Notes under the pieces: generated by a model
Database searches by the model: none
The model's input: only the letters and a program-made list of their open reading frames with translations
What the model was told of the DNA's origin: nothing
NCBI GenBank assembly: GCA_965207225.1
Contig: CBDBLV010000004.1
Coordinates: forward strand, 839,397 to 903,396
Length of the DNA: 64,000 bases
Direction of reading: 5' to 3'
From: Dehalococcoidia bacterium
GTDB taxonomy: Bacteria > Chloroflexota > Dehalococcoidia > Plut-88900
In this document: in pieces, positions 1 to 64,000 of the stretch
Numbering within the stretch: the first letter of the stretch is position 1
How the letters are laid out: every line of letters starts with the position of its first letter
Position numbers and translations under genes: made by a program

Positions 1-227
1 TCGGTTGGAGAGTTCTCTGATCTCCATTGGTGGATTGCCCGTTCGTCTCCACACATGACGAATTCGTCCAGCAGTTGCTTTGTATGATCGAGTGATGATA
101 CGAGAGCTACGACTTGTCCTCGGCCTTGGTCCGGCTTTTGCGAGTCGGCGAAGAACTCCGATACTGGACGTTGGAATATCGTGGTGAGATAGATCTCTTT
201 TTCATGCTCCGTTAGCGCGGCGACCAT
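1..227 (-). CDS. Hypothetical protein, 5' part only (runs off window)
   Basis: ATG at 227 preceded by AGGAGA; open frame MVAALTEHEKEIYLTTIFQRPVSEFF... to the window edge. Confidence 0.5.
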   Translation of the reverse strand, partial: MVAALTEHEKEIYLTTIFQRPVSEFFADSQKPDQGRGQVVALVSSLDHTKQLLDEFVMCGDERAIHQWRSENSPT

Positions 228-559
228 ACGATGTCTCCTGTCCTCGATTTCCACCGGGCTTTGCAAGTCTGGTGAAATGTGGAATCTGGGATTCAGTATA
301 GCACGATGTGGAAGTTGTTGTTCGTTCGGGGCATGGGGTAAGCGTATGTGAGATATAATGGCGCCGTAGGAGGCGGCGGACATGAGACCGATCACACTAT
401 TGAATTACTTGTCGAGATGATCGCTCGGCAGGATGAGGCGTTGGCCGAACATACCGCCGATGAGCGCGATGCGGTCGATTGCCGGCCGGGACTGGATAAC
501 CGAAGCGATCAATGGCCTGCCGTCCTCTCATGCGGCTTGCTCAGACTAAAATGATGTTA

Positions 560-1441
560 GAGGGTGTCTGAAAAGGTATTTCATGCGGGTCGCGCCAGTC
601 TGCGCAGCATCAGCCTGACCATGGCAGCACATACAAGCGCCTCCTCTGTCTCTGGCAGGAACTCATAGTCCTTCGACAGCCGACGGTTGCGAACCAGCCA
701 CGCAAACGTACGCTCCACCACCCATCGCCTGGGCAACGCCACAAACCCCACCGGGCGAGTCGGCGGATCCTGGTCATCTCGTAGCCACACCCTCCCACTC
801 CACGGATGTCGAACCACCTCCAGATCCCACCCCAACTCGGCCCGCATCCACTCCTTCAGTCCCCTGTAAGCGCTGTCGGCCCATACCTTCGCCATTCTCG
901 GGAACACGCCTCGCAACTTCCCAAGCAGCAACTCCGCTCCCTTCCTGTCGCGCAATCCCGCCTCATGCGCCACCACCTTCATCGCTAAACCCCGTGTATC
1001 GACCAATATGCGCCTCTTTCGCCCATTTATCTTCTTGCCTCCGTCGTAGCTTCGAGGCCCCTTTTTTCCGTGATCCTCACCGACTGGCTGTCGATGATTG
1101 CCGCGCTCGGCGTGGGATCGCGCCCCTGCCTCATTCGCTCCCGCTCACGCAGATCCTGGTTGATCTCCTCCCACACCCCTTCCATCCGCCAGGCTCTGAA
1201 GTAGTGATAGACCGTCTTCCACGGTGGAAGATCATGCGGAAGCATCCGCCAGGATATTCCACCCCTCAGAACGTAGAAGATGGCGTTGAGCGCCTCTCTG
1301 GTATCTGACGAACGTGGCCTTCCACCGGACCTCGCCGGTGGAATCAGCGGCTTGATGATGGCCCACTCTTTGTCGGTCAGGTCTGTCGGGTAAGATAGAC
1401 GCTTCATAATGAGCCTATCCTACACCCTTTCAGACACCCTC
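560..1441 (-). mobile_element. IS5-family (IS1031-like) insertion sequence, complete
   Basis: TIRs GAGGGTGTCTGAAAAGG / CCCTTTCAGACACCCTC; TTA duplicated at 557-559 and 1442-1444. Confidence 0.92.
581..1407 (-). CDS. IS5-family transposase in two frames (likely programmed frameshift)
   Basis: [14 protein letters not shown]...[18 protein letters not shown]...IIDSQSV; ORF B WADSAY...[12 protein letters not shown]; AAAAAAG slippery motif near 1060-1068. Confidence 0.9.
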
Positions 1442-1456
1442 TTATCCACAAAAAGC

Positions 1457-2605
1457 CTAGCCTATGGATGCCCTTGCCTTTCTGACGATGTAGTCTATGG
1501 CACCAGCAGTCTCTTGCCTGCGACCGTATAAAGTCCCATCCGGTGCCACCAACCCGGCATTCACCAGCAACGATCCAGCGTTATATCCGGGCCTAAGTGA
1601 TGAGGATCGCAGGAAATCCGCCAAAGGCTGCCAGTCGTCTGTCCCCCAAGACCGGTAACAGCCTGCCAGTATCCTGAACACACTTATGTTGTATGCGAGA
1701 GTAGACGAACGTAGTTGGGGAATTTCCGAGTCTTGGACATCTCCAGAGACCAATTGCTGATATTCCTTACGAGCAGCAACCATGAATTCATCTGCCCAAT
1801 GCAGACTGCGCTTGTACAGATCTTCCAAGTTCAGCATATACGAATCATTGAGGTCTCTGCTGACACGCCTCCCGGATCCTACCTCCATGGTTTTCAGGGT
1901 GGTTGCCAGCTGATTGATTGCGATTATGTTCTGGCTGGCTCTTGGGACACTGGACCTCTCCATATCGACTCGGCCGGCGAATAATTTGCTGTTTTCGGAG
2001 AGCCACATCGCAGCCAGATTGAAGGCGTCTCTCTGATCGAATCTGGTAACGGTGTGCGCCTCAATTCGTTTTGTTTGCGACGCATCTACGAACATTTGCC
2101 TCAATGTCTTGATTTCGTCCTCGGCGTATAGGACTATGGTCATTGATGCCCTTCTCAATGTATCTAGTTTGTCGGCGTTGCGGTCATCATCCAAGTTGGA
2201 TAGGTCATACAGTACGTCCTGTATCGCGCGGCGACGATGCTGACCGTCAAATATTCTCAGGGTGTTTGTCCTGTTAGTGAGAATTCGCAGTTCGCCGAAA
2301 TCTGGGTATTCATCCGAATCATAGGGATCGAACTCTACGGCGTTGGGCGCAACCCCAAGCATCAATGCGCCGAGCAGCCAGTTATCTTTCTCGTCAAGAT
2401 ATCTCTGAATGTTCTTTGCATGGCTCGGCGTAAGACGGCGATTGGCTTCTCTGACTATGTTGTCTTCCACACGCTGAGGCAGTAGCCCATCGAGTGTCTG
2501 AAGATCGAGCGCGAAGTAGTACACGTCGCGACCTCCCTGACGGAACCGATGGGATGGAATACGCAGGCTATACTGGTTGCTTACTTCAGGTATCACCAAT
2601 GCCAT
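1457..2605 (-). CDS. DGQHR-domain protein (DndB/DpdB-like, ParB-like fold)
   Basis: FDGQHR motif, N-terminal QGGR..Y and ANR.L...H motifs; AGGAGG RBS. Confidence 0.85.
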   Translation of the reverse strand: MALVIPEVSNQYSLRIPSHRFRQGGRDVYYFALDLQTLDGLLPQRVEDNIVREANRRLTPSHAKNIQRYLDEKDNWLLGALMLGVAPNAVEFDPYDSDEYPDFGELRILTNRTNTLRIFDGQHRRRAIQDVLYDLSNLDDDRNADKLDTLRRASMTIVLYAEDEIKTLRQMFVDASQTKRIEAHTVTRFDQRDAFNLAAMWLSENSKLFAGRVDMERSSVPRASQNIIAINQLATTLKTMEVGSGRRVSRDLNDSYMLNLEDLYKRSLHWADEFMVAARKEYQQLVSGDVQDSEIPQLRSSTLAYNISVFRILAGCYRSWGTDDWQPLADFLRSSSLRPGYNAGSLLVNAGLVAPDGTLYGRRQETAGAIDYIVRKARASIG

Positions 2606-2653
2606 CTGAGAACCTCCTTGAATGTTATTTCCAAAGGGCTTGCAATTCTGTAC

Positions 2654-4237
2654 TTAGTTTCGACCGGCTACTCCCCTTGCCTCACTTACTATGTAGTCGA
2701 TCGCTTGAACCACCAAGCGTTGCTGCGCATCTGGCGAAGTACCGCCAGGAGCTACCACACCAGCATCTACCAATAGAGCGTTTGTGCGGCTACGCGGCTT
2801 TAGTGAAGCATCGCGAAGAAATGACGCCAAGTGTTCCCAGTCAGAACTGCTCTTTGACCATTCGTGATGACATCCTGCGAGAATCCTGATGACAGTGGCG
2901 TTGTACGCCATAGTTTTAGTACGCATCTGGGGAAGGTCTGAGTTATCGATTTCACCGGCCATGAGGTTGTTGTATTCGCCCCTCGCGGCGGGCATGAAGT
3001 CGTCTGCCCAATCCAGACACCGTTCATATAGAGAATCCAAGTCAAGCATGTAGGTTTCGTTAAGATTCTTGCTGACCCTGCCTCGGTATCCGACCTCCAG
3101 GGTTTTTAGGGTAATCGCCAACTGGTTGATAGCGATTATGTTGTGGCTGTTTCTGGGAACTGACGCTCTCTCCATCTCGACACGACCTGCAAACAGGTCG
3201 CTGTTTTCGGCAATCCAGAGCGCAGCCAAGTTGAACGCATCCCGCTGGTCGAATCTGACGACTGCATTTTTCTCTATGGGTCTGGTCTGAGCTGCATCTG
3301 CGAACATTTGACGCAGGGCTTCTATGCTGTCCTCAGCATAGAGCATAATGGGCAATGAAGACTTTTTCAGAGAAGACAGCTTCCCGAAGTACGCGCGATT
3401 ATGGGAAAGTTCTTCCAACGCATCCTTGATTGCACGCCGTCTGTGCTGGCCGTCGAACATTTTCATAGAAGCGGCATCATCTCGAGAGATTGAGAGTTCT
3501 CCCACAGAGAGGTTGCCAGAGTATGGACGAAATTGCACAGCATCCGGAGAAACTCCCAACAGCAGCGTTCCCAACAGCCAATCGTCTCGATCCTCCAGGT
3601 AATCCTGGATTTTCTTGGCATGGCTTGGCGTCAATGGGCGATTGGCGTCTCTAACCATTCTGTCATCTATCCGGTCGGGTAGAAGGTCGTTCATAGTTTC
3701 TAGGTCCAAGGCGAATGCGTACACATCGCGTCCGCCCTGCTGGAACCTGTGAGCAGGCATCTTGAAAGGCATCAGCGCCTCCTTGAGGTTTTCCACAGCC
3801 AAGCCATGTTCGGACTCGTTGATCTCCGAGAGCGCCTTACCGATATCGGTCAAGCCGGACGTAGCGCACACAAGGTCAATGTCATGCTCGGGAGGGTGCG
3901 ATACCTCGTTGCGCGCTTTGGTGATCGCGTACATGGTATCCAACGGTCTCGCGCCCGGCGCGAAGGAATTTTGGAACACGTCCCGCCAGTACTTCTTGAT
4001 GATCTGAGGGAAGTCGCCGATGTCTATTGATTCTGCGACGCTTCGACCAGCGCGTCGGTTCTGTATGAACTGATTGTACTGGTCGTCCCGGAGCGCAGAG
4101 CCTACTAGCTCCTCTACCTCTTTGCCCAAGATGCGCTTGAGGTGTCGGATGATGAAAGGTCTCATTGCGTCTCGGTAAATGTCCAGTCCATCGGTTAGTG
4201 CTTTCTTGTTTGGACGGTCAATCGCTATCACTGCCAT
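2654..4237 (-). CDS. Swt1-like HEPN domain fused to a DGQHR domain
   Basis: N-terminal helical domain with D..DF..II...W..VF and RNEVSH (R-x4-H); C-terminal FDGQHR domain paralogous to 1457-2605; GGAGG before ATG 4237. Confidence 0.8.
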   Translation of the reverse strand: MAVIAIDRPNKKALTDGLDIYRDAMRPFIIRHLKRILGKEVEELVGSALRDDQYNQFIQNRRAGRSVAESIDIGDFPQIIKKYWRDVFQNSFAPGARPLDTMYAITKARNEVSHPPEHDIDLVCATSGLTDIGKALSEINESEHGLAVENLKEALMPFKMPAHRFQQGGRDVYAFALDLETMNDLLPDRIDDRMVRDANRPLTPSHAKKIQDYLEDRDDWLLGTLLLGVSPDAVQFRPYSGNLSVGELSISRDDAASMKMFDGQHRRRAIKDALEELSHNRAYFGKLSSLKKSSLPIMLYAEDSIEALRQMFADAAQTRPIEKNAVVRFDQRDAFNLAALWIAENSDLFAGRVEMERASVPRNSHNIIAINQLAITLKTLEVGYRGRVSKNLNETYMLDLDSLYERCLDWADDFMPAARGEYNNLMAGEIDNSDLPQMRTKTMAYNATVIRILAGCHHEWSKSSSDWEHLASFLRDASLKPRSRTNALLVDAGVVAPGGTSPDAQQRLVVQAIDYIVSEARGVAGRN

Positions 4238-4327
4238 ATGGGATGACCTCCACATCGATTCCTGAGAGCCATGCATGGGCAATCTGCCAGATCAGCACTT
4301 GCCCCGAAGCAAAATTTACAGCACATC

Positions 4328-4358
4328 TAAAATAACATATTATTTTACGTCTTGTCAA
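4328..4358 (-). promoter_or_regulatory. Putative sigma70 promoter with overlapping palindromic operator
   Basis: TTGACA (4358-4353) followed by palindrome TAAAATAA-n4-TTATTTTA (4328-4347), upstream of the HEPN-DGQHR operon. Confidence 0.55.
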
Positions 4359-4375
4359 GCATGTAAGATAACAGC

Positions 4376-5313
4376 GGTCGCCCGATAGGTGGTGTGCGAG
4401 TTTGGGATGAATTCGAGATGGGGGCGCCCCCTCCAGACGGGCGACAGCCGGCTACGCCGCCATCAGCTCTGTAGCATCGAGTCTGTGCCCGCTCCACATC
4501 CACTGCGCCAGCCCCAATCCGTTCATCATCCCAGATTCGCTCTTGTACCCCCTCGCCGTCTTGTGCCTGACTTTGCCGCTGCATATCGCCCGTTCCGTGC
4601 TCTTCGACCGCCGGCTTGTACGTCGAAAGATGTCGTTCGCCGCCGACCCCACGCCGAACTTGCTCATGCACCCGCTCAACCACTCCACAAAAGCCGCCGG
4701 ATCTCGCCTCGTCAGAACGTCCATACCCAGAAGTTGACCGCTTTCGGCGTTAGCAACGAAGCCGACCACCGCCTCCTCGCCCCGCAGCTTCATGAAAGTC
4801 TCGTCCGCTCCGATCACTCGAACCCTGCCTGGCGCCGAGCGCGCCAAGCCCGACAGGGCGCTTGTCCCCGCTTCCCGCGCCGCTCGCCACACGCTCATCC
4901 TAGACATGTCGCATCCCAGGGCGGTCAGCGTGTGGGTTGCGGACCTAAGCGACAGTCCCAGCGCCCAGCTCAGCGCGGCGAACGTGAGCCTTTGGCTCTG
5001 GTCGCGCCGGTCCACGCCTTGCGGGTAGTGTCTGAATGCGCGTCCGCAGTCCGCACACAGGAATCTCAGCGCCATGACCGCGTCGACTCGGATGTCCTCG
5101 ATGGGCTGTTGGACTTCGCCGTGCTCGCGTAGGACGCCGCAGCCGCATCGAGGACATTTCGACGGTCGACAATCCGGCCGGATCTTGACCTGTGGGAGCG
5201 TGAATCGTACCCTTGGCATCGCCGGGGAACCTCCGGGAATTGTTTGTTGAGTATCAGCACCCTACCAGGTTCCCCAACCCTTTTCTTCAAACACCGCCTA
5301 TGGGACGATTACG
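4376..5313 (-). mobile_element. Degenerate IS (IS1/IS6-like DDE transposase with Zn ribbon), pseudogene 4452-5219
   Basis: CxxC...CxxC, HTH, GADET first catalytic Asp; internal deletion; weak terminal IRs; homologous to the copy at 10280. Confidence 0.65.
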
Positions 5314-5380
5314 TGTTGTCTACCGTCGCGCCCTGTGACACTCAATCCGGCGAGACTCCGGCCCTTGCGCGACCGTCGGC

Positions 5381-5917
5381 TCAGGCGTCGCTGTTGGTGG
5401 AACGGGTGTCGTGATGGGGGATTCTGAAGCATCGGCTGGTCATGCCCGGGATGTCCCACATGAATCCGACCAAGCCAAGCAGGATCGACACATCCGCCAC
5501 GTTGAAGATGAACCATGGGACAATGTCGATGAAGTCCGTCACGTGTCCCAAGACCAGCCGGTCGATGAGATTGCCAGTGGCGCCGGCGAGCATCAGGCCA
5601 AACGTAACCTGCGTCCGCGCTCCAGTTCTGGCCTGTGACCAGTAGAGCGTGAACAGCAGGCAGATGCCCGTGGCGGAAATGGTGATGATCGCCAAAGTAT
5701 GGCCGCTGAAAAGGTCGAGAGTATTGCCCATGTTCGCCACATGTGTGAATCGGAACAGGCCACCCGCTGACCACGAATCGCCAATCGCCAGCGTCCAGAT
5801 GATGAGTACTTTAGATACCTGGTCCAGCGCCAGGGCCGCAAGTGCGGTGGACATACCGATCCGGTGAGGCAAGACAAAGGTAGTAAGGCGCGTTAGAAGT
5901 GTAACTTGTCGGTGCAT
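5381..5917 (-). CDS. lspA: Lipoprotein signal peptidase II (start uncertain)
   Basis: DQxSK, NxG, GNLIDR, VTDFI, FNVAD motifs with hydrophobic segments. Confidence 0.88.
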   Translation of the reverse strand: MHRQVTLLTRLTTFVLPHRIGMSTALAALALDQVSKVLIIWTLAIGDSWSAGGLFRFTHVANMGNTLDLFSGHTLAIITISATGICLLFTLYWSQARTGARTQVTFGLMLAGATGNLIDRLVLGHVTDFIDIVPWFIFNVADVSILLGLVGFMWDIPGMTSRCFRIPHHDTRSTNSDA

Positions 5918-5992
5918 GACATTCACTGACGTGAAGGGCGCGGGCAAGGAGTATCCTCGGTCTGCGCCCAGACACACTGGTCGTTGTGGGAG

Positions 5993-6448
5993 TCATTGCA
6001 GGTATGGGGCGGCAGTCTTGCCACCAACGTATGCGCTCACGCCTATCACCTCTCCGGTCTTGGCATCCAGCGCGAACGTGATGTTGTCGTAGGTCTGACC
6101 ACCGGCGCCCGGCAGGGACAACATCACGTCGCCCTCAAACGCCACCACCCAGACTCGTCGATCAGGGTTGAGTCCAACCCCGCTCGCATCCGGACCTGCT
6201 TCGCCGGTTCCGTTCGATGAAACCCTTGTGTAGTCAGCAAGATTGGTTAGCGTGGTCGTCACCCTGGCAGGGACACCGACGAGACCCGCAAACTGGGCCT
6301 CCGACAATCCTTTGGTCTGCGCTTCGTTGGCATTCATGACGCTGCTCTGGTTGGGATTAGCCGCGAAAGTGAAGATAAGGGACGCGATAATCCCAAGAAC
6401 CACCAGTACGATCAAACCTCCGAATATAAATGGTTTTCTTGCCGTCAT
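5993..6448 (-). CDS. Membrane-anchored exported protein with PepSY-like C-terminus
   Basis: N-terminal TM helix; VWVVAF...FALDAKTGEVI; GGAGG RBS. Confidence 0.6.
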   Translation of the reverse strand: MTARKPFIFGGLIVLVVLGIIASLIFTFAANPNQSSVMNANEAQTKGLSEAQFAGLVGVPARVTTTLTNLADYTRVSSNGTGEAGPDASGVGLNPDRRVWVVAFEGDVMLSLPGAGGQTYDNITFALDAKTGEVIGVSAYVGGKTAAPYLQ

Positions 6449-6476
6449 GGCAATACCTCCACGGTTTCTGTGTCGT

Positions 6477-6926
6477 TTACTCGTTGCCTGTTGCCCGGAA
6501 ATTATTTCCGTCGATGTTCACGGTCGTGTACGGAGCATCTTCGCGGTGGACGATATGCCCATTCCATGACCGATGGACCCAGCCACCGCCGCTCCACACC
6601 TGATATTTCAGCCCCCCACTGCCGCCGTCGCCGCACCTGGTGTTGCCCATTCCCTCGACGCCGGTTGCAACTTCCCCGCCGCAGAATACACGGTCGCCCT
6701 GTGCGAAACTGAGATTGTCGGAGTGAATATGCTGGCCGTCATAAAACCAGTGATACTTCGCCGACTGCCGGTCGTACTGGTTTGAGAACGAGTGGGTGGA
6801 GCCTGAATCATAGGAGAATTCCCTTGTATGATAGTCTGGGTTTTCCCAGACTATTAGACCCTTAAATGTCCCGTTGGACTTCTTCCACCAACCGATCTCA
6901 CCATATCGCCGCGGGCTGGTCTGCAT
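6477..6926 (-). pseudogene. N-terminally truncated beta-rich protein, neprosin-like glutamic peptidase motifs
   Basis: GEIGW and CGGEV motifs; no signal peptide; in-frame stop just upstream of WSYNRVGV. Confidence 0.4.
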
Positions 6927-7317
6927 GACCCCGACGCGGTTGTAGGACCATTATAGCGATAATCCGAGAAATTCCATTTGGCGCATTCAAATCCACCGAG
7001 TGTCAGGGAATCATAAGAAGGCAGTGGCCGAGTCATGCGCTCGGCTACATGGACGGACCACAGTCTGGACAATCAGTCCTGACAGATATTTGGCCCATGC
7101 TGAAGGCGTGGGGCGTAAGAATGACGGGCACCCAGCCCAGACGCTATGAAATGACCGATGCCGCCAAGACGACGGTGAGATGAACTCGTCCCCTTGCCCT
7201 CACACCAACCCAGCCCGCCTGGTAGACTCCGCGCTCTTGATGTACCTACTCCGTAGCCGCTCCACGTCATCGCGGACGCGCCCGGCAGTTTCGGCGCGCG
7301 TTGCTGTCAGCATCACA

Positions 7318-8751
7318 CTAGTACTACAGTCGCAGATGATCATGGAGATGCTGGAGTCGGCGTTGGTAGTGGCAACGGCGGGCCCGGGCCTGGTGGCGTC
7401 GTCTCCAGCGGGACCAGGCTAACGCCAATTCGGGCGACCCCCTGGGCTGCCAGATCAATCGGCACAGCAGTCGTCGCACCTCGGGAACCGTGAACGGTAT
7501 CAGTCTTTGATCCCGACCCGCGTCTCCCCCTTTTTGACTTCTGGGCAGGCGTTAGCCCGTAGCCGCACTACCGCCAGGAAGGCATGGGCCAGCATGGCCA
7601 AGGTGACGTGCCGGTACCATCCCTCCCATCTGCGCACTTCATACTGGTCCAGGCCCACCTGACCCTTGGCTTCCTCAAAACATTCTTCAATGGTCCACCG
7701 AGTTCCCACCACTTGCGCCAGTTCCTTCAGAGTCGTCTCCCCAGGGCCGTAGCAGACGTAATAGGCCAGCTCTTCAGGCTGAGCTATGCTGCGGCGGACC
7801 AGCAGCCAGTACCCCTTGCCTGGTTCCCGCAAAGGACGGATAGCAACCCAGGTCCAGTCGTAAATCCTAGGTCCCTTGGCCCCGTCCCCAGCGCTCAACC
7901 GGACCCAGTCCGCTTCTTCCACTTGGGACGCCAACCGGTCCGCACGCGCCTGGCTGTACCCTTCCTCCGTCCATGCCCACAGCTTCTCGTTGCTCTTGAT
8001 AGCCAGCGCGTGGGATATCTCTCGCTCCTCCAGCCATCGCCGCAGCCTGCGGTCGCTGCCGTACACCGTGTCTCCGGCAAACCACCGGAAGGGGATGCCC
8101 CCTTCTGCCGCACGCTCCACATTTTCCGGGCCAGTTGCGGCTTGGTCTGGAACCTTACCCCCTCCGGCGCTCCCGCCTCATGGCGCCGCTCCCAATCCTC
8201 TGACCATACCTGGGGCAAGTACAGCTCGCGATCCAACAGAACCCTGCCCTGGGCGGTAGCGTAGGTCAGGAATACTCCTACCTGGCAGTTCTCTATTCGC
8301 CCCGCCGTCCCACTGTACTGACGTTGCACCCCCGCCGACTTGCTTCCCTTCTTCAGGAATCCCGTCTCGTCCGCCACCAGCGCCCCGCAAGCGTCTCCCA
8401 GATACTCCACTACGTAGTCCCTGAGATCGTCTCGAACCAGCCCAGCGTCCCATACATAGTTGTACAGCAGGCGCTGCACTCCATCGGGCGTGGCATCCCC
8501 CGCCTGCTCCGCCAACTGCCATCCGTTCTTGCGCTCCACGGGACTGAGCAGCCCTTTCAGGTAGGCCAGTGCCCGCCAGCGGGGTTCCGAACGGTAGAAC
8601 CGTGCCCCAATGCGCCGGTGGAGGTCCTCAATCCCTTTGGCCCACTGCGCCACTTCCAACACCTCAACCATCTCTCCAAACAACTCCTCTCCTCACCAAT
8701 TATCTGAAGTAACCCTATTCTACTTGAACTTATCTGCGACTGTAGTACTAG
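7318..8751 (-). mobile_element. IS701-family IS, transposase frameshifted
   Basis: Inverted ends CTAGTACTACAGTCGCAGAT / ATCTGCGACTGTAGTACTAG; [40 protein letters not shown]; frameshift near 8120. Confidence 0.9.
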
Positions 8752-9607
8752 GGCGTGTCGTCAAATTCGTGAGATGGTGTTAGCCTAGGCGCGTAAAGTT
8801 ATACAGCCCGAGGGGAAATGTGTCCACCATGACAAGAGCGCCCGCCCACCGCCGCCACGATATATCCGACAGAGTCTGGAACATCCTCGATCCGCTGCTG
8901 CCTGGGCGCAAAGGCAGCTTGGGACGTCCTGCCCAAGACAACCGCCGCTTCATCAACGCGGTGTTCTGGATAATCCGCACAGGCGCGCCTTGGAGAGACC
9001 TTCCGCCTGACTACGGCGACTGGAAGAATACCCACCGTCGCTACAGCCGTTGGCGGGATAGAGGTGTGTGGGAGGAGATACTGGATGCGCTGATGGACGA
9101 ACCAGACTTTGAATGGCTGATGATTGACGCCAGTTATGTGAAAGTCCACGCACACGGCACAGGAGCGGAGGGTGGCAGTGAGGCTATCGGTCGCACAAAG
9201 GGGGTTGAACAGCAAGTTGCGCTTGGCGGTGGACGCACACGGTCTGCCAGTAAGGATGCTGGTCACTGCGGGTACGGTGGCGGACAGCAGCGAGGCGTTG
9301 GCGTTGATAGAGGGCATAGAAGCGGAACATCTGCTGGCGGACAAAGGATATGACAGCAATGCTATCGTGGAGGGAGCGTTGGAGCGTGGGATGAATCCTG
9401 TGATACCGCCCCGTAGGAACCGGCGTGAGCAGAGAGGATATGACCGTTATCTGTACCGGTTGCGGCATTTGGTGGAGAATGGGTTCTGTGAGTTCAAGGG
9501 ATGGCGAGGGATAGCGACCCGGTATGCGAAGAAGGTGTCATCATATTTGGCAAACTGCCAGATTAGGGCAATACTCATATGGGCTAAAATCATTTGACGA
9601 CACACCC
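8751..9607 (+). mobile_element. IS5-family (IS427-like) IS; two-frame transposase 8829-9597
   Basis: TIRs GGGCGTGTCGTCAAA / TTTGACGACACACCC, TA on both sides; RTGAPWRDLP, IDAS, ADKGYD, RHLVEN, RGIATRY. Confidence 0.9.
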
Positions 9608-10205
9608 TAACAGCGTCGTCTCCTAAGTTGCGGACCGCTTTCGGTACGCTCTGCTCGTAGAGGCGACGCGCCACTTCGGGGGAGCGGAAGCCCAGGCCGC
9701 GCCCCCGAAGTCCGCGCGTCTGAAACAGGCGTCGCGTCTGCGGGGATAGATTATTCCACCCGCCAGTCGAGTTAGTGATGACTCCGCTCACCGGACGCGC
9801 CGCCATCCCACTTGCGACGGAGCCAGTGTCCGAACCGGCCCCGTCGTTGATGCCGTTCACGACTTCCAATTCGGTTTCAGGCCATGCGTAGATCTTCTGG
9901 GCGACAACGCTAGCGCCCTTAGATATCGTCTTGTCGCAGTAGCCGCACCGGACGTCATCTCGAGTCTTTTCCCGGGATGTGTACCAGTGATTGAGCCTCC
10001 GGGTGTAGCAGGCGCGGGATCTAAGTCCTTGCTTGCGTGTCTTCGCTTTGCACTCGGCGCACTCGATACAGGAATTCTCGTATTTGCGTCGCAGGAAGTC
10101 ATCAGGCATCGCTGGAGGCATTTGCGATAGGCATCGGGATCCCACAGAGATCATGTGACTGCACTCCGTACAGCGGATGTCTTCCTCTGCGATTACTTGC
10201 CACAT
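9608..10205 (-). pseudogene. Cys-rich (multiple CxxC) protein truncated by the IS5 element
   Basis: AAGGA RBS; CTEC, CIECAEC, CGYC; frame runs into the IS end at 9607. Confidence 0.6.
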
Positions 10206-10279
10206 GTCTGTTCCTTGTCAGAATCGGAATGTACGAATCATACCATATTCGGATGTGATGTAGGAGTCCCCACCTAGAC

Positions 10280-10960
10280 GGTAACCGTCCCATAAGCAGT
10301 TGTTGAAGAAAAGAGTTGGGGAACCTGATAGGGTGTTGACACTCAACAAACAACTCCCGGAGGTTCCCCAGCCGATGCCAAGGGTACGACTCACGCTCCC
10401 ACAGATCAAGACCCGACCGGATTGTCGACCGAAGAAATGTCCACACTGCGGCTGCGGAGTCCTGCGCAAACACAGCGAGATCCCAAAGGCCCATCCAGAA
10501 CTTCAGATTCCTGTGTACGGACTGCGGACGCGTGTTCAGACACTACCCCAAAGGTGTGGACAGACACACTCAGAGCAGGAGGCTTAGGGCGTTCGCCGCG
10601 CTGAGCTGGGCGTTGGGACTGCCGCTGAGGTCCGCAACCCACATCCTTGCCGCCCTCGGATGCGGCGTGTCGAGGATGAGTGTGTGGCGAGCCGTCCAGG
10701 AAGCGGGGGCGAACGCGCTAGCGGGTTTGCGCCGCGCCGCGCCCGGCAGCGTTCGAGTGATGGAAGCGGATGAGACGTATGTGAATCTCAAGGGGGAGAA
10801 GATCGTGGTCGGCGTGGTGGTGGACGCCGAGAGCGGTCGGTTTGTGGGGATGGACGTTCTTTCCAATCAGGATACGGCGGCGTTTCTGGAGTGGCTGGAA
10901 GGGTACGCGCGCGAGTTCGGCGTCCAGACGCTGGTGACCGACGATCTTGCGACGTACAAG
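10280..10960 (+). mobile_element. Second, truncated and frameshifted copy of the IS1/IS6-like element
   Basis: MPRVRLTLPQIK..., FRHYPKGVDR, EADETY, LVTDD; left end shared with 5220-5313. Confidence 0.7.
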
Positions 10961-11050
10961 GTGGTAAAAGTCCCTCAACCACTGTTCAGTCATCTCGTGG
11001 AGTCTCTCACCTATGCCGCTCGACGGCCTCGACCAATGTACAAAGTCGAG
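10961..11050 (+). mobile_element. Right-end remnant of an IS related to 44773-46220
   Basis: PQPLFSHLVESLTYAA resembles PTPLFNKFIESLSYAA; end ATGTACAAAGTCGAG resembles ATGTACAAAGTCCAG. Confidence 0.65.
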
Positions 11051-11163
11051 GCCAGACAGCAGTGAATAAAGACTGATGCCAACTAGAATCATGAGTCATT
11101 CGAGGCTTGGGAATCAGTGATTCCCCGCACCTCGGCATGGAGGGCTTGTCCACAATGGACCGA

Positions 11164-12582
11164 TCACTTGATGCGATTGTGATAGTGGTTCCAAAAAGTC
11201 TCGCGTAGCAAAGGGTCGCTCGTCTGTAGACGTACTACTGACTGTGTACTTTTTTCCTTAAGTACCAAGTACTTGGATCTAGGCTGAACGAGTTCGTACT
11301 CAAGGGTGTTCGTAAAGATGCGGTGTAGTAGATCTGTCACCTGGTCTGTGGAGGTGGCCACCATCGCTCCGACAGCTACGCCCGTATCAAAATTAATCAG
11401 ACGGGACAGAGGATGTACATCGCGGAAGAAATCACTTCTGAATTCCTCGTTCGCGAAAATGATGACGGGCTTCCCTAGACTCAGCGCCATGGCAGCCTCA
11501 GCATCCTTGCCGTAGCTATCACGACTACCAGCATTAAGAATGAGAGCCTTTGCACACTTCACCATCAGACACTCGACTATCCCCTTGTCCTCGTGGTGCT
11601 CTGCGGCACTAAGCGTGGGGTCAAAATACCGGAGCTTCAACGATTGCAATTCGTAATCGTCAAACACCTTTTCACAAAACTCTGCCATGTCGCGGAAGTC
11701 GTCCCGGGTACGCATTGAGGTTGCTATATATACATCCAAGTCGCCTACCATTGACAAGTACATATGGGTATTCGAAAGGGCTGCTCTCCGGGCGCGGGTG
11801 AATTCTTGAGCGACGCGGCGAATCTTCTCAACTAGGCCGTCTTCATCTTCTAGGACCTCTTCCATAAAGTCATCCGCCGAGAGTTGCAATTGCGGCTGAA
11901 GATGTGCGTATTGTGTTTTTGCATAGTCGCCAGTTAGTAGCTGTCTAGCGGTCAATGGAACCCCACCATCGGTGCGGTGTTTTCGGAATAGGTCGATCAT
12001 GACCTGCTCTATCTGGTTAGCGTCTCCTTTTCCCTCGACAAGCTCGAACGACTTGCAAGCCATCTCAGATATCAGATAGCGATTGTCTTTGGCGATCTGT
12101 GAGAGCAGAAGAGCTTCACCACGTTCTTTCAGCCCAGTAATTCGGCTGGAGTCGAAGAAGGCATGCAGGTCAGTCTCGGACAGTTGACGGAGCCTTTGAT
12201 AGGCGGTCCTGATGCTCCCGAAGTACAGCAGGGCGTCCACGTAAAACCTATACAAACCCCAGTAGAGCTGGTCGATAGACTGAATGTTCTTCGATCCAGG
12301 CCAACGTTCGTCGAAGCAGGGAACGCGGCAGACATCGTAGGGATGCTCCGGAGCGCTAAGCCAATAGTAAGTGAACAGCGGTTGTGATACTGGTGCTTCA
12401 TGAGCCAAAGTCAGCAGCTGATTAAGCCGCGCCCTGCTGAGCGGGTGCGTTTCGAGATCCGCTAGTGCATTGAAGACCTCGTCGGGCGTCTCTGGCCGCA
12501 GCCAACTGTCGAGGCCACCAGTTCCACCTTGAAATAGCTGAAACTGCTCAAGGATTTGTTCCTTTTTCACTGTCGTCGACAT
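11164..12582 (-). CDS. Protein with C-terminal nucleoside 2-deoxyribosyltransferase (NDT)/TIR-like Rossmannoid domain
   Basis: DVYIATSMR, YFDP, DSYGKDAEAAMALSLGKPVII; lower GC than flanks. Confidence 0.6.
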   Translation of the reverse strand: MSTTVKKEQILEQFQLFQGGTGGLDSWLRPETPDEVFNALADLETHPLSRARLNQLLTLAHEAPVSQPLFTYYWLSAPEHPYDVCRVPCFDERWPGSKNIQSIDQLYWGLYRFYVDALLYFGSIRTAYQRLRQLSETDLHAFFDSSRITGLKERGEALLLSQIAKDNRYLISEMACKSFELVEGKGDANQIEQVMIDLFRKHRTDGGVPLTARQLLTGDYAKTQYAHLQPQLQLSADDFMEEVLEDEDGLVEKIRRVAQEFTRARRAALSNTHMYLSMVGDLDVYIATSMRTRDDFRDMAEFCEKVFDDYELQSLKLRYFDPTLSAAEHHEDKGIVECLMVKCAKALILNAGSRDSYGKDAEAAMALSLGKPVIIFANEEFRSDFFRDVHPLSRLINFDTGVAVGAMVATSTDQVTDLLHRIFTNTLEYELVQPRSKYLVLKEKSTQSVVRLQTSDPLLRETFWNHYHNRIK

Positions 12583-12681
12583 CAGGCAGTCATTTCCCCT
12601 TCTCAGTTTCCACGCGTACTCTCGCGGGAGCACATCCAATATATGTATCTATGTAGGCTCGTGCATAGTCTCACATAGGGT

Positions 12682-12857
12682 TCAGTGATTCTTCGTGATC
12701 TCGCGAGGGTTGCCCACAAGCGGAAATCAGTGTCTCCCGCGAGCTTCGGTTGGTTTCTCAGTCACCAAGCTAAGGAGGATGATACCCTAGTCTGGAGACT
12801 TTGGAAAGCTCAGTGAGAGCGGGATTTCAGTTTGAACTTGGGGCGCTGACTAGGCAC
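12682..12857 (-). repeat. Dispersed promoter/end repeat, copy 1
   Basis: Reverse complement aligns with 51662-51865 and 53168-53341 (GAGCTTTCCAAAGTCTCCAG, CTAGGGTATCATCCTCCT, ATCACGAA). Confidence 0.85.
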
Positions 12858-12944
12858 TCATAGAATGCCGACCCTTATTGTTACCAGCCGTCGAGCCTTC
12901 TATGGCTGAAAGAACTCATAACCTCCCTTGACACCTCGGATTCA

Positions 12945-15900
12945 TCAGGGCTGGCTGAATGCCCAGTCCTTAGACAGAACTTCGGCTTGCTCCAAGACGG
13001 TCTGTGTCGCTTTCTCCTGCTTGTCCGGCGGGTAGCCGTGTTTGCGGAGGATGCGGCGAACCAGCCTCCGCAGATTGGCGCGGACGTTCTCCCGCAGCGT
13101 CCAGTCGATGGTGACATTGTTCCGGACCGTTTCGACGAGCTGGCGGGCGATGTCTCGGAGAGCATCGTCGCCGAGCTTCTGTACGGCGCTGTCGTTCGTT
13201 CCCAGCGCGTCATAGAAGGCCAGTTCGTCTTCCGACAGTCCCAGTCGTTCGCCCCGCGCGTGGGCCTCTCGCATCTCCTTTGCGAGAGCGATCAACTCCT
13301 CGATTACCTGAGCCGCCTCTATCGTGCGGTTTTGATAGCGGCGCAGCGTCTGTTCCAGCATCTCTGCGAAGGAGCGGGCCTGCACCACGTTCTTGCGGCG
13401 GCGAATGCTCAGCTCGCCCTCGAGCAGCTTCCGGAGCAGTTCGACCGCCACGTTGCGATGCTGCATCCCTCTGACCTCGGCCAGGAATTCGTCCGACAAT
13501 ACCGAGATGTCCGGCTTGCGCAGACCAGCGGCGTCGAATACGTCCATCACTCCCTCGGCGGCGACGGCCCTGGATATGATCTGTCGCACGGCGAGGTCAA
13601 TGTCCTCAGCCAATCGAGCGGCCCTTGGAGCCTGTTTCGACAGCGCGGCGCGTACAGTCTGGAAGAAACCCACGTCATCGCGTATTCGCATGGTCGCCGG
13701 GTGTGGCACGGAGAGCGCGAAGGCTTGCGACAGCTGCCGGACGGCGTTCAGGTAGCGTTCCTTCCCGTCCTCCTGAGCCAGTATGTGTTCTTGAGCTGCG
13801 GGCAGGAGGGACAGGCGTTCCCGATGAGATCCCGTCTTCCAAACACCCCAGTCGAAGCCGTGGAACAGGCGACAGCAGATCTCATGCTTTTCCAGCATCG
13901 CGTCGACCGCCTCTTCCTGGTCCAGCGCCGTACTGCCGCTACCGCCGCTTTCGGTGTACGTCGCCAGAGCCTGTTTCAGGTCTTGCGCCAATCCGAGGTA
14001 GTCCACCACCAGGCCACCGGGCTTGTCCCCAAACACGCGGTTGACTCGCGCTATCGCCTGCATAAGCCCGTGGCCACGCATTGGCTTGTCAACGTACATG
14101 GTGTGCAGGCTGGGCGCATCAAACCCCGTGAGCCACATATCGCGCACCAGCACGATCTTAAACACGTCGTCCGGGTCACGGAAACGTTGCGCCAGCGCCT
14201 CGCGCCGCGCCTTGTTCCCAATGTGCGGCTGCCAACCCACAGGATCAGACGCCGAGCCGGTCATTACGACCTTGATCTCGCCCTTGCCATCATCGTCGTC
14301 ATGCCAGCCGGGACGCAGCCGGACCAGTTCGCGGTACAGCTCGACGCAGATGCGGCGGCTCATGCAGACGACCATCGCCTTGCCTTCCAGCGCCTCCCGG
14401 CGGCTCTCGAAGTGGGCAACGATGTCCTCCGCGATCTGCTTGACCCGCGCGGGCGCGCCGACGACCGCTTCCAGCTGCGCCCACTTGGTCTTGAGTCGCT
14501 CCCTGCGTTCTATCTCCTCGCCCTCGGTCGCTTCCTCGAAGTCGGGGTCTATCTTCGGCCTCTCGCGCTCGTCTAGAGCGAGCTTGGCAAGGCGGCTTTC
14601 GTAGTAGATCGGCACCGTTGCGCCGTCCTCGACGGATCGCCGGATGTCGTAGATGCTGATGTAGTCTCCGAACACGGCGCGGGTGTTGGCGTCCTGGATC
14701 TCGATGGGCGTGCCGGTGAAGCCAACGAACGATGCGTTGGGCAGCGCGTCTCGCATATGTCGGGCGTATCCGTCGATGAAGTCGTACTGGCTGCGGTGCG
14801 CCTCGTCCGCGATTACGACGATGTTGCGCCGCTCCGACAGCGTGGGGTGCGTATCGCCGCGCTCCTCTGGGAAGAACTTCTGGATGGTGGTGAAGACCAC
14901 GCCGCCGGCGTTGACCGATAGCTTGGCGCGCAGGTCGGCGCGGCTCTGCGCCTGCGTCGGCGGCTGGCGCAGCAGATCCTGGCAGCGAGAGAAGGTGCCG
15001 AATAGCTGGTCGTCCAGGTCGTTGCGGTCGGTGAGGACGACGACGGTCGGATTCGCCATCGCCGGATCGCGGATGATGGCACCGGCGTAGAACGCCATCG
15101 TGAGACTCTTTCCCGAACCCTGCGTGTGCCATACGACCCCGATGCGGCGGTCGCCCGGCTCTCCGCCCGGTCGTCTCGACTCGTACTCGTCGATTCTCGC
15201 ATCGCCTACACGCCCAATACGCGCCGCCCTAAGCGTCTCCTCTACGGCTACGCGCACGGCATGGAACTGGTGATAGCCCGCCATCTTCTTGACCGGCGCG
15301 CCGCCCCCATCGTCATCAAACGCGATGAAGTCTCGGATCAGAGAGAGAAAACGGCTCCGCTCAAAGACGCCTTCGAGCATCACCTGGAGCTGGGGGGTAT
15401 GAGAGTCTGCCAGCGCCTCGCCGGTGACGGTTCGCCAGGGCTTGAACCACTCCTTGCCCGACGTGAGAGCGCCTACCCGCGCTTCGATGCCGTCCGACAC
15501 GACCAGCGCCTCGTTCATGGAAAACAGCGTGGGAAGCTCAGACTTGTAGGTTTGGAGTTGGTTCCATGCCGTCCAGATCGTCGCGTCCTCGTCCGCGGGG
15601 TTCTTCAGTTCGATAATGCCAAGGGGCAGGCCGTTGACGAACAGCACCACGTCCGGCCTTCGGGTGTTTCGGTCCTCGGTGACGGTGAACTGGTTGACGG
15701 CGATCAGGTCGTTATTGGCGGGGTTGTCGGAGTCGATGACTCGGACCTGGTTGCCTCGTAATCGTCCATCCGCATCCTGGTACTCGACCTCCACGCCGTT
15801 GACCAACATCCTGTGGAATGCCCTGTTGCGAGCTTCTAGGGTTGAACCCTGGGGCCGGGTCAGCTTGCGGTAGGCATCTTCCAGCGCCGACGCAGGCAGC

Positions 15901-16082
15901 GCAGGGTTGAGTGTGGCTACAGCATCCCGCAGCCGACGCTCCAGCACCACTTGGCCGTAATCGGTGCGCTCGTCATTGGAGGTCTCGGGAGCGATGTCGG
16001 GGCCGTGTGCCGTCTGCCAGCCAAGACCCTTCAGCCAGTCAAGGGCAGCCTGCTCGACTTCGGCCTCAGTGATAGTAGTCAT
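12945..16082 (-). CDS. hsdR: Type I restriction endonuclease subunit R
   Basis: RPD...IELK nuclease, [36 protein letters not shown]; ATGA overlap with upstream gene. Confidence 0.96.
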
Positions 16083-16591
16083 TTCATCCAGTCCACGACG
16101 CCAGCGATTGCCAGGATAACCATAACCGTCAGACCCGCATGAAGCCCAGCGAAGAGGATAGGTATCCACCGTTCGCTCTTCGACACAGCACGATACGCCG
16201 GACCTTGTCCCTCCTCAGCCAATCGCCACTCATGCTTGTACATCGCCACTGGAAGATGTTGCTCGAACTCGTGAATCACCTTGAACTTGACTGTGTTCAG
16301 GTCTGCGTGTGACTTGATGATCAGATACCAGAGCAGGGACACGGGAATCCCTATAATGGGAATCAGCAGCGTCCAGTAGCTCTGGCCGAAGTTTGCGGAC
16401 TGCAGCCCATACAGCGCAACCAGCGCGGCGTTAATGGTCAGCAGGTAGCGGTTTGAGGTGACACGCCGTGAGCTAACATTCTCAGCAGATTGAACGTATA
16501 GCTTGTACTGCTCCAGCAGGTCTGCCTTAAACGACTTGCCGTAGGATTCTTCGGTCCTAGGAATCAATGATCCGCACTTCTCGGTACCCAT
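16079..16591 (-). CDS. Small multi-pass membrane protein (RipA/8xMP, SLATT-like effector type)
   Basis: [34 protein letters not shown]; three hydrophobic segments. Confidence 0.65.
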
Positions 16592-16593
16592 GC

Positions 16594-16983
16594 CTACCTC
16601 GGACTAGCGATGAGTTCTTTCAGGGTGGGCCAAGTCCAAGGATGCATCACCTTCTTCTTCGGCGCTGTGTTCGGGCGGGAACATTGCCCTTGCCTGCGGC
16701 CCTTCAGCAAGAAGTAAGGCTTCTTCTCTTCCCGAGTGATGGCAACCTCGCCTGCTACTCCGCTGGCCCTGTGCGTACGCCGTCCGCAGATAACGATGAC
16801 AAGGTCGCACCTGCGTATCCGAGACCGAACCTCATCCCGCCATTTTTCGTCGATTCGTCCGTACACAGACTCATCCTTTATGCTGAATGGCGAGTCTGAC
16901 CTCTCAGCTTGGGCGACCAAATCGCCCCTCAGGTCCTTGTCGTTGTCGAAGTCAAAGCTGATGAATACGCTCTTGGTGGTCAT
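16594..16983 (-). CDS. Stand-alone TIR domain (ThsB/MTH538-like, DUF1863)
   Basis: VFISFDFDND, D.S, DLVIVICG..T...GV..E, KPYF. Confidence 0.82.
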   Translation of the reverse strand: MTTKSVFISFDFDNDKDLRGDLVAQAERSDSPFSIKDESVYGRIDEKWRDEVRSRIRRCDLVIVICGRRTHRASGVAGEVAITREEKKPYFLLKGRRQGQCSRPNTAPKKKVMHPWTWPTLKELIASPR

Positions 16984-17065
16984 TTGGTATCTCCTCTCAG
17001 CGCTGCCTGTTCAAAATCGGCTTCGTGATGGTGGTCGGAGGTCTGAGCATTGGAAATGAAGAACT

Positions 17066-18106
17066 CTACGGTGTATTGGGTGCATCGAAGTCAATCTCAA
17101 GCATATGAAAGCCTTTCTGCTCAAGAAAGTCGGCAACCGCCTGTTGATACTCGGGCATATACTCAATGTCAACGACTCCCGCAAGTTCCGTTGCTGCATT
17201 TGTAAGGAGAATCACAGGCAACGTTATGGTTTGGTCTCCCTGTCGCTGATCAATTGGCGTCAGCGCCCAGCTGCGCCCTTGAAATCCATGTGCCATTGAT
17301 ATCCACCGGGGCGACTTATCCAAGCCACCATCGATTACCACATGCTGCAGCTCCGAATCGTATCCTGGGGCTATGAGACCGTGTTCATTTAGCCGATTTA
17401 GGGCAGTGTAACTTAAGCCATATTCCTTTAGAGAGTTATTTGCGGCTCGACCATCCAAGGAAATGACAAATTCATTTCCTGCTCGTTTTGCACCACCTCC
17501 CCTTAGACCAATCTGAGGTGTCATCCTAGCTGAGCACAATCCTCTAAAAAGTCTAGCCGTTGCTCTATCGAGATTCTTGAGGATGCTCATAGTTCTAAAT
17601 GAAGTGCTCCCGGGTCTTTCTACTTCACCTGCAAGGATCTTGCCCCAGAGCTGTTGCATCTCTTCAGAAGATACGTCTTGCACATCATTGAAGAATCGCG
17701 CTGTCCAGTCGTGATCAACGTCGTGGTCTTGGACCTCCCTATCTCCAAGCTCCAAGGCGGCCTGCGCAACCACTGATCCGATGTTGGCCTGACGCTTCTC
17801 CTCTCGGAACTGCACTCTTTGCTCTATGAGATCTCCTATTGTCACTTCCCCTTGAAGTGCTGCTTGAGGAGAGATCAGCTTTGATCGCGCCTCCACCTGC
17901 GCCGCGGCAATGATCTGTATGGACGTTGCGCGACCCTGAGTCAGGATTCGCTGTGCCTCTGCTTCCCCTTCCGCAGCTATGGCTCTTACCTCAGCGTCAC
18001 GTCGCGCTACCATGCGAGAGAAGAAGAAGCTCGCCGTGCTACCTATTCCACTCGCCGTATAATCGATTAGCTTCTCAATAGCCCGCACATTTACCTTGAT
18101 ATCCAT
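17066..18106 (-). CDS. DUF2806-family protein
   Basis: RQANI, DWTARFF...VSSEEMQQLWGKILAGEVERPGSTSFRT; TAATG overlap with hsdS. Confidence 0.8.
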   Translation of the reverse strand: MDIKVNVRAIEKLIDYTASGIGSTASFFFSRMVARRDAEVRAIAAEGEAEAQRILTQGRATSIQIIAAAQVEARSKLISPQAALQGEVTIGDLIEQRVQFREEKRQANIGSVVAQAALELGDREVQDHDVDHDWTARFFNDVQDVSSEEMQQLWGKILAGEVERPGSTSFRTMSILKNLDRATARLFRGLCSARMTPQIGLRGGGAKRAGNEFVISLDGRAANNSLKEYGLSYTALNRLNEHGLIAPGYDSELQHVVIDGGLDKSPRWISMAHGFQGRSWALTPIDQRQGDQTITLPVILLTNAATELAGVVDIEYMPEYQQAVADFLEQKGFHMLEIDFDAPNTP

Positions 18107-19422
18107 TACGTCACCCGCACTCCCCCCGACACCAACCCCGGCAGCAGTGCATCTCGCTGGGCAGCAAGGACCAGTGACTCTTGGCGGTTGAACTCGATCT
18201 GAGCAAATAGAGGACTGACCAAGGCTTTTAACTCTGCCCATATCTCTGCTGGAGGGTACGGCAACAAGTAAGGGGCCAACGCGTCAACCTGAACTCTCTG
18301 CCGTCCGGACGTCCCCGTCATGCTTTGGATGGCGTGCTCTCGGAATGCGGCGTCACGGGCCAAGAGGTATGTGTATTCAGATGGAACAGGTGGAATCGCC
18401 CGCATCACAATGAATTCGGTCGAGCCCCAACCCGCCGTACCTGCCGCCAGCGACTGGACAAAGGCCGTCTTGCCGTTTTCCAAGCAGGGAGTAATCCGTG
18501 CAAGGAGCGTATCGCCGTTGCGAAAGCGGGTACCGGATTTGAACTCTCGCAATATGGGAGAGCTTGGACCAGACCCAGACGTTGGGAGGGATGCCATGTC
18601 AAGGTAATGAGCCACGGTTCCCCGCTTCATTGGCTCAGGGGGGTTTAGCTTCACTACCTCCTCCAGTGCTTTTACCTCCCACTCCTCCGGGATCTCCCCC
18701 AGCTCCGAGTCCACCAGCCGGTCCGGGAACAGGTTGTAGAGGTCGGAGGAGAGGCCGGGCAGCGACTCGCCCCGGTGATAGCGGCCCTCTATCTTGGCCC
18801 GCACAGGGTCGAAGTCTACGAACCAGGACTTGAACAGCGTCCTGGCCATCTCCTCCAGCGTTTCGTTCATCCGCCGGTTCAGCTCGATCTTGTCATCCAG
18901 CGTGCCGAGGATGCGGGCGATGGCGCGCTGTTCGGAGAGGGGTGGGAGTGAGAATATATATCGTGAAACGTGTTCCCAATCGGCTCGAGGCATTCTTGTA
19001 CCTGTTGAGCCGGCCATGGCGAAGTCCACGAACTCATGGGATGCCATGCAGTAGTGAAGATAGCCTTGTTCAACTCCCTTCTTTGCGCGAACTACCCAAA
19101 TGTCGGTCGAACACAACCCATTTGCAGGTGCACGGACTACCTTTCGAAAGTATGGACGTAGCTTACCGAACAAGGTGTCGCCGCACTTAAATCGCGCCTT
19201 TGTACTGGTTACATCGGTAGCTGTTCCTTGTCCGACTAGGGATAGGGTGCCTTCTCCTATGTGCTCAAGACCTATGTAAAGAGCATCATCCATTTCAGAA
19301 GGGGATACAGTATCCCGAATCAACTCCGCGCACTCCTCTAACGTCGCCTTGCGCCATCCGTCCGCCGCCCGGTTCAGAAACTGTGGCGCAATACGTTTGT
19401 CTAGATCAGCCATTGCTGCCAT
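18106..19422 (-). CDS. hsdS: Type I R-M specificity subunit
   Basis: Two TRDs separated by LPPLSEQRAIARILGTLDDKIELN...ELGEIPEEW; ends QRDALLPGLVSG. Confidence 0.93.
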   Translation of the reverse strand: MAAMADLDKRIAPQFLNRAADGWRKATLEECAELIRDTVSPSEMDDALYIGLEHIGEGTLSLVGQGTATDVTSTKARFKCGDTLFGKLRPYFRKVVRAPANGLCSTDIWVVRAKKGVEQGYLHYCMASHEFVDFAMAGSTGTRMPRADWEHVSRYIFSLPPLSEQRAIARILGTLDDKIELNRRMNETLEEMARTLFKSWFVDFDPVRAKIEGRYHRGESLPGLSSDLYNLFPDRLVDSELGEIPEEWEVKALEEVVKLNPPEPMKRGTVAHYLDMASLPTSGSGPSSPILREFKSGTRFRNGDTLLARITPCLENGKTAFVQSLAAGTAGWGSTEFIVMRAIPPVPSEYTYLLARDAAFREHAIQSMTGTSGRQRVQVDALAPYLLPYPPAEIWAELKALVSPLFAQIEFNRQESLVLAAQRDALLPGLVSGGVRVT

Positions 19423-19424
19423 CT

Positions 19425-19736
19425 CTAAAACTCCACATCGCGGGGTCTCAAAGGTATCCGCTCAAATTCGAAGTCTTCGGAGCCGCCTTTGGGTATTGCC
19501 AGCGGGTGCTCCGCGAAGCTCGGTATGTCTTCCTGTGTGGGGGCGCTGTCTTGGATTAGCTCGGCGGTCGTCTGATGATCGTAGAGACGCGCGTATTCGT
19601 CCGCCGACAGCACGACGACGGCGGATGCGCCATCGCATGATACGCGCTGCGGTTCGCCGGTTAGGGCGGCGTCAACTATGGCGGTAAAGCTATTCTTGGC
19701 ATCCTGCAAAGTCCAGTCTGTCACTATATCCTCCAT
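19425..19736 (-). CDS. Orphan Phd/YefM-family antitoxin
   Basis: WTLQDAKNSF..IVDAA..GEPQ.V...G..AVVVLS..EY. Confidence 0.75.
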   Translation of the reverse strand: MEDIVTDWTLQDAKNSFTAIVDAALTGEPQRVSCDGASAVVVLSADEYARLYDHQTTAELIQDSAPTQEDIPSFAEHPLAIPKGGSEDFEFERIPLRPRDVEF

Positions 19737-19781
19737 CTAGCGCGCTGGCCGGGGCATAGATACTCTATCATGCCCTCTTGG

Positions 19782-20192
19782 CTACGGTTGGCAAAGCGGG
19801 GGACCTAGCACGTCTCGGCCGTCGAACTTGGCGCCGGGCTTCTGAAGCAGTATGTCGAGGCGGATGTCTAGCAATTTGTGGATGGCGCGGGCCTGCGGTA
19901 CTGTTAGGTTTCGCTTGCCTTCCATCACTTCGCAGACTTTCGCATCGGTGCCGATGATTTGGATGAGGTCATGGGGCGTCAGATACCGGTCGTCCAGCGC
20001 GCGCTCGATGGCGGCGGCGGCGGTAGGAAAGCCCATCGGATAGCGCTTGTCTTCATATCTCACGACCATTTCCACTAGCGCTTCACATTCTTCACCCTCC
20101 GGTGTGCTCGGCTCTGCGGCGAATATCTCGTCGATCCGCCCAAGCGCGGCGTCGAGGTCTTCTTCGGTGAGAATTTCCGTGACAGCTACCAT
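19782..20192 (-). CDS. higA: HigA-like antitoxin
   Basis: L..LV..YE...YP and C-terminal HTH (G.RNLT..Q...IH). Confidence 0.75.
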   Translation of the reverse strand: MVAVTEILTEEDLDAALGRIDEIFAAEPSTPEGEECEALVEMVVRYEDKRYPMGFPTAAAAIERALDDRYLTPHDLIQIIGTDAKVCEVMEGKRNLTVPQARAIHKLLDIRLDILLQKPGAKFDGRDVLGPPLCQP

Positions 20193-20194
20193 AT

Positions 20195-20488
20195 CTAAAC
20201 CTCCCCAGCGTCTATTCTCTCATATTCGGAGTGGGTTCCAATGAACCGGATATAGACGCGTCTCGCTCTGTAATTCACTCTTGCGACCAGTCTGTATCTG
20301 TTCCCCCTGATCCTGAACACCGCGCGGTCCGAACCTACGATACTGGCGCGTCGGTATCGCTGCAATAGGTCGGCAGGGGAACGCCAAGTCTCTTCGCTGA
20401 CCCGTTGGTGCCAATCGTTCAGGGCATTCTCCGCGTCTGGGTGTCTCCGCCAAAACCTCTGAAGTGTACGTTTGGAAAAGATTCTCAA
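20195..20488 (-). CDS. higB: HigB-family toxin
   Basis: RAVFRIRGNRYRLV...YIRFIGTHSEYERID. Confidence 0.85.
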   Translation of the reverse strand: MRIFSKRTLQRFWRRHPDAENALNDWHQRVSEETWRSPADLLQRYRRASIVGSDRAVFRIRGNRYRLVARVNYRARRVYIRFIGTHSEYERIDAGEV

Positions 20489-20578
20489 AGTCGAGTCCGT
20501 CCCCAGTGTGCCGATGCATCTTGTCGCAAGTGTCGTTTGCCGCGCTCATTCTTCCATTATACCCCAGCCACGTCTTCC

Positions 20579-22129
20579 CTACCTACCAAACCCCAGCCTC
20601 GCTAGGTTCTTCTCTATCTCGGCATCGAGCCGTTGCGTCTCCGCCCGCTGCTCGCGCCACTGGGCGGATAGGCGCGCCATCTTGTCGGCGAAAGGTTCGC
20701 CGTCGTCGGGCTGCGGCTCTACGCCGACGTAGCGGCCCGGCGTCAGGACATGTCCGTGCCTGCGTATCTCATCGAGTGTCGCGCTCTTGCAGAAGCCGGG
20801 GACGTCGGCGTAGTCATCTGCGTTCGGCTTGCCACCCCAAGCATGGTACGTGTCGGTGACGCGGGCGATGTCGTCGGATGACAGGTCCCGGCGGGTGCGG
20901 TCTATCATGTGTCCCAGCTTGCGGGCGTCTATGAACAGCGTCTTGTCGGGTCGCGCTTCGTAGTCGGCGGCGCGTCCCCGACGCAGGAACCAGAGGCAGG
21001 CGGGTATCTGGGTGGATCGGAACAGCTGTCCCGGCAGGGCGACGATACAGTCCACAAGACCAGCCTCGACGATGTTCCTGCGTATCTCGCCCTCGCCTGA
21101 CTGCGCGGACGACATGGAGCCGTTGGCGAGGACGAAGCCCGCCACGCCTCGCGGAGCGAGGTGGTAGAGGAAGTGCTGCACCCACGCGAAGTTGGCGTTG
21201 CGCGCCGGCGGGATTCCGTACTGCCAGCGCCTGTCGTCGCGCAGCCTCGCGCCGCCCCAGTCGGAGACGTTGAAGGGCGGGTTGGCCAGGATGTAGTCGG
21301 CGCGCAGGTCGGGGTGGCGGTCGTTGTGGAAGCTGTCGCCGCGCTCGATCCGTCCCACGATGCCGCGGATCGCCAGGTTCATCTTCGCCATGCGCCAAGT
21401 GGTGTAGTTGGACTCCTGGCCGTAGATGGAGATGTCGGCCCTTGCCCCACCGCCGTTGCCATTGCCGCTGGCGTGGGCGCGTATGAACTCGTCGGACTGT
21501 ACGAACATACCGGAGGAGCCGCAGCAGGGGTCATAGACCCGCCCGCGATACGGCTCTATCATTTCGACGAGGAGGCGCACGACTGAGCGCGGAGTGTAGA
21601 ACTCGCCGCCCTTTCGTCCCTCGGCAAGCGCGAACTGCTCCAGTAAGTACTCATAGACGCCCCCAAGCGTATCGTTGGCGCGGGCGTCGGCCCCGCCAAC
21701 CTTGATGTTGCTGACCATATCAACAACCCGACCCAACCGCTCCTTGTCCAGTGCGGGGCGCGCGTAGTCCTTCGGCAGCACATCCTTGAGCGCGGGGTTG
21801 TCGCGCTCGATGGCGGACATTGCGTCGTCCACCGCCCGGCCTATGGACGGCTGGCGCGCCTGCGACTGGAGCTTGCTCCAACGGGCTTCGGGAGGGACCC
21901 AGAAGATGTTCTCTGCGATGTACTCGTCCCGGTCCTCGGCGGCCTCCTCGCCCCATTCGGCCAGAACCTCGGCGCGACGCTCCTCGAAGGCGTCCGAGAT
22001 GTACTTGAGAAAGATGAGGCCGAGGACGACGTGCTTGTACTCGGCGGCGTCCATGCTGCCGCGCAGCGCGTCCGCCATGCGCCACAGTTCTGGCCTGAAG
22101 TCTGCTTCGGCTGTTTGGGCGGTGGTCAC
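20579..22129 (-). CDS. hsdM: Type I R-M methyltransferase subunit M
   Basis: [23 protein letters not shown]. Confidence 0.96.
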
Positions 22130-22713
22130 TTGGTTGCCTTTCGCTTATCCGTTGCGGTCACTATAGATTTTAGCACAAAGGGATGTGGAGGCGCAGGGGC
22201 CATCGGCCGCATTGAACAAGTACAAGAAGTGGCATTGACTCCGACTTGCCCACAGGAGCGCAAGACTTCAAGGCATCGGGCTGGGCGCTCCGCCCAAGAC
22301 TGAGCACAATTCTTTCACAGTCGAATAGCTAAAAGCGCGGACCTGCAAGCCGCGCCTAGGCGAAACGATCAACCCTTAGTGAATGCTGAATCAGTGTCAA
22401 CGCCCGTCCGAGTTTACTTCCGTTCAGCTTAGCTATGTCTACTCCAATCGCCAAAACGGACTCATGCAATTTTCTCAGGTAGGATTAGGCGGCGCCGACC
22501 GGCGCCATGGCGGTGAAAGCGTCTATGTTCAGATACCGAGAAAGGCTAGGGTATGCGGTGAGGACGCGCCAGTCGCCGGAGGTTAAATGCAAAAAGGGCG
22601 GCATACACGTGCGGCCAGGGGGACAACATCGCTCGGTCAGCGATGCTGTCCTCCTGCCACTAGGTCCATTATTTCCGCTCCGGCGGAAGTCTGCAAGACG
22701 TATGCTAAGAGCG

Positions 22714-23811
22714 CTACGCGGTAGCCTCATCCGGCCGCTTCAGCATGGCGGAGCAACCGCGCACGACGACATGCTCCACAGACACCCGTCCCCGGCCGTC
22801 GTACCCGGCGCGGAACGCGTACTCCACCGTGGCCCCCTCCGGCGCCCGTCCGCCGGTCCGCACGGCGCGTCCGCCGTCCCCGCGTCCGGGCCCTCCCGCG
22901 CCGCGCACCACCGTCCCGCTGCGCTCGCCCTTGCGCCAGCCCAGCACCTTCACCTCTGCGGGCATCACCCGCTCAGCCGGAGTCGGCTGGAACAGCGCAC
23001 GGTGCAGCCTCTTCAGCGCCCCCGGCGACGGGCTGCGCCGGCCGGTCATGATCTGCGAGAGGTGGCCTGAGCTGATGCCGGCCCTCCTCGCCACCTCGTT
23101 CTGGCTGATGTCGTGGGCGTTCATCCGCTCCCACATGGCATCCCGGTCCACACCGGCGCACCGCGCGGGCGCCACCTCCACCGGACCCTCGAGGGCAGCC
23201 TCGACCCTTGCCTGGACCCCGGCGCTCATGTTCCTGTGTCCCCGGGAGACCTGTATGAGGTATCCGTAGGATATGCCTACCTTCTCTGCCAGGTCCTGCA
23301 TGGTCATTCCCATCTCGCGTGCGCGCTCCCTGATGTAGCTGCTCTGACCGCCTGCCACGCTCCCCCTGCGGTTGGCGCGCCGCGCGGGCGCTATCTTCAC
23401 CGGCGTTCCGAGCGCGGATTCTACCCTTGCCCGCACCCCGGCGCTCATGTTCCTGTGTCCCCTGGAGACCTGCAAGAGGTATCCGTAGGAGATGCCCACT
23501 CTCTCCGCGAGGTCCTGCATGGTCATACCCATCTCGCGAGCGCGCTCCCTGATGAAGCTGCTCTCTGCGGTAACGACCTCGCGCTGTCTGTGGACGGTTC
23601 CCTGTCCCGGGACCTCTCCCAGCGCCGCCATCGCCTTCTCCCGCATCGTCTGCGACCACGGCCTGCGCCCGGTCGCGACCTGCGACAGGTAGCCCGCCGA
23701 CACGCCCATCAGAGCCGCCAGGTCCTTTATGGTGAGACCGCGCCTCCTCGCCGCCGCCCTGAGCTCGCTCTCGCGTACCGCCGTCGTGGTTGTCATCGTT
23801 GCCGTCGTCAT
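22714..23811 (-). CDS. Protein with four tandem XRE-type HTH domains
   Basis: Four motifs of type LA...G(V/I)S.GYL.QV..G.R; 219-bp internal duplication; AGGAGG RBS. Confidence 0.8.
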   Translation of the reverse strand: MTTATMTTTTAVRESELRAAARRRGLTIKDLAALMGVSAGYLSQVATGRRPWSQTMREKAMAALGEVPGQGTVHRQREVVTAESSFIRERAREMGMTMQDLAERVGISYGYLLQVSRGHRNMSAGVRARVESALGTPVKIAPARRANRRGSVAGGQSSYIRERAREMGMTMQDLAEKVGISYGYLIQVSRGHRNMSAGVQARVEAALEGPVEVAPARCAGVDRDAMWERMNAHDISQNEVARRAGISSGHLSQIMTGRRSPSPGALKRLHRALFQPTPAERVMPAEVKVLGWRKGERSGTVVRGAGGPGRGDGGRAVRTGGRAPEGATVEYAFRAGYDGRGRVSVEHVVVRGCSAMLKRPDEATA

Positions 23812-24016
23812 GTCGCTTCCTCCTGAAATGAAGAAGCGGGACGGCCCCCGTGTCGGAGACAGTCCCGCGTGGTTCCACGTCCCGGTGGTCGGGACTGTCT
23901 GTTTGGGTGGTGTAGTTGCTATTGTTGCCGGGTGTGATCCCGATTTCGGGCAAAGAAGAAGGGCCGCCCCCCGCGATGGCGACGACCCTTGAATTGAGAT
24001 GGGTAGTGGAGCCGGC

Positions 24017-24525
24017 CTACGGGCGTGTCCACCGCCTGATGCGGCGGGTGAACCGCCAGACCAGCAGCGCGGCGGTGCAGAGACCCACCAGAGCCTGCCC
24101 CGTACTGGATACGGGGTTGAGAATGGCCGCCTCAGCTCCGTGGCCGAGCGGCAGCGGCGTCCACCACTTCCGCCACGACATCTTCGGCGCGTCGCCCACC
24201 GGCTCGTAGGCCGTCCGGATGGGCAGCACCACGAGCGCCTCCAGGCGGGTTATCACAAGGTCGCGCGCAGCCACGCGTGTGGTAGCGCGCGTCTATGCCC
24301 TCTCCCCCGCGTATCGGGGTACGGGCAGGCCGACTTCTGCCTGAAGGCCAGCCCGTCGGAGCGACCGCCGCGGCAGATGGCCGTGGCCGTCCTGAACCAG
24401 CCCCGCTCGAAGCTGACCCTGTGGGGCAGCAGGTCCGCAATCAGCGCCGCGCTGGGTCCGATGGGTTGTTGCGTCACGTCATTTCCTACTGATACTGCTT
24501 CGCGCGTCCGTTCAGGTGTTGCCAT
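24017..24525 (-). pseudogene. Frameshifted small gene with primase-type Zn-binding-like motifs
   Basis: AAGGAGG RBS; AIC.GG..DGLAFR then ARYHTRGC.. V..RLE across frames; contains two palindromic inserts. Confidence 0.35.
24093..24330. repeat. Two REP-like palindromes in inverted orientation (24093-24116, 24305-24330)
   Basis: GCCTGCCCCGTACTGGATACGGGG and, on the reverse strand, GCCTGCCCGTACCCCGATACGCGGGG. Confidence 0.65.
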
Positions 24526-25159
24526 TCGTTACCTCCTTGTCGAAGCTGATTGCCGTTGACTTCCGTGAATCCGTGTGCCGTTCCGAAGACGCCCGCCGTC
24601 CGAATCCGCGACGGACAGCGGGGTGAGAGAAGACGCAGCCTGCCCACGGGTCACATCGTTGGGAAGGGACCTGCCGGGGAGTCGCCGAGTGGGGTGTGCG
24701 ACCGACCTCCTGCGGATCGACCACAGGACGGCGCGGTGGGAGGAACGCGGCTCGCCCGGGGTGAGATGCATCCGGGGAAAGCCGTGAAGACGCGAGGCGT
24801 CCGGCCTGCGAGTGGCAGACGGGCGTGTGCGGAAGCTGCGGTCAGGCCGCGTATCAGCCGCGCCGCAGGCGTGTAGAATCGGTAGAAGCGTCGGCTGCGC
24901 TTCAACCAGCGTGTCCCCGGCTTTCGAGGCGGTGTCGGAGGAGCGGAGCTCGACCCCTAGACCGCGTCACGCAGCGGGAAAGCGTTCGTCCCTCGTGGAA
25001 CTCCGTCGGGAGAGCGGGGCTCGATCCGTCAGGTCGCTCCGGGTCAGGGACTGACCCTCCAGTTTTCTCTGGCATGAAACACTGGAAAAAGCCAGAAACT
25101 GAGTCGATTATCGCCCGAACGGATGCGCGATGGAAGCCTTTCGACTGGCAATCAGGCCT

Positions 25160-25561
25160 TCACGCCGGATTCGCTTGCGCCGGGTTAGCTCCTTCGTAGC
25201 TCCGACATGGCTGTGATGTGGCAGACGATGGAACCGCACCTACTTCCTCCACAATCCGAAGGTCAGAACGCGCCGCAGCCATCGCCTCAGCAGCGTCCAT
25301 CTTCGGTTCTCCAGCGACCGCCGCCTTGGACCCATCCTCGGCTTCGATCATGTCCCGCAGCGGCGCCATGAGCCGCCCGTCGTCAAGGCTGTCCAGGCTC
25401 CGGCCAGAATATGGGCGCCACTCATGCCCGCGCGGTCCGGAGCTCGGAAGATCCATGAACGGTCTTGGGAACCCGGCGCCACCCATGCCCGCGCGGTCCG
25501 GAGCGCCCACCGGCGCTCTGTCCACTTTCGTAGCTGAATCCATATCAATGGAGTGGGTCAT
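25160..25561 (-). pseudogene. Remnant paralog of the 25969-26814 family
   Basis: LDDGRLMAPLRDMIEAE..SKAA resembles LSDASLLDMLDSLVDDRGRVAAA. Confidence 0.35.
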
Positions 25562-25968
25562 GCCTGTAGGTGGAGACGTCTCAGGATGTCGAGACTCGCT
25601 GGGAAGATGATGTGCCGATGGGCCAGGTCAGGCGGTTCACGTAGACGGGGGATGTCCGCTGTCATCTCCGCGGTTCAGGCAGCCGGATGGGTCGCCAGGG
25701 CATGGAACGGATGGCTGAAGACGCTGGAGCGCCATACACGCCAGAGGGCGCGCAGACGATGCGAGCGCCTCGGGCGCCTTCGCGCCATGGAAGCGCAGCG
25801 CCTCGCCCTGCGTGCGCCTATGACTGTTGCCCTCCCGGCCGTAGGTGCAATTGGTCCCTGTGATGGGGACGATTCGGTGATCGTCGCCCCCGACGGCTTG
25901 ATGTCCTTCTCCGCCGGGGGATCGGCGAGAAAAGCGCGCGATTCCTTATCCCGGGCACACGCCGGCGG

Positions 25969-26814
25969 CTACTTCCACCAAATGCCTAGGGTGAGCATTC
26001 GTCGCAGGAGGCGCAGCCGCCTCACTCCAGCCAACTCCCTCCGGGCCTGCGCCAGCGCCTCACGTCGCCAGCGCAGATGGTCCTCCCTGCGCGAAGCGTC
26101 CAGAGGCGTCGCCTCCGGAGGCAGGGCCAGGCGGAAGTCTCCGATCATGGCGATCTCCAGCTCCCACCGGCGCGCCGCAGCCTCCGCCCGATCAACGCGG
26201 TTGGCCTCAGCCCCAGTCCCGCTCCGCAGTTCCCGCCACTCGGCCACCAGCGCCGCGGCCGGGCCGAAGGCATGCTCCTCGTCGGGCCGCTCCTCAAGCG
26301 TGACCACGCCCGCGTCGGGAAGTCCGTGATCCCGTTGCGGGGGCCGCCACTCCTCGCTCTGTCCACAGTCGGCCTGGGAGGCATCGGCTTCGGTCTGTTG
26401 CCGGTCCTCGTCCTCGGGCGCGCCTGCCCGTCGTTCCAACCGCGTCGATCGCTCTGCCTGGGATTCGATGACTTCCCGCAGTTCTTCCTCCAAAGCCGCC
26501 ACCCTTCGCTCCAGCGACACAACCCGCTCCGCAATGTCGCTGGCGCCTTCATCGTCCGGATCATCGCCGTCGCCAGCGACCACGTCCCTGTACACTTCCA
26601 GCGCCCTTCGCATACGCGGAGACACCAGCCGCGAGTCGTGGCAGATCGCCAGCGTGCGGTAGTTCACCCCCAGCGCCTCTGCCGCGGCGACCCTGCCCCG
26701 GTCATCGACCAGAGAGTCCAGCATGTCCAATAGGGATGCGTCCGACAGTGGGACATTCACCCCGTCGCCGGAGCCGTTCGCCCCGTCCGCGACAGGCTCA
26801 TCATGGTCAGTCAT
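25969..26814 (-). CDS. Conserved hypothetical protein (HTH-like N-terminus, coiled coil), module A
   Basis: Paralog of 40539-41414; AAAEALGVNYRT; GGAGG RBS. Confidence 0.8.
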   Translation of the reverse strand: MTDHDEPVADGANGSGDGVNVPLSDASLLDMLDSLVDDRGRVAAAEALGVNYRTLAICHDSRLVSPRMRRALEVYRDVVAGDGDDPDDEGASDIAERVVSLERRVAALEEELREVIESQAERSTRLERRAGAPEDEDRQQTEADASQADCGQSEEWRPPQRDHGLPDAGVVTLEERPDEEHAFGPAAALVAEWRELRSGTGAEANRVDRAEAAARRWELEIAMIGDFRLALPPEATPLDASRREDHLRWRREALAQARRELAGVRRLRLLRRMLTLGIWWK

Positions 26815-26957
26815 CGCACCCTCCGCGTCTCAGAAAACTGCAATAACCGCAATACAATAAGTACAATATATCCGACACGGACCCGCAGTAAAATCGCTTG
26901 CGGGATTTTCCTTCAGGCCTCCCTGATTCCCCTTCATTCAGGTACGATTCTCATCCC

Positions 26958-27050
26958 GATTGTACTCTACAATGTATTTCGATTCTCCTTACAACCCTCA
27001 TTGGGCGAAAACCGCCCCTGAGCGATTGCAGTCTGACGCGTCAGCCCCCC
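26958..27050. other. Conserved intergenic block (candidate oriT), module A
   Basis: Matches the reverse complement of 40301-40395; palindrome CTGACGCGTCAG. Confidence 0.45.
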
Positions 27051-27267
27051 GATGGCCCGGCGGCAGCAGGCCCCCCGGCCCGTTGCCGGTCAACCGTTCT
27101 TGCGGGTTGCGTCAATGGATTTCGCCGGTCCGACTCCTTGTCTGACTGTGGATTCCGGCTGCATGGACGCGACGACGCGCAATTGACGCGACAGTCAGAT
27201 CCGTCGGTCTATCTCATCGTCCGCCCGCTGAGTCGCGCTTGCGGTTTTTGGGTGGCTCCGCCATAAT

Positions 27268-27281
27268 AGAACATATGTATT
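27268..27281 (+). promoter_or_regulatory. Possible LexA (GAAC-N4-GTTC-type) box next to -10 element
   Basis: CATAAT-AGAACATATGTATT upstream of the coupling-protein gene; equivalent site at 40192-40205. Confidence 0.4.
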
Positions 27282-27346
27282 ACCATCAGGTCGCGGCGGG
27301 AGTCATCATTCAGAGGACAGAGCCGGGCGTCAGAGGAGGTTCCACC

Positions 27347-29959
27347 ATGAGATTCAACCCTATAGCCGGACTGTTCAAGGGCGAAGAGAAACCCGCCACC
27401 AGGCTGATGAGCGTCACGCCGCCGCGCTCAGGGGAGCGCACCATGCTGGGTGTGGAGAACCTGCTGAGCTCGATCGCCATACCGGAGCCCTTCTCGCTTG
27501 AGATAGTGGGAGACGGCGGCGGGGTCAGCCTGCTGGCCCGCTGCCGTGACGGCTCCTTCGTTCGCCAGCAGGTGGGCGGTCGATACCCGCAGGCCACTGT
27601 GAACGAGCTCTCCGCCGAGGACGACCCTCTGAGGCTGTCCGAGGGGGAGCGGGCGTGGTCGATGGACCTGCGGCTCGATGGGCCGGAGTACCTGCCGCTG
27701 CGCAGCTTCCGGGACGACGACCTGCTCGACCCCGGCTCGGATCCCCTGATCTCGGTCATCGGCTCGCTGTCGGATCTGGAGGAGGGAGAGCGGCTGGTGG
27801 CCCGGCTGCGTGTGCTCTCGCTTGGGCCGGACTGGTCCAGCGCCCACCAGGAGAAGGCCAACTCCAGGCCCGCGTACGACCCGAACGCGTCCGCATCCAG
27901 CGCCCAAGGCGACGCGCAGGTCAACCGCAGAACCATGGTCCACTTTGCGATGCTGGCGCTGCTGGCCTTGCCGGCGCTGAAGGCATACTTGTGGATACAG
28001 GCCGGCGAGACGTGGAAGGCTGTACTGCTGGGACTGGGAGTGATGTCCCTCGCTGCCCTGGCGGGCTGGGGATGGTGGCGCTTCAAGAAGTGGCGCTCCG
28101 GGGGCAAGTACCGGGACCCTCTGATGATCAAGGAGAAGGTCTCCAAACTCGCCTACGAGGCGCAGCTGGAGGTTACGGCCGTCCTGTCTGAGCACGGCGC
28201 CGAGGCTCGCGCGAAGGAGTTGCTGCGGAACGTCGCCTCGGCCTACGGCCACTACAACAACCCGGCAGGCGCCAGCTTCAGGGCCACCAAGGTCCGGCCT
28301 TCGGTTCCAGACACCGAGCCGTCGCCTCCCGTCAGAGGACTGTTCCAGAGCCGGGACGTGCTGGGGGTCAGGGAGCTGGCGGCTCTGTGGCACCCGCTTG
28401 GGGCCGGAGACCAGCTGCCCATGGTGGCGCGCAGCGGCGCCAGGGCGCTGTTCCCGTCGTCCGGGAACAACCCGGGCGGCGCCTACGTGGGAGACACGGT
28501 TGTGGGCAGGCCGAGGAAGGTCCACTTCCCAGCCGACGCGATGGGCCGCCACCACCTGTACGTGGCCCGCACCCGCATGGGCAAGTCCACGCTGATGCGC
28601 CACCTGGTCGTCCACAAGATGCGGGAGAAGGCGGCGGGCCGCAACGACGACGCCATAGTGGTCGTCGATCCCCACGACGACCTGGTGAAGTCCCTGCTGG
28701 AGCACGTGCCGGAGGAGATCGCCGACCAGGTATATCTCATCGACCTTGCCGACGACGAACGCTCGCCCGGCGTCAACCTGCTGGACGCCCGGATCTTCCC
28801 GGACAGGGACCGCACGACCGACTCGGTGGTGCGCATCTCCAGGGGGCTGTGGGACCAGTGGGGACCCAGGATGCAGTCCATCCTGGAGCACACGATGAAG
28901 AGCCTGCACGAGTACAACGCTCACCCCGACACGCGGGAGGAGGAGCAATGCACCATCCTGGACGGGCTGCGGCTTCTGTCCGATCTGGAGTACCGCGGCC
29001 GGATTCTCAGGCGCGTGTCCGACCCGTACATCCTGGGCTGGTGGGCCAGGGACTTCCGCAGCTGGACGCGGACTTTGAGGGCCGACGCGGTCGCCCCGGT
29101 CCAGACCAGACTCGCCTACTACGCGTCGTCGAAGAAGGCAAGGGCCATACTGGGCCAGCGCCGATCCACCCTGGACATGCGGGAGGCGATCGCCGGGGGC
29201 GGCATTCTGCTGGTCGCCACGTCGCAGGCCGTAGCGGGGCGGGACGTGTCCGCGCTGGTGGGAGCGTCGCTGCTCAACCTGACCGACGCGGTGATCAGGG
29301 AGCAGGGCAGGCTGTCGCCGGAACGGAGGCGCGGCGCGCTTGTGGTGGTGGACGAGATGCAGTCCATTCCCGGGGTGGACTACGAGTCGATGCTTTCCGA
29401 GCTTGGAAAGTTCGGGGCCAGCTTCATCCTGGCCACCCAGAGCCTGGCGAGGCTTGCGGAGCTGTCTCCCACCATGCGGGACACGCTGCTTGCCAACGTC
29501 GGGTGCCTCGCGGTGTTCCAGGTGGCGGCGTCCGACGCCCGGCAGCTCATAGGGGAACTGGACAGGGACCGGTTGGACGAGGAGGACCTGGTGTCGCTGC
29601 CGGCGCACCAGTGCTACGTGCGCGCCACGGTGGACGGCCTCAGGCAGCCCACCTACTCCTTGGGTGTGCGAAAGCCCGAGGAGGGGAGTCCGGAAGCTGC
29701 GGAGCGGGTAATGGCCCGCGCCGAGGCGTACACCACTCCGGTGGAGGCAATCGCCTCCCAGGACCCCGAGATCAAGAGAATGGCGCAGGAGTTTCGGGAG
29801 GAGCTGGAACGGGAGGAGGAAGGAAAGCGAGAAGGAACCCCGCCGCCGCCCGCTGCACGCAACGGAACGACGGCCCGGCCCGGTGGAAGGAAGAGAGTGC
29901 GCACGCGGCGCAAGGGCGGCAGGCCGGACGGCGCCGGCGGCCCGGCAGGGGCTGCATGA
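27347..29959 (+). CDS. VirD4/TraD-like type IV coupling ATPase, module A
   Basis: Two TM helices, Walker A ARTRMGKST, VVDPHDD, Walker B VVVDEMQ, LATQS; GGAGG RBS. Confidence 0.82.
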   Translation: MRFNPIAGLFKGEEKPATRLMSVTPPRSGERTMLGVENLLSSIAIPEPFSLEIVGDGGGVSLLARCRDGSFVRQQVGGRYPQATVNELSAEDDPLRLSEGERAWSMDLRLDGPEYLPLRSFRDDDLLDPGSDPLISVIGSLSDLEEGERLVARLRVLSLGPDWSSAHQEKANSRPAYDPNASASSAQGDAQVNRRTMVHFAMLALLALPALKAYLWIQAGETWKAVLLGLGVMSLAALAGWGWWRFKKWRSGGKYRDPLMIKEKVSKLAYEAQLEVTAVLSEHGAEARAKELLRNVASAYGHYNNPAGASFRATKVRPSVPDTEPSPPVRGLFQSRDVLGVRELAALWHPLGAGDQLPMVARSGARALFPSSGNNPGGAYVGDTVVGRPRKVHFPADAMGRHHLYVARTRMGKSTLMRHLVVHKMREKAAGRNDDAIVVVDPHDDLVKSLLEHVPEEIADQVYLIDLADDERSPGVNLLDARIFPDRDRTTDSVVRISRGLWDQWGPRMQSILEHTMKSLHEYNAHPDTREEEQCTILDGLRLLSDLEYRGRILRRVSDPYILGWWARDFRSWTRTLRADAVAPVQTRLAYYASSKKARAILGQRRSTLDMREAIAGGGILLVATSQAVAGRDVSALVGASLLNLTDAVIREQGRLSPERRRGALVVVDEMQSIPGVDYESMLSELGKFGASFILATQSLARLAELSPTMRDTLLANVGCLAVFQVAASDARQLIGELDRDRLDEEDLVSLPAHQCYVRATVDGLRQPTYSLGVRKPEEGSPEAAERVMARAEAYTTPVEAIASQDPEIKRMAQEFREELEREEEGKREGTPPPPAARNGTTARPGGRKRVRTRRKGGRPDGAGGPAGAA

Positions 29960-31617
29960 GGGCGAAGGAGCGGGAGGGGCTGGCTCTGCGGACTCTGGCG
30001 GCGATGCCCTTCCTGGACCGTCTGGAGCTTGCCGCCGTCGCGGGCGTCCACGAGGAGGCGGCCCACATCGCTCTCGAGAGCCTTGAGCGAGCTGGGCTCG
30101 TCGACTTCATTCGCCACGCCTCTCCCCTGACGGCGACAACCAGACGCTGGTTCGCAACCACAATGGGGCTGAGGCTCCTGGCCTCGGAGAACGGGACCGG
30201 CATCGACCGCCTGCTGCGCACGCATCCGGTATCGGCCCACTGGCGACGCATCCTGCTGGCGCGGCTGGACGCAGTGGCCGCGATCTACCGCTTGACGTCG
30301 GCGGTGGCGAATGCGGCCGGCCCTCCCCGATTCCGCTGGTACCGCGCCGCGCCGCTGGACGCCGCCATGCTGCTTCCTGACGGCAGGACCTTCGGCGTGA
30401 TCCGTCAGGGGCCGACCGCCGACCGAACCGCCTTCTCCGACCGTGCGCGCCGCCTACTGGACCCTGAGCGGTCCAGGCCCCGCGCCCTGCTTGCGCTCAT
30501 GCCCGATGGGGCGCGACTGCGCGAGGCGCGGCGGCTGTTCGCTCGTCATCCCGGCCAGGTGTACATGGCTCTTGAGCGAGATGCGGCCCGCCTGATGCCC
30601 GACGACAGGGTATGGCATGGAACGTCCGGTCCTGGGCCATTATCCCTCCGTGAGGCGTTCGCTCACCTCCGTCCGGGTGGAAGCATCCCCTGGGAGGCGC
30701 CGACATCGAGGCTGTCGCTGCCCGGTGACACCGACCTGCATGGGATTGAAGATGATGATGTCGCCGACCACCTGCTCCCCCTCACTCTCAAGCCCTCAGA
30801 GAAGCGGATGCTGGACTGCCTCGCCGACTGGCCCCTGGTTACGGTGGAAGACCTGGCGGGCATCCTCAGCCTGTCCGACTCCCGCGCGCGGCGGCTCGCC
30901 GCGCGCCTGAACGGGTTGGGACTGGTCGCGCAAGTCCGTCTTGCGAGCCGTCGCCGCTTCGCCCTCGGCGATAGGGGCCTAGCCCTTCTGGCACGCAGGG
31001 ACCGGGGCTCGGTCGGAGCTGCCCTGCGTCGCTGGAGCGTCGAGCCGAAGGACGACGAGGCTCTATCGTCATGGCGGGACGTTCCGGGCAGGCGCAGCCG
31101 TACCCTTGCCCGGACCATTGAGCACACACAGGCGGTGCACCGCTTCATGGCGACGCTGGCGAGGCAGGCGAAGGGAACGAAGGACCGCCGCGTTGAGCGG
31201 GTGTCGCCACCGCATCACGCCGCCCGGTACTTCCGACACGGAGGCGGCATGCGCTCCATCCACCCGGACGGCTTCGGGGTGGTGCATGCCAACGGACGCG
31301 CCTGGCCCTTCTTTCTGGAGTACGAGCGCAGAGCGGTGAATCCCTCCACCATGACCGCGCGGCTCGCGCCCTACCTGCGCTACTACTCCTCCAACCGGCC
31401 CCTGGAAGACCACGGGGAACGCCCCCTGGCGCTCATCGTATTCGATGACCCTCTGGCCGAGACCAACTTCCTCGGTGTTGCCCGCGGGGAGATGCGGCGC
31501 AACAAGGTCGAGCCGCCCCTCTGGGCATCCCATAGGGAAGCGATAGAGCGAGCGGGGCCGCTGGGCAAGGCGTGGCGCAGCCCGGAAGCAATGGAACCGA
31601 GCCGCGTCTTTGAGTGA
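29956..31617 (+). CDS. Replication-relaxation (Replic_Relax) family protein, module A
   Basis: ATGA overlap with coupling gene; wHTH, IEHT..VH, HPDG...FFLEYER PD-(D/E)xK-like motif. Confidence 0.72.
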   Translation: MRAKEREGLALRTLAAMPFLDRLELAAVAGVHEEAAHIALESLERAGLVDFIRHASPLTATTRRWFATTMGLRLLASENGTGIDRLLRTHPVSAHWRRILLARLDAVAAIYRLTSAVANAAGPPRFRWYRAAPLDAAMLLPDGRTFGVIRQGPTADRTAFSDRARRLLDPERSRPRALLALMPDGARLREARRLFARHPGQVYMALERDAARLMPDDRVWHGTSGPGPLSLREAFAHLRPGGSIPWEAPTSRLSLPGDTDLHGIEDDDVADHLLPLTLKPSEKRMLDCLADWPLVTVEDLAGILSLSDSRARRLAARLNGLGLVAQVRLASRRRFALGDRGLALLARRDRGSVGAALRRWSVEPKDDEALSSWRDVPGRRSRTLARTIEHTQAVHRFMATLARQAKGTKDRRVERVSPPHHAARYFRHGGGMRSIHPDGFGVVHANGRAWPFFLEYERRAVNPSTMTARLAPYLRYYSSNRPLEDHGERPLALIVFDDPLAETNFLGVARGEMRRNKVEPPLWASHREAIERAGPLGKAWRSPEAMEPSRVFE

Positions 31618-31708
31618 TTGCCGCGAGATGTCCTCGCGCAGATTCGATGGCGAGTTCGTTCTGCATATGGTATGATGCAATCAGAATGGAATTCATATGA
31701 GGTGAGAC

Positions 31709-31933
31709 ATGCGCATATCGGAACGCGGACAAATCACCATTCCCAAGCGGTTCAGGGACCGCTTCGGCATGAACAAGGACGTCGAGGTCGAAATCACGCC
31801 GACCGAACACGGCCTGCTAATACAGAAGCGGTCGGCGGCGCAACATCCGGTCGAGAGAGTCAGCGGGATTCTTGACGGCGTTGACGCCGCTTTCGACGTT
31901 GACCAGTACATGGAAGAGATCCGGGGAAGATGA
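31709..31933 (+). CDS. vapB: AbrB/MazE-type antitoxin
   Basis: MRISERGQITIPK..R...G. Confidence 0.8.
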   Translation: MRISERGQITIPKRFRDRFGMNKDVEVEITPTEHGLLIQKRSAAQHPVERVSGILDGVDAAFDVDQYMEEIRGR

Positions 31934-32328
31934 TCACGTCGGTCGATACCAGCGTCCTGCTGGATGTCTTCGCGTCCGGCTCACCGCACCACTCTCAATC
32001 GCAGGTGTGGCTCATCGACGCCTACGATAGAGGAGCCATCCTGGTCTGCGACGTCGTCTACGCGGAGCTTGTACCGGCTTTTGGCGACCGCTCCTCGCTG
32101 GACGGATCCCTGCGGGAGATCAATGCGGTGGTCTCTCCGATTGACACCGCTATCGCATATGAGGCTGGATTGCGCTGGGCGCGATACCGGCAGGCGGGAG
32201 GGCCGAGGGAACGCATCATCGCCGACTTCCTGATTGGCGCGCACGCCATAGCCAATGCGGACACCTTTCTGACCCGGGACCAGGGATTCTACTCCACCTA
32301 CTTTCCCGAGCTGCAAGAACAACAGTAA
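31930..32328 (+). CDS. vapC: PIN-domain toxin
   Basis: VDTSVLLD, YAEL, ADFLIGAHA, LTRD; ATGA overlap. Confidence 0.88.
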   Translation: MITSVDTSVLLDVFASGSPHHSQSQVWLIDAYDRGAILVCDVVYAELVPAFGDRSSLDGSLREINAVVSPIDTAIAYEAGLRWARYRQAGGPRERIIADFLIGAHAIANADTFLTRDQGFYSTYFPELQEQQ

Positions 32329-32374
32329 GCCGATGGAAAGCCCATAGCTAATTGAGAAATCAGAGGAGGACGAA

Positions 32375-34039
32375 ATGAAGGAGAAGCGCCTACAGCCGCT
32401 CACACCGGCGGCGCTGTACGCCAGGGTATCCAGCGACCGGCAGGACGTGGACCTGTCCGTATCCGCACAGCTGAGGGCGCTCAAGGAGTACGCGAAGGCC
32501 AACGGTTATTCTGTGGCCCGCGAGTACGTGGACGAGGCCGAGAGCGGCCGCGTCGCAGATAGGCCGCAGTTCAGGGAGATGATCGAGGAGGGCAGCAAGC
32601 CCAAGGCCCCCTTCGAGGTCATCCTCGTCTGGAAATTCAGCCGCTTCACCAGGAAGCGCGAGCACGCCGTGGCCTTCAAGGCCCAGCTGCGGCGCAAGGG
32701 CATCCGCGTGGTCTCCATCACCGAGCAGGCAGAGGACAACGCCACCGGAAGGCTGCTCGAGGGCATCATAGAGAGCGTGGACGAATACTACTCGGAGAAT
32801 CTGGCGCAGGAGGTCGTCCGTGGCATGAGGGAGGCCGCTTCGAGAGGCTTCTTCCTCGGATCCAAAGCCCCCTTCGGCTACCGGAAGATCAAGGTCAGCG
32901 ACGGACCTAAGGAGCGTCCCTCGCTTGAGGTAGACCCTGCCACCGCTCCGGTGGTGAAGGAGATATTCGAGAAGTCCCTGCGTGGCAGCGGCCTCAAGGA
33001 GATGTGCAAGGAGCTGAACGACCGGGGCATCACCAACCGGGGCAAGCGTTGGTACAAGGGAACGCTCCACTACGTGCTGAGAAACGAGGCGTACACGGGA
33101 ACCGCTGTGTGGGGCAAGACGAGCAAGGGAGACAAGGCCCCGGATCCCGTGCGCGTGGAGGGAGCGTGGCCCGCGCTGGTGTCGAGGGATCTGTTCGACG
33201 ACGTTCAGCACGCGATGAGCGAGCGCGCCCCGAAGGTGCAGAGGCCCGGTAGGGTGGGGAGCAGGTACCTGCTGAGCGGACTGCTCAGGTGCGGTGTCTG
33301 CGGCAAGCCCTATCGCGCGCAGGGAGCCAAGAGCGGCCGGTTCGCATACTACATCTGCGGCACCCTGTTCACCGAAGGAGCGGGGACGTGCAGCGCCCGC
33401 TACCTGAGCGCCCCGAAGGTCGAGGACTTCATCGTCGACAAGATCAGGGAGCGCATCCTCAACGAGGAGACTATCGTTGAACTGGTTTCGCTGGTGGCGG
33501 AGGAGGTCGACGCGATTGCCGGTGAGATGTCCGGCAGGTTGGAGGTAATCGAGGCGGAGCTGGAGGACGTGAGGAAGCGGCTGGAGAAGCTCTACGAGGC
33601 CATCGAGACGAGCGATCTGACCCTGGAGGTCCTATCGCCCCGCATCTTCTCTCTAAGGCACCGCGAGGAGCAGCTGGAGTCTGCGAGAGACGACGCGGAG
33701 CGCCAGCTTGAGCGGCGCAGGGTGGAGCTTCCCACAACCGACGTGATCAGAGAATACGTTGCAGACTTCCGGGAGTTCCTGAAGGAAGGGACGTTCCCCG
33801 AGCGCAAGGCGCTCATCCGCAACTTCGTGGAGGGCATCGAGGTGGTCGGAGACGAGGCGACGCTGACGTACACGGTCCCCATGCCTAGCGACGGCGTGAC
33901 GAAGGAATCGGCCTCGGTTCTTGATTTTGTCAAGTCCGGCCCACCAGACTTGACGTTAGACAGAACCGGGGCGTGGAGAGCCACATCCTGGGCGTCCCTT
34001 CCGCCTATGGGAGCGTCCTCCGGCATAGGTATGGAATAG
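32375..34039 (+). CDS. Large serine recombinase A
   Basis: YARVSS catalytic Ser, SRFTR, recombinase domain APFGY, Zn ribbon LLSGLLRCGVCG, coiled coil. Confidence 0.95.
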   Translation: MKEKRLQPLTPAALYARVSSDRQDVDLSVSAQLRALKEYAKANGYSVAREYVDEAESGRVADRPQFREMIEEGSKPKAPFEVILVWKFSRFTRKREHAVAFKAQLRRKGIRVVSITEQAEDNATGRLLEGIIESVDEYYSENLAQEVVRGMREAASRGFFLGSKAPFGYRKIKVSDGPKERPSLEVDPATAPVVKEIFEKSLRGSGLKEMCKELNDRGITNRGKRWYKGTLHYVLRNEAYTGTAVWGKTSKGDKAPDPVRVEGAWPALVSRDLFDDVQHAMSERAPKVQRPGRVGSRYLLSGLLRCGVCGKPYRAQGAKSGRFAYYICGTLFTEGAGTCSARYLSAPKVEDFIVDKIRERILNEETIVELVSLVAEEVDAIAGEMSGRLEVIEAELEDVRKRLEKLYEAIETSDLTLEVLSPRIFSLRHREEQLESARDDAERQLERRRVELPTTDVIREYVADFREFLKEGTFPERKALIRNFVEGIEVVGDEATLTYTVPMPSDGVTKESASVLDFVKSGPPDLTLDRTGAWRATSWASLPPMGASSGIGME

Positions 34040-35547
34040 CGCAGCAGGGCGTTGCCAGGCATGACCACGATCTCCTTGACGAAGGACTCTATGAAGGCTC
34101 TGCGCTCGGTCAGTTCACTTTCGTTGAGGAACACGCTCATCTCCTGTGCGTAGGCCGTGATGGTTTCCACGTCGTCCAGTACCTCCCTGCGCTGGGAGAG
34201 CATCGTTTTGGCCTCGGCAGCCGACGCCTCCAGCTTCTCCTGCCGTTCCCGGTGGTCTCTGATGCGAGGCTTGAAGTCCTCGATGTCCAGGTCGGTGGTC
34301 TCCGCCAGGTCGTAGAGACGTTCCAGCCTGCGTTTCACGTCGGCAAGCTCCGACTCGATGGTCTCCAGCCTCTGCCGCTGCTCCTTGGCGATGCCGTCCA
34401 TCTCCTCGTCCACCAGCTTCACCAGTTCCCGGATGTTGGACTCTGTGAGCGCGTTCTCCCTGATCTTTCCCACCACCATCTCCTCGAATCGCCGGGCGTT
34501 GAGCCTGGGTGTATCGCAGGCGTCCTTTCCCCGCTTCATGATGGACTGGCAGACGTAGTAGGCGTACCTGCCGCTCTTGGCGTCCTGTCCGGAGAGCGCC
34601 CTGTTGCACGACCTGCATTTGACCAGCCCGCTGAGCAGGTAGGAGCTTCCCACCCTGCGGGGATGAGTTCTCCTGGGCGCCCTTGAGCGCAGTCGTTTGT
34701 TGACTCTCTCGAACTGGGCCTTGGAGATGATTCCGGGGAACGCCTTGTCGACTCTGACCGGCTCGGCCTTGTCCTTGCCGCCGACGCCCCAGAGAAGCGT
34801 TCCGGTGTAGACTTCGTTGCGGAGGATGATGTGGACGCCGTTCTTGGACCAGAGCCTGCCGGTGGGATTGGCGATGCCCTCGGCGTTGAGGGTCTGGGTG
34901 ATGTTCAGGATGCCCCTGCCCGACTCGGCCATGGAGAAGATGCGCCGCACCACGGGAGCGGTGGCGGGATCGGGTTCCAGCGTGGGGCGTTTCTTGGGTC
35001 CGTCCTGCGCCATGCGCTTGTTGTAGCCGTAGGGCGCCCTGCTGGCGACCCAGAAGCCGCGGGAAGCCGCCTCCCGCATTCCCCGGCGAACCTCCTCGGC
35101 AAGATTCTCGCTGTAGAACTCATCAACGCTCTCGATGATGGCCTCCATGAGCCTGCCGGTGGGGGAGTCGTCGGCATGCTCGGTGATGGAGACGACGCGG
35201 ACGCCCTTGCGTCTGAGCATGGACTTGAAGGCGACGGCGTGTTCGCGCTTTCTGGTGAAGCGACTGAATTTCCAGACCAATATCTCCGCAAAAGGGGCCT
35301 CCGGCTTGGATGCCTCGTCCAGCATCTTCTGGAACTGCGGCCTGTCGGCTACGCGTCCGCTCTCGGCCTCGTCGATGTACTCGCGGGCTACCGTGTAGCC
35401 GTTCTTGTCCGCGTAGTCCCGGAGCGCCCGCATCTGGGCGGCCACCGACAGGTCCACGTCCTGTCTATCGCTGGACACTCTGGCGTAGAGGGCCACGGGG
35501 GTGCGTTCATTGGTCTGATTCATGGATGCGTCCTCCTCTCGGTTCAT
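33592..35547 (-). CDS. Large serine recombinase B (3' read-through across att junction)
   Basis: Same motifs; homology to recombinase C ends at VKSGGP (~33938). Confidence 0.95.
   Translation of the reverse strand: MNREEDASMNQTNERTPVALYARVSSDRQDVDLSVAAQMRALRDYADKNGYTVAREYIDEAESGRVADRPQFQKMLDEASKPEAPFAEILVWKFSRFTRKREHAVAFKSMLRRKGVRVVSITEHADDSPTGRLMEAIIESVDEFYSENLAEEVRRGMREAASRGFWVASRAPYGYNKRMAQDGPKKRPTLEPDPATAPVVRRIFSMAESGRGILNITQTLNAEGIANPTGRLWSKNGVHIILRNEVYTGTLLWGVGGKDKAEPVRVDKAFPGIISKAQFERVNKRLRSRAPRRTHPRRVGSSYLLSGLVKCRSCNRALSGQDAKSGRYAYYVCQSIMKRGKDACDTPRLNARRFEEMVVGKIRENALTESNIRELVKLVDEEMDGIAKEQRQRLETIESELADVKRRLERLYDLAETTDLDIEDFKPRIRDHRERQEKLEASAAEAKTMLSQRREVLDDVETITAYAQEMSVFLNESELTERRAFIESFVKEIVVMPGNALLRYSIPMPEDAPIGGRDAQDVALHAPVLSNVKSGGPDLTKSRTEADSFVTPSLGMGTVYVSVASSPTTSMPSTKLRMSALRSGNVPSFRNSRKSATYSLITSVVGSSTLRRSSWRSASSLADSSCSSRCLREKMRGDRTSRVRSLVSMAS
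33915..33968. other. att-like junction between recombinases A and B
   Basis: CGGTTCT-n7-GTCAAGTC-CGGCCCACCA-GACTTGAC-n7-AGAACCG symmetry; core GGCCCACCA recurs at 53338. Confidence 0.75.
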
Positions 35548-35747
35548 TGCCTTTCGTTCCGGTGTGAAAGCCGTCGCGTCCGTTCCTGCATGAGCCAGTC
35601 GCGCTCCTCCATGTACAGGCGGATGGCCTGCCTGAGCACCTCGCTCACGGTGCGCTGCTCCTCCCCTGCCATCTGCTGGAGATTCTGGGCCATGTCCCGG
35701 GGCAGGGAGAAGCTCACGGACACGGTGTTTCTGGAGTTGGGTTGCAT
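35544..35747 (-). CDS. CopG/ribbon-helix-helix protein
   Basis: VSFSLP..M...L...A..E.RTVSEVLRQAIRLY. Confidence 0.78.
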   Translation of the reverse strand: MQPNSRNTVSVSFSLPRDMAQNLQQMAGEEQRTVSEVLRQAIRLYMEERDWLMQERTRRLSHRNERQ

Positions 35748-35862
35748 CCTCACGCCTTTCGATTGCACAGATAGCATTGAGTCTTACTATACACTATCGG
35801 ACACCCGCCCTTCAATCACCCGATGGCCCCCGATGGCCGTGGACAGGGCCGGACTCAAGGCT

Positions 35863-37521
35863 TCAAACAAAGGCCCGCCTGGGTTCCATGACGTCTGGAT
35901 TGCGCCAGGCTTTGCCCAGCGGCCCGACCTTCTCCAGCCTCTCCCTATGGGACACCCACAGGGGCGGCTTCACGCCGCGGCGTTCCATCTCCACGCGGGC
36001 GACGCCGAGGAAGTTGGCCTCGGCCAGGGGATCGTCGAAGACGATGAGCGCGAGTGGCCGGTGTCCATGGTCTTCCAGGGGCCGGTTGGAGGAGTAGTAG
36101 CGCAGGTAGGGAGCGAGCCGGGCGGCCATGGTGGACGGGTTCACCGCCCGGCGCTCGTACTCCAGGAAGAAGGGCATGGTCCGGCTGCCGGTCTGCGCCA
36201 CGCCGAAGCCGTCGGGGTGGACGGAGCGGAAACTGCCGCCGTACCGGAAGTGCCGGGTGGCGTGATGGGGCGGCGACACCGCAACGACGCGATAGCCTTT
36301 CGTCCCTTTCGCCTGCCGCGTCAGCGCCGCCATGAACCGGTGCGCCGCCTCGGTGTGGTCGATGGCGCGGGCCAGGGGACGCGCCCGCGCCCCCGGCAGG
36401 TCTCGCCAGGAGGACGGAGGTTGTCCGTCCACCGGCTCGACGCTCCAGCGGCGGACGGCAGACCCCACGGAAGCCCGGTCTCTGCGGGCCAGGAAGGACA
36501 GCCCTCCATCGCTGAGAGCGAAGCGGCGCTGGCCTGCAAGATTGACCGGAGCGACCAAATCCAACCTGTTCAGACGGGCGGCAAGCCGCCACGCGCGGGA
36601 GTCGGAGAGGCCAAGGATGCCCGACAGGTCTTCGACGGTGATCAGAGGCCAGTCGGCGAGGCAGTCGAGCATCCGCTTCTCGGCGGGCTTGAGGAGGACG
36701 GGGAGCAGGTGGTCGGCGGCGTCATCGTCAATCCCGCGCAACTCGGCCTCTTCGGGCAGGGATTGTCTCGAAGTCGGCCTCTCCCAGGGAATCGCGCCGC
36801 CCTGCCGCAGGTGGGCGAATATCTCGCCAAGGGACAGGAGCGAAGGAGCGGACGTTGCGCGCCACACCCTGTCGTCGTCCGACAGGCTGGCCGCGTCCCG
36901 CTCGAGAGCCAGGTACGCCGGTCCGGGATAGGGAGCCAACAGCCGCCGCGCCTGGCGCAGCCTCGCCTCGTCGGGCGCGAGGGCGAGCAGGGCGCGGGGC
37001 CTGGATAGCTCCGGGTCAAGGAGGCTGCGCGCCCGGTCGGAGAACGCCGTACGGTCCGCGGTGGCGCCCTGCCGGATCACGCCGACGGTCCTGCCGTCAG
37101 GGAGGGTCATGGCGGCGTCCAGCGGAGCGGCGCGATACCACCGGAAGCGGGGAGGGCCGACCGCATCCGCCACCGCCGAGGCCAGTCGGTAGACGACGGC
37201 CACGGCGTCCAGGCGCGCCAGCAGGATGCGTTGCCAGTGGGCCGATACCGGATGCGTCAGCAGCAGGCGGTCGATGCCGGTTCGGTTCTCAGAAGCCAGG
37301 AATCGCAGTCCCTCCCTGGTGGCGTACCAACGTCTGGTGGGGTCGGTCAGGGGAGAGGCGTGGCGTATGGAGCCCGCCAACCCCTTCCGCCGCAGCTGGC
37401 CCAAGACGTGGCGGGCCGTGCTCTCGGCCATGTCCGATACGGAGGCCAACTCCAGGTAGTCGAGGAAGGGCATGGCCGCCAGGGTCCACAGGCTCAGCCG
37501 CTCCCGCTCTCCGGGTCTCAT
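35863..37521 (-). CDS. Replic_Relax family protein, module B
   Basis: Paralog of 29956-31617 (HPDG, FFLEYERRA). Confidence 0.72.
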   Translation of the reverse strand: MRPGERERLSLWTLAAMPFLDYLELASVSDMAESTARHVLGQLRRKGLAGSIRHASPLTDPTRRWYATREGLRFLASENRTGIDRLLLTHPVSAHWQRILLARLDAVAVVYRLASAVADAVGPPRFRWYRAAPLDAAMTLPDGRTVGVIRQGATADRTAFSDRARSLLDPELSRPRALLALAPDEARLRQARRLLAPYPGPAYLALERDAASLSDDDRVWRATSAPSLLSLGEIFAHLRQGGAIPWERPTSRQSLPEEAELRGIDDDAADHLLPVLLKPAEKRMLDCLADWPLITVEDLSGILGLSDSRAWRLAARLNRLDLVAPVNLAGQRRFALSDGGLSFLARRDRASVGSAVRRWSVEPVDGQPPSSWRDLPGARARPLARAIDHTEAAHRFMAALTRQAKGTKGYRVVAVSPPHHATRHFRYGGSFRSVHPDGFGVAQTGSRTMPFFLEYERRAVNPSTMAARLAPYLRYYSSNRPLEDHGHRPLALIVFDDPLAEANFLGVARVEMERRGVKPPLWVSHRERLEKVGPLGKAWRNPDVMEPRRAFV

Positions 37522-40154
37522 TCACCCTCCGCCGCCCTGCCGCCGGATGCGTTGAGGTCGTTCTGGTTGTCGTTCCTGCGCCGCCTGCGGGGTCTCTTGT
37601 TCTTCTTGGGCTTCGGCTGGTTCGCCGTCCCGTTGCCCGCGCTGGGCGGCGGCGGATTCCCACCCGACTGCTGTTGCCTCTGCTCCTCCTCCCGCTCCAG
37701 CTCCTCACGATACTGCTCCGCCATCTTCTCGACCTCGGCGTCCTGGGAGGCGATGGCCTCCGCCGTGGCGGTGTAGCTCTCGGCCCGCGCCTTCACCCGC
37801 TCCTCGGCGGCGGCGCTCCCCGCGTCGGGCGCCCGCACTCCCAGGGAGTAGGTGGGCTGCCTCAGCCCGTCCACCGTGGCGCGCACGTAGCACTGGTGCG
37901 CCGGCAGCGACACCAGGTCCTCCTCGTCCAACCTGTCCCGGTCCAGCTCGCCTATGAGCTGCCGGGCGTCGGACGCCGCCACCTGGAACACCGCCAGGCA
38001 TCCCACGTTGGCAAGGAGCGTGTCCTGCATGGTGAGGGACAGCTCCTTGAGCCGCGCCAGGCTCTGGGTGGCCAGGATGAACGACGCTCCGAACTTGCCC
38101 AGCTCAGACAACATGCTCTCGTAGTCCACGCCGGGCATGGACTGCATCTCGTCAACCACCACCAGCGCGCCCCGTCTCTCGTTCGGCGAGAGCCGTCCCT
38201 GCTCCCGGATCACCGCGTCGGTCAGGTTGAGCAGCGACCCTCCCACCAGGGCGGACACGTCCCGCCCAGCCGCCGACTGGGAGGTGGCCGCCAGCAGCAC
38301 CCCGCCCTCGGCGATCACCCGCCGCAGGTCAAGGGTGGAGCGGCGCTGCCCTAGGATGGCCCTAGCCTTCTTCGACGTGGCGTAGTAGGCCAGGCGGGTC
38401 TGCACCGGGGCGATGGCGTCGGCCTTCAGGGTGCGGCTCCAGTTGCGGAAGTCCCTGGCCCACCAGCCCAGGATATACGGATCGGACACGCGCCTGAGAA
38501 TCCGGCCGCGGTACTCCAGGTCCGACAGCAGCCGCAGCCCGTCCAGGATGGTGCATTGCTCGTCCTCCTTCGTGTCCGGGTGGGTGTTGTACTCGTGCAG
38601 GCTCTTGACCGTCTGCTCCAGGATGGACTGCATCCTCGGCCCCCATACCTGGCTCCACAGCCCCCTGGCGATGCGCGCCACCGAGTCCGCCGTGCGGTCC
38701 CGGTCGGGGAAGATGCGGGCGTCCAGCAGGTTGACGCCGGGCGAGCGTTCGTCGTCGGCAAGGTCGATGAGGTACGTCCTGTCCACGATCTCCTCGGGCA
38801 CGCGCCTCAGCAGGGAGTGCGCCAGGTCGTCATGGGGATCGACGACCACGATGGCGTCGTCGTTGCGGCCCGCCGCCTTCTCCCGCATCTTGTGGACGAC
38901 CAGGTGATGCATGAGCGTGGATTTGCCCATGCGGGTGCGGGCCACGTAGAGATGGTGGCGTCCCATCGCGTCGGCGGGGAAGCGCACCTTCCTCGGCTTG
39001 CCGACCACCGTGTCCCCCACGTAGGCCCCGGCGGAGCCGTTGCGGGACGAGGGAAACAGCGCCTTCGCCCCGGCGCGGGCCATCATGGGCAGCGCGTCCC
39101 CAGCCCCCAGCGGATGCCACAGGGAGGCAAGCTCCCGCACCCCCAGCACGTTGCGGCACGCCAGCAGGCTCCGCGCCGGCGGCAGCGGCTCGGTCACGGG
39201 AATCGCCGGACGAACCTTGGTCGCCCTAAAGCTGGCACCGGCCGGGTTGTTGTAGTGGCTGTAGGCCGCGGCCACGTTGCGCAGAAGCTCCCTGGCCCTG
39301 TTCTCGGCGCCGTGCTCGGACAGGATCGCCGTCACCTCCAGCTGGGCCTCGTAGGCGAGCTTGGAGACCTTCTCCTTGATCATCTGCGGGTCCTGGTACT
39401 TGCCCCCGGAACGCCACTGCTTGAAGCGCCACCAGGCCCAGCCCGCCAGGGCCGCCAGGGACGCCACGCCAAGACCCAGCAGGATCGCCTTCCAGGTCTC
39501 CCCGGCCTGTATCCACAAGTAGGCCATGAGCGCTGGCGGGACCAGCAACGCCAGGATGGTTATGGCAACCGCGTTAGTGCGGTCGATCCCGGGTTGGGCG
39601 CTGGAGGCGGAGGTGTTGGTGTCGTAGGCGGGCCTGGGGTTCGTCTTCTCCTGGTGGGCGGCGGACCAGTCCGAACCCAACGACGACAGCCGCAGCCGCG
39701 TCACCAGCCGCTCACCCTCCTCCAGGTCGGACAATGAGCCGATGACCGAGATGAGCGGGTCTGAGCCGGGGTCCAGCAGGTCGTCGTCCCCGTAGGGACG
39801 CAGGGGCAGGTACTCCGGCCCTTTGAGCCGCAGGTCCATCGACCACGCCCGCTCCCCCTCGGCCAGCCTGAGCGGGTCGTCCTCGGCGGAGACCTCGTTC
39901 ACCCTGGCCTGGGGATAGTGGGCTCCCACCTGCTGGCGCACGAAGGAGCCCTCCCGACAGCGGGCCAGCAACGTGACGCCGTCGGCGTCCCCGGCGATCT
40001 CCAACGAGAATGGTTCGGGGACGGCGATGGACTCCACCAGGTTCTGCACGCCCAGCATGGTGCGCTCCCCTGATCGGGGCGGCGTCACGGCCATCAGCTT
40101 GACGGCGGGCTTCTCCCCGCCCTTGAACAGCTTGGCTATCGGATTGAATTTCAT
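37518..40154 (-). CDS. VirD4/TraD-like coupling ATPase, module B
   Basis: Paralog of 27347-29959; AGGAGG RBS. Confidence 0.82.
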   Translation of the reverse strand: MKFNPIAKLFKGGEKPAVKLMAVTPPRSGERTMLGVQNLVESIAVPEPFSLEIAGDADGVTLLARCREGSFVRQQVGAHYPQARVNEVSAEDDPLRLAEGERAWSMDLRLKGPEYLPLRPYGDDDLLDPGSDPLISVIGSLSDLEEGERLVTRLRLSSLGSDWSAAHQEKTNPRPAYDTNTSASSAQPGIDRTNAVAITILALLVPPALMAYLWIQAGETWKAILLGLGVASLAALAGWAWWRFKQWRSGGKYQDPQMIKEKVSKLAYEAQLEVTAILSEHGAENRARELLRNVAAAYSHYNNPAGASFRATKVRPAIPVTEPLPPARSLLACRNVLGVRELASLWHPLGAGDALPMMARAGAKALFPSSRNGSAGAYVGDTVVGKPRKVRFPADAMGRHHLYVARTRMGKSTLMHHLVVHKMREKAAGRNDDAIVVVDPHDDLAHSLLRRVPEEIVDRTYLIDLADDERSPGVNLLDARIFPDRDRTADSVARIARGLWSQVWGPRMQSILEQTVKSLHEYNTHPDTKEDEQCTILDGLRLLSDLEYRGRILRRVSDPYILGWWARDFRNWSRTLKADAIAPVQTRLAYYATSKKARAILGQRRSTLDLRRVIAEGGVLLAATSQSAAGRDVSALVGGSLLNLTDAVIREQGRLSPNERRGALVVVDEMQSMPGVDYESMLSELGKFGASFILATQSLARLKELSLTMQDTLLANVGCLAVFQVAASDARQLIGELDRDRLDEEDLVSLPAHQCYVRATVDGLRQPTYSLGVRAPDAGSAAAEERVKARAESYTATAEAIASQDAEVEKMAEQYREELEREEEQRQQQSGGNPPPPSAGNGTANQPKPKKNKRPRRRRRNDNQNDLNASGGRAAEGE

Positions 40155-40300
40155 GAGACATATCCTCCTATTGCCCAGAGTCGCAGCGAAAAGAACGTAT
40201 GCGCTAATACTACCCTGTCGGCTGCGAGGAAAGCAAGGCCGCGATGACCGCAGAGGACCGCCCCGGCGCGCCGAGACGAGCCGGAACTCAGACGGCGGGC

Positions 40301-40395
40301 CGGAGGGCCTGACGTGTCAGACTACAATCGCTCAGAGACGGTTTTCGCCCTGGGAGGGCTGTAAGGGAATCAGGAATACATTGTAGAATACAATC
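40301..40395. other. Conserved intergenic block (candidate oriT), module B
   Basis: Inverted homolog of 26958-27050. Confidence 0.45.
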
Positions 40396-40538
40396 TGGGT
40401 GATATTCGTAGCTGATTGAAGGGGAATCCGAGGGAAGTGACGGGAATCCTGCGAGCAGTTTGACTGCGGGCTGGCGCTAAGTCTATTGCACTTATTGTAG
40501 TGTGGATATTGTAGTTTTCTGGGGTATAGGAGGCCCAC

Positions 40539-41414
40539 GTGAGTGATGCCAAGCAGTCCAGGCAAGGGGTTCCGGGCGACTCCGGCGATGCGACCATCTA
40601 CCTATCGGATGCCCCCCTATCGGACGACTCCCTACTGAACATGCTGGACGCCCTGGTGAATGACCGGGGCAAGGTCGCCGCGGCCAAGGCGCTGGGGGTG
40701 AACTACCGCACGATGACGGCCTGTCACGGGTCCCGCCGTGTGTCCCCTCGGATGCGGAGGGCGCTGGAGGAGTACCGGGACAAGCGCGTTGACGGCGATG
40801 GTGAGCGGGACGATGACGCTGGTGGCATTGCGAGGAAGATGGCCGCGCTGGAAGAACAGGTGAAGGCGTTGGAGACGGAGAACCAGGCCCTGCGGGAGAC
40901 CGTCGAAACACAGGCGGAGCAGATTAGAGAGTTGGAGCGCAATGCTGAAGGTCAGGAGGAAGGTGAAGGGCAGGAGATCGAGTCGGATGCGCCCGAGTCC
41001 AAGGATGAGGGTGAGGAAGGACAGAGACGCGAGTGGCGGCCTCCAAGACGGGAGCGCGGGCTTCCCGACGAGGGCGTCGTCACGTGGGAGGAACAGCCCG
41101 ACGAGGAGCGCGCCTTCGGCCCGGCGGCATCCCTGGTTGCCGAGTGGCGGGAGCTGCGGACCGGGGCTGAGGCTTTGGGCGGTCGGGTGGACCGGGCCAG
41201 AGCCTCGGTCCGACGGTGGGAGCTGGAGGTCGCCATGCTCGGCGACTACGGCCTGACGCTGCCGCCGGAGAGGGAGCCTCTGGACGCCTCGCGAAGGGAG
41301 AACCACCTGCGGTGGCGGCGGAAGGCCCTGGCCGAAGCAAGGCGGGCGTTGGCAAGGGCGGAGCGTATGCGGTGGCTCAGAAGAATGCTCACCCTCGGTC
41401 TGTGGTGGAGATGA
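40539..41414 (+). CDS. Conserved hypothetical protein, module B
   Basis: Paralog of 25969-26814, ends LRRMLTLGLWWR. Confidence 0.8.
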   Translation: MSDAKQSRQGVPGDSGDATIYLSDAPLSDDSLLNMLDALVNDRGKVAAAKALGVNYRTMTACHGSRRVSPRMRRALEEYRDKRVDGDGERDDDAGGIARKMAALEEQVKALETENQALRETVETQAEQIRELERNAEGQEEGEGQEIESDAPESKDEGEEGQRREWRPPRRERGLPDEGVVTWEEQPDEERAFGPAASLVAEWRELRTGAEALGGRVDRARASVRRWELEVAMLGDYGLTLPPEREPLDASRRENHLRWRRKALAEARRALARAERMRWLRRMLTLGLWWR

Positions 41415-41550
41415 AACGCTGTACGCTGGAGGATAGCATGAAGCGCCTGCGGCGGCCACACCCCGCTCAATGCGAAGGCCAATGCCGGTAGATGCGCTCC
41501 AGCGGAGAGATCATGCCGTTTGCGGGGAAGCTCCACTCGAAGTCAGTCCC

Positions 41551-42967
41551 GAGCTAATATCAGAAGTTGTGGAAATTGGAAATGCGTGAGTAAGAGAAAG
41601 GGCGTATCCTTCCAGGCGACTAAACCGTCAATGAGACGAGGAACTGGAGGAATACGCCGTGCGAGAAGTATACCAGACCGAAGGGAATGAGAACGTCGTC
41701 GGAGACACGCTGGAAGATATGTTCAGGGAAGGAGCGAGAAGGATGCTGGCAGCGGCCCTTGAGGAGGAGGTCAGCGCCTTCCTTGGGAGGGACCGCTACG
41801 AACGGTCCGACGAGTTTCGCGGATACCGCAATGGCTACCACATGAGCCGTGAGTTGACGGTGGGCGTGTCTGCGGTCGAAGTGAAGGCGCCCAGGGTGTC
41901 GGACGTGCCACGGGAGGTGTCTGCGGATGGATACAGTTCGCAGATAGTCGGCAAGTACCAGCGCAGTTCCCGCCAGACCCAGGAGCTGTTTCGGAAGCTG
42001 TACATGGAGGGACTATCGACCGGGGACTTCGAGCCGGCGCTTCGGGAACTGGTGGGAGAGACGACGGCGCTTAGCGCAAACGCTATCGTGAGGTTGAAGA
42101 GTCGTTGGGAGGACGAGAATCGGGCGTGGCGCAGTCGCCGCCTCGACTCTCGCCGGTACGCATATATCTGGGCTGACGGGGTGTACCTGGGAGCCGGCGT
42201 GGATCGGGAGAAGACGGCGCTGCTGTGCGTGGTGGGAGCGAGTGAGGATGGGACCAAGGAGCTATTGGGAATGGAACTCGGCTATTAGGGAGAGCGCGGA
42301 GAGCTGGGCCGGCGCGCTGCGTGGGTTGAGAGACCGTGGGATGGATACGCCGCTGCTTGCGATTGGAGACGGGGCTCTGGGTCTGTGGTCGGCGCTCGAT
42401 GCGGTGTTCCCCACGACGGGGCGCCAGCGCTGCTGGAACCACCGTGCGCTGAACCTGGCGGCGCGGCTTCCGAAGTCGTTGCAGTCGTCAGCGAGACGCA
42501 GGCTGCGGGAGATCTCCCACGCTCCCACTCGAGCGGAGTGTGAGCGGCTTCGTGACGAGTACGTCTCAGAGCTGAGCGCCGAGGGGCGCACTGATGCCGC
42601 CGAGACGGTGGTCCGGGACTGGGACTCGTTCGTGAGCTTCTACGACTTTCCGACTGAGCATTGGATCGATCTGAGAACGACGAACCCTCTGGAGTCGGTG
42701 TTCAGCGCGGTCAGGCTGAGGACGGATGCCGCTCGTCGGATGAAGCGGCGGGACAGCGTGTTGTACCTGGTGTTCAAGGTGGTCAGCAGGCTGAGTGAGA
42801 GATGGAGACCGCTGTATGGAGGTAGAAACCTGATGAAGCTGCTGATGGATGGAGCGAAGTTCGAGGACGGGGTCCTAACCGAGTTGCCGATGAGCGCTGA
42901 GGAGGCAGTCGCAGCCTGATGAACTAAACCGCCTGGAAGGAATTTCCACAACTTTTGACACAAGCTC
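41551..42967 (+). mobile_element. IS256-family IS, transposase (41659-42919) frameshifted near 42280
   Basis: IRs GAGCTAATATCAGAAGTTGTGGAAATT / AATTTCCACAACTTTTGACACAAGCTC; YRNG, IWADG, GDG..G, QRCWNH, RTTNPLES. Confidence 0.88.
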
Positions 42968-43025
42968 TCCCTTCCCCTTCCGGCTCGGATACGCTTTTTC
43001 CCAATTGAGCAGATAATCATTCAGC

Positions 43026-43502
43026 CTAGTAGTCCAGCAGTGAGTTCCTGAAGAAGTCGAGTACGACATGGCCCTCTTCGTAGAACTGTTTCACATCCTC
43101 GAAAGTAAGGTTCGAACCTATAGAGTGAGCAGTATCGTGACGATTGGTTATCAGGTTATTGTAGAACGTCTCAGCCCTTTGATTGGCCTGAGTAGCCATA
43201 ATATCATTCCTGAATGACGCTTTTATTTCGTCCCCGAATCGCTCCAACAGATCTCCTATGTTGCCAGACTGGATTCGGCTAATGCTCCCCACACATTCAC
43301 TTACGAGGCCTCTCAGCGACTCGTCTTCAATGAAATTGCACCGTTGTTGAACGATGGAATTTACCATCTGTTCAAATTCGGCATAAATCACTACCAATAA
43401 AGAATAAGTGAGTAACCGTTCGATCGGGGTTCCAAACGACCCGGTGGAGGATAAGTGATTCTCACAATCCTCCAAGGCCTTGTCGATCCGGGATATGCGC
43501 AA
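43026..43502 (-). CDS. HEPN-domain protein (RiboL-PSP/MAE_28990-like)
   Basis: YAEFE and NRHDTAH (R-x4-H); all-helical 158 aa. Confidence 0.72.
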   Translation of the reverse strand: MRISRIDKALEDCENHLSSTGSFGTPIERLLTYSLLVVIYAEFEQMVNSIVQQRCNFIEDESLRGLVSECVGSISRIQSGNIGDLLERFGDEIKASFRNDIMATQANQRAETFYNNLITNRHDTAHSIGSNLTFEDVKQFYEEGHVVLDFFRNSLLDY

Positions 43503-43513
43503 TTGATGTGCCT

Positions 43514-44635
43514 CTATCGGAACAAGACGCTTTTGGCCTGGTTGAAACGCTCACGGACTATCGATACGTCTGTTGTTCCTTGCCTTGTTCTAATGACGAA
43601 CGACTCATCATCTCGCAATCTGTTGTATCTGACCCTGATGTCATCTGGAATCGATGCCAGATTTTCTGAGAAAGCTACCATCACGGAATCCAAAACCGCA
43701 ACATTTACACCACTGCGACCATGAAAGGGCTTTTCCCCTAGGGAATCCAACACTTGTGCACAAGTGTTGCGGAATACTTCCTCACTTTGAAGGAGTAAGT
43801 TTTCTGGAGTATCACGATTTTTGCTCATGAACTTTGACAAGAAGTCCTTCATCGGTTTCTGATAGCTTGAGATATCCCTCATTGCGAAGAAACGAAGCAG
43901 TATCTCTATATCCTTCTTGCGACTATCTGGCATCGACTTGCCAAGGATTTTACGCCATTCGTCATTGGCATTCAGTCTCACCAAGAATTTTACGAAATTA
44001 CCACTATGCACGCAGTTGCGAATCTCTTGATTGGACAGCAGAGTACCTCCCGTGTTCAGGCGTTCGAAGATATGGTATATGCTCGTGTCGTCATCCGGTT
44101 CAAGTTGCTGGACAACAAAGGACCTGAGAACAGCGTTTTTTAACTTCCTTTGATCCGCATCCATGAGGTCATTAAAGGCTTTACCCAAGAAGCGACTGTC
44201 GTCATTTAGACCGCGAAGCCTAAACGTTCTCTTGCGACCTGATGCTTCGGGAAGATTCCCTTCCAAGAAATAGAAAATGCTCTTCAACCGTTGTTGTCCA
44301 TCTATAACAAGATAGTTTTGAGATTGACGCTCGGTATAGACAAACACAGGAGGTACTGGCAGGCCGACTAGAAAGGACTCGATAAGCTTACTGGATTGCG
44401 CTACCTTCCACACAAAGGCCCGCTGGAAATCTGGAATGATGATCTCACCAGCTTGCCATTTTTGATGCAAAACCTCCAAAGTGAAGTCGGCTGGGTATGT
44501 GGTGATCTGGTAGTCGGCAGGCGAACTAGTATAGTCGTCATCCTCAGAGGTGACGGGCTCTAACTCTAGGTCTGAAGAATGGAAACCCTGACGTTCAAAA
44601 TCGATACGGGCATCATAGCTCTCATGAGTTGTCAT
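43514..44635 (-). CDS. DUF262 (GmrS/ParB-like) protein
   Basis: PDFQRAFVW, SKLIES, IDGQQRL, IFERLNTGG, QEIRN. Confidence 0.88.
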   Translation of the reverse strand: MTTHESYDARIDFERQGFHSSDLELEPVTSEDDDYTSSPADYQITTYPADFTLEVLHQKWQAGEIIIPDFQRAFVWKVAQSSKLIESFLVGLPVPPVFVYTERQSQNYLVIDGQQRLKSIFYFLEGNLPEASGRKRTFRLRGLNDDSRFLGKAFNDLMDADQRKLKNAVLRSFVVQQLEPDDDTSIYHIFERLNTGGTLLSNQEIRNCVHSGNFVKFLVRLNANDEWRKILGKSMPDSRKKDIEILLRFFAMRDISSYQKPMKDFLSKFMSKNRDTPENLLLQSEEVFRNTCAQVLDSLGEKPFHGRSGVNVAVLDSVMVAFSENLASIPDDIRVRYNRLRDDESFVIRTRQGTTDVSIVRERFNQAKSVLFR

Positions 44636-44677
44636 CGCGGCCCTCCCAGACAATTATGTATGATAACCGCAGCGAGT

Positions 44678-44712
44678 GCTTGTGTCAAATGTTGTGGGAA
44701 TTCCTTCCAGGC
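44678..44712 (-). mobile_element. Isolated IS256 right end, inverted
   Basis: GCTTGTGTCAAATGTTGTGGGAATTCCTTCCAGGC matches reverse complement of 42931-42965 with two mismatches. Confidence 0.75.
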
Positions 44713-44772
44713 TATTGATCGATCAGAGTAGTGTCCCCTAGAGTGTCCGTATTGGAAGTCAACCCTCCTTAG

Positions 44773-46220
44773 CTGGACTTTGTACAAAACTTATAGAGGA
44801 CAGGATAAGCTGACGAGACTCAACCATCACGAAAGGTCATGTCATGCTTACCCTGCCCGATGCCATTGTACCCATTCTCAGTCCGTTCGCACCTGTGTTC
44901 CAGGCCAGGACATGGGCGAAAGTCCAGGTTATGCTGGTTGGGGCGGTTCTGGCTACGCGCAAGAGGACTGTTACCTCCGCGCTCCGCGCCATGGGACTCA
45001 GCAACGACCCCGGCTTTGCTCGGTACCACCACGTTCTCAATCGCCCTGTGTGGTCACCGCTCCAACTGAGCCGTGTGCCGCTGTCGCTTTTGGTAGAGCA
45101 TCTGGATCAGGGTGATGGTCCACTGGTGTCGGGGATAGATGAGACTTTGGAGCGACGACGTGGCGAGCAGATCAACGCCAAGGGAATATATCGCGACGCG
45201 GTGCGCTCCAGCGGGAGTCACTTCGTCAAGTCCTCCGGTCTGCGTTGGATAAGTCTGATGCTGTGACCGCCATACCCTGGGCACATCGTACATGGGCGCT
45301 GCCGGCGCTGACCGCGCTGGCGCCGTCCGAACTCTATCATATCGAGATCGGCAAACCCCATAAGAAGATCACCGATTGGGCGCGTCAGATGATCCTCCAG
45401 CTGCGTCGCTGGCTGCCCAACCGGCGCATCGTGGTGGTCGCTGACAGCAGCTACACTGCCCTGGACCTGCTCCACTTCTGTCAGTCCATGACTCGTCCGG
45501 TCACCTTCATTGCCAGACTGCGTCTCGACGCCGCGCTCTATGAACCCGCTCCGCCTCGTCGGCCCGGCCAGATGGGGCGTACGCGCGTCAAGGGCCAGCG
45601 TCTGCCCACGCTCAAGGTGCTTCTGGACTTGTCCCCATACGCGCTGGACGAGCGTGGCAGTCGCCTGGTGCGACGGCGCTACTCGGACGGTGGAGTTCAG
45701 CTCTCATACAGCGCTCTGGTATCACACGGGCAAGCCGCCCGTGCCCATTCGATGGACGCTCATTCAAGACCCGCTGCGGCAGTTCGACTCCCAGGTGCTG
45801 CTGTGTACCGATGATACGGTCGTTCCGGTCCAGATCATCGAGTGGTTCGTGTTGCGCTGGCAGATCGAGGTGACACTTCAGGAGGTACGGGCCCATCTGG
45901 GAGTGGAGACTCAACGCCAGTGGTCGGATCGCGCCATAGTCCGAACCACCCCTGCGCTGTTGGGACTGTTCTCCTGGATAACTCTCGCAGCCCACCTGCT
46001 GGGAAACCGCCAGCTGGCGACTCCACGATCAGCGGCCTGGTATGCCAAGACTGAGCCGACCTTCGTAGACGCCATCGCTCTGGCGCGTCGTCAGCTGTGG
46101 AGCGCCACTGGGACTTTTTGCATGTCGGAGCAGAAACCCGATATGCGGGAACTCCCCACACCGCTGTTCAACAAGTTCATAGAGTCGCTCTCTTATGCAG
46201 CGTGAATGTACAAAGTCCAG
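44773..46220 (+). mobile_element. IS701/IS4-like DDE IS, transposase broken into three frames
   Basis: TIRs CTGGACTTTGTACA / TGTACAAAGTCCAG; GIDETLERR, VADSSY, RWQIEVT. Confidence 0.85.
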
Positions 46221-46342
46221 ATAAGGGAGGTGCTTGTATCGCAATTGCGCTCGACTCTTGGAAATGGTATATTGCCAAGGAATCGGACGCGCGCATCTGG
46301 GCTGGGAACATTGTGATGCGCTCATAAGTTTCCGCCGGGAGT

Positions 46343-48631
46343 GTGAATCCGTTGACTAGCTCGCGGATAAGATATCGCCTCATTGGACTGGTGGGATTGC
46401 TATTAGCGGCGATCTCGGTATTGTCGGCGTGCGGAGACACTCCAGCCGCGCCGCCTGCTGGCGATAGCTTAGCCATAGTGCCAATCGCTACTGCCACCGC
46501 CACCCATACGCCGACCGTAACCGTTACCGTCTCACCGACAACCACACCATTCCCTACGCCGACCGCCATCGCCACAGCGGTAGTGCCCCATACACCGACT
46601 TCCACCGCTTCGCATACGCCGACCGCAACCGTTACCGTCTCGCCGACAACCATAGCGGTCCCTACGCTAACCGCCACCGCCACAGCGACGCCCACGCGCA
46701 GACCTACCCGCACTTCTCCAACGCCAACACCCGACCGTCGGAATGCTGACGATCTGGCCGCGCTTGTTGCCTTGTATGATTTAGCTGGCGGCCCAGATTG
46801 GTCATACAACAGATTTTGGCTTAGCGACGCTCCGCTTGGCGAGTGGTATGGGGTGAAAACAGACACCAACGGTCGCGTCATAGAGATAGACCTTGGAGCC
46901 ACTTTCGGTGGCTTCTACATCGGCGGCAACAATCTCAGCGGAACAATTCCGCATCAACTAGGACACCTTTCAGAGCTAAAGGAACTCGTACTAACTGGAA
47001 ACCCAAGATTGGGGGGAGAGATTCCCCGCCAATTGGGGCAGCTTTCCAAGTTGGAACAACTTACGCTCTCTGCAAACGACCTGAGCGGGTCTATCCCGTC
47101 GGAACTGGGGCGGCTTTCCAACCTTCAATGGCTTAACCTCTCCGATAACAACCTGAGCGGGTCTATCCCGTCGGAACTGGGGCAGCTTTCCAAGTTGGAA
47201 CAACTTGCGCTCTCTGCAAACAATCTGAGCGGGACTATCCCGCCGGAACTGGGGCGGCTTTCCAACCTTCGATGGCTTAATCTCTCCGATAACAACCTAA
47301 GCGGGAATATTCCGTCGGAACTGGAACAGCTTGCTAATCTGGAAGACCTGAGAATACACAACGCTAACTTGAGCGGATGTATTCCAGAACGCCTGTGGGC
47401 CGTGCCTAAGAGCGATCTTGTGTATTTCACAATGTGGAACCAATGTGTGCCTACGCCCACTCCAACTCCTATTCCGGGACCGGGCAGCAGGCAAATTCCA
47501 CTACCGTTCGGGGTTCCGGCAGAGGTCAGGAACAGTGAGGATGACCACTGGCAGATGACGGTGCTGAACATAATACCGAACGCTACTGAGGTCGTCATGG
47601 CTGAGAGCCATTTTAACGATCCGCCTGACGTGGGGGAGCAATTCTACATAGCAAGACTACGGGTGAAGTACTTGGGCCCCGATTCCAACAGTTTCAGTGG
47701 CATAGGCAGATTGAGAGCCGTTGGTGACGGCGGGATAGCCTATACGAACGGTTCGTGCGGAGGCTTCATTGAACGCATCCCCGACCCTCTCCTTTATCCG
47801 GAGCTATTCACTAACGGGACTATTGAAGGCAACGTCTGCTGGCATATAGTCTCATCCGACGCCGCCTCTCTGCTGATGTTCGTGGAAGGACCCGGGTATT
47901 GGCCCGACAGTAGCGAACGGGTTTGGTTCACTCTTTCCGGCGGCGTTCTACCGACCCCAACGCCAACGCCGACTCCAACACTCACGCCTATGCCAACCAT
48001 CACACCCACGCCTGGGCCCATCTCTACACCTGCAGACCTCGTGGAGCGAGTGAAGGATGGCGTAGTACAGGTCAGGGCAAGCACTGGTTCGTTCTTCGTG
48101 TTTTCTTCCACCGGCTCCGGGTTCATATTCGACGTAGAAGGAACTACGGCATTCGTAGCTACGAACTACCATGTCGTAGAGGGTGCGGACTCCTTGGAGG
48201 TCACGGTTCGCAACACGGACTCCTACGAAGCGTTGGTTCTGGGATGGGACGCTGATAGAGACGTGGCGGTTCTCGCCATATGCTGCTCGGAAGACTTCGC
48301 AGCGCTATCTTGGGAGGAGGCGTCGCCCGCTGTGGGGGCGCAGGTCGTTGCGGTAGGGTACCCAGACGGCGGTTCGGCGAGCCGCGTTACTGCGACTACG
48401 GGTGAGGTTGCGGAGGGGGACGCTCTGAGTGAGCAGCACGGCTATATCCGGCATACGGCGCCGCTGAACCCGGGCAACAGCGGCGGTCCGCTGTTCTCGA
48501 TGCCGGACGCCAAGGTCCTGGGAATCAATACATCTCGCGGCACACAGACACTCAGCTTCTACGCCGTGCCCTTGCAAGCGATTGCGGGTCAGATGGTGGA
48601 GTGGCGCAAACAACTGGTGGTCAGCCCGTAG
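46343..48631 (+). CDS. Lipoprotein: Thr/Pro linker, plant-type LRRs, beta-sandwich domain, trypsin-like serine protease
   Basis: Lipobox LSAC; 24-aa repeats NNLSG.IP.ELG.LS.L; triad motifs TNYHV, DVAVL, GNSGGP. Confidence 0.88.
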   Translation: MNPLTSSRIRYRLIGLVGLLLAAISVLSACGDTPAAPPAGDSLAIVPIATATATHTPTVTVTVSPTTTPFPTPTAIATAVVPHTPTSTASHTPTATVTVSPTTIAVPTLTATATATPTRRPTRTSPTPTPDRRNADDLAALVALYDLAGGPDWSYNRFWLSDAPLGEWYGVKTDTNGRVIEIDLGATFGGFYIGGNNLSGTIPHQLGHLSELKELVLTGNPRLGGEIPRQLGQLSKLEQLTLSANDLSGSIPSELGRLSNLQWLNLSDNNLSGSIPSELGQLSKLEQLALSANNLSGTIPPELGRLSNLRWLNLSDNNLSGNIPSELEQLANLEDLRIHNANLSGCIPERLWAVPKSDLVYFTMWNQCVPTPTPTPIPGPGSRQIPLPFGVPAEVRNSEDDHWQMTVLNIIPNATEVVMAESHFNDPPDVGEQFYIARLRVKYLGPDSNSFSGIGRLRAVGDGGIAYTNGSCGGFIERIPDPLLYPELFTNGTIEGNVCWHIVSSDAASLLMFVEGPGYWPDSSERVWFTLSGGVLPTPTPTPTPTLTPMPTITPTPGPISTPADLVERVKDGVVQVRASTGSFFVFSSTGSGFIFDVEGTTAFVATNYHVVEGADSLEVTVRNTDSYEALVLGWDADRDVAVLAICCSEDFAALSWEEASPAVGAQVVAVGYPDGGSASRVTATTGEVAEGDALSEQHGYIRHTAPLNPGNSGGPLFSMPDAKVLGINTSRGTQTLSFYAVPLQAIAGQMVEWRKQLVVSP

Positions 48632-48803
48632 CAGGCTGCAGAAGAAGGCTTGCTGAAGTCGCGTTCCCAAGGTTGTCGAGATAGAATGCACTCACCAACC
48701 CGACCAGCCGCAAAGGCGAACGTCCCATGAGAGGTCGGGGCAGTCCCCAGTTCACCATGCTCGCCTTCGTCAACCTCGACGGGCGCGTCCCAACGAGCCT
48801 GCT
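48630..48803 (+). mobile_element. Internally deleted IS5-group remnant (MITE-like)
   Basis: Ends AGCAGGCT / AGCCTGCT; encodes MRG...Q.TM..FV.LD.RVP, typical of an IS5-group transposase N-terminus. Confidence 0.55.
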
Positions 48804-50611
48804 CGACATAGACCTCGACTTCCCCCGCTCCATCAGGAACGAGCTGATCGAGCGAATCCACCGGCGCTTCGGCGTCGAGCGCGCCGTCCTAGCGGGCGCC
48901 GTGTCCACCTATCGGACTAGGGGCGTCATACGGGACTTGGGCAAGGCGCTGGGACTTCCGGGGGAACGGCTGGGCTTGCTGTCCAGGCGGCTGGGTTCAG
49001 TTTCGGCGTCGGAGTTGCGCGATGAGATGTTCAAAGCGCCGGACTTCGCCGACGCGGTCGACGCTCCGGGCTGGCGGGACCTGCTGGAGATGGCCTCGCA
49101 TCTCGCGGGCGCGCCGAAGTCGCTCGGGCAGCACGTAGGCGGCATGATCCTGAGCGGCTCCCCCATCCCCGAGATGACGCCGACGCGCCCCTCGGCTATC
49201 GAAGGACGCTTCATCATGGACTGGGACAAGGACAGCGCGGCGGACGCCGGCTTCGCCAAGATAGATATCCTCTCCCTCCCCGTGCTCGACCAGTTGGAGG
49301 AGGCCCTCGACCTGGTTGAGGAACGGGAGGGCGCGCGGCCCGACCTCGCCGCGATCAACCCCGAAGACGACGGCGTCTACGACATGATCAATACGGGCAT
49401 GGCCAAGGGGGTCTTCCTGCTGCAGTCGCCGGCGCAGCTTGCGATAGCGCGACGACTGAAGTCGCGCAACCTGCTGGACATCGCCTACCAGGTGGCGCTC
49501 ATACGTCCGGGGGTGGGCGTCCAGGGCAGCGCGGTGTCGCAGTTCATCGAGCGCTACAGACACGGGGCAGAGTGGGATTACGACCATCCGTTGGAGAAGC
49601 GGGCGCTGGAGCGCGGATGCGGGGTCATCATCTGGCAGGAGCAGGCGGTCCAGCTGCTGATGGACGTGGGCGGATTCGGAGCGGGAGAGGCGGACGAGGT
49701 ACGGCGAGCGTTCGCCAGGTCGAACGCCGAAGACCTGGTGGACGCGTACAGGCGGAGGTTCGTGGCTGGAGCCAAGAGCCAAGGCGTTCTGGAGGACGTC
49801 GCTCTGCGCATTTTCTCCAAGGTCAACGGCCACTACATGTTCCCCGAATCGCACTCTCACGCCTTCGGGGTGACGGCCTACCAGGCCGCCTGGCTCAAGA
49901 GATACCATCCGCTGGAGTTCTTCGTCGCGCTGATGAACCAGCAGCCGATGGGCTTCTACCCGGTCGAGTCGCTGAAGCAGGACGCGAGGCGATTCGGCGT
50001 TCCGTTCCTGAACCCGTGCGTGAACCGCTCCGGCGCGGACTGCTCGCCGCTGGACGGCTCGGTACTGGTGGGACTGCGCTTCGTGAAAGACGTGGGCGCG
50101 GACGCCGCGGTGCTCATCGCGGTCGAGCGCGTGCGCGGTGGCGCGTACCTGGGCGCGGGCGACTTGGCGCGGCGGACTGGTCTGAAGCCGCGCGCTGTGG
50201 AGTCGCGCGTTCGACGGGGTAAGCCCGAACCGCAGGGCGGTGCTCTGGGACGCCGGGCTGCACCCTCGCCCCGGCCGCAACGGGCAGGCGACGCTGCCGG
50301 CCAACATGGACGACGGGGTACCGGAGCTCGCCGACTTCACCGCCGCGGAGAAGATGGCGGGGGAGTACGCGACGATGGGGCTGTATCCTCGCGGGCATCT
50401 CATGGAGTTCGTCAGACCCACGCTGCCGCGCTCGGTGATTCCCGCCGCCAAAGTGGAGTCTCTCGGCGACGGCGCTCCGGTGACGGTGGCGGGCTGGCCG
50501 GTGGCGCGCCAGCATCCGAAGGGACGCGAGGGCGTGGCGAACGTGATCGCGTCGTCCGTCCGCGCGATTCCTGTGGGAGTCCGGATGCCGCCGTCGCATG
50601 ACTGGCGGTGA
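48804..50611 (+). pseudogene. dnaE2: Error-prone DNA polymerase III alpha (DnaE2/ImuC-like), truncated and frameshifted
   Basis: DIDLDF, GQHVGG, KIDIL, ALIRPG, FPESHS, NQQPMGFY; PHP domain absent; frameshift near 50210. Confidence 0.82.
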
Positions 50612-50759
50612 GAGATCTCCCCAAGAGTGACGAGGACATGGCGGCGAACTCTTCTAAAAGTGACGAGGATATGGTGGCGCGACTTGTTGCGTGAAGCGGC
50701 CGGCGGGGATACGATTGCGGGCGTGATCCAACGTTCGCTTGCAACCGAAGGGGAAAGCC

Positions 50760-51458
50760 ATGTGCGGCAGATTCAGCCTCATCGCCGATCTCGGCGAGCT
50801 CGCCAGGATGTTCGAGTTCGACGGCGACTGGGACGCCCTCGACGCTAGACACAACATAGCGCCGACACAGAGCATCCTGACCGTCGTGGGCGGCGAGGAC
50901 AGAAGGGCGGGCCTCATGCGCTGGGGGTTGATCCCCCGCTGGGCTAAGACCGCCTCGATTGGGGCGCGCATGATCAACGCCAGGGCGGAGACGGTAGCCG
51001 AGAAGCGGGCGTTCAGGGACGCCTTTCGCCGCCGCCGGTGCCTGGCGCTGGCGGACGGGTTCTACGAATGGCGAAGGGTCGGAAAGTCCAGGACGCCGAT
51101 GCGGATAGTCATGCGGTCGCGGGAGCCGTTCGCCTTCGCCGGACTGTGGTCGGTCTGGCGCGACGAAGACGGCAACCGCATTTCCTCATGCGCGATCATC
51201 ACGACGACGCCAAACGAGACGCTCGAGCCGATACACGACCGGATGCCGGTCATCCTGTCCAGGGAAGCCGAGAGGCTGTGGCTGGACGACGGCGTTGAGG
51301 ATCCCAATGCACTGTCCTCGGTACTCGTCCCATATCCGTCGGATCTGATGGAGGCGTACGAGGTGTCGTCTCTCGTCAACTCGGTTGCCAACGACGGGCA
51401 GGAAGTGATCGAGCCGGTTGGCGACTGGCGCCAGGGCGAACTCAGCCAAACGTCCTGA
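50760..51458 (+). CDS. SOS-response-associated peptidase (SRAP/YedK/HMCES)
   Basis: MCGRF, NIAPT, INARAET, DGFYEW, HDRMPVIL. Confidence 0.93.
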   Translation: MCGRFSLIADLGELARMFEFDGDWDALDARHNIAPTQSILTVVGGEDRRAGLMRWGLIPRWAKTASIGARMINARAETVAEKRAFRDAFRRRRCLALADGFYEWRRVGKSRTPMRIVMRSREPFAFAGLWSVWRDEDGNRISSCAIITTTPNETLEPIHDRMPVILSREAERLWLDDGVEDPNALSSVLVPYPSDLMEAYEVSSLVNSVANDGQEVIEPVGDWRQGELSQTS

Positions 51459-51661
51459 CGCTTGCGCCACACCCATATCCATGCCAACCACGGCGGAGGG
51501 TCGCGCTGATCCCAATGATCCATGGGCGAACCCGCCGTGTCAGGGCGTCATAAATGTCGCCTCCGACCGCGTCCAGGGTATCAGCCCCCACCCGTTTGCT
51601 GCTCTCGCGCAGCTGGTGGTAGCTCAGGCACGATCTCGTGTTCTCAGACGTCCGATAAGGC

Positions 51662-51865
51662 GGTGGTCCAGTCCACGTTCCAAGTTCAAGCCGAATCCGG
51701 CTCCCCTTGAGCTTTCCGAAGTCACTAGGCTAGGGTATCATCCTCCTCGGCCTGATCTGAAAACCAGTCGCAGCTCGGCGTAAACAGCGTTGTGGCTTTT
51801 GGGCAAGCTCTCCGCGAAATCACGAACGCCCGCTGGATCTCATGCGAGGCTCTGGCTCAAATATA
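51662..51865 (+). repeat. Dispersed promoter/end repeat, copy 2
   Basis: Aligns with copies 1 and 3; TTTCCG-17-TATCAT at 51713-51741. Confidence 0.85.
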
Positions 51866-51914
51866 AGGCTTAGGTTATCGCGCGCGAGACTGCATAGTAG
51901 AGGCAGGAGGTACG

Positions 51915-52826
51915 GTGATGACAGAGTACTTGATGCGAGCGGACTTGTCGTTTGGACACTTTAAAGGCGTCCCGGTTTCCACGGCGCTCCCTGTCAAATT
52001 AGGCCCGTTCCAACTGGACCAGTCGCCCAATGCCGCGCTGTATCTTACCGAGCGCGGTCTTTATGAGCCTGACCAGGTCGGTCAGGTGCGACGCGACTCT
52101 GCATTCCCAATGTCATTGCTGTACCTCGAACGGAAAGTTACATGTGCCAGGGGCGCGCCTCCGACGAAACATGCCGACGACGCTTTGGATCGCCTCGAAC
52201 GTCTCCTTCGCATATTCCAATCCGGCGAGGTTTCGGTCCGGCGTCATGGAGTATGGCGCATTCACCAGAACGGTGGTCTGACGCCTGGTTGGTCCTTCTC
52301 TGGGTACGATTTCAGACCAGTCAAGTCGCCGATCGAGGGACTTCGTGAATACGGCGATTACCCACTCGATGACGCCACGCTGGGCAAGGTCATCAAGTTC
52401 GTCGCCCGGTTCTGGGATGTGCTCGACGCGGTCCCTGATAACCTGCAAGTTGCAATGGCTCGGCTCAGTTCATCCTACGAGAAGCGGGATGGCTTGGATC
52501 GTCTGGTCGACTTGGTCATTGCGCTAGAAGCCCTATTCGGCGATCGTAGTGGCATCTCCACAATCGCAAAGCGTGGAGGTTTTTGGCTGTACAAGACAGA
52601 AAGTGAGCGACGGAACGCTTCCAAGACCATCAAGAAGCTCTACAGACACCGGAGCAGGGTTGTCCATGGCGGGCCGGGTAGAAATGTCAGAGAACAGGAG
52701 ATGAATGGTCTCGAAGCGATGGTGAGGTCGTCTCTGATAAAGTTTTTGAATTGTCATGTGCAACAGGGGAAGCCACCAAGCCCAAGAGACATAGATCGTC
52801 TGATCATGGATGGAAAATTCCAATAG
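51915..52826 (+). CDS. ApeA-like HEPN-domain protein
   Basis: LVIALEALF and LYRHRSRVVHG (R-x4-H); AGGAGG RBS. Confidence 0.75.
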   Translation: MMTEYLMRADLSFGHFKGVPVSTALPVKLGPFQLDQSPNAALYLTERGLYEPDQVGQVRRDSAFPMSLLYLERKVTCARGAPPTKHADDALDRLERLLRIFQSGEVSVRRHGVWRIHQNGGLTPGWSFSGYDFRPVKSPIEGLREYGDYPLDDATLGKVIKFVARFWDVLDAVPDNLQVAMARLSSSYEKRDGLDRLVDLVIALEALFGDRSGISTIAKRGGFWLYKTESERRNASKTIKKLYRHRSRVVHGGPGRNVREQEMNGLEAMVRSSLIKFLNCHVQQGKPPSPRDIDRLIMDGKFQ

Positions 52827-53167
52827 CGGCTCTGACTTGCAATATCGTTGGCACAGTCACTCAGTCAGATGCAGTTCGCTTGAAACCAGAATTGGCAACA
52901 ACATGCGGTTTGAGGCTCGTGCTTAACGGGGTGCGGAAGGGAGGGTTGCAGAGCGGCATCGGCCACACAGGAGCACTCACCTTGGCGATTTCCTTACGCT
53001 CCAAGACGAGACCGGACATGCGCTGGTATTCGAGGAGCGTCGATTCGAGATACGAGCGCCGGACCTGCTGGTTCATGGGCGGGTCTCCCGTCGTCAGGGC
53101 GTCATGAACGTCGTCGGTCGCCTCAGGGGCATGGGACTGCCCCATGCGCTGCCGCCCTTGCGAGGCT

Positions 53168-53341
53168 GGCGGTCCAGTCCGCGCCTCCCGCGTTCAAGCC
53201 GAAATTCGGCCTTCCCGGAGCTTTCCAAAGTCTCCAGGCTAGGATAGTATCCTCCTCAGCCTGATAGCTGAGAAACCAGCCGATTCTCGTGTGAAGCGCC
53301 GATTCTCACGTGTGGGTAATCCCCGTGAAATCACGAAGGCC
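53168..53341 (+). repeat. Dispersed promoter/end repeat, copy 3, ending at att core
   Basis: TTTCCA-17-TAGTAT at 53222-53250; runs into GGCCCACCA. Confidence 0.85.
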
Positions 53342-54965
53342 CACCATTTTTGACGGTAGACAGAACCGAGCCGTTCAGGGCCATCTCCTCGGCGTTTCTC
53401 CCTCCTACCGGTCCATCCTGAGGCATGGGGATGGTGTACCGGAGGAGGGCGTTGTCGGGCATGACGACGATCTCCTTGACGAAAGACTCGATGAAGGCCC
53501 TGCGCTCGGTCAGTTCGCTCTCCTTCAGGAACTCGCTCATGTCCTGGGCATAGGCCGCGATGGTCTCCACGTCGTCCAGCACCTCCCTGCGCTGGGAGAG
53601 GATGGTCCTGGCCTCGGCCGCCGAGTCCTCAAGGCGCTGTTGACGCTCCCGGTGCTCCCTGATGCGTTCCGAGGCGTCGGCCATGTCGAGGTCGGTGTTC
53701 TCCACCAGGTGCCAGACGCGGCCCAGCTTGCGCTTGACCTCATCAAGCTCGGCCTCGATGGTCTCCAGCTTCTGCCGCTGCTCGGCGGCGACCCCATCCA
53801 TCTCCTCGTCCACTATCTTGACCAGTTCGGTGATGTTGGACTCGGTGAGGACGTTCTCCCGTATCCTCTCCACCACCATCTCCTCGAAGCGTCGTGCGTT
53901 GAGCCTGGGGGTCGTGCAAGCGTTCTTGCCCCGCTTCATGATGGACTGGCAGACGTAGTAGGCGAACTGGCCGCTCTTGGCGTCCTGGCCTGAGAGCGCC
54001 CTGTTGCAGGACTTGCACCTGACCAGCCCGCTGAGCAGGTAGGAGCTTCCCACCCTGCGGGGGTGGTTCCTTTTGGGGGCGCGGGAGCGCATGAGCCGCT
54101 TGACGCGGTTGAATTGGGCCTTGGAGACGACGGCGGGGAACGCCTTCTCTATGCGTACGGGGTCGGACTTGACCTTCCCTGTAGTGCCCCAGAGCAGCGT
54201 GCCCGTGTAGACCTCGTTTCTGAGGATGAAGTGGACGCCGTTCTTGGACCAGAGCTTGCCGGTGGCGCTGGCGATGCCCTCGCCGTTGAGTGTGCGGGTG
54301 ATTTCGGTCATCCCGGTGGCCGACTCGGCCATGTCGAAGATGCGCTTGACGACGGGAGCAGTGTCAGGGTCGATCTCCAGTGTGGGCCGCTTCTTGGCTC
54401 CGTCCTGCACCATGACGCGGTTGTAGCCGTAGGGCGTCCGGCTGGCGACCCAGAAGCCTCTGGAAGCGGCCTCCCGCATCCCACGGCGAACCTCTTCCGC
54501 AAGATTTTCCGAGTAAAACTCATCGACGGACTCGATGATGCCCTCAAGGAGCCTGCCGGTGGCGGTGTCGTCGGCCTGCTCGGTGATGGAGACGACGCGG
54601 ACGCCCTTTCGCCTGAGCATGGACTTGAAGGCGACGGCGTGCTCGCGCTTTCTGGTGAATCTACTAAATTTCCACACAAGGATTTTTCTAAACGGGGCCT
54701 CGGGCTTGGCGACCTCGTCGATCATCTTGCGGAACTCCGGGCGGTCGGCGACGCGCCCGCTCTCGGCCTCGTCCACGTACTCGCGGACGACCACGTAGTC
54801 GTTCTTCTGGGCGTATTCCCTGAGCGCCCGCAACTGTGCGGCCACGGACAGGTCCACGTCCTGTCTGTCGCTGGAGACCCTGGCGTAGAGGGCCACGGGG
54901 GTGTAGTCGCTTCTATTGTTCATCTGTGAGTCCTCCTCCTGTTTCCTGTCGTTCCCGTGGGCCAC
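53331..54965 (-). CDS. Large serine recombinase C
   Basis: YARVSS, recombinase domain, Zn ribbon CKSC; ends VKNGGPS*. Confidence 0.95.
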   Translation of the reverse strand: MAHGNDRKQEEDSQMNNRSDYTPVALYARVSSDRQDVDLSVAAQLRALREYAQKNDYVVVREYVDEAESGRVADRPEFRKMIDEVAKPEAPFRKILVWKFSRFTRKREHAVAFKSMLRRKGVRVVSITEQADDTATGRLLEGIIESVDEFYSENLAEEVRRGMREAASRGFWVASRTPYGYNRVMVQDGAKKRPTLEIDPDTAPVVKRIFDMAESATGMTEITRTLNGEGIASATGKLWSKNGVHFILRNEVYTGTLLWGTTGKVKSDPVRIEKAFPAVVSKAQFNRVKRLMRSRAPKRNHPRRVGSSYLLSGLVRCKSCNRALSGQDAKSGQFAYYVCQSIMKRGKNACTTPRLNARRFEEMVVERIRENVLTESNITELVKIVDEEMDGVAAEQRQKLETIEAELDEVKRKLGRVWHLVENTDLDMADASERIREHRERQQRLEDSAAEARTILSQRREVLDDVETIAAYAQDMSEFLKESELTERRAFIESFVKEIVVMPDNALLRYTIPMPQDGPVGGRNAEEMALNGSVLSTVKNGGPS

Positions 54966-54967
54966 TA

Positions 54968-55333
54968 CTAGCCTGCAACACCCGGCATCGTCGTCATCGA
55001 ACCCGTGTCTTCCCCAAGCGCGCTGACCATTTCACGCGGAAGGATGCCCTCGATCTGTTCAGCCTCGGAACGCTCGGCGTGGTAGAGGTCCCAACGGAGT
55101 TGCAGGTTCATCCAAAAGCCGGGCGAAGTGCCGAAGAACCTAGAGAGCCTCAGGGCGGTGCTTGGCGTGACCCCCCGCTTCCCTCGGACGACTTCGTTGA
55201 CCCTCTGATAGGGCACGTGAATGGCATTGGACAGGTCGCGCTGAGTCATTCCGAGGGGCAGCAGGAACTCCGTCAGAAGCATCTCGCCCGGATGCGTAGG
55301 CTCTCGATCGGTGGGAATGCGTACCATGCTCAT
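54968..55333 (-). CDS. higA: HigA/VapI antidote protein
   Basis: HPGEML..EFL.P, ALRLSRFFGTSPGFWMNLQ. Confidence 0.88.
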   Translation of the reverse strand: MSMVRIPTDREPTHPGEMLLTEFLLPLGMTQRDLSNAIHVPYQRVNEVVRGKRGVTPSTALRLSRFFGTSPGFWMNLQLRWDLYHAERSEAEQIEGILPREMVSALGEDTGSMTTMPGVAG

Positions 55334-55341
55334 TCTCCTCT

Positions 55342-55635
55342 TCAGTGATAGTCGGTGATTTCGACGTCGGCGGGTCCGGCAGGTGTCCACGTGAAGCAGA
55401 TTCGATACCTGTCGTTGACGCGAATACCGTGTTGCCCGCTTCGATCTCCGGCCAGCCGTTCCAGGCGGTTGCCGGGAGGTATTCTGAGGTCTCCCAGAAC
55501 GGAGGCGGAATCGATCTGGTCAAGCTTTCGATGAGCCACTCCCCATATCGGCATGGGACATGCCCGCAGGGCCGCTTGAGTGGATTGCCCGTTGAAGATG
55601 TCCTCTGTACCGCCGTCTCTGAATGAGACAATCAT
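55342..55635 (-). CDS. higB: HigB (RelE-like) killer protein
   Basis: MIVSF, PPGNRLERL.GDR.GQHGIRVNDRYRICF.W...VEITDYH. Confidence 0.9.
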   Translation of the reverse strand: MIVSFRDGGTEDIFNGQSTQAALRACPMPIWGVAHRKLDQIDSASVLGDLRIPPGNRLERLAGDRSGQHGIRVNDRYRICFTWTPAGPADVEITDYH

Positions 55636-55731
55636 AAGTACATAATAGCACGGCTTTCGTGCTATGCCAAGATGCTAGCTTCACGCGGCCATCTCCAACG
55701 AGTCTGCCGGGGACAAGGTTGGGCGGGACGT

Positions 55732-55950
55732 TCACCGCCTGCCCTCGCCGTCATCCTCTGAGTGAGCCGCGTTCCTGCGCATGTGGGCGCGGACGGCGAC
55801 CTTGGCCAGGATGCGCAGCCCCTTGCGTATCGTCCTTCGCTGCTGAGGAGTATAGGACTCCATCGGCCTGTCGGAGGATGACTCGGGAGCATCCCTCCCC
55901 AGCCTCTTCTTTTGCCGGTTCCTCGTATCTTCTCTATTGGTGTCTTTCAT
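55732..55950 (-). CDS. Small basic hypothetical protein
   Basis: YTPQQRRTIRKGLRILAKVAVRAH amphipathic helix; co-oriented upstream of the recombinase. Confidence 0.5.
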   Translation of the reverse strand: MKDTNREDTRNRQKKRLGRDAPESSSDRPMESYTPQQRRTIRKGLRILAKVAVRAHMRRNAAHSEDDGEGRR

Positions 55951-56116
55951 GTTGCCTAATCTCAGCGGCGGTTCGTTGGGCCGCTGGCCTCTCGTTACAG
56001 GTGTATTGGGTGGCCGCCGGGCACGGACGGATGGGTGCGAGCGCCCGGCGGCGTTGTGGTGTCCTACCCCGCCGCGCCGCCGATGCGCCGGTTAGGGCGC
56101 CGGCGGGGGGTGCCGG

Positions 56117-56407
56117 CTAGCTCCTGAAGTGGGTCATCCGTAGCTCCTCCCCCAGGAGGATCGGAAGGCATCCGATGCGGTTGGCGAAGATGACCAGGGT
56201 GAGCATGGAGCCTCCGCTGGGCGCCCAGCCCTTGAGCCACCTTCGCAGCAGCTTGTAGTCGATGCCGGTGACCCTGCACAGGCCGCGCCAGGAGAGGCCG
56301 CTGGCCTCCTTGAGGCGCACGAGCCGCTGGGGGAAGTCCTCGGGCATGTCGGCGCCCTGAAGGGGCTCCATCTCGCTCCATCCGTCGATGTGATCGATGT
56401 TGGTCAT
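56117..56407 (-). CDS. XRE-type HTH protein
   Basis: FPQRLVRLKEASGLSWRGL...GID..LLRRW; GGAGG RBS. Confidence 0.72.
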   Translation of the reverse strand: MTNIDHIDGWSEMEPLQGADMPEDFPQRLVRLKEASGLSWRGLCRVTGIDYKLLRRWLKGWAPSGGSMLTLVIFANRIGCLPILLGEELRMTHFRS

Positions 56408-56729
56408 GTCTATCCTCCATGTCGTAAAGCTTTGGGTTGTTGTTCCCAAGGCCATGTGCATCCGGCGGCGGATGCGACCGGAGGGCGGTCGCTCCCCACG
56501 CGCCGACTTCGACATGGGACCGGGTCTGTCTGTATCGACCCCGGCGGGCCGGTTCCGGGAGGTGATCACCGAAGTGAGCCGTCTCCCAGAGCCGCCGCGT
56601 CGAGCCGGACGGCGCTCCGTCCTCCGCTCCTCCGGGGGCCTCTTGCTATATCGTTATCCGGTGAACGCATCGGCTTTCCATCTCCTATCGGGTATTGAGC
56701 GGGAGTTTTCGCGCCGCTCCCTGCGTCGT

Positions 56730-58391
56730 CTATTGCACTTCCGTCGGCAGGGACTGGGGCGGCTCCCATGCGGTGTCCGGGGTGCGCCAGGCGCGTCCCA
56801 GCGGCCCCAGGGCGTCGATGGCTTCTTTGTGGGAGACCCACAGGGGGACCCTGACCCGGCTGGCCTGCATCCGCTCCCTCGCCACGCGCAGGAAGTGGGT
56901 GGCGGCGATGTCGTCGTCGAAGACGATGAGAACGGCGGGTCTGGCCCCGTGGTCGTCCATGGGCCTTTGGGACGAGTAGTAGCGCAGATAGGGCGCGAGC
57001 CGCGTCGCCATCGTCGAGGGCCGAACGGCCCTTCGCTCCCACTCCAGGAAGAAGGCCCACGTCTCTTCGGCCCTGCGCAGGACGCCGAAGGCGTCGGGGT
57101 AGACGGCGCGCAACCGTTCGTCGTGGCGGAAGTGGCGGGACGCCCTCCTGGGCGGGTCGAGCTGCGCTATCTCCCAGCCCAGGTGCCGGGCCTGGGCCGC
57201 AAGCGCGGACAGAAAGACGTGGACGGCCTCGGTGTGCTCGATGTTCCTGAGAAGCTGGCGGCTCCTGCTGCCGGTGAGGTTGCGCCACTCGAAAGGCCCT
57301 TTGGCGTCCTCCGGGGCGACGCTCAATCTCCTCCTCGCCGCCGCCACCGATGTCCTGTCCCTGCGGGCGAGGAGGGCCAGTCCCCGGTCGGTGAGGGCCA
57401 GCCGTCCCTCCGCTTCGCGGGGCCTGACGACGAGGCTGAAGCCCTCCAAGGGATTGACCAGCTGGGAAGCCCGCTGGGGCGATACTTCCAACAGACCGGC
57501 GAGGTCCCCCAGGGCGATCCAGGGCCAGTCGAATACCAGGTCGAGGGCGCGCTTCTCGGCGGGTCTGAGCGTCACGGGCAGCATGTGGTCGGCCATGTCG
57601 GCTACCGTTCCCATGACGGGCAGGTCTGCGGGGACCGACGCCAGTCCGGGCTGCGGCTCCCCCGGAAACGCGCCGCCGGGGTCGGTCCTGTCCAACGAAT
57701 AGCGCAGGCCCACGGCTGCGTGGACCTGGGCCGGGGTCCAGATGTGGTCGTCGGCTCCGGCCAGGACCGCCTCGCCTTCGATGGCGAGCAACGCCGGTAC
57801 GCCGGTCGTCGAGAGCATCCTGCGGGCGTGCCTGAGACGGACGGCGTCCATCGTGAGGACGAGGACGACTCCGGGCATGGGTTCGTCCTTCAGTCGCCAG
57901 AGGCGCTGGGCGAAGACCGAGCGGTCGGCGGTGAGTCCCTGCCTGACGATTCCGACGGTCCTGCCGTCGGGAAGTTCTATACCCGCGTCCAGCTTGGATG
58001 AGCGGTACCAGCGGAAGCGCAGGGGGTAGGCAACGTCGGAAGCGAGAGATGCGACGCGGTAGATGGAATCCAGGGCGTCCATGCGCTCCATCAGGCTTCG
58101 CCGCCACTCGGCGGAGACGGGGTGGGTACGCACCAGGTCGTCAAGCGACATCCCGTCCTCATCTGCAAGCATGCGCAGCCCCGCCCCGGTGAGGTGGAAC
58201 CTGCGGGAGGGTGGAAAGGGATCGACGGCGTGGAGCACGGAGCCGCAGAGGCCGTCTGCCTGAAGTCTCTCCACGGCCTCGTGGACCGCGCCCTTGGACC
58301 GGCCCGTGACCGGGACCATCTCCCGGCGATTGAGGTAGGGCATGTCGGCCAGGGTGCGGAGGAGGTGGGCTTCCAGTCCCGCGGGTCTCAT
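56730..58391 (-). CDS. Replic_Relax family protein, module C
   Basis: Paralog of A/B copies (YPDAFG, FFLEWERRA). Confidence 0.72.
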   Translation of the reverse strand: MRPAGLEAHLLRTLADMPYLNRREMVPVTGRSKGAVHEAVERLQADGLCGSVLHAVDPFPPSRRFHLTGAGLRMLADEDGMSLDDLVRTHPVSAEWRRSLMERMDALDSIYRVASLASDVAYPLRFRWYRSSKLDAGIELPDGRTVGIVRQGLTADRSVFAQRLWRLKDEPMPGVVLVLTMDAVRLRHARRMLSTTGVPALLAIEGEAVLAGADDHIWTPAQVHAAVGLRYSLDRTDPGGAFPGEPQPGLASVPADLPVMGTVADMADHMLPVTLRPAEKRALDLVFDWPWIALGDLAGLLEVSPQRASQLVNPLEGFSLVVRPREAEGRLALTDRGLALLARRDRTSVAAARRRLSVAPEDAKGPFEWRNLTGSRSRQLLRNIEHTEAVHVFLSALAAQARHLGWEIAQLDPPRRASRHFRHDERLRAVYPDAFGVLRRAEETWAFFLEWERRAVRPSTMATRLAPYLRYYSSQRPMDDHGARPAVLIVFDDDIAATHFLRVARERMQASRVRVPLWVSHKEAIDALGPLGRAWRTPDTAWEPPQSLPTEVQ

Positions 58392-60919
58392 TCTCCGACC
58401 TCCTCGTCCTCTTCGTCGGTGTGGTTCTCGGTCGCCTGCTCGTCGTTCTCCTCCCGTTCGGCCTGCTCCAATGCCTCGACGCCTTTGTGAAATTCGTCCA
58501 CCTTCCCGTGGCCCTCGGCGTCGGCGTAGTCTCCCTGGCGGGCCGAGACGGTGTAGCCTTGCGTAGCTGCACGTATGCGGTCGGCGACCGATGGGTCTCC
58601 TTCCTCAGGCTTCCTGACCTCCATCGAGAAGGCGGGCATCCGCTCGGTGCCCACGGTGGCGCGGACGTAGCAGTGGTGCACGGGCAGGGACACGATGTCG
58701 TCCTCGGACACCCGGTCCTTGCCAAGCTCCCACACCAGGGTCCTGGCGTCTGAGCCGGCCACCTGGAAGACGGCGAGGCACCCCACGTTGGCGAGGATGG
58801 TGTCCCGCATGGTGCGGGAGAGGTCGTCCAGCTTTGCCAGGCTCTGGGTGGCGAGGATGAAGGACGCCCCGAACTTCCCAAGCTCGCTGAGCATCGACTC
58901 GTAGTCCACGCCGGGCATGGACTGCATCTCGTCCACGACGACCAGCGCGCCGCGACGTTCCCTGAGAGATAGACTTCCCTGCTCCCGTATCACGGCGTCC
59001 ACCAGGTTCAGGAGCGACGCGCCCACCAGGGCGGCCACGTCCCTGCCCACGACCCCCTGGGAGGTGGAGACCAGCAGCACGCCGCCGTCGTGGATGGTCC
59101 TTCTCAGGTCGATGGTGGAGCGGCGCTGTCCCAGGATGGCCCTGGCCCGCTTGGACGATGCGTAGTAGGAGAGACGGGTCTGGACGGGGGCCAGGGCCTC
59201 CGCCTTGTACTGGCGGCCCCACTTGCCGAAGTCCCTGGCCCACCACTCCAGCAGGTAGGGGTCGGAGACCCTCTTGCGCACCTGCTTGGCGAACTCATCG
59301 TCCGAGAGCAGCTTCAGGCCGTCGAGGATGGTGTACTGCTGCTCGGCCTCCATCTGCTCGTTGGCCTCGTGCAGCGTCTTGACGGTCTGTTCCAGGATCG
59401 ATTGCATCCTCGGCCCCCACTGGTCCCAGAGGCCCTTGGCCACCCGCACCACCGAGTCGGCGGTGCGGTCCCGGTCTGCGAATATGCGGGTGTCCAGCAG
59501 ATTGACGCCGGGGGAACGGCTCGCGTCCGACAGGTCTATCAGCCTCACCCTGTCGGCTATCTCCTCCGGGACGTGTTCGAGGATGCCCGCCACCAGGTCG
59601 GTGTGGGGGTCTATGACGACGATGGCGTCTTCGTCCCTGCCCGCCGCCTTCTCCCGCATCTTGTGAACGACCACGTGGTGCATCAGCGTGGACTTGCCCA
59701 TGCGGGTGCGGGCCACGTAGAGGTGGTGACGGCGCAGCAGGTCGTCGGGGAATCTGATCTCCCTCTTGGTACCCGCCGTGGTGTCGCCCACCAGCGCGCC
59801 GCCCCTGACTCCCTTCGCCGACGGGCTGAGCGCCCGTGCGCCGGACCGCTCCACCAACGGCGTCTCGTTCCCCGCTCCCGGCGGGTGCCAGAGGCAGGCG
59901 GCCTCCCGCACCCCCAGGACGCTGCGCCTGCCGAACAGGCCGGGGCCTGTGGGATGCAGGTTCTCCGGGGCGGGAGCGACGGGCCTTACCTTGCTCACCT
60001 TGAACCTCGCCCCTGCCGGGTTGTCGAAGTGCCGGTAGGCGGCGGCAACCCTTCTGAGGAGCTCCTCGGCCCGCTCGCGCCCCGTGTCGTCCGGCATGAT
60101 CGCCGTCACCTGTATCTCTGCGTCGAAGGCGATGCGGGAGACCTTCTCCCTGATGAGCAACGGGTCATCGACCCGATTGCGGGCTTTCTTGAAGCGGTGC
60201 CATGCCCAGCCGCCAGCGGTAAGGCCCAGGGCAACGCCCATGCCCAGCAGCACGGCTTTCCACGTCTCCCCGTCCTGCACCCACAGGTAGCCCTGGAGGG
60301 CGGCGAGAGCGCCGACGCCGAGCACGGCCATGGTCACCCCGTCCATCTGGAGGGGCTTGGTCTGGTAGGTGTAGGAGGGCTCCCGCTGCTCCTGGCCGGG
60401 CCGTTTGTGGGCCTTTTCCAGATGGTGCTGCGACCAGTCGGGACCGAGGGAGTTCAGCTTGAGTTGAGCCACAATCCGCTCCCCCTCGTAGAGGGACGAC
60501 AGAGCGCCCATGAGGGCGATGAGGGGGTCGGAGCCGGGGTCGAGGAGGTCGTCGTCGCGGAAGGTGCGCAGGGGGACATACTCGGGGCCGTCGGCCCTGA
60601 GCGTCATCGACCACGCCTGCTCGCCGTCTCCCAGGCGCAAGGGATCGTTGTTTGGGTCCACCTTCTCTATCCTGGCCTGGGGGTAGTGGGCGGAGATCTG
60701 GCCGCGTACCACCCGGTCGTCGATGCACCGGGCCATCAGCGTCACGCCGTCCATGTCCCCGGCAAGCTCCAGGGAGAAGGGCTCAGGCACCGCGATGGAC
60801 TGGAGGAGGTTCTCCACGCCCAGCAACGTCCGCTCGCCCGTCCTCGGCGGCGTCACCGCAAGCAGCGCCGGGGTCTTGTCGTCGCTTCCAAATAGTTTGC
60901 GTATCGGGTTCTGTTTCAT
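58388..60919 (-). CDS. VirD4/TraD-like coupling ATPase, module C
   Basis: ARTRMGKST, VVDEMQ, two TM helices. Confidence 0.82.
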   Translation of the reverse strand: MKQNPIRKLFGSDDKTPALLAVTPPRTGERTLLGVENLLQSIAVPEPFSLELAGDMDGVTLMARCIDDRVVRGQISAHYPQARIEKVDPNNDPLRLGDGEQAWSMTLRADGPEYVPLRTFRDDDLLDPGSDPLIALMGALSSLYEGERIVAQLKLNSLGPDWSQHHLEKAHKRPGQEQREPSYTYQTKPLQMDGVTMAVLGVGALAALQGYLWVQDGETWKAVLLGMGVALGLTAGGWAWHRFKKARNRVDDPLLIREKVSRIAFDAEIQVTAIMPDDTGRERAEELLRRVAAAYRHFDNPAGARFKVSKVRPVAPAPENLHPTGPGLFGRRSVLGVREAACLWHPPGAGNETPLVERSGARALSPSAKGVRGGALVGDTTAGTKREIRFPDDLLRRHHLYVARTRMGKSTLMHHVVVHKMREKAAGRDEDAIVVIDPHTDLVAGILEHVPEEIADRVRLIDLSDASRSPGVNLLDTRIFADRDRTADSVVRVAKGLWDQWGPRMQSILEQTVKTLHEANEQMEAEQQYTILDGLKLLSDDEFAKQVRKRVSDPYLLEWWARDFGKWGRQYKAEALAPVQTRLSYYASSKRARAILGQRRSTIDLRRTIHDGGVLLVSTSQGVVGRDVAALVGASLLNLVDAVIREQGSLSLRERRGALVVVDEMQSMPGVDYESMLSELGKFGASFILATQSLAKLDDLSRTMRDTILANVGCLAVFQVAGSDARTLVWELGKDRVSEDDIVSLPVHHCYVRATVGTERMPAFSMEVRKPEEGDPSVADRIRAATQGYTVSARQGDYADAEGHGKVDEFHKGVEALEQAEREENDEQATENHTDEEDEEVGE

Positions 60920-60934
60920 TTCTGTTACTCCTCC

Positions 60935-63229
60935 CTACGTATGGGTCTCTTCTGCGTTCTCGCCTCTCTGTCGGTGTCCGCCCGGCCTCCACTCGATGAC
61001 CTCCGTTTCCTCCGGGGTGGCCTCGATGCGGACGGGGAAGCGGTGTCCCTTCGCCAGCAACAGTCCGTCCCCACGGGGACACGACAGCAGCCAGCGCTGG
61101 AGGTCTTCGGGCAGGTCGAACGCGTCGCCCACGGTGCCTATGGCCGCCGCGTCCTGCTGCAAGAGCAGCTTGAAGGCGGCGTTCTGGAGAAGCGCCCTCC
61201 CCGAATGGCCGGTGATGGTCCTCGACGAGTCCTCGGACAAAAGGTCCTGGACGTCCTGGGTGATGAACTGAAGCCCCAGCCGGTGTTTCCTGGCGCGTTT
61301 CGCCATAGACACCATGAAGGCCGCGCCCTCGGGGTGCTGCATGATGCTCCATACCTCGTCCACCACCAGCAGCCTCGGCTTGGGGTTCTGGGCGGCCGCC
61401 GCCCACACCGTCTCGGTGCAGACCATCGCCGCTGCGGGCCTCAGCTCTGGTTCGAGGAGGCGAAGATCGAAGACGGTGACCAACGCCTCGTTGCCGAGCA
61501 GGTCGTCCCCCTCGTCGGAGAGCAGGTTGCGGAGGCTGCCGGTGGCGAAGGGCCTCAGCAGGTGGGCTATGTCCGGGGCCTGCCCTTCGAGATACTTGTA
61601 AAAGTCCCTGAAGCCGGTGCGTTCGCGGTGTTCCGCGTAGTAGCCCGCCAGGGCGTGGTCGAGGGAGGCCCTGCGCTCCGCGCCGAGGCTCTCGCCCACC
61701 ATGACTTCAATCAGACGGCGCAGGCTCCCGATCCTCTGGAGCAGCTCCTCGGAGTCGCCCCGGTCGATGACGAAGGGGTTCATGCCCTGGCCCTCAACTC
61801 CGGGGGACAGCACACGGCCTCCGGCGGCGCGAGCCATGTCCGCGTACTCCCCCTCCGGGTCGATGACGTAGGCGGTGACGCCGCGCGTCAATCCCCTGAG
61901 CACGCCCAGCTTGGTTGCGAAAGACTTGCCGCTGCCCGACCGTGCGAGGACTGCCGTGTTGGCGTTGAGATGGGTGCCGTCCCAGGGGTCGTAGACCACG
62001 GGGGAGCAGGCCCGCATGTCGATGCCGTAGAGGGTGCCGCTTCTTGTGTCCAGGTCCGGCGGCGAGAAGGGGAAGAGCCTCGCAAGGCTGGACGTGTCCA
62101 GGGTCCTCCACTCGGCCACGGCGTTCAGGGCCAGGGGCAAGGTCGATAGCAGCCCCTCCCGCTGCCTGAACGCCAGGTTGTCCAGCTTGCCGAGAGTGGC
62201 GGCAAAATGGGCCTTGGCCCTCTGGGTCATCTCCTTCAGCGACGCCTCGTCCTTCGCGTGGAGGGTCACGGATAAAGAGGAGTGAAATAGGCGCTCCCTG
62301 CCCCTCTGCACCTCGTCCCTGAGCCTTGTCACGTCCTCCAGGGCGATCTCGGCCTCCGGCGACATGGTGCGGCCACGCTTGAACGAGAGACTCTGCGCCG
62401 ATTCGAACCTGACCTTCTGCCACTCCAATGTCCTGGCCGCCTGCTCGGCGGGGATCGGCCCCAGATGAATGGACAGGTCCATGGGCGCTCCCGCCGCCAT
62501 GAGTCCTTGCAGGAACCCCGGGGCCAGCGATCTCGGCCACTTGCCCAGGTGAAGGGAGCGGATGAGATGCGTGCCAATGCGCATGTCGCGCCGGTTGACC
62601 TGCACCTCGATCTCTTCGTTCTCGTCCACGTCAACAGGCGAGCCACCCAGGGCTGCGGCTACAAGGAACATTCGAAGCTGCCTGCCCCTGAGGGGGTGGA
62701 CGGAGAGTCCGGCCCTCGCCAGCAGGCCCCGCAGCTCGTCGATACGGGAGTGCTCGCAGACGGCGTAGAAGCGCCGGTCCAGGATGCCGTCCCGGGTCTC
62801 TAGGTCGGTGAGCAGGCGCCTGAGCGACTCCGATGCCGCTCTCGTCTGCGGCGGCAGGTCGTCGGGTTGGGCCTCTTGCAGCTTCTCCCGCAGACCGCCA
62901 AGGCGCGGCGGGTGCTGGCGCATGAGCAGCTGCACCGGGAAGTCGAGGGCGTTGAGCGCCCCGGCGAAGGCCCCAAGCTTCGGCTCGTCGATCTCCAGCC
63001 CCATCACCTCGCACACGCCCAGCTGCACCCCGTCCAGCCGCACCGGGCCGTCCTCGCCCAGGTGCGACAGCATGAAGAACAGGGGCAGGTCGGGCGGGAG
63101 TTTCGGCGCGGGCGGCTCCGACGTGGAACGGGTCTTCGTTTCGGTGTTCGCATTGCGCGTCTGAACATCGCCCTCCTCTGAGGGATGCCGCTCTCCGCCT
63201 CTCATCAGGTTCAGAAAAAACTCTTTCAC
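60935..63229 (-). CDS. virB4: VirB4-like conjugative ATPase
   Basis: NANTAVLARSGSGKSF, IDPEGEY, VVDEVW, KRARK, ITQDVQD. Confidence 0.82.
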   Translation of the reverse strand: MKEFFLNLMRGGERHPSEEGDVQTRNANTETKTRSTSEPPAPKLPPDLPLFFMLSHLGEDGPVRLDGVQLGVCEVMGLEIDEPKLGAFAGALNALDFPVQLLMRQHPPRLGGLREKLQEAQPDDLPPQTRAASESLRRLLTDLETRDGILDRRFYAVCEHSRIDELRGLLARAGLSVHPLRGRQLRMFLVAAALGGSPVDVDENEEIEVQVNRRDMRIGTHLIRSLHLGKWPRSLAPGFLQGLMAAGAPMDLSIHLGPIPAEQAARTLEWQKVRFESAQSLSFKRGRTMSPEAEIALEDVTRLRDEVQRGRERLFHSSLSVTLHAKDEASLKEMTQRAKAHFAATLGKLDNLAFRQREGLLSTLPLALNAVAEWRTLDTSSLARLFPFSPPDLDTRSGTLYGIDMRACSPVVYDPWDGTHLNANTAVLARSGSGKSFATKLGVLRGLTRGVTAYVIDPEGEYADMARAAGGRVLSPGVEGQGMNPFVIDRGDSEELLQRIGSLRRLIEVMVGESLGAERRASLDHALAGYYAEHRERTGFRDFYKYLEGQAPDIAHLLRPFATGSLRNLLSDEGDDLLGNEALVTVFDLRLLEPELRPAAAMVCTETVWAAAAQNPKPRLLVVDEVWSIMQHPEGAAFMVSMAKRARKHRLGLQFITQDVQDLLSEDSSRTITGHSGRALLQNAAFKLLLQQDAAAIGTVGDAFDLPEDLQRWLLSCPRGDGLLLAKGHRFPVRIEATPEETEVIEWRPGGHRQRGENAEETHT

Positions 63230-63250
63230 TTCGTTCGCTTCCTTTTCTCA

Positions 63251-63568
63251 CTAGGGGACTGGAATGGGGATGACGCCGTGGCTCAGCAGCGCGGCGACGC
63301 CCTTGGCGGACAGAACCAGCGCCAGGCCGATGACGGCCAGCACCACTGCGGTCTTGGCCCTGCCGCCGCCCCGCTCCTCCGCGCCCTCGGCCATCAGGAC
63401 GAACCCCGCCCAGACGACGGCGAAGACGGCGAGTCCGGCGGCGGCGTAGGCCATCGCGGTCAGCACCGCGTCGAAGGCGGCCAGCATCGCCCGCTCCTCG
63501 GCCGGGGCCGCGCCGACGGTCGCCAACGCAGCCCCGGCAAGGAGGATTGCCGTCCATGCCCGTCTCAC
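63251..63568 (-). CDS. VirB2/TrbC-like pilin
   Basis: Leader plus two hydrophobic helices with AG..LM...G.E....RAK..V..AVIGL. Confidence 0.62.
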   Translation of the reverse strand: MRRAWTAILLAGAALATVGAAPAEERAMLAAFDAVLTAMAYAAAGLAVFAVVWAGFVLMAEGAEERGGGRAKTAVVLAVIGLALVLSAKGVAALLSHGVIPIPVP

Positions 63569-64000
63569 CAGAGCCTGCCCTCAGCTTGACTGGGGGGCCA
63601 CTCCCATCCCAACCGGCGGAACCAGTCGGTCAGGTCGCCGCCGGGCGTCTGCTCGGCGGGCGGGTCTTCGGGCTCGGGCTCCGGCAGAATCAGCACCGCA
63701 AAGGCGTCGTCGGACCCGATTTCGGAGGCCAGGGATAGGGACTCTTCCCTTGTCTTGGTGAGGGGTTCCCGGTCGGTCGTCTCAGCCTTGACGTGCTCGG
63801 GATGGACGATGGTGAGGGTCACGTCCCTCTGCACCGTCTCGCCGGGCACCGACAGGGTGGCGGAGACGGTGTGCTCCGTGGTCGTTCCGTCGTCGCTGGT
63901 GACGGTGACCGTCTCGCTGACGGTCCGGGTCGTCCCCGGCCTGTACAGGCTCACCGTCTCGGTGCGCTTCTCCGTCCGCTCCGGGTGGTGGGTGAGCGTC
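63565..64000 (-). CDS. Thr-rich hypothetical protein, 3' part (extends beyond window)
   Basis: Open frame overlapping the pilin start; co-oriented with the tra genes. Confidence 0.55.
   Translation of the reverse strand, partial: TLTHHPERTEKRTETVSLYRPGTTRTVSETVTVTSDDGTTTEHTVSATLSVPGETVQRDVTLTIVHPEHVKAETTDREPLTKTREESLSLASEIGSDDAFAVLILPEPEPEDPPAEQTPGGDLTDWFRRLGWEWPPSQAEGRLW

Follow-up and report, generated by a model that had tools for sequence, protein, structure and literature searches.

A putative two-gene conflict module, abundant in Chloroflexota, that pairs a HEPN-DGQHR fusion protein with a stand-alone DGQHR paralog

Close to the left end of a 64-kb stretch of Dehalococcoidia DNA (64,000 nucleotides, referred to here as the window), two adjacent genes on the minus strand encode proteins with the same DGQHR domain, and the first of them carries a HEPN domain in addition. 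The question raised by this locus is what such a pair does, and whether it belongs to any system already described. The first-pass annotation, made from the letters of the window alone, had read it as a two-gene operon in which a HEPN-DGQHR fusion is accompanied by a DGQHR paralog. This reading was borne out by the Pfam and NCBIfam domain assignments, the spacing of 48 nt and a BLASTP alignment of the two proteins (57% identity across 372 residues, E 3e-153); because of this alignment chance likeness is ruled out and the two genes are paralogs. All the sequence strings that had been quoted as shared between the two proteins are present. The features of the locus are as follows.

581..1407 (581-1006 and 1027-1407), minus strand: IS5-family transposase in two ORFs (Pfam, NCBIfam), flanking the pair downstream
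1457..2605, minus strand: gene 2, stand-alone DGQHR paralog without HEPN, 382 aa (PF14072, TIGR03187)
2613..2619, minus strand: Shine-Dalgarno sequence AAGGAGG of gene 2, within the 48-nt spacer and ahead of the gene 2 ATG, read from the sequence
2654..4237, minus strand: gene 1, HEPN-DGQHR fusion protein, 527 aa (PF18731, PF14072, TIGR03187)
2657..3766, minus strand: DGQHR / DndB-fold (ParB/Srx-like) domain of gene 1, residues 158-527 (PF14072, TIGR03187)
3773..4237, minus strand: Swt1-like HEPN domain of gene 1, residues 1-155 (Pfam PF18731)
4329..4358, minus strand: promoter-like TTGACA-18-TATTTT upstream of gene 1, a consensus match only
4452..5219, minus strand: transposase-like fragment with weak ISL3/IS6/IS66 matches, flanking the pair upstream

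The ORF of gene 1 (2654-4282) extends as far as a TTG at 4282. The ATG at 4237 is its likely start, because a GGAGG lies 10 nt upstream (4247-4251) and the N-termini of 29 homologs agree with it. The Swt1-like HEPN domain with an RNEVSH motif, as named in the first-pass annotation, was confirmed by Pfam: HEPN_Swt1 (PF18731) matched residues 17-120 of gene 1 with 33.1 bits against a cut-off of 27.5, and RNEVSH occupies residues 109-114 (3896-3913). The catalytic residues R109, N110 and H114 (R-N-x3-H; R-x4-H) were invariant in 30 of 30 sequences and in all 20 of a second ortholog set. The predicted structure of this domain had a pLDDT of about 90, and the gene 1 model was weakly matched in fold by the C-terminal domain of yeast Swt1 (4pqz, prob 0.77). 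The DGQHR part was matched by the Pfam DndB family PF14072 at residues 160-474 (145.7 bits, cut-off 29.1) and by the NCBIfam DGQHR domain TIGR03187 (108.9 bits, cut-off 58.85), with the motif D262-G-Q-H-R266 at 3440-3454. The gene 1 model as a whole was of moderate quality (mean pLDDT 65.6), with residues 314-436 poorly predicted, below 50. The same 150-aa HEPN module was found in other proteins, fused to DUF499, DUF4268, Mrr_N and UDG domains, and some DGQHR relatives bear Mrr_N or HARE-HTH domains at the C-terminus; these fusion partners and add-ons are all DNA-directed or DNA-reading.

Gene 2 also belongs to the DGQHR family, so that both proteins are above the curated cut-offs and have the motif: PF14072 matched it with 141.4 bits (cut-off 29.1) and TIGR03187 with 93.5 bits (cut-off 58.85), and its D120-G-Q-H-R124 motif lies at 2234-2248. 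Its model had a mean pLDDT of 91.0. It lies downstream of gene 1 behind the short spacer (2606-2653), and no terminator-like site was found on the minus strand between the two genes. For the promoter-like site upstream of gene 1 the evidence is weak, as 5 such sites were observed in the region and 3.1 were expected.

To see what is conserved around these genes, 30 related loci from genome contigs were compared (31 with the window). The pair recurs in other genomes: a HEPN-DGQHR gene is followed 14-97 nt later by a gene 2 ortholog in 19 of the 30 loci, and every HEPN-bearing locus has a linked gene 2 ortholog (20/20, window counted). When 614 ORFs of these loci were clustered all-against-all, the two DGQHR genes were the sole cluster to occur in more than 5 of the 31 loci, and the pair is the only conserved unit of these loci. 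A hidden third conserved gene was sought in the same clustering and rejected. At least 54 of the best 120 relatives of gene 1 apparently co-occur with one of the best 120 relatives of gene 2, as judged by a longest contig of the same length. For each gene there are more than 100 clusters (at 90% identity) with at least 59% identity to the protein of the window. Uncultured Chloroflexota carry the family in abundance, and it also occurs in a few other phyla; 25 of the 30 loci are from Chloroflexota and the remainder from Latescibacterota, Nitrospinota and Binatia.

In the tree, the first genes formed one clade (27/27, support 0.78) and the second genes a separate one (27/27, support 0.98), and the HEPN-bearing first genes were monophyletic (20/20, support 0.88). 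Seven loci have the same two paralogs as intact genes but without the HEPN, and because of these the duplication, and thus the pair, seems to be older than the HEPN fusion; the paralog core also exists with DNA-reading wHTH add-ons. Distances within the DGQHR domain of gene 1 were correlated with those within gene 2 (r 0.62, reached in 0 of 2000 permutations), which shows joint inheritance and not co-evolution as such.

In complex prediction, the pair of gene 1 and gene 2 scored 0.73, and the best of three controls 0.00; in the benchmark, 58 of 80 solved complexes attained this mark, as did 2 of 110 mismatched pairs. At least 84% of the contacts agreed between runs, and the partner pLDDT was at least 78. 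The modelled interface is made up of equivalent segments of both DGQHR domains; among other residues, gene 1 contributes R266 to it and gene 2 contributes G121, H123 and R124, and no HEPN residue takes part in it. The prediction supports a heterodimer that is pseudo-symmetric and joined by the DGQHR domains, with a score that does not discriminate heterodimer from homodimer (the paralogs being 57% identical), that near relatives of a true partner attain as well and that may be driven by resemblance to ParB dimers of known structure. The lowest expected error belonged to the pair of position 174 in gene 1 and position 30 in gene 2, which share an alignment column; first genes have Ala in this column (26 of 27), and second genes have Tyr or Phe (27 of 27). 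At position 245, the first genes have Val (26 of 27) and the second genes Phe (27 of 27). If the model is right, fixed paralog-specific residues (Ala versus Tyr/Phe) would be in contact at the predicted axis.

Among solved structures, a profile of gene 1 and its orthologs, covering HEPN plus DGQHR, had no sequence match at E<=1, and the models of both proteins had no fold match against the PDB at E<=0.001. The weak fold matches included CTP-bound ParB (7bm8, prob 0.69) and BrxU (7p9m, prob 0.63), and the best non-significant matches of the gene 2 model included BrxU 7p9m and SspE 6jiv/7drr (E 0.029-0.26). Because no solved structure matched, we infer the ParB-like switch discussed below from Pfam and NCBIfam membership together with these weak fold matches. 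Binding of ATP and GTP in vitro has been reported for a DndB-like protein (bioRxiv 10.1101/2025.10.10.680097).

The explanation which we favour, and which we hold to have about an even chance of being correct, is that the pair is a self-contained, horizontally moving two-gene conflict module whose HEPN RNase is controlled by a heteromeric ParB-like NTP/DNA switch. Its role would most likely be directed against phages or mobile elements. The core would consist of two DndB-like (DGQHR, ParB/Srx-fold) proteins that stem from an ancient duplication and pair as a heteromer via their nucleotide-binding N-domains, similar to the way in which the protomers of ParB come together around a nucleotide. 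Serving as both sensor and switch, this heteromer would bind NTP and probably DNA, and in the clade of the window its first subunit would have gained an N-terminal Swt1-type HEPN RNase as effector. The active site of HEPN RNases needs two HEPN domains. Since a heterodimer contains only one, the RNase would stay off until at least two heteromers are gathered by a trigger, for instance a changed nucleotide state or the presence of foreign or modified DNA, and RNA cleavage would then halt the infected cell. Gating by a nucleotide or by modified DNA, as suggested in the first-pass annotation, has a place in this explanation as a presumed step. The predicted heterodimer also fits its proposal that gene 2 may be a co-sensor.

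A more specific form of the same explanation appears possible but doubtful. It holds that the two ParB/Srx-fold (DGQHR) paralogs form an obligate heterodimer which serves as an NTP-driven DNA sensor, that the single HEPN is held inactive and fires once heteromers line up next to one another on the DNA of an invader, and that the small-versus-aromatic residues at the axis keep the subunits mutually specific. If this reading were true, the pair would represent an undescribed class of abortive infection and the first case in which a heteromeric nucleotide switch of the ParB type is employed in immunity.

Several known systems resemble the proposed module in part. GmrSD, BrxU and SspE likewise couple a nucleotide-binding sensor of ParB/Srx fold to a nuclease effector in defence islands. 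They combine a ParB-like (DUF262) NTPase and an HNH (DUF1524) DNase in one polypeptide and sense modified DNA, whereas the pair has two paralogous subunits and a predicted RNase at the N-terminus instead of an HNH DNase at the C-terminus. The likeness is one of analogy and not of membership, as the fold matches all have E>0.01. In Pfam, neither DUF262 (GmrSD_N) nor DUF1524 was matched at E<=0.01. With HEPN abortive-infection and toxin-antitoxin systems (AbiD/F, HEPN-MNT, RloC/PrrC, Csm6/Csx1) the pair would share an R-x4-H HEPN RNase as conditional effector, but it lacks their MNT, CARF, ABC-ATPase or reverse-transcriptase partners and its regulator would be a ParB-like heteromer. Similar to the ParB CTPase clamps, a dimer is predicted via nucleotide-binding N-domains with a GxxR-type motif (DGQHR) at the interface; in contrast to them, no ParB HTH or C-terminal domain was detected, the dimer would be formed by paralogs, and there is no parA/parS context.

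The first-pass annotation had also called the system a candidate for a new one, and this claim needs to be divided. The fusion as such is not new: a Swt1-like HEPN fused to ParB ('Saro_3948') was listed as 'mostly active' in Table 1 of Anantharaman et al. 2013 (PMC3710099). By that table entry, it has the same domain-level architecture as gene 1, and the entry does not give a paired paralog, the gene context or a function. The paired module, on the other hand, was not described in the main texts found in the literature on DndB, DGQHR, Swt1, HEPN and ParB-like proteins. It was also left uncovered by the known systems of PADLOC-DB v2.0.0, where the two genes were not both matched by one described system and only partial cross-matches to DndB (74-75 bits) and DpdB (27-29 bits) were obtained; in the ESM Atlas, only DndB/DGQHR clusters were matched (best score 0.93). 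If the favoured explanation is confirmed, this would be a defence module designed differently from the known ParB-like defence proteins, with a heteromer of two specialised paralogs as sensor and an RNase as effector in place of the single-chain sensor and DNase of GmrSD, BrxU and SspE. It would also provide a tractable case of ParB-type nucleotide switches rewired for immunity and indicate that DndB-like proteins are active beyond DNA-modification operons, which bears on the many 'orphan DndB' annotations on plasmids and chromosomes. The defence repertoires of uncultured Chloroflexota and the other carrier phyla have barely been explored.

The loci with a HEPN-less pair have to be accounted for as well. 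Because the pair occurs without HEPN in seven loci, the RNase is not essential to the role of the core, which may even be a non-defence role. The persistence of these intact genes suggests another explanation, which we regard as unlikely: the DGQHR pair itself is the effector, through ParB/Srx-type DNA nicking or NTP hydrolysis or depletion, and the HEPN is an optional back-up in one clade. ParB/Srx nuclease and NTPase activities have been reported, and DndB has been discussed as a possible nucleotide-degrading co-effector (PMC10853773, PMC12839542); the best weak fold matches, BrxU and SspE, are moreover ParB-fold restriction proteins. However, no nuclease domain was detectable beyond the ParB-like fold, and the invariant catalytic residues across the HEPN-bearing clade argue that the HEPN matters there. 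This explanation and the favoured one differ solely in which part does the damage.

A toxin-antitoxin function was raised in the first-pass annotation, with gene 2 as a decoy antitoxin. According to this explanation, the HEPN-DGQHR toxin is sequestered by gene 2 in inactive heterodimers and set free once gene 2 has been degraded or displaced. The modelled heterodimer would indeed leave one HEPN unpaired, and hence inactive if HEPN RNases act as dimers, and the strict linkage of the pair in all the HEPN-bearing loci would be expected of such a system. Yet gene 2 has not decayed as a decoy might. It retains every DGQHR-family motif under the same constraint as gene 1 (FDGQHRRRA is invariant across the orthologs of each gene), and the mean pairwise identity among its orthologs is 0.65, close to 0.68 for the DGQHR domain of gene 1. 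Unlike the usual antitoxins, it lies downstream and equals the DGQHR part of its partner in size. In the seven HEPN-less loci there is no HEPN toxin for its orthologs to counteract, the duplication precedes the HEPN gain in the tree, and no contact of gene 2 with the HEPN is predicted. The pair does not belong to the type II HEPN-MNT systems either, as the adjoining partner is a DGQHR paralog and not a nucleotidyltransferase. We therefore consider the decoy role improbable and, since all the DGQHR motifs are retained, take gene 2 to be a partner subunit of the favoured heteromeric switch.

It is equally improbable, in our view, that the pair serves a DNA-modification system located elsewhere in the genome (Dnd, Dpd, Ssp or other) in a regulatory or accessory capacity, either as a DndB-like regulator or as a DpdB-like ATPase helper. 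The nearest named families are DndB, the regulator of the dndBCDE phosphorothioation operon, and DpdB, the ParB-like ATPase of the 7-deazaguanine Dpd system, with which the pair shares the domain family and the DGQHR motif, and dispersed dnd components are frequent (PMC10853773). However, gene 1 and gene 2 scored 63.5 and 60.5 bits against the DndB equivalog TIGR03233 (cut-off 328), and 29.6 and 27.7 bits against the DpdB equivalog NF041060 (cut-off 300); because these scores are far under the cut-offs, neither protein is, by its profile matches, DndB or DpdB. The first-pass annotation had noted no dnd or dpd genes in the window, and this held for all 64 kb, which on the left reach 1.4 kb beyond the pair. 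It also held for the related loci: DndA/C/D/E, DpdA/C and Ssp genes were found within 5 kb of the pair in 0 of 30 (Pfam, PADLOC). By Pfam, none of the 97 immediate neighbours is a Dnd, Dpd or Ssp modification gene, and PADLOC recognised none in a set of 221 proteins with a length of at least 150 aa that lie within 5 kb. Moreover, a fixed paralog pair with a HEPN on one member is foreign to both DndB and DpdB. In one locus (L005), a Tgt-family gene (12791-13996) directly follows gene 2, which would suit an accessory role; it is a single case in 30. This gene was considered as a candidate DpdA and rejected, as it is a full-length PF01702 protein (500.9 bits) without a PADLOC DpdA match at E<=1e-8.

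Returning to the favoured conflict module, the surroundings of the pair suggest that it moves horizontally. It is flanked on both sides by the transposase genes listed above, of which the upstream fragment (4452..5219) scored 42 bits against a cut-off of 180 and is a remnant or a distant relative, and its GC content of 0.51-0.54 is below that of the flanks (0.57-0.63). A type I R-M operon lies 8 kb from the pair. A non-generic PADLOC model above 100 bits was matched within 5 kb in 11 of the 30 related loci as a raw count (12 of 30 if a DinG-like helicase is counted). The defence-island signal is partial and uncontrolled, because many related loci lie amid housekeeping genes such as those for ribosomal protein S9, NusB, ClpB, S1 and Tgt.

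In the plasmid and phage collections, distant matches to the DGQHR part (<30% identity) were found in 329 plasmid records, 277 of them conjugative, and in 42 phage records; no match covered at least 80% of gene 1, and the HEPN part alone had no match in the plasmid collection. A non-defence role, as a DNA-binding regulator, a nucleoid-associated pair or a function in the maintenance or establishment of mobile elements such as is suspected for orphan DndB-like genes on conjugative plasmids, would agree with these common plasmid orphans, with the several related loci that have housekeeping flanks only and with conjugation-type genes further along the window, but we think it very unlikely, since the plasmid proteins are so distant and none spans the HEPN part, a purely regulatory role is hard to square with an invariant catalytic HEPN, and the patchy phylum distribution and IS flanks fit accessory conflict genes. 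One of the plasmid DGQHR/DndB-like orphans adjoins ArdR, SSB and TrfB genes. The distant plasmid relatives carry the names 'DGQHR domain-containing protein' or 'DndB'.

The pair consists of two open reading frames arranged head to tail:
1457-2605, minus strand: ORF of gene 2, 382 aa
2613-2619, minus strand: AAGGAGG ahead of gene 2
2654-4282, minus strand: ORF of gene 1

The start of gene 1 was placed at ATG 4237, which gives a product of 527 aa, because GGAGG occurs at 4247-4251 and 29 homologs start within a few residues. Residues 17-120 of this product match the Swt1-like HEPN family (Pfam, 33.1 bits, cut-off 27.5), with the HEPN motif RNEVSH at residues 109-114, and residues 160-474 match the DndB-family domain (Pfam, 145.7 bits); the DGQHR domain model scores 108.9 bits (NCBIfam, cut-off 58.85). 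DndB/DGQHR is the sole domain of gene 2 (141.4 bits in Pfam, 93.5 bits in NCBIfam), and over 372 residues its DGQHR part shares 57% identity with that of gene 1 (E 3e-153). A spacer of 48 nt, which holds the AAGGAGG, separates the stop codon of gene 1 from the start of gene 2, and no terminator-like site was found between them on the minus strand. The promoter-like TTGACA-18-TATTTT at 4358-4329 is weak, since the region has 5 such sites against 3.1 expected. The first-pass annotation had described a Swt1-like HEPN fused to a DGQHR domain, a close DGQHR paralog without effector and a two-gene operon, and this observation is correct throughout.

Both proteins belong to the DGQHR/DndB domain family, and gene 1 also to the Swt1-like HEPN family. 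The pair is neither DndB, DpdB, GmrSD/SspE/BrxU nor HEPN-MNT. With the DndB equivalog model, gene 1 and gene 2 scored 63.5 and 60.5 bits, both under the cut-off of 328, and with the DpdB equivalog model 29.6 and 27.7 bits, both under the cut-off of 300; PADLOC v2 returned partial DndB and DpdB cross-hits for the pair and nothing else. The first-pass annotation had also reported that the window lacks dndACDE and dpdA, and indeed dnd, dpd and ssp genes are absent from the 64 kb. Since the pair lies 1.4 kb from the window edge, dnd genes on its left side could fall beyond the window, and the related loci were therefore consulted. In these loci, PADLOC was run on 221 proteins (150 aa or longer) encoded within 5 kb of the pair and found no DndA/C/D/E, DpdA/B/C or Ssp, and matches to DpdE/F/J or the PbeA helicase were partial only, the proteins fitting other helicase or R-M families better.

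Relatives of both genes are numerous. The search with gene 1 gave 923 matches at E<=0.001 (8000 candidates scored, from 5.8 billion proteins), the best 120 of which are 59-100% identical over at least 87% of the query; PF14072 and PF18731 occur together in 113 of these 120 by precomputed annotation. Similarly, gene 2 gave 950 matches, the best 120 being 61-100% identical. For at least 54 of the best 120 gene 1 relatives, a lower bound on co-occurrence, the longest contig equals in size that of a listed gene 2 relative. In a locus survey with one genome per species, 50 stretches matched the pattern, 32 were confirmed and 30 loci were returned, of which 25 belong to Chloroflexota (18 Dehalococcoidia, 3 Caldilineaceae, 4 unclassified) and the others to Latescibacterota (3), Nitrospinota (1) and Binatia (1). 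Their architectures were read from tblastn and ORF maps:
19 loci (L001-L018, L025): HEPN-DGQHR, then the gene 2 ortholog 14-97 nt on
7 loci (L019-L023, L027, L028): both paralogs, order unchanged, with the first gene beginning at the DGQHR domain
2 loci (L024, L026): lone DGQHR gene
2 loci: not assignable (L029 runs into a contig edge; L030, on a contig of 4.5 kb, has a frameshift)

The complete pair, whose conservation in other genomes had been proposed as a check, thus recurs in 19 of the 30 loci with its anatomy and motifs conserved. The seven HEPN-less pairs sit at about 9950-12370 in each locus, and none of these loci has a HEPN match over about 22 kb. The second gene of L020 encodes 534 aa, including an unassigned C-terminal extension of ~150 aa.

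The surroundings of the pair differ from locus to locus. When 614 ORFs from the 30 loci and the first 16.5 kb of the window were compared all against all, no cluster besides the DGQHR genes occurred in more than 5 loci. The 97 immediate neighbours (Pfam) include housekeeping genes (ribosomal protein S9, NusB, ClpB, S1, Tgt, dehydrogenases, transporters) and scattered conflict genes (HicB, AbiJ N-domain, AbiEii-like ATPase, HNH, MazF, ThsB-like TIR, UvrD-like helicases). A non-generic PADLOC match above 100 bits lies within 5 kb in 11 of 30 loci, or 12 with the DinG-like helicase of L001, a descriptive figure with no background rate behind it. The pair is thus an autonomous unit, inserted at many different places. 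In one locus, L005, a Tgt-family gene (12791-13996) begins at the stop codon of the gene 2 ortholog and matches PF01702 over its full length (500.9 bits); it has no DpdA match in PADLOC and is the sole such neighbour among the 30 loci.

The history of the pair was read from a tree (FastTree, LG+gamma) built on the DGQHR regions of 57 ingroup proteins, with the distant plasmid DGQHR proteins of L031 and L032 as root; L030 was omitted for its broken gene. All 27 first genes fall in one clade (support 0.78) and all 27 second genes in another (0.98), which the three unpaired genes adjoin (L024 and L026, single; L029, contig edge). The 20 HEPN-bearing first genes are monophyletic (20/20, support 0.88), with six HEPN-less first genes as their sister (0.84) and L028 basal. 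Under this rooting, the duplication is older than all sampled loci, and HEPN was gained once by a pre-existing pair; given the support values, a single HEPN loss instead is conceivable. The distance matrices of gene 1 DGQHR and gene 2 are correlated (r 0.62, reached by 0 of 2000 permutations), which shows inheritance as a unit, although relatedness alone would give the same. HEPN evolves faster, with a mean pairwise identity of 0.50 against 0.68 for gene 1 DGQHR and 0.65 for gene 2. The plasmid genes used as root (L031 6959-8026, L032 5971-7257) are annotated DndB or DGQHR and lack dndCDE; the Enterobacter one sits amid ArdR, SSB and TrfB-type genes. Distant DGQHR matches occur in 329 plasmid records, 277 of them typed conjugative.

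Modelling of the heteromer, also suggested earlier, predicted a gene 1:gene 2 complex. Alone, gene 2 gave a mean pLDDT of 91.0 and a pTM of 0.73, and gene 1 was confident in HEPN only (pLDDT about 90), with residues 314-436 poor. The complex, predicted from alignments of full-length orthologues (A2 and A3), scored 0.73 against 0.00 for the best of 3 controls. Of solved complexes, 58 of 80 attain this mark, and of mismatched pairs, 2 of 110. Because the paralogs are closely related, a homodimerising family would also pass as a heterodimer, and resemblance to solved ParB dimers may raise the score. Runs agreed in at least 84% of contacts, with partner pLDDT of at least 78. The predicted interface is pseudo-symmetric, with equivalent segments meeting:
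gene 1 160-178 with gene 2 17-34
gene 1 206-226 with gene 2 62-82
gene 1 289-300 with gene 2 149-160
gene 1 307-318 with gene 2 167-178
gene 1 493-511 with gene 2 351-365

It includes DGQHR-motif residues (R266 of gene 1; G121, H123 and R124 of gene 2) and no HEPN residue. The contact of lowest expected error joins residue 174 of gene 1 to residue 30 of gene 2, which share an alignment column. At this column, 26 of the 27 first genes have Ala and the other has Ser, all 27 second genes have Tyr or Phe, and the three unpaired genes have Ser or Thr. Column 245 likewise separates the paralogs, with Val in first genes (26 of 27) and Phe in second genes (27 of 27), and an R-x-Q-E stretch fixed in second genes (26/27 at each of three positions) is variable in HEPN-bearing first genes. 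Such fixed complementary differences at the two-fold axis of the model are an independent hint of specialised heterodimer partners, of which this pattern would be expected.

Domain partners were read by Pfam scan of 30 chosen matches from an exhaustive HMMER search over 1.84 billion cluster representatives (1011 matches at E<=0.001, 466 at E<=1e-10, 82 at E<=1e-30). Fusions elsewhere join the N-terminal HEPN module to DUF499 ATPases (4 proteins), DUF4268 (3), Mrr_N (1) or a UDG-superfamily domain (1); this 150-aa module, a portable effector head of DNA-directed proteins, heads the representatives P0209, P0271, P0272, P0224, P0252, P0269, P0243 and P0255. HEPN-less DGQHR relatives end in Mrr_N, HARE-HTH or a weak KorB-like HTH (representatives P0128, P0136, P0129). 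Judged by these DNA-directed or DNA-reading partners, the pair would fit a system that surveys DNA and responds through an RNase.

As a candidate system the pair is real, coherent and widespread, and its function is putative. HEPN activity requires dimerisation, and ParB N-domains engage in a nucleotide-driven manner. The two proteins would heteromerise via their nucleotide-binding domains into a sensor and switch, in which a single HEPN per heterodimer would be catalytically incomplete. A trigger, possibly loading onto foreign or modified DNA or an altered nucleotide state, would gather heteromers, so that HEPN domains pair and turn on RNA cleavage, with growth arrest or abortive infection as the putative outcome. 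The main uncertainty of this mechanism comes from the HEPN-less pairs, since their existence means that the DGQHR core must have an activity of its own. The core may itself be a weaker or different effector, by DNA nicking or NTP hydrolysis, or may act together with unlinked genes. DndB acts as a regulator modulated by ATP, and NTPase or nuclease activity is discussed for it as a possibility (PMC10853773). Binding of ATP and GTP is documented for a DndB-like protein (bioRxiv 10.1101/2025.10.10.680097), and DpdB has been called a ParB-like ATPase (PMC12839542).

Closest to the module in workings are GmrSD, BrxU and SspE, which likewise combine a ParB-like sensor with a nuclease; in the pair, however, the effector is a predicted RNase, it is N-terminal, and the sensor is divided between two specialised paralogs. 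Since 'ParB (Saro_3948), mostly active' stands among the Swt1-like HEPN fusions in Table 1 of Anantharaman et al. 2013 (PMC3710099), and ParB-HEPN combinations were remarked on by Makarova et al. 2013 (PMC3632139), the fusion architecture itself is not new. Neither the conserved paralog pair, nor its independence of modification genes, nor any experiment turned up in the literature searched, whose supplements may hold neighbourhood tables.

In the window, GC across the pair is 0.51-0.54 and in both flanks 0.57-0.63. Transposase sequences adjoin the pair, and further along lies a type I R-M operon in which additional genes separate hsdR from hsdS:
581-1407: IS5 transposase, split in two ORFs
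4452-5219: transposase remnant
12945-22129, minus strand: R-M operon
12945-16169, minus strand: hsdR
16079-16591, minus strand: 8xMP octameric membrane protein
16594-16983, minus strand: ThsB-like TIR protein
17066-18241, minus strand: DUF2806
18106-19422, minus strand: hsdS
20579-22129, minus strand: hsdM

IS debris around the pair is dense, extending to 7500-8683, 8820-9353 and 10532-11065, and includes a DDE_5 transposase also broken into two ORFs and DUF4096 and rve/IS-like fragments. The additional genes inside the R-M operon may form an embedded TIR-membrane effector module. Beside hsdR, a 491-aa ORF (11164-12639, minus strand) in a low-GC stretch (0.505-0.526) had no match in Pfam, NCBIfam or PADLOC. 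Three modules resemble one another (27239-34039, plus; 33592-40154, minus; 53331-60919, minus): a VirD4/TraG-like coupling protein, a Replic_Relax protein and a large serine recombinase are encoded in each. They have the look of integrative mobilisable elements, repeated or nested, and a TraC/VirB4-like ATPase is encoded at 60935-63229. Other cargo of conflict or SOS type comprises a protein with the GmrSD N-terminal (DUF262) domain only (43514-44653, minus), an LRR plus trypsin-like protease protein (46343-48631, plus), and a truncated DnaE-like polymerase with an SRAP protein after it (48727-51458, plus).

Follow-up and report, generated by a model that had tools for sequence, protein, structure and literature searches.

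A and B, two elements that meet in the 64,000-nucleotide window (the whole stretch of DNA that was analyzed), are probably copies of a Dehalococcoidia lineage of mobilizable elements (IMEs) that has no mating channel. This reading builds on gene content and paralogy, the anatomy of the attachment (att) sites, the absence of channel genes, purifying selection, the clade that the lineage forms, and the presence of one relaxase family in the genome. The core of such an element is composed of a CcrB/DsiB-like large serine recombinase, a relaxase candidate, a VirD4-type ATPase, and the divergent gene div, followed by variable cargo.

In the proposed mechanism, the recombinase would excise the element in circular form. 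The relaxase would bind TACAAT repeats and then nick, and the element's own coupling protein would pass the DNA to the VirB4/VirB6-like/pilin channel of a related ICE, a helper on which the element would depend. Any of seven related ICEs in the cell, element C of the window among them, may be the channel donor. The recombinase would then insert the element either at the CC of ...GGCCCACCA in the 3' end of a tRNA or into a resident element, at the end that resembles a tRNA. A sequence-only reading of this DNA had A and B hijack the pore of C itself, a use that we can only infer.

Gene content of the three modules

A Pfam search covered 29 ORFs at positions 25969-64000 of the window. It recovers three modules, A, B, and C, that are made up of a coupling ATPase (T4CP), a Replic_Relax protein (RR), and a large serine recombinase (Table 1). 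A is on the forward strand, and B and C are on the reverse strand. In all three, the T4CP stop and the RR start overlap by 4 bases in the ORF coordinates. A and B are 81% identical in T4CP and 74% in RR, and either is 61-62% and 47-49% identical to C, respectively. The recombinases are 78% identical between B and C and 52-55% between A and B, and div_A and div_B share 59-62%. The Pfam matches and these identities bear out the three paralogous modules of the sequence-only reading.

Each of A, B, and C has all three recombinase domains, with E values of 1e-32 to 1e-12. The best match of the large serine recombinases is NCBIfam CcrB, at 135-168 bits and below its cut-off. The PIN-domain gene is found in A alone and is a single copy in the genome. 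VirB4 and pilin genes are confined to module C, as had been noticed from the letters. A tblastn search agrees: its queries were seven T4SS proteins of the ICE (VirB4, the VirB6-like protein, the two pilins, and three others), and none has a match at 25969-53340.

Table 1. Coordinates of the three modules, their junctions, and the sibling elements in the same genome
Feature	Position	Strand	Remarks
div_A	25969-26814	-	281 aa; HTH-like N-terminus and coiled coil; conserved among siblings
div/T4CP intergenic region of A	26815-27343		Candidate oriT or operator; TACAAT repeats and hairpins
T4CP_A	27344-29959	+	VirD4-type coupling ATPase; TrwB_AAD_bind 25.2 bits, cut-off 20.5
RR_A	29956-31617	+	Putative wHTH and Replic_Relax; putative MOBC-type relaxase; PF13814 39.1 bits
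PIN-domain (VapC-like) gene of A	31930-32328	+	PF01850, E 9e-14
SerA-type large serine recombinase of A	32375-34039	+	Resolvase, Recombinase, Zn_ribbon_recom
A/B att junction	33916-33966		Beta half-site, core GGCCCACCA, reversed alpha half-site
SerB-type large serine recombinase of B	33592-35547	-	Three recombinase domains
RR_B	35863-37521	-	Putative MOBC-type relaxase; PF13814 38.4 bits
T4CP_B	37518-40154	-	TrwB_AAD_bind 24.3 bits; P-loop and Walker B
div/T4CP intergenic region of B	40155-40538		Candidate oriT or operator
div_B	40539-41414	+	div homolog; sibling homology ends 41408-41410
Left junction of ICE C	53332-53347		...CACGAAGGCCCACCA/TTTTTGACGG; flank is a dispersed repeat, not tRNA
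ICE C	53341-64000	-	Cut by contig end
C recombinase	53331-54965	-	Resolvase, Recombinase, Zn_ribbon_recom
C HTH gene	54968-55390	-
C 72-aa gene	55735-55950	-
C 150-aa gene	56117-56569	-
C RR	56730-58391	-	PF13814 25.7 bits, marginal against cut-off 25.3
C T4CP	58388-60919	-	TrwB_AAD_bind
C VirB4	60935-63229	-
C pilin-like gene	63251-63568	-
C 567-aa protein	63568-63999	-	C-terminus only
Sibling in C2	C2:75332-88270		12.9 kb; tRNA-Lys; both att ends, no channel genes
Sibling in C5	C5:1036577-1054275		17.7 kb; tRNA-Val; both att ends, no channel genes
Sibling in C3	C3:24856 to ~41950		Between two other elements; no channel genes

The relaxase candidate and its neighbors

The genome (92% complete, 8% contamination) has no matches to six Pfam families of canonical relaxases, PF03432, PF08751, PF03389, PF01076, PF02486, and PF07514, for which controls were positive. 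The earlier remark that no HUH (MOB) relaxase is recognizable is in line with this result. PF13814 has 31 genome matches above cut-off, and the Replic_Relax protein appears to be the sole relaxase candidate of the genome. RR_A reaches 42 bits in the genome-wide search. In an alignment of five RR proteins, P437-D438, E455, and E457 (PD...ExE) are invariant. The N-terminus has only sub-threshold matches to MarR_2, MarR, and HTH_24, and many RR homologs list PF13412, PF12802, and PF01047 among their precomputed Pfam domains. With E <= 1e-5 as the limit, RR_B has 2637 homologs, and one of these, from a Chloroflexota MAG, is named a replication-relaxation family protein.

The protein is read here as a putative MOBC-type, restriction-endonuclease-like relaxase. 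PF13814 is the MobC profile of CONJscan (PMC5357655), and the active site of the MOBC prototype TraX is confirmed by mutagenesis according to a review (PMC12857230). In 12 of 12 loci of the genome, translation of RR is coupled to that of T4CP, and among 23 family loci from other genomes, 22 have RR as the gene immediately after T4CP. These points, together with the lack of another relaxase family, argue against a replication initiator or transcription factor. Under that alternative, which is improbable, the elements would be integrating plasmids, and an unrecognized protein would process the DNA for transfer. In its favor, the Pfam name of the family refers to both replication and relaxation, the family was described by Steczkiewicz et al. 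as a predicted transcriptional regulator with HTH domains fused to it (PMC3424549), and approximately 19 of the 31 RR genes are within elements that have no T4CP.

The T4CPs of A, B, and C match PF10412 at 24.3-25.8 bits, and all have an intact P-loop (ARTRMGKST) and Walker B motif (ALVVVDE). The T4CP_A ORF opens at 27239, with the likely start MRFNPIA at 27344. A crude Kyte-Doolittle scan for an N-terminal membrane anchor shows two hydrophobic 19-mers near residues 190-280 in T4CP of A and B, and none over threshold in C.

The div protein has no Pfam or NCBIfam match. div_A shares 59-65% identity with its counterparts in B and the siblings, and an HTH-like segment, AAEALGVNYRTL, is visible in the sibling alignment. 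Protein-atlas scores of 0.79-0.83, below the usable level, point weakly toward HTH or CI-type proteins. The first ~245 nt of the region between div and T4CP are conserved in six of six VirB4-less copies. TACAAT/ATTGTA occurs four times in 424 nt in A and five times in 384 nt in B, against 0.132 per kb genome-wide, and the ICE intergenic regions have other repeats. We regard this repeat-rich region as a candidate for an oriT or an operator. TraX, with a wHTH at its N-terminus, binds a set of five direct repeats at a distance of 70-120 bp from nic (PMC12857230).

Siblings, clade, and selection

The genome has 12 T4CP loci, of which seven adjoin VirB4 and five do not. Three siblings of A and B have T4CPs that are 88-89% identical to T4CP_B, and VirB4, VirB6-like, pilin, and other ICE T4SS genes were found in none of them. 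Two are delimited at tRNA genes. The third, in C3, has att-type sites on both sides, one of them degenerate; its own alpha distal end is not recognized, and the far side is marked only by the degenerate beta site of a neighbor. Cargo beyond the core is limited to a Uma2 nuclease and giant surface proteins, with an fn3 protein (2839-2980 aa) in two of the three siblings and a cadherin-domain protein in the third. Complete siblings run 5.5-10 kb past div, and the view that the elements start at div and the coupling gene is given up.

The VirB4-less core genes are under purifying selection. By NG86 over five VirB4-less copies, dN/dS is 0.15-0.26 for T4CP (dS 0.19-0.54), 0.25-0.41 for RR, 0.15-0.24 for the recombinase, and 0.24-0.44 for div, where comparisons with div_A give 0.34-0.44. 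The four core genes span 0.15-0.44 over dS up to 0.5-0.7.

Of the gene phylogenies that had been proposed as a check, that of T4CP was run, as a quick ML tree of 35 proteins. A, B, and the C2, C3, and C5 siblings form a clade with one T4CP from genome G004 (SH-aLRT 99, stem 0.4), and all six are without VirB4. The VirB4 label changes twice on the tree, compared with a shuffled mean of 8.1, and 0 of 500 shuffles are as low. The clade appears to be old. VirB4-less T4CP loci originate in at least two or three clades of this quick tree, and channel-gene loss therefore recurs. Each of the five genomes in which a family T4CP without VirB4 occurs also has one linked to VirB4; outside the present genome, 1.5-kb flanks were the basis for calling linkage.

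The VirB4-less clade, the att-delimited siblings, and the lack of a canonical relaxase together mean that the mobilizable-element reading holds for the family. A different reading is that A and B are inert wreckage, i.e., former ICEs whose channel genes were deleted and which now drift, with intact ORFs explained by recent decay or gene conversion among copies. The layout around div and T4CP does match that of an ICE from which VirB4, the second pilin, and ~4 kb of T4SS genes have been removed, and the spread over more than one clade is also as expected from such loss. Against this stand the long stem of a uniformly VirB4-less clade, the dN/dS values, and the siblings bounded by both att ends at two tRNA genes. 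The non-coding region between div and T4CP is also more conserved than the adjoining div gene. Because of the clade, the dN/dS values, and the delimited siblings, the family is not one of simple recent ICE wrecks, and wreckage is unlikely. Descent from an ICE by deletion, which had been named as the counter-explanation, is likely for A.

The least probable explanation is that VirB4-less elements are self-transmissible minimal conjugative elements, in which the coupling ATPase alone moves DNA between wall-less cells, as in the FtsK-like TraB/TraSA model of actinomycete elements. Dehalococcoides is not known to have a peptidoglycan wall. The giant surface protein of each sibling could perhaps be an adhesin, and McMurdie et al. 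raised a pSAM2 analogy for Dehalococcoides islands (PMC3146451). The ATPase is, however, VirD4-type (TrwB_AAD_bind) and not FtsK/TraB-type. Related ICEs in the same cell keep the full VirB4/VirB6-like/pilin set in the same layout, and the co-occurrence of both kinds of locus in five of five genomes is likewise at odds with independence from a channel.

The copies of A and B in the window

Membership in an IME lineage does not extend to intact ends in the window. The earlier identification of A and B as IMEs stands for the family, with its VirB4-less clade and siblings, and falls short for these copies, which do not have both att ends within the window. The homology of A to its siblings ends at 25964-25966, just beyond the div_A stop codon. 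An 8-kb element ending at 25965 was rejected because the border there is the core/cargo border of all siblings and no att half-site is present. The distal att end of A is absent from the window, and the nearest cognate beta distal half-site is at C4:821861, 17.5 kb to the left. If this is the distal end, A would be a decayed, defense-gene-rich island of 51.5 kb.

In the left arm of A, an ICE-like 4xHTH gene persists at 64% identity, as does y171 in the form of a frameshifted remnant, and A is therefore likely an ICE descendant by deletion. The flank is missing x167 and contains several IS and gene fragments. The y171 remnant, the missing gene, and the fragments are consistent with wreckage. 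A also appears to be a chimera of a B-type transfer core and a SerA-type integrase.

B appears to have lost its distal att end, as its alpha distal half-site was not found anywhere in 41409-53340. Beyond div_B is an IS256-type (Transposase_mut) gene that is split into two ORFs (41659-42919). Both features also fit the wreckage reading. The A and B copies of the window are probably not both mobile. In the four sequencing runs, out of 15, that were compared with this stretch, the assembled pieces are ~0.2-1 kb and end inside these repeats, a length that speaks neither for nor against circles or empty sites.

Element C and its twin

The 10,660 bases of C are 100% identical to C4:735694-725035. 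The twin, C4:709004-735690, spans 26.7 kb, is complete, and has an alpha end on either side. It carries VirB4, T4CP, the relaxase candidate, an integrase, a VirB6-like protein, and two pilin-like proteins. By way of this identical twin, C can be classified as a full ICE. The seven ICE T4SS genes occur only in seven ICE copies and one contig-edge fragment.

Identity between C and its twin stops right after TGGTGG, and the crossover is thus placed at the CC of CCACCA. C is located at a secondary, non-tRNA site 19 kb from A/B, and the dispersed repeat flanking it recurs at 12700-12860. tRNA genes at the att sites of the window were also considered, and ARAGORN finds 0 in the window. In a synteny comparison of 48700-53330 with nine genus genomes, only a truncated DnaE and an SRAP gene match (~70%), and the part adjoining ICE C has no counterpart in the nine.

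Attachment sites and stacking

A and B converge tail to tail at one shared core, with the junction letters GGTTCTTGATTTTGTCAAGTCCGGCCCACCAGACTTGACGTTAGACAGAAC. Their recombinase ORFs overlap at 33592-34039, which excludes a same-orientation tandem. The proposed stacking at a single att site is accurate for A and B and does not include C. The A recombinase is native up to 33947, and its final 31 codons come from the DNA of B. The B recombinase is native at 33948-35547, its final ~118 codons read antisense through the A recombinase gene, and its homology to the siblings and ICE C ends at 33937-33941.

Every integrase gene crosses its own attachment site. The 13 SerA-type 3' ends in the genome have a common sequence to ...GTCAAGTCCRGCCCACCA and diverge afterwards, and a degenerate copy (C5:1990327) departs a few bases before the others. 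Members of the SerB-type family beside tRNAs read antisense through the tRNA. The two families have opposite orientations on one common tRNA-like core, and A and B are tail to tail because the families read this core in opposite senses. Integration targets are the tips of tRNA-Ile, Ala, Lys, Val, and Met, or neighboring elements, and the genome holds a crowd of such elements, which alternate in stacks at tRNA-like sites. No recognized half-site lies beside the tmRNA gene (C1:198772-199125), and integration at ssrA is not indicated there. A div-like ICE gene (C1:192186-192956) is ~6 kb from the tmRNA gene; the ends of that ICE fall outside the mapping.

Element junctions are mixed between families in 19 of 20 cases, and the A/B junction is one of 11 beta..alpha junctions in 12 genomes. 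Integrase genes that cross their own att site, a shared core read oppositely, and mixed junctions appear to be new here. A tentative explanation, somewhat less likely to be right than wrong, is an interlocking integrase pair (alpha, SerB/C; beta, SerA), in which each would land on the end of the other family and never on its own. Half of attP would be within the 3' end of each integrase's own gene, the common core GGCC/CACCA would be used in opposite senses, and the mixed junctions would be substrates for neither enzyme.

An interlocking pair would produce stable, strictly alternating ICE/IME arrays, one of which is ~100 kb. Beta elements would be obligate riders on resident alpha elements rather than tRNA integrants. 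If enzyme specificity drives the alternation, it would be a new rule for the stacking of serine-integrase elements, and the two families would offer two naturally orthogonal integrases whose sites are defined.

Comparison with known systems

Since 2011, serine-recombinase islands of Dehalococcoidia, some of which carry dehalogenase genes, have been described as mobilizable, with no known vehicle (PMC3146451). A literature search for conjugation in Dehalococcoidia, or in Chloroflexi more broadly, gave no relevant paper. The elements described here would form a full candidate system in one class. It includes ICEs with a small VirB4/VirB6-like/pilin channel, a MOBC-type protein as the only relaxase family, an apparently old lineage that keeps only relaxase and coupling protein, and ~19 further elements that keep only the relaxase. 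Helper and hitcher relations become testable in an uncultured, presumably wall-less lineage.

Tandem accretion of the ICESt1/ICESt3 type is similar in that several elements occupy one attachment site. It reportedly involves tyrosine recombinases and repeated identical cores, whereas here two serine-integrase families alternate near-strictly and the junctions are two unlike half-sites.

The Dehalococcoides ssrA islands with DsiB are from the same class and have a CcrB-like recombinase at the element edge. Arranged as tandem stacks that follow a small RNA gene, they have been interpreted as IMEs. As described in PMC3146451, they target ssrA, have 20-bp direct repeats, and carry DsiA, RecF, ParB, and Mom genes, with no relaxase, coupling protein, or known helper reported. 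In contrast, the elements here use tRNA tips and have T4CP and MOBC, and the genome has seven T4SS-bearing ICEs.

TraX of pAD1, as described in PMC6499999 and PMC12857230, has an N-terminal winged HTH and a PD-(D/E)XK-type domain. Its oriT has a cluster of short direct repeats, and its gene adjoins a coupling protein gene. For RR, membership in MOBC is assigned from the Pfam match and conserved acidic residues.

The gene set of A and B appears to be one already described, that of streptococcal IME_Class_8, which is made up of VirD4, MobC, and a serine integrase (Coluzzi et al. 2017, PMC5357655). Both have the same three signature proteins in the same compact order with no mating pore, and both are read as mobilizable. 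The likeness is one of gene set; the host of IME_Class_8 is Bacillota and the host here is Dehalococcoidia. Compared with IME_Class_8 as presented there, the elements here have an integrase gene that spans the att site, a target at a tRNA 3' end or the end of a neighbor, a conserved divergent HTH-like gene, and giant surface-protein cargo.

Module architecture and genome-wide copies

The genome comprises 4.03 Mb in five contigs (C1-C5), and the window forms the final 64 kb of C4. Genes in 25969-64000 were mapped from frame-specific GC and Pfam. A sequence-only reading had recognized three modules (A, B, and C) of a VirD4-type coupling ATPase, a Replic_Relax protein (PF13814), and a large serine recombinase, with VirB4 and a pilin in C alone. 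Both observations are borne out: sequence comparison identifies the modules as paralogs, and a homology search of the window found neither VirB4 nor the other channel genes within 25969-53340. The orientation of A and B is corrected, as the two converge and their recombinase ORFs share ~450 overlapping bases. In all three modules, the ATPase stop and the Replic_Relax start overlap by four bases. The divergent ORFs beside the ATPases of A and B (div) are 59-62% identical to each other.

Features of the three modules and of the VirB4-less B-type siblings (bare coordinates are window positions)
Feature	Position	Strand	Basis or remark
div of A	25969-26814		281-291 aa
A coupling ATPase, VirD4-type	ORF 27239-29959, probable start 27344	+	Pfam
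A Replic_Relax protein	29956-31617	+	Pfam
A PIN gene	31930-32328	+	Pfam
A large serine recombinase	32375-34039	+	Pfam
B recombinase	33592-35547	-	Pfam
B Replic_Relax	35863-37521	-	Pfam
B coupling ATPase	37518-40154	-	Pfam
div of B	40539-41414		281-291 aa
C recombinase	53331-54965	-	Pfam; then HTH gene and two small genes
C Replic_Relax	56730-58391	-	Pfam
C coupling ATPase	58388-60919	-	Pfam
C VirB4	60935-63229	-	
C pilin-like gene	63251-63568	-	
Sibling on C2	C2:75332-88270		12.9 kb, at tRNA-Lys, both att ends
Sibling on C5	C5:1036577-1054275		17.7 kb, at tRNA-Val, both att ends
Sibling on C3	C3:24856 to about 41950		between two other elements; own alpha distal end not recognized, far side is the neighbor's degenerate beta site

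Searching the genome with the window proteins (tblastn) yields 12 coupling-ATPase loci. Seven adjoin VirB4 and are of the integrative conjugative element (ICE) type; the remaining five, without VirB4 beside them, are A, B, and one copy each on C2, C3, and C5. Replic_Relax has 31 genome matches above the Pfam cut-off, and large serine recombinases have roughly several dozen by tblastn. The seven T4SS genes of the ICE are confined to ICE copies in the genome.

ICE C is 100% identical across 10,660 bases to C4:725035-735694. This twin is a complete element of 26.7 kb. The region upstream of its VirB4 contains a second pilin-like gene, a VirB6/TrbL-like gene, and genes for a 567-aa protein and two small proteins. 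Also present there are a div-like gene, two unassigned genes, a four-HTH protein, and a pair of large proteins of Calx-beta or cadherin type. Contig C3 opens within an ICE div-like gene, whose final 32 codons match the twin's at 100% identity; ICE distal genes follow within C3:1-11528, as far as an alpha distal end at C3:11493. This may be the continuation of the window's ICE C beyond a ~4.4-kb gap, which would link the window to a ~100-kb array on C3.

Three ICE copies use other integrases (C5:1562024-1584017, C1:150842-170683, and C5:347359-365527). In one, the gene is of SerA type and frameshifted; the serine recombinases of the other two share just 27-29% identity with SerB. Integrase modules are thus swapped among ICE and integrative mobilizable element (IME) backbones, as in A. 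The VirB4 of a further copy (C5:2020209-2024750) is split by a ~2.2 kb insertion, so the seven ICEs cannot all serve as functional helpers.

Attachment sites and alternation of integrase families

The anatomy of the att sites was read from an alignment of the 3' ends of all recombinase copies. SerB/C-type genes, whose elements have alpha ends, share sequence through ...GGTTCTGTCTACCGTCAAGTC TGGTGG. Beyond this point, 5 of 13 ends run antisense into a tRNA gene (Ile-gat, Ala-tgc, Lys-ctt, Val-gac, Met-cat), 7 run antisense into a SerA-type gene 3' end, and one, the window's ICE C, leads into something else. SerA-type genes, which have beta ends, share sequence through ...GGTTCTTGATTTCGTCAAGTCCRGCCCACCA, one degenerate copy excepted. 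Each integrase family therefore holds one half of its site within its own gene. The shared core is the tRNA tip GGCCCACCA, read by the two families in opposite senses. Because the two identical ICE C copies part right after TGGTGG, the crossover would lie at the CC of CCACCA, also the center of symmetry of the site. A genome scan for both half-site types recovered the non-genic distal ends, alpha + GGCCCACCA and beta + TGGTGGGCC, so that element limits can be set.

A, B, and C had been proposed to be stacked at one att site. A and B do meet at one common core (33916-33966), but ICE C lies 19 kb from B, outside this junction, at a non-tRNA site in a dispersed repeat. The repeat is ~150 bases long, with copies at 53176-53332 and 12700-12860 (opposite strand) that are 75% identical; ICE C is inserted at the exact end of the former.

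The stacking pattern is wider and stricter than first proposed and is replaced by an alternation of two integrase families. Among two-element junctions in 12 genomes of the family, 11 are beta..alpha (8 of them in this genome, one degenerate), 8 are alpha..beta, one is alpha..alpha, and none is beta..beta; reversed-pattern controls gave 0. Arrays alternate, e.g., C3:11493-106898 with about six elements. In the half-site scan of the genome, SerA-type distal ends are never next to a tRNA: seven abut an alpha end, three a third end type, and one an unknown flank.

Hybrid attL or attR sites are normally inert to serine integrases. From this behavior, each family is proposed to land on the ends of the other and to refuse its own, and mixed junctions would persist because neither enzyme could use them. 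It is also possible that selection alone is at work, with homotypic junctions forming and then being lost.

The third end type, ...AGTTCGCAGTTTAGTAGGCTTT + GGCCCACCA, abuts SerA-type distal ends at C4:9985, C5:145346, and C5:1944412. Further recombinases are only 60-68% identical to SerB/C, e.g., C5:1925871-1927478. Together, these make more than two interlocking families seem likely.

Putative relaxase

The sequence-only reading had recognized no HUH relaxase. Pfam families for six further relaxase classes (MOBP, F, Q, V, T, and H) have no match in the genome, and each matches in control genomes. Replic_Relax is coupled to the ATPase in 12/12 loci of this genome and adjoins it in 22/23 family loci of other genomes. 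PF13814 is MobC of CONJscan (PMC5357655), and the family is kin to restriction endonucleases (PMC3424549, PMC6499999, PMC12857230). The prototype TraX is described as having an N-terminal winged HTH and binding five direct repeats 70-120 bp from the nick site (PMC12857230). The proteins here have sub-threshold wHTH matches, an invariant PD...ExE pattern in alignment, and a repeat cluster before the operon, all of which fits a putative MOBC relaxase. The subfamily is abundant in environmental Chloroflexota, with 2637 proteins at E <= 1e-5 among 8000 candidates scored; the best 120 of these are all at least 62% identical.

A VirB4-less lineage and its members in the window

A and B had been read as pore-less IMEs with ICE C as helper. 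The IME reading is supported for the family but weakened for A and B themselves. The rival is that such elements are decayed ICEs: their layout is that of an ICE minus the channel genes, A contains ICE remnants, B is truncated, and VirB4 was lost in two or three clades. Against decay stand the pairwise dN/dS values of the five VirB4-less copies (ATPase, 0.15-0.26; Replic_Relax, 0.25-0.41; div, 0.24-0.44; recombinase, 0.15-0.24), with dS between 0.1 and 0.7.

A quick maximum-likelihood ATPase tree was built on 35 rows, 11 from this genome and 24 from loci in relatives; the identical twin, a fragment, and two remote hits were excluded. The five VirB4-less copies and an ATPase from a relative's genome (G004) form one clade (SH-aLRT 99; stem 0.4 changes per site). 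The G004 locus is the only close relative elsewhere and is likewise VirB4-less with div upstream. This clade falls outside a 27-member clade containing all 25 VirB4-linked ATPases, linkage in relatives being judged from 1.5-kb flanks. The VirB4 label needs 2 changes on the tree versus 8.1 for shuffled labels (0/500 shuffles as low).

Of the VirB4-less copies, two complete ones occupy different tRNA genes, and another lies within an array. The first ~245 bases of the div/ATPase intergenic region are conserved in 6/6 copies. This region holds short hairpins and TACAAT/ATTGTA 4 or 5 times, versus 0.13 per kb in the genome; ICE lineages have different repeats at the corresponding position. The dN/dS values, clade structure, placement, and conserved intergenic region favor a real and lasting channel-less lineage. 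It would have arisen long ago by deletion from an ICE and been a mobilizable element ever since.

All three siblings carry the recombinase, Replic_Relax, coupling ATPase, and div, and channel genes were found in none of them. The elements do not end at div, as had been supposed; homology between copies stops at its stop codon because variable cargo starts there, either a Uma2-family nuclease with a 2839-2980-aa fn3 protein or cadherin-domain proteins. Both IMEs and ICEs encode surface-type proteins of very large size (fn3, 2839-2980 aa; Calx-beta, 1600 aa), at L005:9141-18083 (a C5 stretch), L006:9460-17979 (C3), and L001:12006-16808 (C4), and these might act as mating adhesins.

We read A and B as partly decayed members of this lineage. 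The half-site scan found no alpha distal end between 41409 and ICE C, and an IS256-type gene in two ORFs follows div, so B is a truncated copy. The transfer core of A is 80% identical to that of B at the DNA level, with an integrase from the other family. The SerA-type end of A at 33916-33947 is perfect; no cognate distal end was found in the window by the half-site scan, and the nearest one, at C4:821861, lies 17.5 kb to the left of where the window begins. If that end is its own, A is a 51.5-kb island holding type I restriction, DndB-like, TIR, and toxin-antitoxin genes, insertion sequences, and gene fragments. Left of its div, A retains a four-HTH gene like that of the ICEs and what remains of a frameshifted ICE gene.

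Defense and other neighboring genes

A defense island occupies 1-22200, left of A. It contains a type I restriction system (hsdR 12945-16169, hsdS 18106-19422, hsdM 20579-22129) and a pair of DndB-like genes, one of which includes a fused Swt1-like HEPN domain. Nested within it are 8xMP, ThsB-like TIR, DUF2806/Abi-like, and Phd/YefM genes and several IS fragments. At 43026-44653, a low-GC (47%) pair of RiboL-PSP HEPN and GmrSD_N genes is flanked by the two-ORF IS256-type gene (41659-42919) and a two-ORF DDE_5 transposase (44844-45814). An N-terminally incomplete DNA polymerase III alpha gene, with a match beginning at profile position 100 of the NTPase domain, is followed by an SRAP gene (48727-51458); relatives have one or two copies of this pair at about 70% identity.

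Comparison with known systems

Literature searches, of incomplete coverage, turned up no work on T4SS-based conjugative elements of Chloroflexi or Dehalococcoidia. The ssrA islands of Dehalococcoides are also tandem serine-recombinase islands, but they are described without a relaxase, coupling protein, or helper (PMC3146451). Streptococcal IME_Class_8 (two elements; PMC5357655) has the same trio as the A/B type: a VirD4 coupling protein, a PF13814 relaxase, and a serine integrase, in the same compact order and with no pore. The kind of element is already known; the variant lies in its att logic, its phylum, and its scale: 4 Mb hold about a dozen elements with a T4CP and about nineteen with the relaxase only.

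Follow-up and report, generated by a model that had tools for sequence, protein, structure and literature searches.

Serine integrases are major genome-engineering tools and are viewed as self-contained genes that lie beside attP. The relevant passages of two papers describe them as not targeting tRNA genes (PMC4383910; PMC5704250), and the second names tRNA 3' ends as targets of tyrosine integrases, with serine-recombinase IMEs integrating inside genes. The closest precedent to the locus reported here comes from the same class: the ssrA-specific genomic islands of Dehalococcoides, in which a serine integrase, DsiB, acts at the tmRNA gene (McMurdie et al. 2011, PMC3146451); our comparison is with the published description. 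In the sections of that paper concerned with DsiB, the tails of the integrated enzymes are divergent, and the authors asked whether DsiB is fully functional only on the circle and left open the meaning of the overlap between dsiB and the att site. Within the body of literature searched, no paper was listed on tRNA-targeting serine integrases in Dehalococcoidia, on convergent overlapping pairs of large serine recombinases (LSRs) or on a serine integrase gene completed across attP.

We analysed a window of 64,000 nt (the whole stretch of DNA examined) in which two LSR ORFs, A and B, converge and share 448 bp (33592-34039). Within this shared stretch lies a symmetric site of 54 bp (33915-33968), consisting of a left arm of 22 nt, a spacer of 10 nt and a right arm of 22 nt, the arms agreeing at 16/22 positions as an inverted repeat. 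Neither ORF meets a stop codon before the site, and past the spacer A reads on for 30 codons and B for 114. A first-pass annotation had described this convergence on a symmetric site without an earlier stop, which our analysis confirms, with tails of 30 and 114 aa; it had also placed the att core within the recombinase ORFs, an arrangement that extends to the entire genome, in which the ORF crosses the core in 28/28 copies. A, B and a third LSR of the window, C, all contain Resolvase (PF00239; E 1e-32 to 1e-34), Recombinase (PF07508) and Zn_ribbon_recom (PF13408) domains. The serine motif YARVSSDRQ is found in A and in B (in B from the alignment), and the best full-length solved relative is the SPbeta integrase (E 1e-11). 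The features of elements A and B and of their junction are:

1-27238, + strand: cargo of element A (far arm and native tail-coding end located beyond the window)
27239-32328, + strand: transfer module of element A, four genes, coupling protein to PIN
27239-29959, + strand: coupling protein of the element A transfer module
about 29956-31617, + strand: Replic_Relax relaxase-like gene of the same module
31709-31933, + strand: MazE-like gene of the same module
31930-32328, + strand: PIN gene of the same module
32375-34039, + strand: LSR A gene as it stands, 554 aa, motif ALYARVSSDRQ; conserved protein up to ...VKSGPP (33946)
33592-35547, - strand: LSR B gene as it stands, 651 aa; conserved protein up to ...VKSGGP (33937)
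33592-33936, - strand: junction-derived tail of B, 114 codons and stop, antisense of A
33915-33936, + strand: arm 'beta', the att half within the 3' end of A, coding VLDFVKS
33937-33946, no strand: spacer CGGCCCACCA, 10 bp, copy of a tRNA 3' end
33947-33968, - strand: arm 'alpha', the att half within the 3' end of B, coding VLSNVKS
33947-34039, + strand: junction-derived tail of A, 30 codons and stop, antisense of B, different from the native tail
35544-40154, - strand: element B module, three genes
35544-35777, - strand: RHH gene of the element B module
35863-37521, - strand: relaxase-like gene of the same module
37518-40154, - strand: coupling protein of the same module
41659-42919, + strand: Mutator-family transposase, in two ORFs

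The 54-bp site is not a product of chance, since its arms and core are repeated at about 50 junctions in the genome, at which 22-bp arms, near-palindromic within each element type, surround a 10-bp spacer. The beta arm terminates 13/13 A-type copies in the genome. Comparison of junctions places the left 4 nt of the spacer with the left arm and, together with the geometry, points to CC at 33941-33942 as the probable crossover dinucleotide. We interpret the site as the place where two distinct elements, conjugative or mobilizable, adjoin in an accretion array. Each would be moved by its own LSR, encoded by a gene that runs into its own att site. Because the A element lies to the left of the B element, the LSR genes meet tail to tail; as a consequence each reads into the antisense of the other, and the 30- and 114-aa tails are by-products. 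Seven such tail-to-tail A/B junctions and six head-to-head far-arm junctions occur in this genome, and a convergent LSR is present in 25/80 A-type loci from other genomes. Arrays of the LSR family may occupy up to about a sixth of the 4-Mb genome, a crude figure that includes some inter-tRNA DNA.

An erroneous joining of paralogous element ends could produce a similar picture, and the genome is a repeat-rich, 5-contig metagenome-derived assembly in which 10.66 kb of element C, which lies at the contig end, match a second copy with 100% identity. However, A, B and their paralogues are just 74-90% identical, which makes such an error unlikely, and the 25 convergent loci elsewhere are spread over many assemblies besides this one. 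Of these loci, 14 are in records titled 'chromosome', and several others are in contigs from short reads; misassembly is, in our judgement, highly improbable. Assembled Logan contigs of public runs contained two skips from the site, 33946->53353 and 33946->53527, with a shorter side of 25-26 letters, both of which are compatible with a paralogous A/C junction in another part of the genome. In these contigs a loose end at 53338 bears an A-type arm, like the paralogous A/C junction at C5:2032371, and no circle-type joint was present among the joints listed from this set of assembled sequence.

The core of the site, GGCCCACCA, is a copy of a tRNA 3' end, and the spacer matches the end of the acceptor stem, the discriminator and CCA. 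In this genome, seven LSRs of the family converge on tRNA 3' ends (Ile, Ala, Lys, Val x2, Met and Gln), and LSRs that are 93-95% identical are found at tRNAs Ala, Lys, Val and Met; class-wide, 23/29 LSR loci are convergent on a tRNA. The occupied tRNA genes of this genome comprise 6/11 of those ending CCACCA versus 1/38 of the others, and its single tmRNA gene (C1 198772-199125) has no adjoining LSR. Rfam and tRNA scans of the window gave no matches, and the tRNA of this array was not found.

The two types of element use the core in opposite polarity. In B/C-type elements the LSR gene adjoins the tRNA and traverses the core in antisense; in A-type elements it occupies the end remote from the tRNA and traverses the core in sense. 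Element A had at first been taken to be integrated inverted; its orientation turns out to be the usual polarity of the entire A clade, which has a support of 100/100 in the tree. Among loci from relatives, A-type far arms directly adjoin tRNA genes in 5/24 (Val x3, Lys and Ile). As a separate observation, the sequence RRRYTCGAAC occurs directly to the right of the spacer in 17/77 A-type right flanks; ARAGORN calls no tRNA at it, and it is missing from the native downstream DNA of 49/49 tRNA genes.

A and B could in principle belong to one element in which two convergent recombinases, as in a CcrAB-like pair, flank attP and come to lie at opposite ends once integrated, and many units of 28-36 kb in the genome do resemble tRNA-[<-B ... 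A->]. These units, however, hold an internal head-to-head junction of B far arm and A far arm with the same core (6 cases), on the strength of which we discarded the one-element reading. It also conflicts with the A far arms that directly adjoin tRNAs in relatives, with the existence of B/C elements without A (element C, 26.7 kb, has its own far arm) and with the presence of a separate near-palindromic attP in each of the two types, and we assign it a negligible probability.

Read as two elements of an array, A and B have different limits. Element A extends from a far end at G000:C4:821835, 17.5 kb left of base 1 of the window, to a near end at 33937-33946. The likeness of B to sibling B elements ends at 41409, shortly before the Mutator-family transposase, and no canonical far arm of element B was found in the window. 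Element C is represented by its LSR end:

53187-53336, - strand: flank giving C its stop codon, a ~150-nt repeat with three genome copies and no canonical far arm
53331-54965, - strand: LSR C gene, 544 aa, ending in GGPS and the stop
53337-53368, - strand: att half of C, with spacer (53337-53346) and alpha arm (53347-53368)
54968-64000, - strand: remainder of conjugative element C, truncated at the contig end
within 54968-64000, - strand: HTH gene and pilin-like gene of element C
56730-58391, - strand: relaxase-like gene of element C (Replic_Relax)
58388-60919, - strand: coupling protein of element C (TrwB/TraG-type)
60935-63229, - strand: VirB4-like ATPase of element C

The identical copy of C elsewhere in the genome has both ends, giving an element of 26.7 kb whose far arm matches its LSR arm at 21/22 positions around the same spacer. 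Element C combines a relaxase-like gene and a coupling protein with VirB4-like and pilin-like genes, whereas in A and B just the first two of these are present; upstream of all three LSRs lie RHH, HTH or toxin-antitoxin genes, a relaxase-like gene and a coupling protein gene.

LSR C crosses the core it shares with the A/B site (GGCCCACCA at 53338-53346) and then ends GGT GGG CCT TCG TGA, as the first-pass annotation had observed. Its proposal that the far arm supplies this stop did not hold, because the flanking DNA is no recognisable far arm of any element: it belongs to a ~150-nt repeat with copies at 53187-53338, 12691 and 51827, all three inside the window. We rejected this repeat as the far arm of the elements, since it has only 3 copies and bears no resemblance to the far arms identified in the genome. 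The expectation that B would acquire the same GGPS end upon excision falls as well, as native ends differ and the flank that yields GGPS has no far arm. The B-to-C junction is non-canonical, and a search of the window for a B/C-type tail-coding end gave 0 matches.

The imperfect inverted repeat of ~15 kb reported around the site does exist (25974-33036 versus 34868-41409, 74-86% complementary in pieces), and this is the point in favour of the suggestion that the segment is invertible. That suggestion is almost certainly wrong: inversion is impossible from a single site at the centre of symmetry, the sole other armed core in the window (53338) is in direct orientation, with GGCCCACCA on the + strand at both cores, and the arms of the repeat are just 74-86% identical.

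The overlap of the two genes recurs, 7 times in this genome and in 25/80 related loci, and the 114-aa tail of B is 78-89% identical among copies, as might be expected if junction tails were functional or if the convergent overlap were selected for antisense control between the recombinase genes. The identity of the B tail, however, arises because it is the coding sequence of A read backwards, and junction tails vary freely with context, measuring 1 to 114 aa past the conserved GGP/PP end, plus one 533-aa fusion, across the 28 genome copies. Of the A-type copies, 25/27 facing an LSR and 54/61 not facing one have an antisense frame that stays open over 108 codons, and long antisense ORFs are common in the G+C-rich DNA here. 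A function for these tails, or for the overlap, is thus quite unlikely, and the antisense overlap put forward in the first-pass annotation shows none of the marks of a selected feature, the frame being equally open with or without a facing LSR.

In both clades, the LSR ORF stays in frame across the far arm of its own element into a conserved peptide and a stop, which implies that integration swaps out the native C-terminus. The native last 17-19 codons beyond the crossover, located at the other end of the element, comprise 7-8 far-arm codons followed by a hydrophobic peptide and the stop, the C-type ending in ...GGPILTVDRTVFELRLGSL and the A of the window in ...PPDLIKSRTFELRIVLEL, each immediately before the stop. 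The full gene is thus present only when the element is excised as a circle or adjoins another of its own type. The earlier view that integration state changes the integrase tail therefore stands as regards the replacement of the native end; the GGPS end is not native, and the long antisense tails carry no selection signal.

The native tails show conservation of a coding type. The peptide of the A clade is x-(L/I/V)-x-(F/L)-x-L-x-(L/V)-COOH and that of the B/C clade (I/V)FE(L/M)W(L/M)G(x)L-COOH. Among A-type elements the stop falls at codon 19 in 30/36 distinct far ends, with all three stop codons in use, and among B/C-type elements at codon 19 or 20 in 24/32, a canonical stop being missing in 6/36 and 8/32, respectively; these far ends are related by descent, so that the counts do not represent independent events. 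In A-type codons 12, 14, 16 and 18, T is kept at position 2 (column entropy 0.3-0.8), whereas positions 1 and 3 vary (1.0-1.7), and entropy past the stop is 1.9-2.0. In B/C-type tails, Gly17 is encoded by all four of its codons, and Phe and Glu by both of theirs. Similar short hydrophobic tails are present at two far ends of a distant small genome. For L054, a natural full-length enzyme of the A type, AlphaFold2 modelling from a 37-row alignment gave a mean pLDDT of 79 and no confident structure for the tail (residues 516-537, pLDDT <50); this model of an A-type relative has long paired helices at 364-445, consistent with the coiled-coil insert of the zinc-ribbon domain. The split would leave whole the predicted domains, which extend to about residue 515.

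The conserved sequence past the far arm might instead be an independent micro-ORF initiated at a TTG within the arm, or a DNA site. This TTG is found in 32/36 A-type and 27/32 B/C-type far ends, and once the element is integrated the far-end segment is almost always separate from any long ORF. Yet tails remain canonical where the TTG is replaced (A-type L096 and L102; B/C-type L144, L145, L146, L163 and L167), the segment continues the LSR reading frame in both clades, and none of the 28 LSR ORFs has a stop of its own; a T at position 2 of every second codon, combined with three spellings of the stop, is unlike a DNA site. We regard a micro-ORF or DNA site as unlikely.

The preferred reading is thus of back-to-back LSR elements in an array at a tRNA end, with the integrase gene written across attP, and we think this account as a whole is probably correct. 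The anatomy of the elements, their recurrence and their tRNA targets are observed directly, as is the coding-type conservation of the tails. The elements have in common a 10-bp spacer that copies tRNA 3' ends and is flanked by the 22-bp arms; in the mechanism we propose, integration of a B/C-type element would put its LSR gene beside the tRNA and convergent on it, and an A-type element, using the same core in opposite polarity, would carry its LSR gene far from the tRNA and pointing outward. In either case integration would replace the native C-terminus by whatever adjoins across the junction. The sequences suggest that the split may matter to the enzyme and that the tail would have a role in it.

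What this role may be is a more speculative matter. Serine integrases of Dehalococcoidia could exist as two isoforms according to the state of the element, with the conserved tail on the circle and an arbitrary tail when integrated. The peptide might then serve as a docking motif, a degradation signal or an internal brake, making control of integration and excision dependent on state; combined with the mimicry of the tRNA T-arm and CCA end by core and arms, this would let one lineage act on many tRNA genes in either polarity. We offer this proposal tentatively, and consider it less probable than its negation. The tail peptide may resemble the hexapeptide motif for binding the sliding clamp, and the clamp is a candidate partner.

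An entire family of serine integrases is here aimed at the conserved 3' end of many tRNA genes. The question left open in 2011 about the overlap of dsiB with att in Dehalococcoides becomes testable through a defined 10-residue peptide; should this peptide affect activity, stability or direction, it would represent a new way of controlling the direction of a serine integrase, one that, if true, is built into the state of the element and not provided by a separate directionality factor. For annotation, the long recombinase ORFs that converge and overlap in these genomes are artefacts of the junctions, and the true end of an LSR gene lies tens of kilobases away from the annotated ORF end.

Classical serine integrases (A118/LI, phiC31, Bxb1 and SPbeta) have the same domain set as those described here and att sites that are likewise imperfect inverted repeats of about 50 bp with a central dinucleotide. 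None of these enzymes is known to have its att site inside the integrase gene. In the tRNA half-site of the elements studied here, a GAACC motif is displaced ~6 bp towards the centre relative to its place in the element arms, which may be analogous to the 5-bp offset of the zinc-ribbon motif in attP versus attB, as presented in the pertinent part of PMC3783163. Stacking at one target and hybrid junctions, as seen here, also characterize the accretion arrays of ICEs and IMEs at tRNA genes, according to the passages on accretion in PMC5704250.

Two other systems share the placement of the att site within a gene. In the account given in PMC8371274, the 'suicidal' integrases of the SSV type in archaea have the att site within the integrase ORF, which is split on integration as it is here; these are tyrosine recombinases, termed exclusive to archaea, that are left as two inactive halves, whereas here a bacterial serine integrase has only its last 17-19 codons detached. 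In the integration-dependent immunity of mycobacteriophages, as set out in the core description of PMC3694055, attP lies in the 3' part of an ORF and the C-terminus differs between the free and integrated states, acting as a switch. There the gene encodes a repressor, integration depends on a tyrosine integrase and the tail that is removed acts as a degradation tag; unlike in these phages, the gene split here is that of the integrase itself.

The likeness is greatest to the DsiB islands, as far as the published description of them extends. In both cases an LSR (DsiB has ~540 aa) is located at the edge of the island and faces the end of a tRNA-like gene, the integrase ORF, which lacks its own stop codon, extends over the att site (28/28 here), and elements stack in tandem at one site. 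The target differs, consisting here of the 3' ends of many tRNA genes and not of the tmRNA gene ssrA. So do the neighbours: a coupling protein, a relaxase-like gene and a type IV secretion ATPase are found here, whereas the module depicted in PMC3146451 has a small serine recombinase, DsiA, with RecF-like, ParB-like and Mom-like genes, and no match to a second, DsiA-like gene of the resolvase family was found among the neighbouring ORFs scanned. A second clade, of reversed polarity, exists here and sets these elements apart from the DsiB islands described. Finally, where the passages on DsiB report divergent integrated tails, the elements studied here carry a conserved tail across attP.

Three genes, designated A, B and C like the elements that bear them, cross one recombination core in the window, which spans 839397-903396 of contig C4 in a source assembly of 4.03 Mb and 5 contigs:

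32375..34039, + strand, ORF A, large serine recombinase (LSR), 554 aa
33592..35547, - strand, ORF B, LSR, 651 aa
33915-33968, symmetric site between A and B, 54 bp, two 22-nt arms around a spacer
33937-33946, spacer CGGCCCACCA, 10 nt
53331..54965, - strand, ORF C, LSR, with end codons GGT GGG CCT TCG TGA

The products of all three contain Resolvase, Recombinase and Zn_ribbon_recom domains together with a YARVSS motif; they are LSRs. A and B are convergent and overlap by 448 bp; the arms of their shared site match as an inverted repeat at 16 of 22 positions, and beyond the spacer A continues for 30 codons and B for 114. ORF C crosses the same core at 53338-53346. The sequence thus bears out this part of the first-pass annotation, including the presence of a ~15-kb inverted repeat, formed by the transfer and integrase modules of elements A and B, which are homologous and lie face to face.

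None of the 28 LSR copies in the source genome stops before the core, and we therefore followed the frames across each element's own far arm (at the end opposite the LSR gene), as they would be joined in the excised, circular form, and restricted this to uninterrupted natural sequence at far-end junctions. In the A clade, 36 distinct far ends encode PP-DL(T/I)KSRT-F-x-(L/I)-x-(F/L)-x-L-x-(L/V)-stop, with the stop (TAG, TAA or TGA) at codon 19 in 30 of them. At codons 12, 14, 16 and 18 the T at position 2 is kept (entropy 0.3-0.8 bit) while positions 1 and 3 vary (1.0-1.7); the intervening codons are free, and beyond the stop all positions are near 2 bits. The 32 far ends of the B/C clade (6 of 38 rows were left out as antisense of an LSR gene) encode GGP-xLTxxRT-(I/V)FE(L/M)W(L/M)G(x)L-stop, ending at codon 19 or 20 in 24 cases; Gly17 uses all four of its codons, and Phe and Glu both of theirs. 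In both clades the tails are in frame with the LSR, and what is conserved beyond the far arm is a protein rather than a DNA site. A separate micro-ORF starting from a TTG in the arm could also encode this segment, but the tails are kept where that TTG is replaced, which argues against it. Once the element is integrated, the segment almost always stands apart from any long ORF. The earlier proposal that integration rewrites the integrase C-terminus is thereby supported and placed on firmer ground, by the missing stop before the core and by the conserved in-frame tail across the far arm.

On its circle, the A recombinase of the window would end in ...PPDLIKSRTFELRIVLEL followed by the stop. Similar short hydrophobic tails occur at two far ends of a distant small genome; among the best 120 database relatives, 10 carry the canonical A-type tail and 7 the B/C-type, 93 end otherwise, 3 end at PP and 7 are without the motif. 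AlphaFold2 modelled the enzyme well to about residue 515 and gave the last 22 residues no confident structure, from an alignment made up mostly of junction tails. The extreme C-terminus has an x-hydrophobic-x-L-x-hydrophobic pattern, which we take to resemble the hexapeptide class of sliding-clamp-binding motifs; DinB of the source genome carries QLPLF near its end. Sliding-clamp binding, a degradation signal and internal control of direction stand as equal candidates for what the tail may do.

In the integrated copies, tails past the conserved LSR end span 1-114 aa, plus one 533-aa fusion (28 copies, source genome). In that fusion, an A-type LSR (contig C5, 1988772-1990340) runs in frame into the neighbouring gene for 533 codons, 543 aa from the VL motif. 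The read-through tails at the A/B junction of the window are probably by-products: of the A-type copies, 25 of the 27 facing an LSR and 54 of the 61 not facing one keep 108 codons open in the antisense frame from which B takes its tail, and long antisense ORFs are frequent in this DNA. The end GGPS-stop, put forward as the excised form of B, did not hold up, as the flank that gives C this end is a three-copy repeat of ~150 nt and not a far arm. The copies of this repeat (76% identity), the only three in the whole genome, all lie in the window, at 12691-12842 (+), 51676-51827 (-) and 53187-53338 (-); one directly adjoins the core at LSR C and provides its stop codon, and a search of Rfam with the repeat gave no match.

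The LSR family of the source genome comprises 35 genes or fragments in two main clades, ~55% identical. At the 3' ends of tRNA genes for Ile, Ala, Lys, Val-GAC and Met, its B/C-type genes lie in convergent orientation, and more distant members lie on tRNA Val-TAC and Gln. The 3' end of B/C-type genes, ...TGGTGG..., is the reverse complement of the tRNA CCACCA; occupied tRNA genes number 6 of the 11 that end in CCACCA versus 1 of the 38 others, and four different tRNAs are occupied by LSRs 93-95% identical to one another. Relatives were found in 41 of 151 genomes sampled from the class Dehalococcoidia, the class being taken from record titles, and of the 29 listed loci from other genomes, 23 have the LSR in convergent orientation to a tRNA (Met, Ile, Ala, Glu, Gln, Lys, Val or Asn).

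A-type genes end in the same core read in the tRNA sense (...GCCCACCA). We rejected the reading of A and B as two ends of one element, on three lines of evidence: element C (26.7 kb) possesses a far arm of its own, which agrees with the arm in its LSR gene in 21 of 22 positions and has the same spacer; inside units resembling tRNA-[<-B ... A->], the far arms of a B and an A element meet head to head (6 cases); and in 5 of 24 loci of relatives the far arm of an A element directly adjoins a tRNA gene (Val three times, Lys and Ile). The same three observations indicate that A-type elements also target tRNA ends, with the LSR gene distal and in the direction of the tRNA. The window junction belongs to such an array, where a B element follows an A element; the suggestion that A is inverted finds no support with the A-type LSR distal and pointing the same way as the tRNA, nor does the idea that the ~15-kb repeat is invertible. 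In the tree, rooted only at its midpoint, the A clade (10 rows) and the B/C clade (17 rows) are sisters, each at 100/100, and a distant tRNA-convergent clade falls outside both, a placement suggesting that the A polarity is derived.

Misassembly of the A/B junction is unlikely, because tail-to-tail junctions of this type recur, 7 times in the source genome and in 25 of 80 loci of other assemblies, of which 14 come from records with 'chromosome' in their title and several from short-read contigs. The source genome holds ~50 junction cores, and the first-to-last core spans of the individual arrays sum to 0.70 Mb (17% of the genome), a crude figure that takes in some DNA between separate tRNAs. 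One locus (contig C2, 150888-152120; L086) bears a B/C-like LSR, truncated at its N-terminus and 71% to C, with a B-type arm and A-type core polarity; it runs directly into an A-type far arm and so ends in the canonical A-type tail, which makes it a naturally occurring hybrid in arm type and polarity.

Within the spacer, the left four bases move with the left arm (variants CGGC, CAGC, CAGT, AGGC and TCGC), and CCACCA is invariant. One right-hand junction in a distant genome reads AGCTCC|ATTT, and the native tRNA-Ala gene there lacked an encoded CCA; on this basis we infer that crossover occurs at the CC just before the discriminator, a dinucleotide that also lies at the site's geometric centre. 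At the source of this junction, loci L176 and L177 of a small distant genome (G139:C1:1380000-1419999), the element's attP gives the tRNA-Ala gene its CCA upon integration. In 17 of 77 A-type right flanks (loci L010, L011, L016, L018, L024, L025, L030, L034, L040, L043, L046, L048, L049, L050, L060, L063 and L078), RRRYTCGAAC occurs at a fixed distance, ~9 nt past the central CC. The motif mirrors the tRNA T-arm, so that flank and tRNA end would together make a palindromic target; ARAGORN called no tRNA in these flanks, and the motif was not found downstream of any of the 49 tRNA genes of the source genome.

Upstream of each LSR lie genes for a relaxase-like protein (Replic_Relax) and a coupling protein, and element C additionally encodes a VirB4-like ATPase and a pilin-like protein; by their gene content, A, B and C appear to be integrative conjugative or mobilizable elements. 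The final 33.9 kb of element A lie in the window, its far end being at C4:821835 (full length 51.5 kb). Its coupling-protein and relaxase module (27343-31603) has ~80% DNA identity to that of B-type elements, and the relaxase-like gene of other A-type elements just 30-32% protein identity, which looks like an integrase-module swap between element types. Similarity of element B to sibling elements ends at 41409, beside a Mutator-family transposase, and neither a canonical far arm nor a tail-coding end was found for it within the window; B is damaged. The last 10.66 kb of the contig, in element C (53341-64000), are 100% identical to C4:725035-735694 in opposite orientation, and the contig probably ends here in an unresolved repeat.

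The cargo of element A includes a type I restriction-modification (defence) operon, hsdR, hsdS and hsdM (12945-22129), with a ThsB-like TIR gene, an 8xMP membrane protein, DUF2806, and HigB with a Phd/YefM-type antitoxin between the hsd genes. Two neighbouring DndB-like genes, one with a fused Swt1-like HEPN domain, occupy 1457-4282, and inverted repeats of ~680 nt, 76-88% identical (4632-5312 and 10281-10942), flank a 5-kb segment in which fragments of transposases and a gene for signal peptidase II are located. At 22714-23811 lies the gene of a 365-aa protein containing four Cro/C1-type HTH domains, with an internal 219-nt DNA repeat. A GmrSD-like nuclease adjoining a RiboL-PSP HEPN gene (43026-44653) is bracketed by a 42-nt inverted repeat (42931-42972 / 44671-44712), and the gene at 46343-48631, for a 762-aa protein that combines leucine-rich repeats with a trypsin-like domain, contains tandem repeats of 72 nt (47031-47390) and 108 nt (46490-46687).

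Dehalococcoidia were already known to have LSR elements at the ends of tRNA-like genes, and the system here is a variant of these; no description of it turned up in the literature searched. The new, testable feature would be a state-dependent, conserved C-terminal peptide of the integrase. Integration that splits the gene is described elsewhere for tyrosine integrases of archaea (PMC8371274), an integration-driven C-terminal switch for mycobacteriophage repressors (PMC3694055), and tRNA ends are assigned to tyrosine integrases in a review of IMEs (PMC5704250). The closest case is that of the ssrA-specific islands of Dehalococcoides, stacked in tandem (PMC3146451); the authors of that study raised the possibility, which they could not test, of an enzyme complete on the circle alone, and found the integrated tails to diverge. 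By contrast, the elements here target tRNA genes rather than the tmRNA gene, carry conjugation genes in place of the integration module described for those islands, and include a second clade of reversed polarity and a tail that is demonstrably conserved across attP.

Follow-up and report, generated by a model that had tools for sequence, protein, structure and literature searches.

A non-coding repeat upstream of unrelated genes in a Dehalococcoidia bacterium, one copy of which adjoins a serine-recombinase crossover site

Does a non-coding repeat that recurs in front of unrelated genes and beside a recombination site act as an expression slot, comparable to an integron, or does it owe its place beside the recombinase to a single insertion? 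The question arises from a stretch of 64,000 nt from a Dehalococcoidia bacterium (contig CBDBLV010000004.1), hereafter the window, which contains three copies of a repeat designated U and the mobile elements A, B and C. A preliminary description had proposed that U combines an outward promoter with a recombination site, and that serine recombinases use it to accumulate defence genes.

Copies and conservation of U

The reported non-coding repeat of about 170-200 bp is real, as judged by blastn and by a profile. Blastn located its three copies at 12664-12851 (minus strand), 51658-51854 (plus strand) and 53163-53342 (plus strand) with pairwise identities of 72.6-75.5% (E 1e-25 to 1e-28), and a three-copy nhmmer profile places them at 12662-12865, 51652-51854 and 53158-53353. 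The copies and their neighbouring genes are:

12662-12865, minus strand: U1, intact (alignments, blastn, profile)
12807-12802 and 12784-12779, minus strand: U1 hexamers TTTCCA and TATCAT
12699-12692, minus strand: ATCACGAA of U1
12688-12687, minus strand: TC of U1, at the position matching the crossover CC
12687-12664, minus strand: right arm of U1
11164-12582, minus strand: gene after U1, 472 aa, ATG at 12582 (homologues, AlphaFold, Foldseek)
51503-51602, plus strand: upstream extension common to U2 and U3 (blastn)
51652-51854, plus strand: U2, intact (alignments, blastn, profile)
51713-51718 and 51736-51741, plus strand: U2 hexamers TTTCCG and TATCAT
51742-51747, 51819-51826 and 51830-51831, plus strand: CCTCCT, ATCACGAA and CC of U2
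51831-51854, plus strand: right arm of U2
51918-52826, plus strand: HEPN-family gene between U2 and U3, 302 aa (homologues, motif, HEPN models)
52861-53145, minus strand: 94-aa ORF overlapping the U3 upstream extension, a doubtful gene
53158-53342, plus strand: U3, its 3′ side cut by element C (alignments, blastn, profile)
53222-53227 and 53245-53250, plus strand: U3 hexamers TTTCCA and TAGTAT
53330-53337, plus strand: ATCACGAA of U3

All three copies keep TTTCC(A/G)-17 nt-TA(TC/GT)AT, CCTCCT and ATCACGAA in the alignments, as originally described. U measures about 200-230 nt, or at least 300 nt including the upstream extension seen in two copies (51503-51602 against 53056-53152, 65% identity by blastn). 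The copies differ by insertions and deletions of 1, 2 and 3 nt, which speaks against U being a coding sequence. The mutual similarity of U1 and U2 runs 24-33 nt past the point where U3 is cut; thus, element C lies inside the repeat and not at its end. The right arm common to U1 and U2, CRCTGRAYCYYATGYGAGRCTMTG, occurs nowhere else in the window and was matched in none of 100 shuffles. Neither blastn at E<0.01 nor a search with the right-arm consensus revealed a fourth or partial copy in the window, and additional profile matches were at chance level (E 2.2 and 9.1). That each gene is followed by another copy is true of copy 2, after which copy 3 comes, but not of copy 1. U has no DNA-level match in plasmid and phage collections. 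When genome contigs were scanned with the strict 20-base pattern AGCTTTCCNAAGTCNNNAGNCTAGG, the sole match lay in coding DNA of an unrelated Firmicute MAG and is ascribed to chance because no further similarity surrounds it.

Conservation peaks in a block of 40 nt (alignment windows 61-100, 15 of 20 columns invariant) that holds the hexamers and an inverted repeat surrounding the -10-like box, with ten predicted pairs broken in only one of 30 cells. The promoter proposed earlier is thus represented by a hexamer pair in the most conserved block, but the pair is weak: at a scan threshold of 9 of 12 hexamer positions only U1 passes (9/12), and U2 and U3 (8/12, counted by eye) were not listed by the scan. 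Since these best-conserved 40 nt include weak sigma-70-like hexamers in an imperfect inverted repeat, our working guess is that U may be a shared promoter/operator-type upstream module.

U1 and U2 are situated about 90-110 nt upstream of two unrelated genes, and the earlier observation that each of these copies leads into one gene of its own kind is borne out. The gene after U1 has more than 2016 homologues, many of them 80-95% identical, and yielded no match to any Pfam, PADLOC or NCBIfam model, no sequence-level match in PDB and none in the plasmid and phage collections. Foldseek comparison of its AlphaFold model (pLDDT 82.9) with NDT, DNPH1 and MilB gave probabilities of ~1.0, TM scores (target) of 0.5-0.68 and E values of 0.01-0.09, none of them <=0.001. 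The gene is a member of a large conserved family, and its structure model suggests an NDT/DNPH1-like fold in the C-terminal part; none of the Pfam, PADLOC and NCBIfam models assigns it a function. The gene after U2 has 62 homologues, one of which is named HEPN domain protein by its source. R245 and H250 within its RSRVVH motif, invariant in 25 sequences of the family, form the R-x4-6-H signature of HEPN proteins, and five of the 25 match HEPN_RiboL-PSP (best E 3.3e-4). The original label 'ApeA-like HEPN' is therefore retained as HEPN but not as specifically ApeA-like, since a single member of the 25 matched HEPN_Apea (E 0.13). The 94-aa ORF was considered as a divergent regulator and rejected, as it has two weak relatives among 1.84 billion representatives and a poor single-sequence model (pLDDT 58.5). 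Its relatives are ORF calls that cross U itself, where the window copy has an in-frame stop.

The recombinases and the junction at U3

The features that bear on recombination are:

33916-33967, no strand assigned: A/B junction, near-palindrome GGTTCT-N7-GTCAAGTC-CGGCCCACCA-GACTTGAC-N7-AGAACC
53338-53346, plus strand: crossover core GGCCCACCA (homology to element B)
53331-54965, minus strand: large serine recombinase (LSR) of C (Pfam Resolvase, Recombinase, Zn_ribbon_recom)
53343-64000, minus strand: conjugative element C, running off the window (Pfam, homology)

Element C encodes the recombinase, HigB/HTH, a Replic_Relax relaxase, a TrwB-like coupling protein, a VirB4/TraC-like ATPase and a pilin (Pfam Replic_Relax, TrwB_AAD_bind/TraG-D_C, TraG P-loop/TraC and T4SS pilin), and thus combines the integrase, relaxase, coupling protein and type IV secretion genes of an integrative conjugative element. 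Elements A and B have no secretion genes and are therefore IME-like. The part of the window from 40000 to 64000 has no near match in the plasmid and phage collections, and the closest plasmid recombinases are less than 31% identical.

Copy 3 does end in the recombinase core GGCCCACCA, the point at which homology to element B begins (53338-53637 against 33938-34237, 81%). Between the recombinases of B and C, which have 78% identity, similarity stops exactly at ..GGP, which is the core. The ORF of the C recombinase extends through the core and terminates at a TGA (53331-53333) within the ATCACGAA of U3. Homology between related elements ends here at a short core beside a recombinase gene, as at an LSR attachment junction of the attL type. 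Because the crossover core of C marks the exact point at which U3 breaks off, U3 is an element/flank junction, and the claim that one U copy adjoins a serine-recombinase crossover site was correct. From the dyad symmetry of the A/B junction we infer that the central CC of the core lies at 53341-53342; U2 has CC at the matching position, and U1 has TC. The alignments show that the break falls exactly at the crossover core, about 10 nt after ATCACGAA, and took away at least the last 25 nt of U3.

All three recombinase-proximal arms carry TTGAC (+8) and AGAACC (+20) at fixed offsets. TTGAC and [AC]GAAC were absent within 40 nt from all five U arms examined. Aligned in register with the element arm of B over 19 positions, the right arm of U1 agrees at 11 of them and the right arm of U2 at 9, a likeness that hints that U could be related to recombinase arms. 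The mirror symmetry ascribed to the locus holds loosely in that U1 (minus strand) lies 21 kb to the left and U2 (plus strand) 18 kb to the right of the A/B junction, but the intervening DNA is unrelated and the recombinase-type arm motif occurs in the window only at 33916, 33950 and 53350. An inversion model, in which copy 1 is the former attL of B, was dropped because U1 is intact across the crossover point.

As the att core lies within the recombinase coding sequence, every recombination would rewrite the C-terminal tail of the enzyme. In the best 120 of 4805 recombinase relatives the reading frame crosses the core into flanking DNA and gives variable C-terminal tails, 117 of which were anchored: 50 are tRNA-like, 19 contain 'ELRTFRWEV', 19+4 are antisense-recombinase and 25 are of other kinds. 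Element-type arms are read into by 42 of the 117. A U-type tail was found in none of the 117 anchored relatives among these best 120, beyond which U-type junctions may exist. In 48 relatives the first 'RT' of the tail is at position 5 and in 32 it is at position 7; for the tRNA-like class this means a motif 6 nt closer to the core. In the same way, attB half-sites are shorter than attP half-sites. Protein P0187, which is 99% identical to the C recombinase and represents 27 member sequences, has a tRNA-like flank; near-identical recombinases are found against three left flanks, namely a tRNA-like one, another recombinase and U. The idea that U derives from a tRNA or tmRNA was rejected: ARAGORN found neither, and a degenerate back-translation of the tRNA-like P0187 tail matched the U3 arm no better than chance (6 of 18 specified positions). 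With no half-site motifs, and as a flank used by 0/117 anchored relatives, U differs from a canonical attB. Because the usual left-hand flanks of the family are tRNA-like or element ends and U has no half-site motifs, U3 would represent a non-canonical (secondary) insertion site rather than a site dedicated to cassettes. Among the earlier proposals, the fallback of a target site comes closest to the findings.

At the A/B junction, the convergent recombinase ORFs 32375-34039 (plus strand) and 33592-35547 (minus strand) both read through the near-palindrome, which encodes VKSGxPDLT in both directions. In about one in six of the sampled relatives, a second recombinase of a different kind likewise converges on the att site that both use, the A-type and B/C-type lineages standing recurrently tail-to-tail. 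A fold-back (self-palindrome) origin of these pairs was rejected in all four relatives tested, whose tails match the antisense of the A-type recombinase at 75-99 of 113-114 residues, compared with 34-49 of ~100-120 for the antisense of B or C. The convergent LSR pairs with an att site inside coding sequence are a by-product of more interest than U itself, and the ORF tails allow integration contexts to be read from protein databases alone. A and B are homologous as far as 25974 and 41409. CCACCA at the far ends of both elements and GGCTAGGGTAT at 22545 are consistent with chance.

Competing explanations for U

The explanation we prefer, to which we would give a little less than an even chance, is that U is an upstream promoter/operator-like repeat one copy of which was hit by C at a non-canonical site. 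U is a non-coding intergenic repeat lying in sense orientation upstream of unrelated genes, in an island rich in defence genes and mobile elements, and C, as the sequence comparison shows, inserted into the third copy through its LSR. The link between U and the recombinase looks incidental. Taken together, such an upstream module or a relic repeat is the likeliest account of U. What remains is modest, namely an uncharacterised upstream repeat of unrelated genes in a defence island, one copy of which carries an off-consensus insertion of a conjugative element.

The strongest rival, although unlikely, is tandem accretion, in which U would be a conserved terminal region at the far end (P side) of elements of a related family and U3/C a junction between neighbours in an array. 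The 1.5-kb U2-HEPN-U3 segment would then be a decayed, recombinase-less remnant (CIME-like), and U1 and U2 would mark the ends of larger elements A (12.7-33.9 kb) and B (33.9-51.8 kb). Such a history explains a cut at a motif-less U better than a secondary site does. A U without attB-type motifs need not be a target, and arrays at one target would explain near-identical recombinases against three different left flanks. Element-element junctions are common in the family (42 of 117 tails with P-type register), and U1 (minus strand) and U2 (plus strand) bound A and B on their far sides, where high-GC DNA of the element gives way to lower-GC genes. The route itself is described in an IME review (PMC5704250). 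However, the similarity of U1 and U2 over 24-33 nt rightward of the crossover point fits an intact unit better than two independent junctions, and U1 has TC instead of CC. A P-type tail that recurs in the family ('..TELRTFRWEVLI', in 19 of the best 120) is unrelated to U and absent from the window, so that the usual far end is something else. Moreover, none of the 117 relatives from the best 120 of 4805 reads into U, and the A/B homology ends far from U1 and U2.

It seems rather improbable that U is a relic without function, for instance the decayed start of a gene or a piece of a mobile element that rearrangements in the island have duplicated. In favour of this, two other contigs have small ORF calls (P0306, P0307) in the upstream extension, the window copy carries an in-frame stop, and IS fragments and truncated genes abound in the island, e.g. 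the DnaE fragment at 48727-50601. Against decay stand the 40-nt block, which is much better conserved than the rest of U, the shared orientation of the intact copies at a similar distance upstream of a gene start, and the failure to find similarity to any IS or coding family.

Only a slim chance is left to a structured cis-regulatory leader or small RNA, the other fallback of the preliminary description, which gained no support from Rfam, folding or covariation. If the hexamers were a promoter, the 5′ leaders would be long (~165-190 nt), and a hairpin at alignment columns 123-143 keeps its pairing through two-sided changes in three pairs. U3 folds better than shuffled sequences (z -2.13 on the plus strand, -2.75 on the minus strand), but U1 and U2 do not (-0.98 and +1.36). 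Rfam gave no match at the gathering score, and permissive searches of the three U regions found nothing inside U, their sole match (E 0.21) lying just outside U1. The covariation term, which with three sequences has almost no statistical power, was ~0 on the plus strand (0.02) and 2.14 on the minus strand, where its sign reads unfavourable.

Slimmer still is the prospect of two bold readings, U being a landing pad for cassette exchange by serine recombinases and, independently of U, tail rewriting being a means of state-sensing or mutual targeting between elements. With such a landing pad, elements and recombinase-less segments (U2-HEPN-U3) would move into and out of U with its own promoter/operator. 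The integron-like slot, in which U would be an attC/attI-like site with an outward promoter where serine recombinases swap and express defence cassettes, has the faintest chance: one U copy has demonstrably recombined with an element att site, U2 keeps CC at the matching place, an intact U would be restored if the U2-to-U3 segment were circularised at CC, two unrelated genes (one HEPN) follow U copies in a defence-rich neighbourhood and PLE, which recombined with attC of the V. cholerae repeat, offers a precedent (PMC6002521), but there is a single event and no array, with one gene between two copies, 0/117 relatives (best 120 of 4805) adjoin U, U has no half-site motifs, its promoter-like hexamers are weak, the gene after U1 belongs to a very large, well-conserved family without a PADLOC match, and tyrosine integrases are lacking. 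Pfam over 56 ORFs found no IntI-type/phage-integrase domain, only serine recombinases and DDE transposases; neither an IntI beside attI/Pc nor an attC cassette array was found. If true, this reading would mean a second, serine-recombinase-based invention of the integron principle, which the evidence does not carry.

Comparison with known systems

A class 1-type integron platform comprises intI, attI, Pc and attC cassettes. All that the present locus shares with it is the notion of variable genes behind a promoter that adjoins a recombination site; it has no tyrosine integrase, attC-like structure or array, and two of the three U copies are not beside a recombinase gene, U1 and U2 being 21 kb and 18 kb from the nearest one. 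SCC (CcrA/CcrB) uses the 3′ end of rlmH and has short (~15-20 nt) repeats. Here as there, LSRs move islands, which can form composite arrays with repeated integration-site sequences at their bounds. In contrast to SCC, the recombinases are not Ccr equivalogs (143-168 bits against the NCBIfam CcrB model, far below its cut-off of 900), and the elements carry their own conjugation genes.

The V. cholerae repeat is an integron attC with more than 100 copies and its own tyrosine integrase. PLE, a serine-recombinase island, uses attC of this repeat (McKitterick and Seed 2018, PMC6002521) and resembles the present case as an LSR element that recombines with a site inside an intergenic repeat, one that is dispersed and flanks short gene cassettes. 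Here, however, there are three copies without an integron integrase, and the recombinase family is found mainly at tRNA-like flanks.

In the tandem accretion of ICEs, IMEs and CIMEs, as outlined in the review by Guedon et al. (2017, PMC5704250), we recognize two likenesses: a small segment without transfer genes (U2-HEPN-U3, devoid of recombination genes as well), bounded by direct att-bearing repeats, adjoins a full element, and the related elements A and B are joined at att sites. Unlike those of the review, the repeats here are 180-nt, non-coding and 74% identical, U1 and U2 look like intact units and not like hybrid sites, and serine recombinases create no duplication.

Also comparable are the LSRs of a 2022 study (PMC10083194). 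That study associates DUF4368 with a multi-targeting LSR clade, and this domain was not among the Pfam matches here. In the present case, the att core lies inside the recombinase ORF, with a flank-dependent tail, and the flank used is one without arm motifs. In common with those LSRs, the recombinases of this locus have Resolvase, Recombinase and Zn-ribbon domains, a sharp element/flank junction at a short core and close relatives in different flanks.

The repeat U and the genes it precedes

The window contains a genuine repeat, U, a non-coding sequence of about 200 nt whose three copies are mutually 72.6-75.5% identical (blastn, E 1e-25 to 1e-28). A repeat of ~170-200 bp in three copies had been proposed in the preliminary description and is borne out by both blastn and a profile; every motif listed there for U is present in the sequence.

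Copies of repeat U (blastn)
12664-12851, minus strand: U1
51658-51854, plus strand: U2
53163-53342, plus strand: U3, cut by element C

With a profile built from the three copies, no fourth was obtained, the next matches (E 2.2 and 9.1) being at chance level. A further full or partial copy had also been claimed after the gene that follows U1; none was found there by blastn, the profile or a search with the right arm, i.e. the part of U 3' of the crossover point. All comparisons of U are comparisons of three copies (n = 3). In its most conserved stretch, which contains TTTCC(A/G)-17-TA(TC/GT)AT, 15 of 20 columns are invariant, and the hexamer pair is nested within an imperfect inverted repeat of 10 pairs.

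Indels of 1-3 nt among the copies disfavour a coding sequence. U2 and U3 share about 100 nt of additional upstream similarity (blastn), and this extension, along with the 5' portion of U, has been called as small ORFs in two other contigs (predicted proteins P0306 and P0307). P0306 aligns to 53226-53020 with 59% identity and with an in-frame stop in the window copy. The two ORFs and this stop indicate that U is present outside this genome and, to judge from its sequence, is probably not coding. The similarity between U1 and U2 extends 24-33 nt beyond the point where U3 stops, so that U3 is a truncated copy with element C lying inside the unit. The right arm that it has lost would be a sequence matching CRCTGRAYCYYATGYGAGRCTMTG.

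U1 and U2 are each followed by a gene with a G+C content below that of the elements. The gene after U1 encodes 472 aa and has its start codon 109 nt past ATCACGAA. Its product has more than 2016 homologues, many of them 80-95% identical, with constant length, and matches nothing among Pfam, PADLOC, NCBIfam or PDB sequence models. In the predicted structure (pLDDT 82.9) the C-terminal domain resembles NDT, DNPH1 and MilB with a probability of ~1.0, but with E values of 0.01-0.09 only, and an Atlas lead at 0.84 also points towards the NDT type. The earlier label 'NDT-like' is thus a fair lead from the model, whereas 'defence gene' is unproven, with no PADLOC match. The gene after U2 (302 aa) starts 91 nt past ATCACGAA. 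Its product has 62 homologues; in 25 family members compared, an R-x4-H motif is invariant and HEPN_RiboL-PSP matches occur in 5, which upholds its description as a HEPN protein but not as an ApeA-like one specifically.

Mobile elements of the island and the U3/C junction

In Pfam and PADLOC scans, the window (61.7% G+C) emerges as a defence and mobile-element island in which transposase fragments are numerous. No tRNA or tmRNA gene was detected anywhere in the window. Homologues bearing the source name 'Chloroflexi bacterium' point to a host among the Chloroflexi.

Systems and conjugation modules of the island
1457-4282: two neighbouring DndB-like genes, the second a fusion with an N-terminal Swt1-like HEPN domain
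12945-22129: type I restriction system with embedded TIR-like, 8xMP and DUF2806 genes
25974-33940, plus strand: conjugation module A
33940-41409, minus strand: conjugation module B
46490-46687 and 47031-47390: tandem coding repeats in the gene of an LRR-trypsin protein (72-nt LRR units; 108-nt repeat, 86% identity)
53338 to window end, minus strand: conjugation module C, running past the window edge

The ThsB_TIR (TIR-like), 8xMP membrane-protein and DUF2806/Abi_alpha genes (16079-18241) lie between hsdR and hsdS of the type I R-M operon, and a Phd-type antitoxin pair is placed between hsdS and hsdM. At 42931-44712, between fragments of Mutator-type and DDE_5 transposases, lies a 1.8-kb unit of low GC (45%) bordered by 42-nt inverted repeats (90% complementary); it encodes a GmrSD/NsnA-like protein and, next to it, a RiboL-PSP HEPN protein. 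The DnaE-type polymerase fragment at 48727-50601 (624 aa) matches the alpha NTPase domain of Pfam from position 100 onwards and hence lacks its N-terminal part; it is followed by an SRAP (YedK-like) gene a short way upstream of U2.

A, B and C are related. Each comprises a TrwB-like coupling protein, a Replic_Relax relaxase, a small toxin/antitoxin or RHH gene and, at one end, a gene for a large serine recombinase (LSR); in C these are joined by a VirB4/TraC-like ATPase and a pilin. At the putative outer ends of A and B (25960-25990 and 41395-41425), mutual homology starts at TCCACCA, which resembles CCACCA of the att core; a recombinase-type arm motif was not found after it.

The homology between B and C starts at GGCCCACCA (33938 in B, 53338 in C), in agreement with the earlier claim that the third copy of U ends in the recombinase core. 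Their recombinases are 78% identical, and the likeness stops exactly at ..GGP, the codons spanning the core. The boundary between A and B, at 33916-33967, is a near-palindrome, GGTTCT-N7-GTCAAGTC-CGGCCCACCA-GACTTGAC-N7-AGAACC, whose centre points to CC (33941-33942) as the likely crossover dinucleotide. The equivalent position is 53341-53342 in U3, CC (51830-51831) in U2 and TC in U1. The ORF of the C recombinase runs through the core to a TGA stop that lies in ATCACGAA of U3. A homology that starts at the core and an ORF that crosses it indicate a true element/flank junction at the crossover site, and the U3/C junction behaves like serine-recombinase integration in general.

Flanking sequences of related recombinases

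Since the reading frame continues past the core, the neighbouring DNA can be read off from the C-terminal tails of related recombinases. Among 8000 scored sequences 4805 matched at E<=1e-50, and the best 120 of these 4805 were examined; 117 could be anchored, three could not, and tails were sorted by regex classes. All 117 are conserved to ..VKNGG and diverge beyond. In 50 of them the tail is of the x-R-T-x-D type (e.g. AEGIRTPD...LSYSP), presumably an antisense tRNA gene, to judge by the T-loop consensus. One 14-residue sequence, ..TELRTFRWEVLI, is shared by 19 tails, another 19 correspond over 77-114 residues to the antisense strand of a different recombinase gene, four more do likewise after a spacer, and 25 fall in none of these classes ('other'). 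A U-type tail was found in none of the 117 anchored sequences from the best 120 of 4805. The first 'RT' (AGAACC/CGAACC motif) falls on residue 5 of the tail in 48 relatives and on residue 7 in 32, so that tRNA-like tails have the motif 6 nt nearer to the core. This shift agrees with the difference in geometry between half-sites of attB and attP.

The position of the att core within the recombinase ORF (53331-53346) implies that the C-terminal tail is rewritten at each recombination, and protein length varies from 515 to 708 aa among the best 120 of 4805 relatives (531-708 in the anchored 117). Recombinase tails can thus serve as a readout of integration contexts using protein databases alone. 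In the window, the A-type and B/C-type LSRs (55% identical) converge with a 448-nt overlap (33592-34039) over the near-palindromic att site, which codes VKSGxPDLT on both strands. Of the best 120 of 4805 relatives, 19 show this convergent layout and 4 more a variant of it, and in 4/4 tested pairs the partner was an A-type recombinase and no self-copy. Protein P0186 (643 aa) is 100% identical to the C recombinase across 97% of its length, yet has a convergent-pair tail. The assembly may contain a second copy of element C, of very recent origin. Another relative, P0187, which represents 27 sequences and is 99% identical to the C recombinase, has a tRNA-like flank.

All three recombinase-proximal arms in the window carry TTGAC at +8 and AGAACC at +20. 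Neither TTGAC nor an AGAACC-type motif is present within 40 nt in five of five U arms. Together with the absence of U-type tails among the 117 anchored relatives (best 120 of 4805), this argues that U is not the usual partner of the LSR family; U3 would then be a non-canonical site or the end of a neighbouring element.

Explanations for U and known systems

We tentatively favour U as a non-coding repeat or module in an upstream position, one copy of which element C would have struck at a non-canonical site. From its location and conservation, a role as a putative promoter/operator is at most a reasonable guess; a promoter consensus scan listed the U1 hexamers at 9/12 and no site in U2 or U3. 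The main rival, accretion, is rather unlikely: U would form the end region of a family of elements, with U2-HEPN-U3 left as a decayed remnant. It accounts for a U without attB motifs and for three kinds of flank beside near-identical recombinases, but fits poorly with the right arm common to U1 and U2 and with 0/117 anchored relatives (best 120 of 4805) bordering U. That U is a functionless relic is doubtful.

A leader or small RNA is more doubtful still. U3 was the only copy to fold better than its shuffled controls (z -2.1; U1 -0.98, U2 +1.36), and Rfam returned nothing inside U, permissive searches included, and no match at gathering score in the whole window. The covariation analysis proposed in the preliminary description, run on the three copies, gave almost no covariation in the consensus folds.

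An integron-like promoter and att-like repeat feeding swappable defence genes, as first envisaged, is very improbable: the window has no integron integrase and no array. In the literature searched, neither repeat U nor convergent recombinase pairs were found described, which is weak evidence that neither is yet in print. Serine recombinases include site-specific and multi-targeting kinds, as set out by Durrant et al. (PMC10083194). The nearest precedent comes from the PLE island, a serine-recombinase element that exploits a dispersed repeat by recombining with attC of the V. cholerae repeat (PMC6002521).
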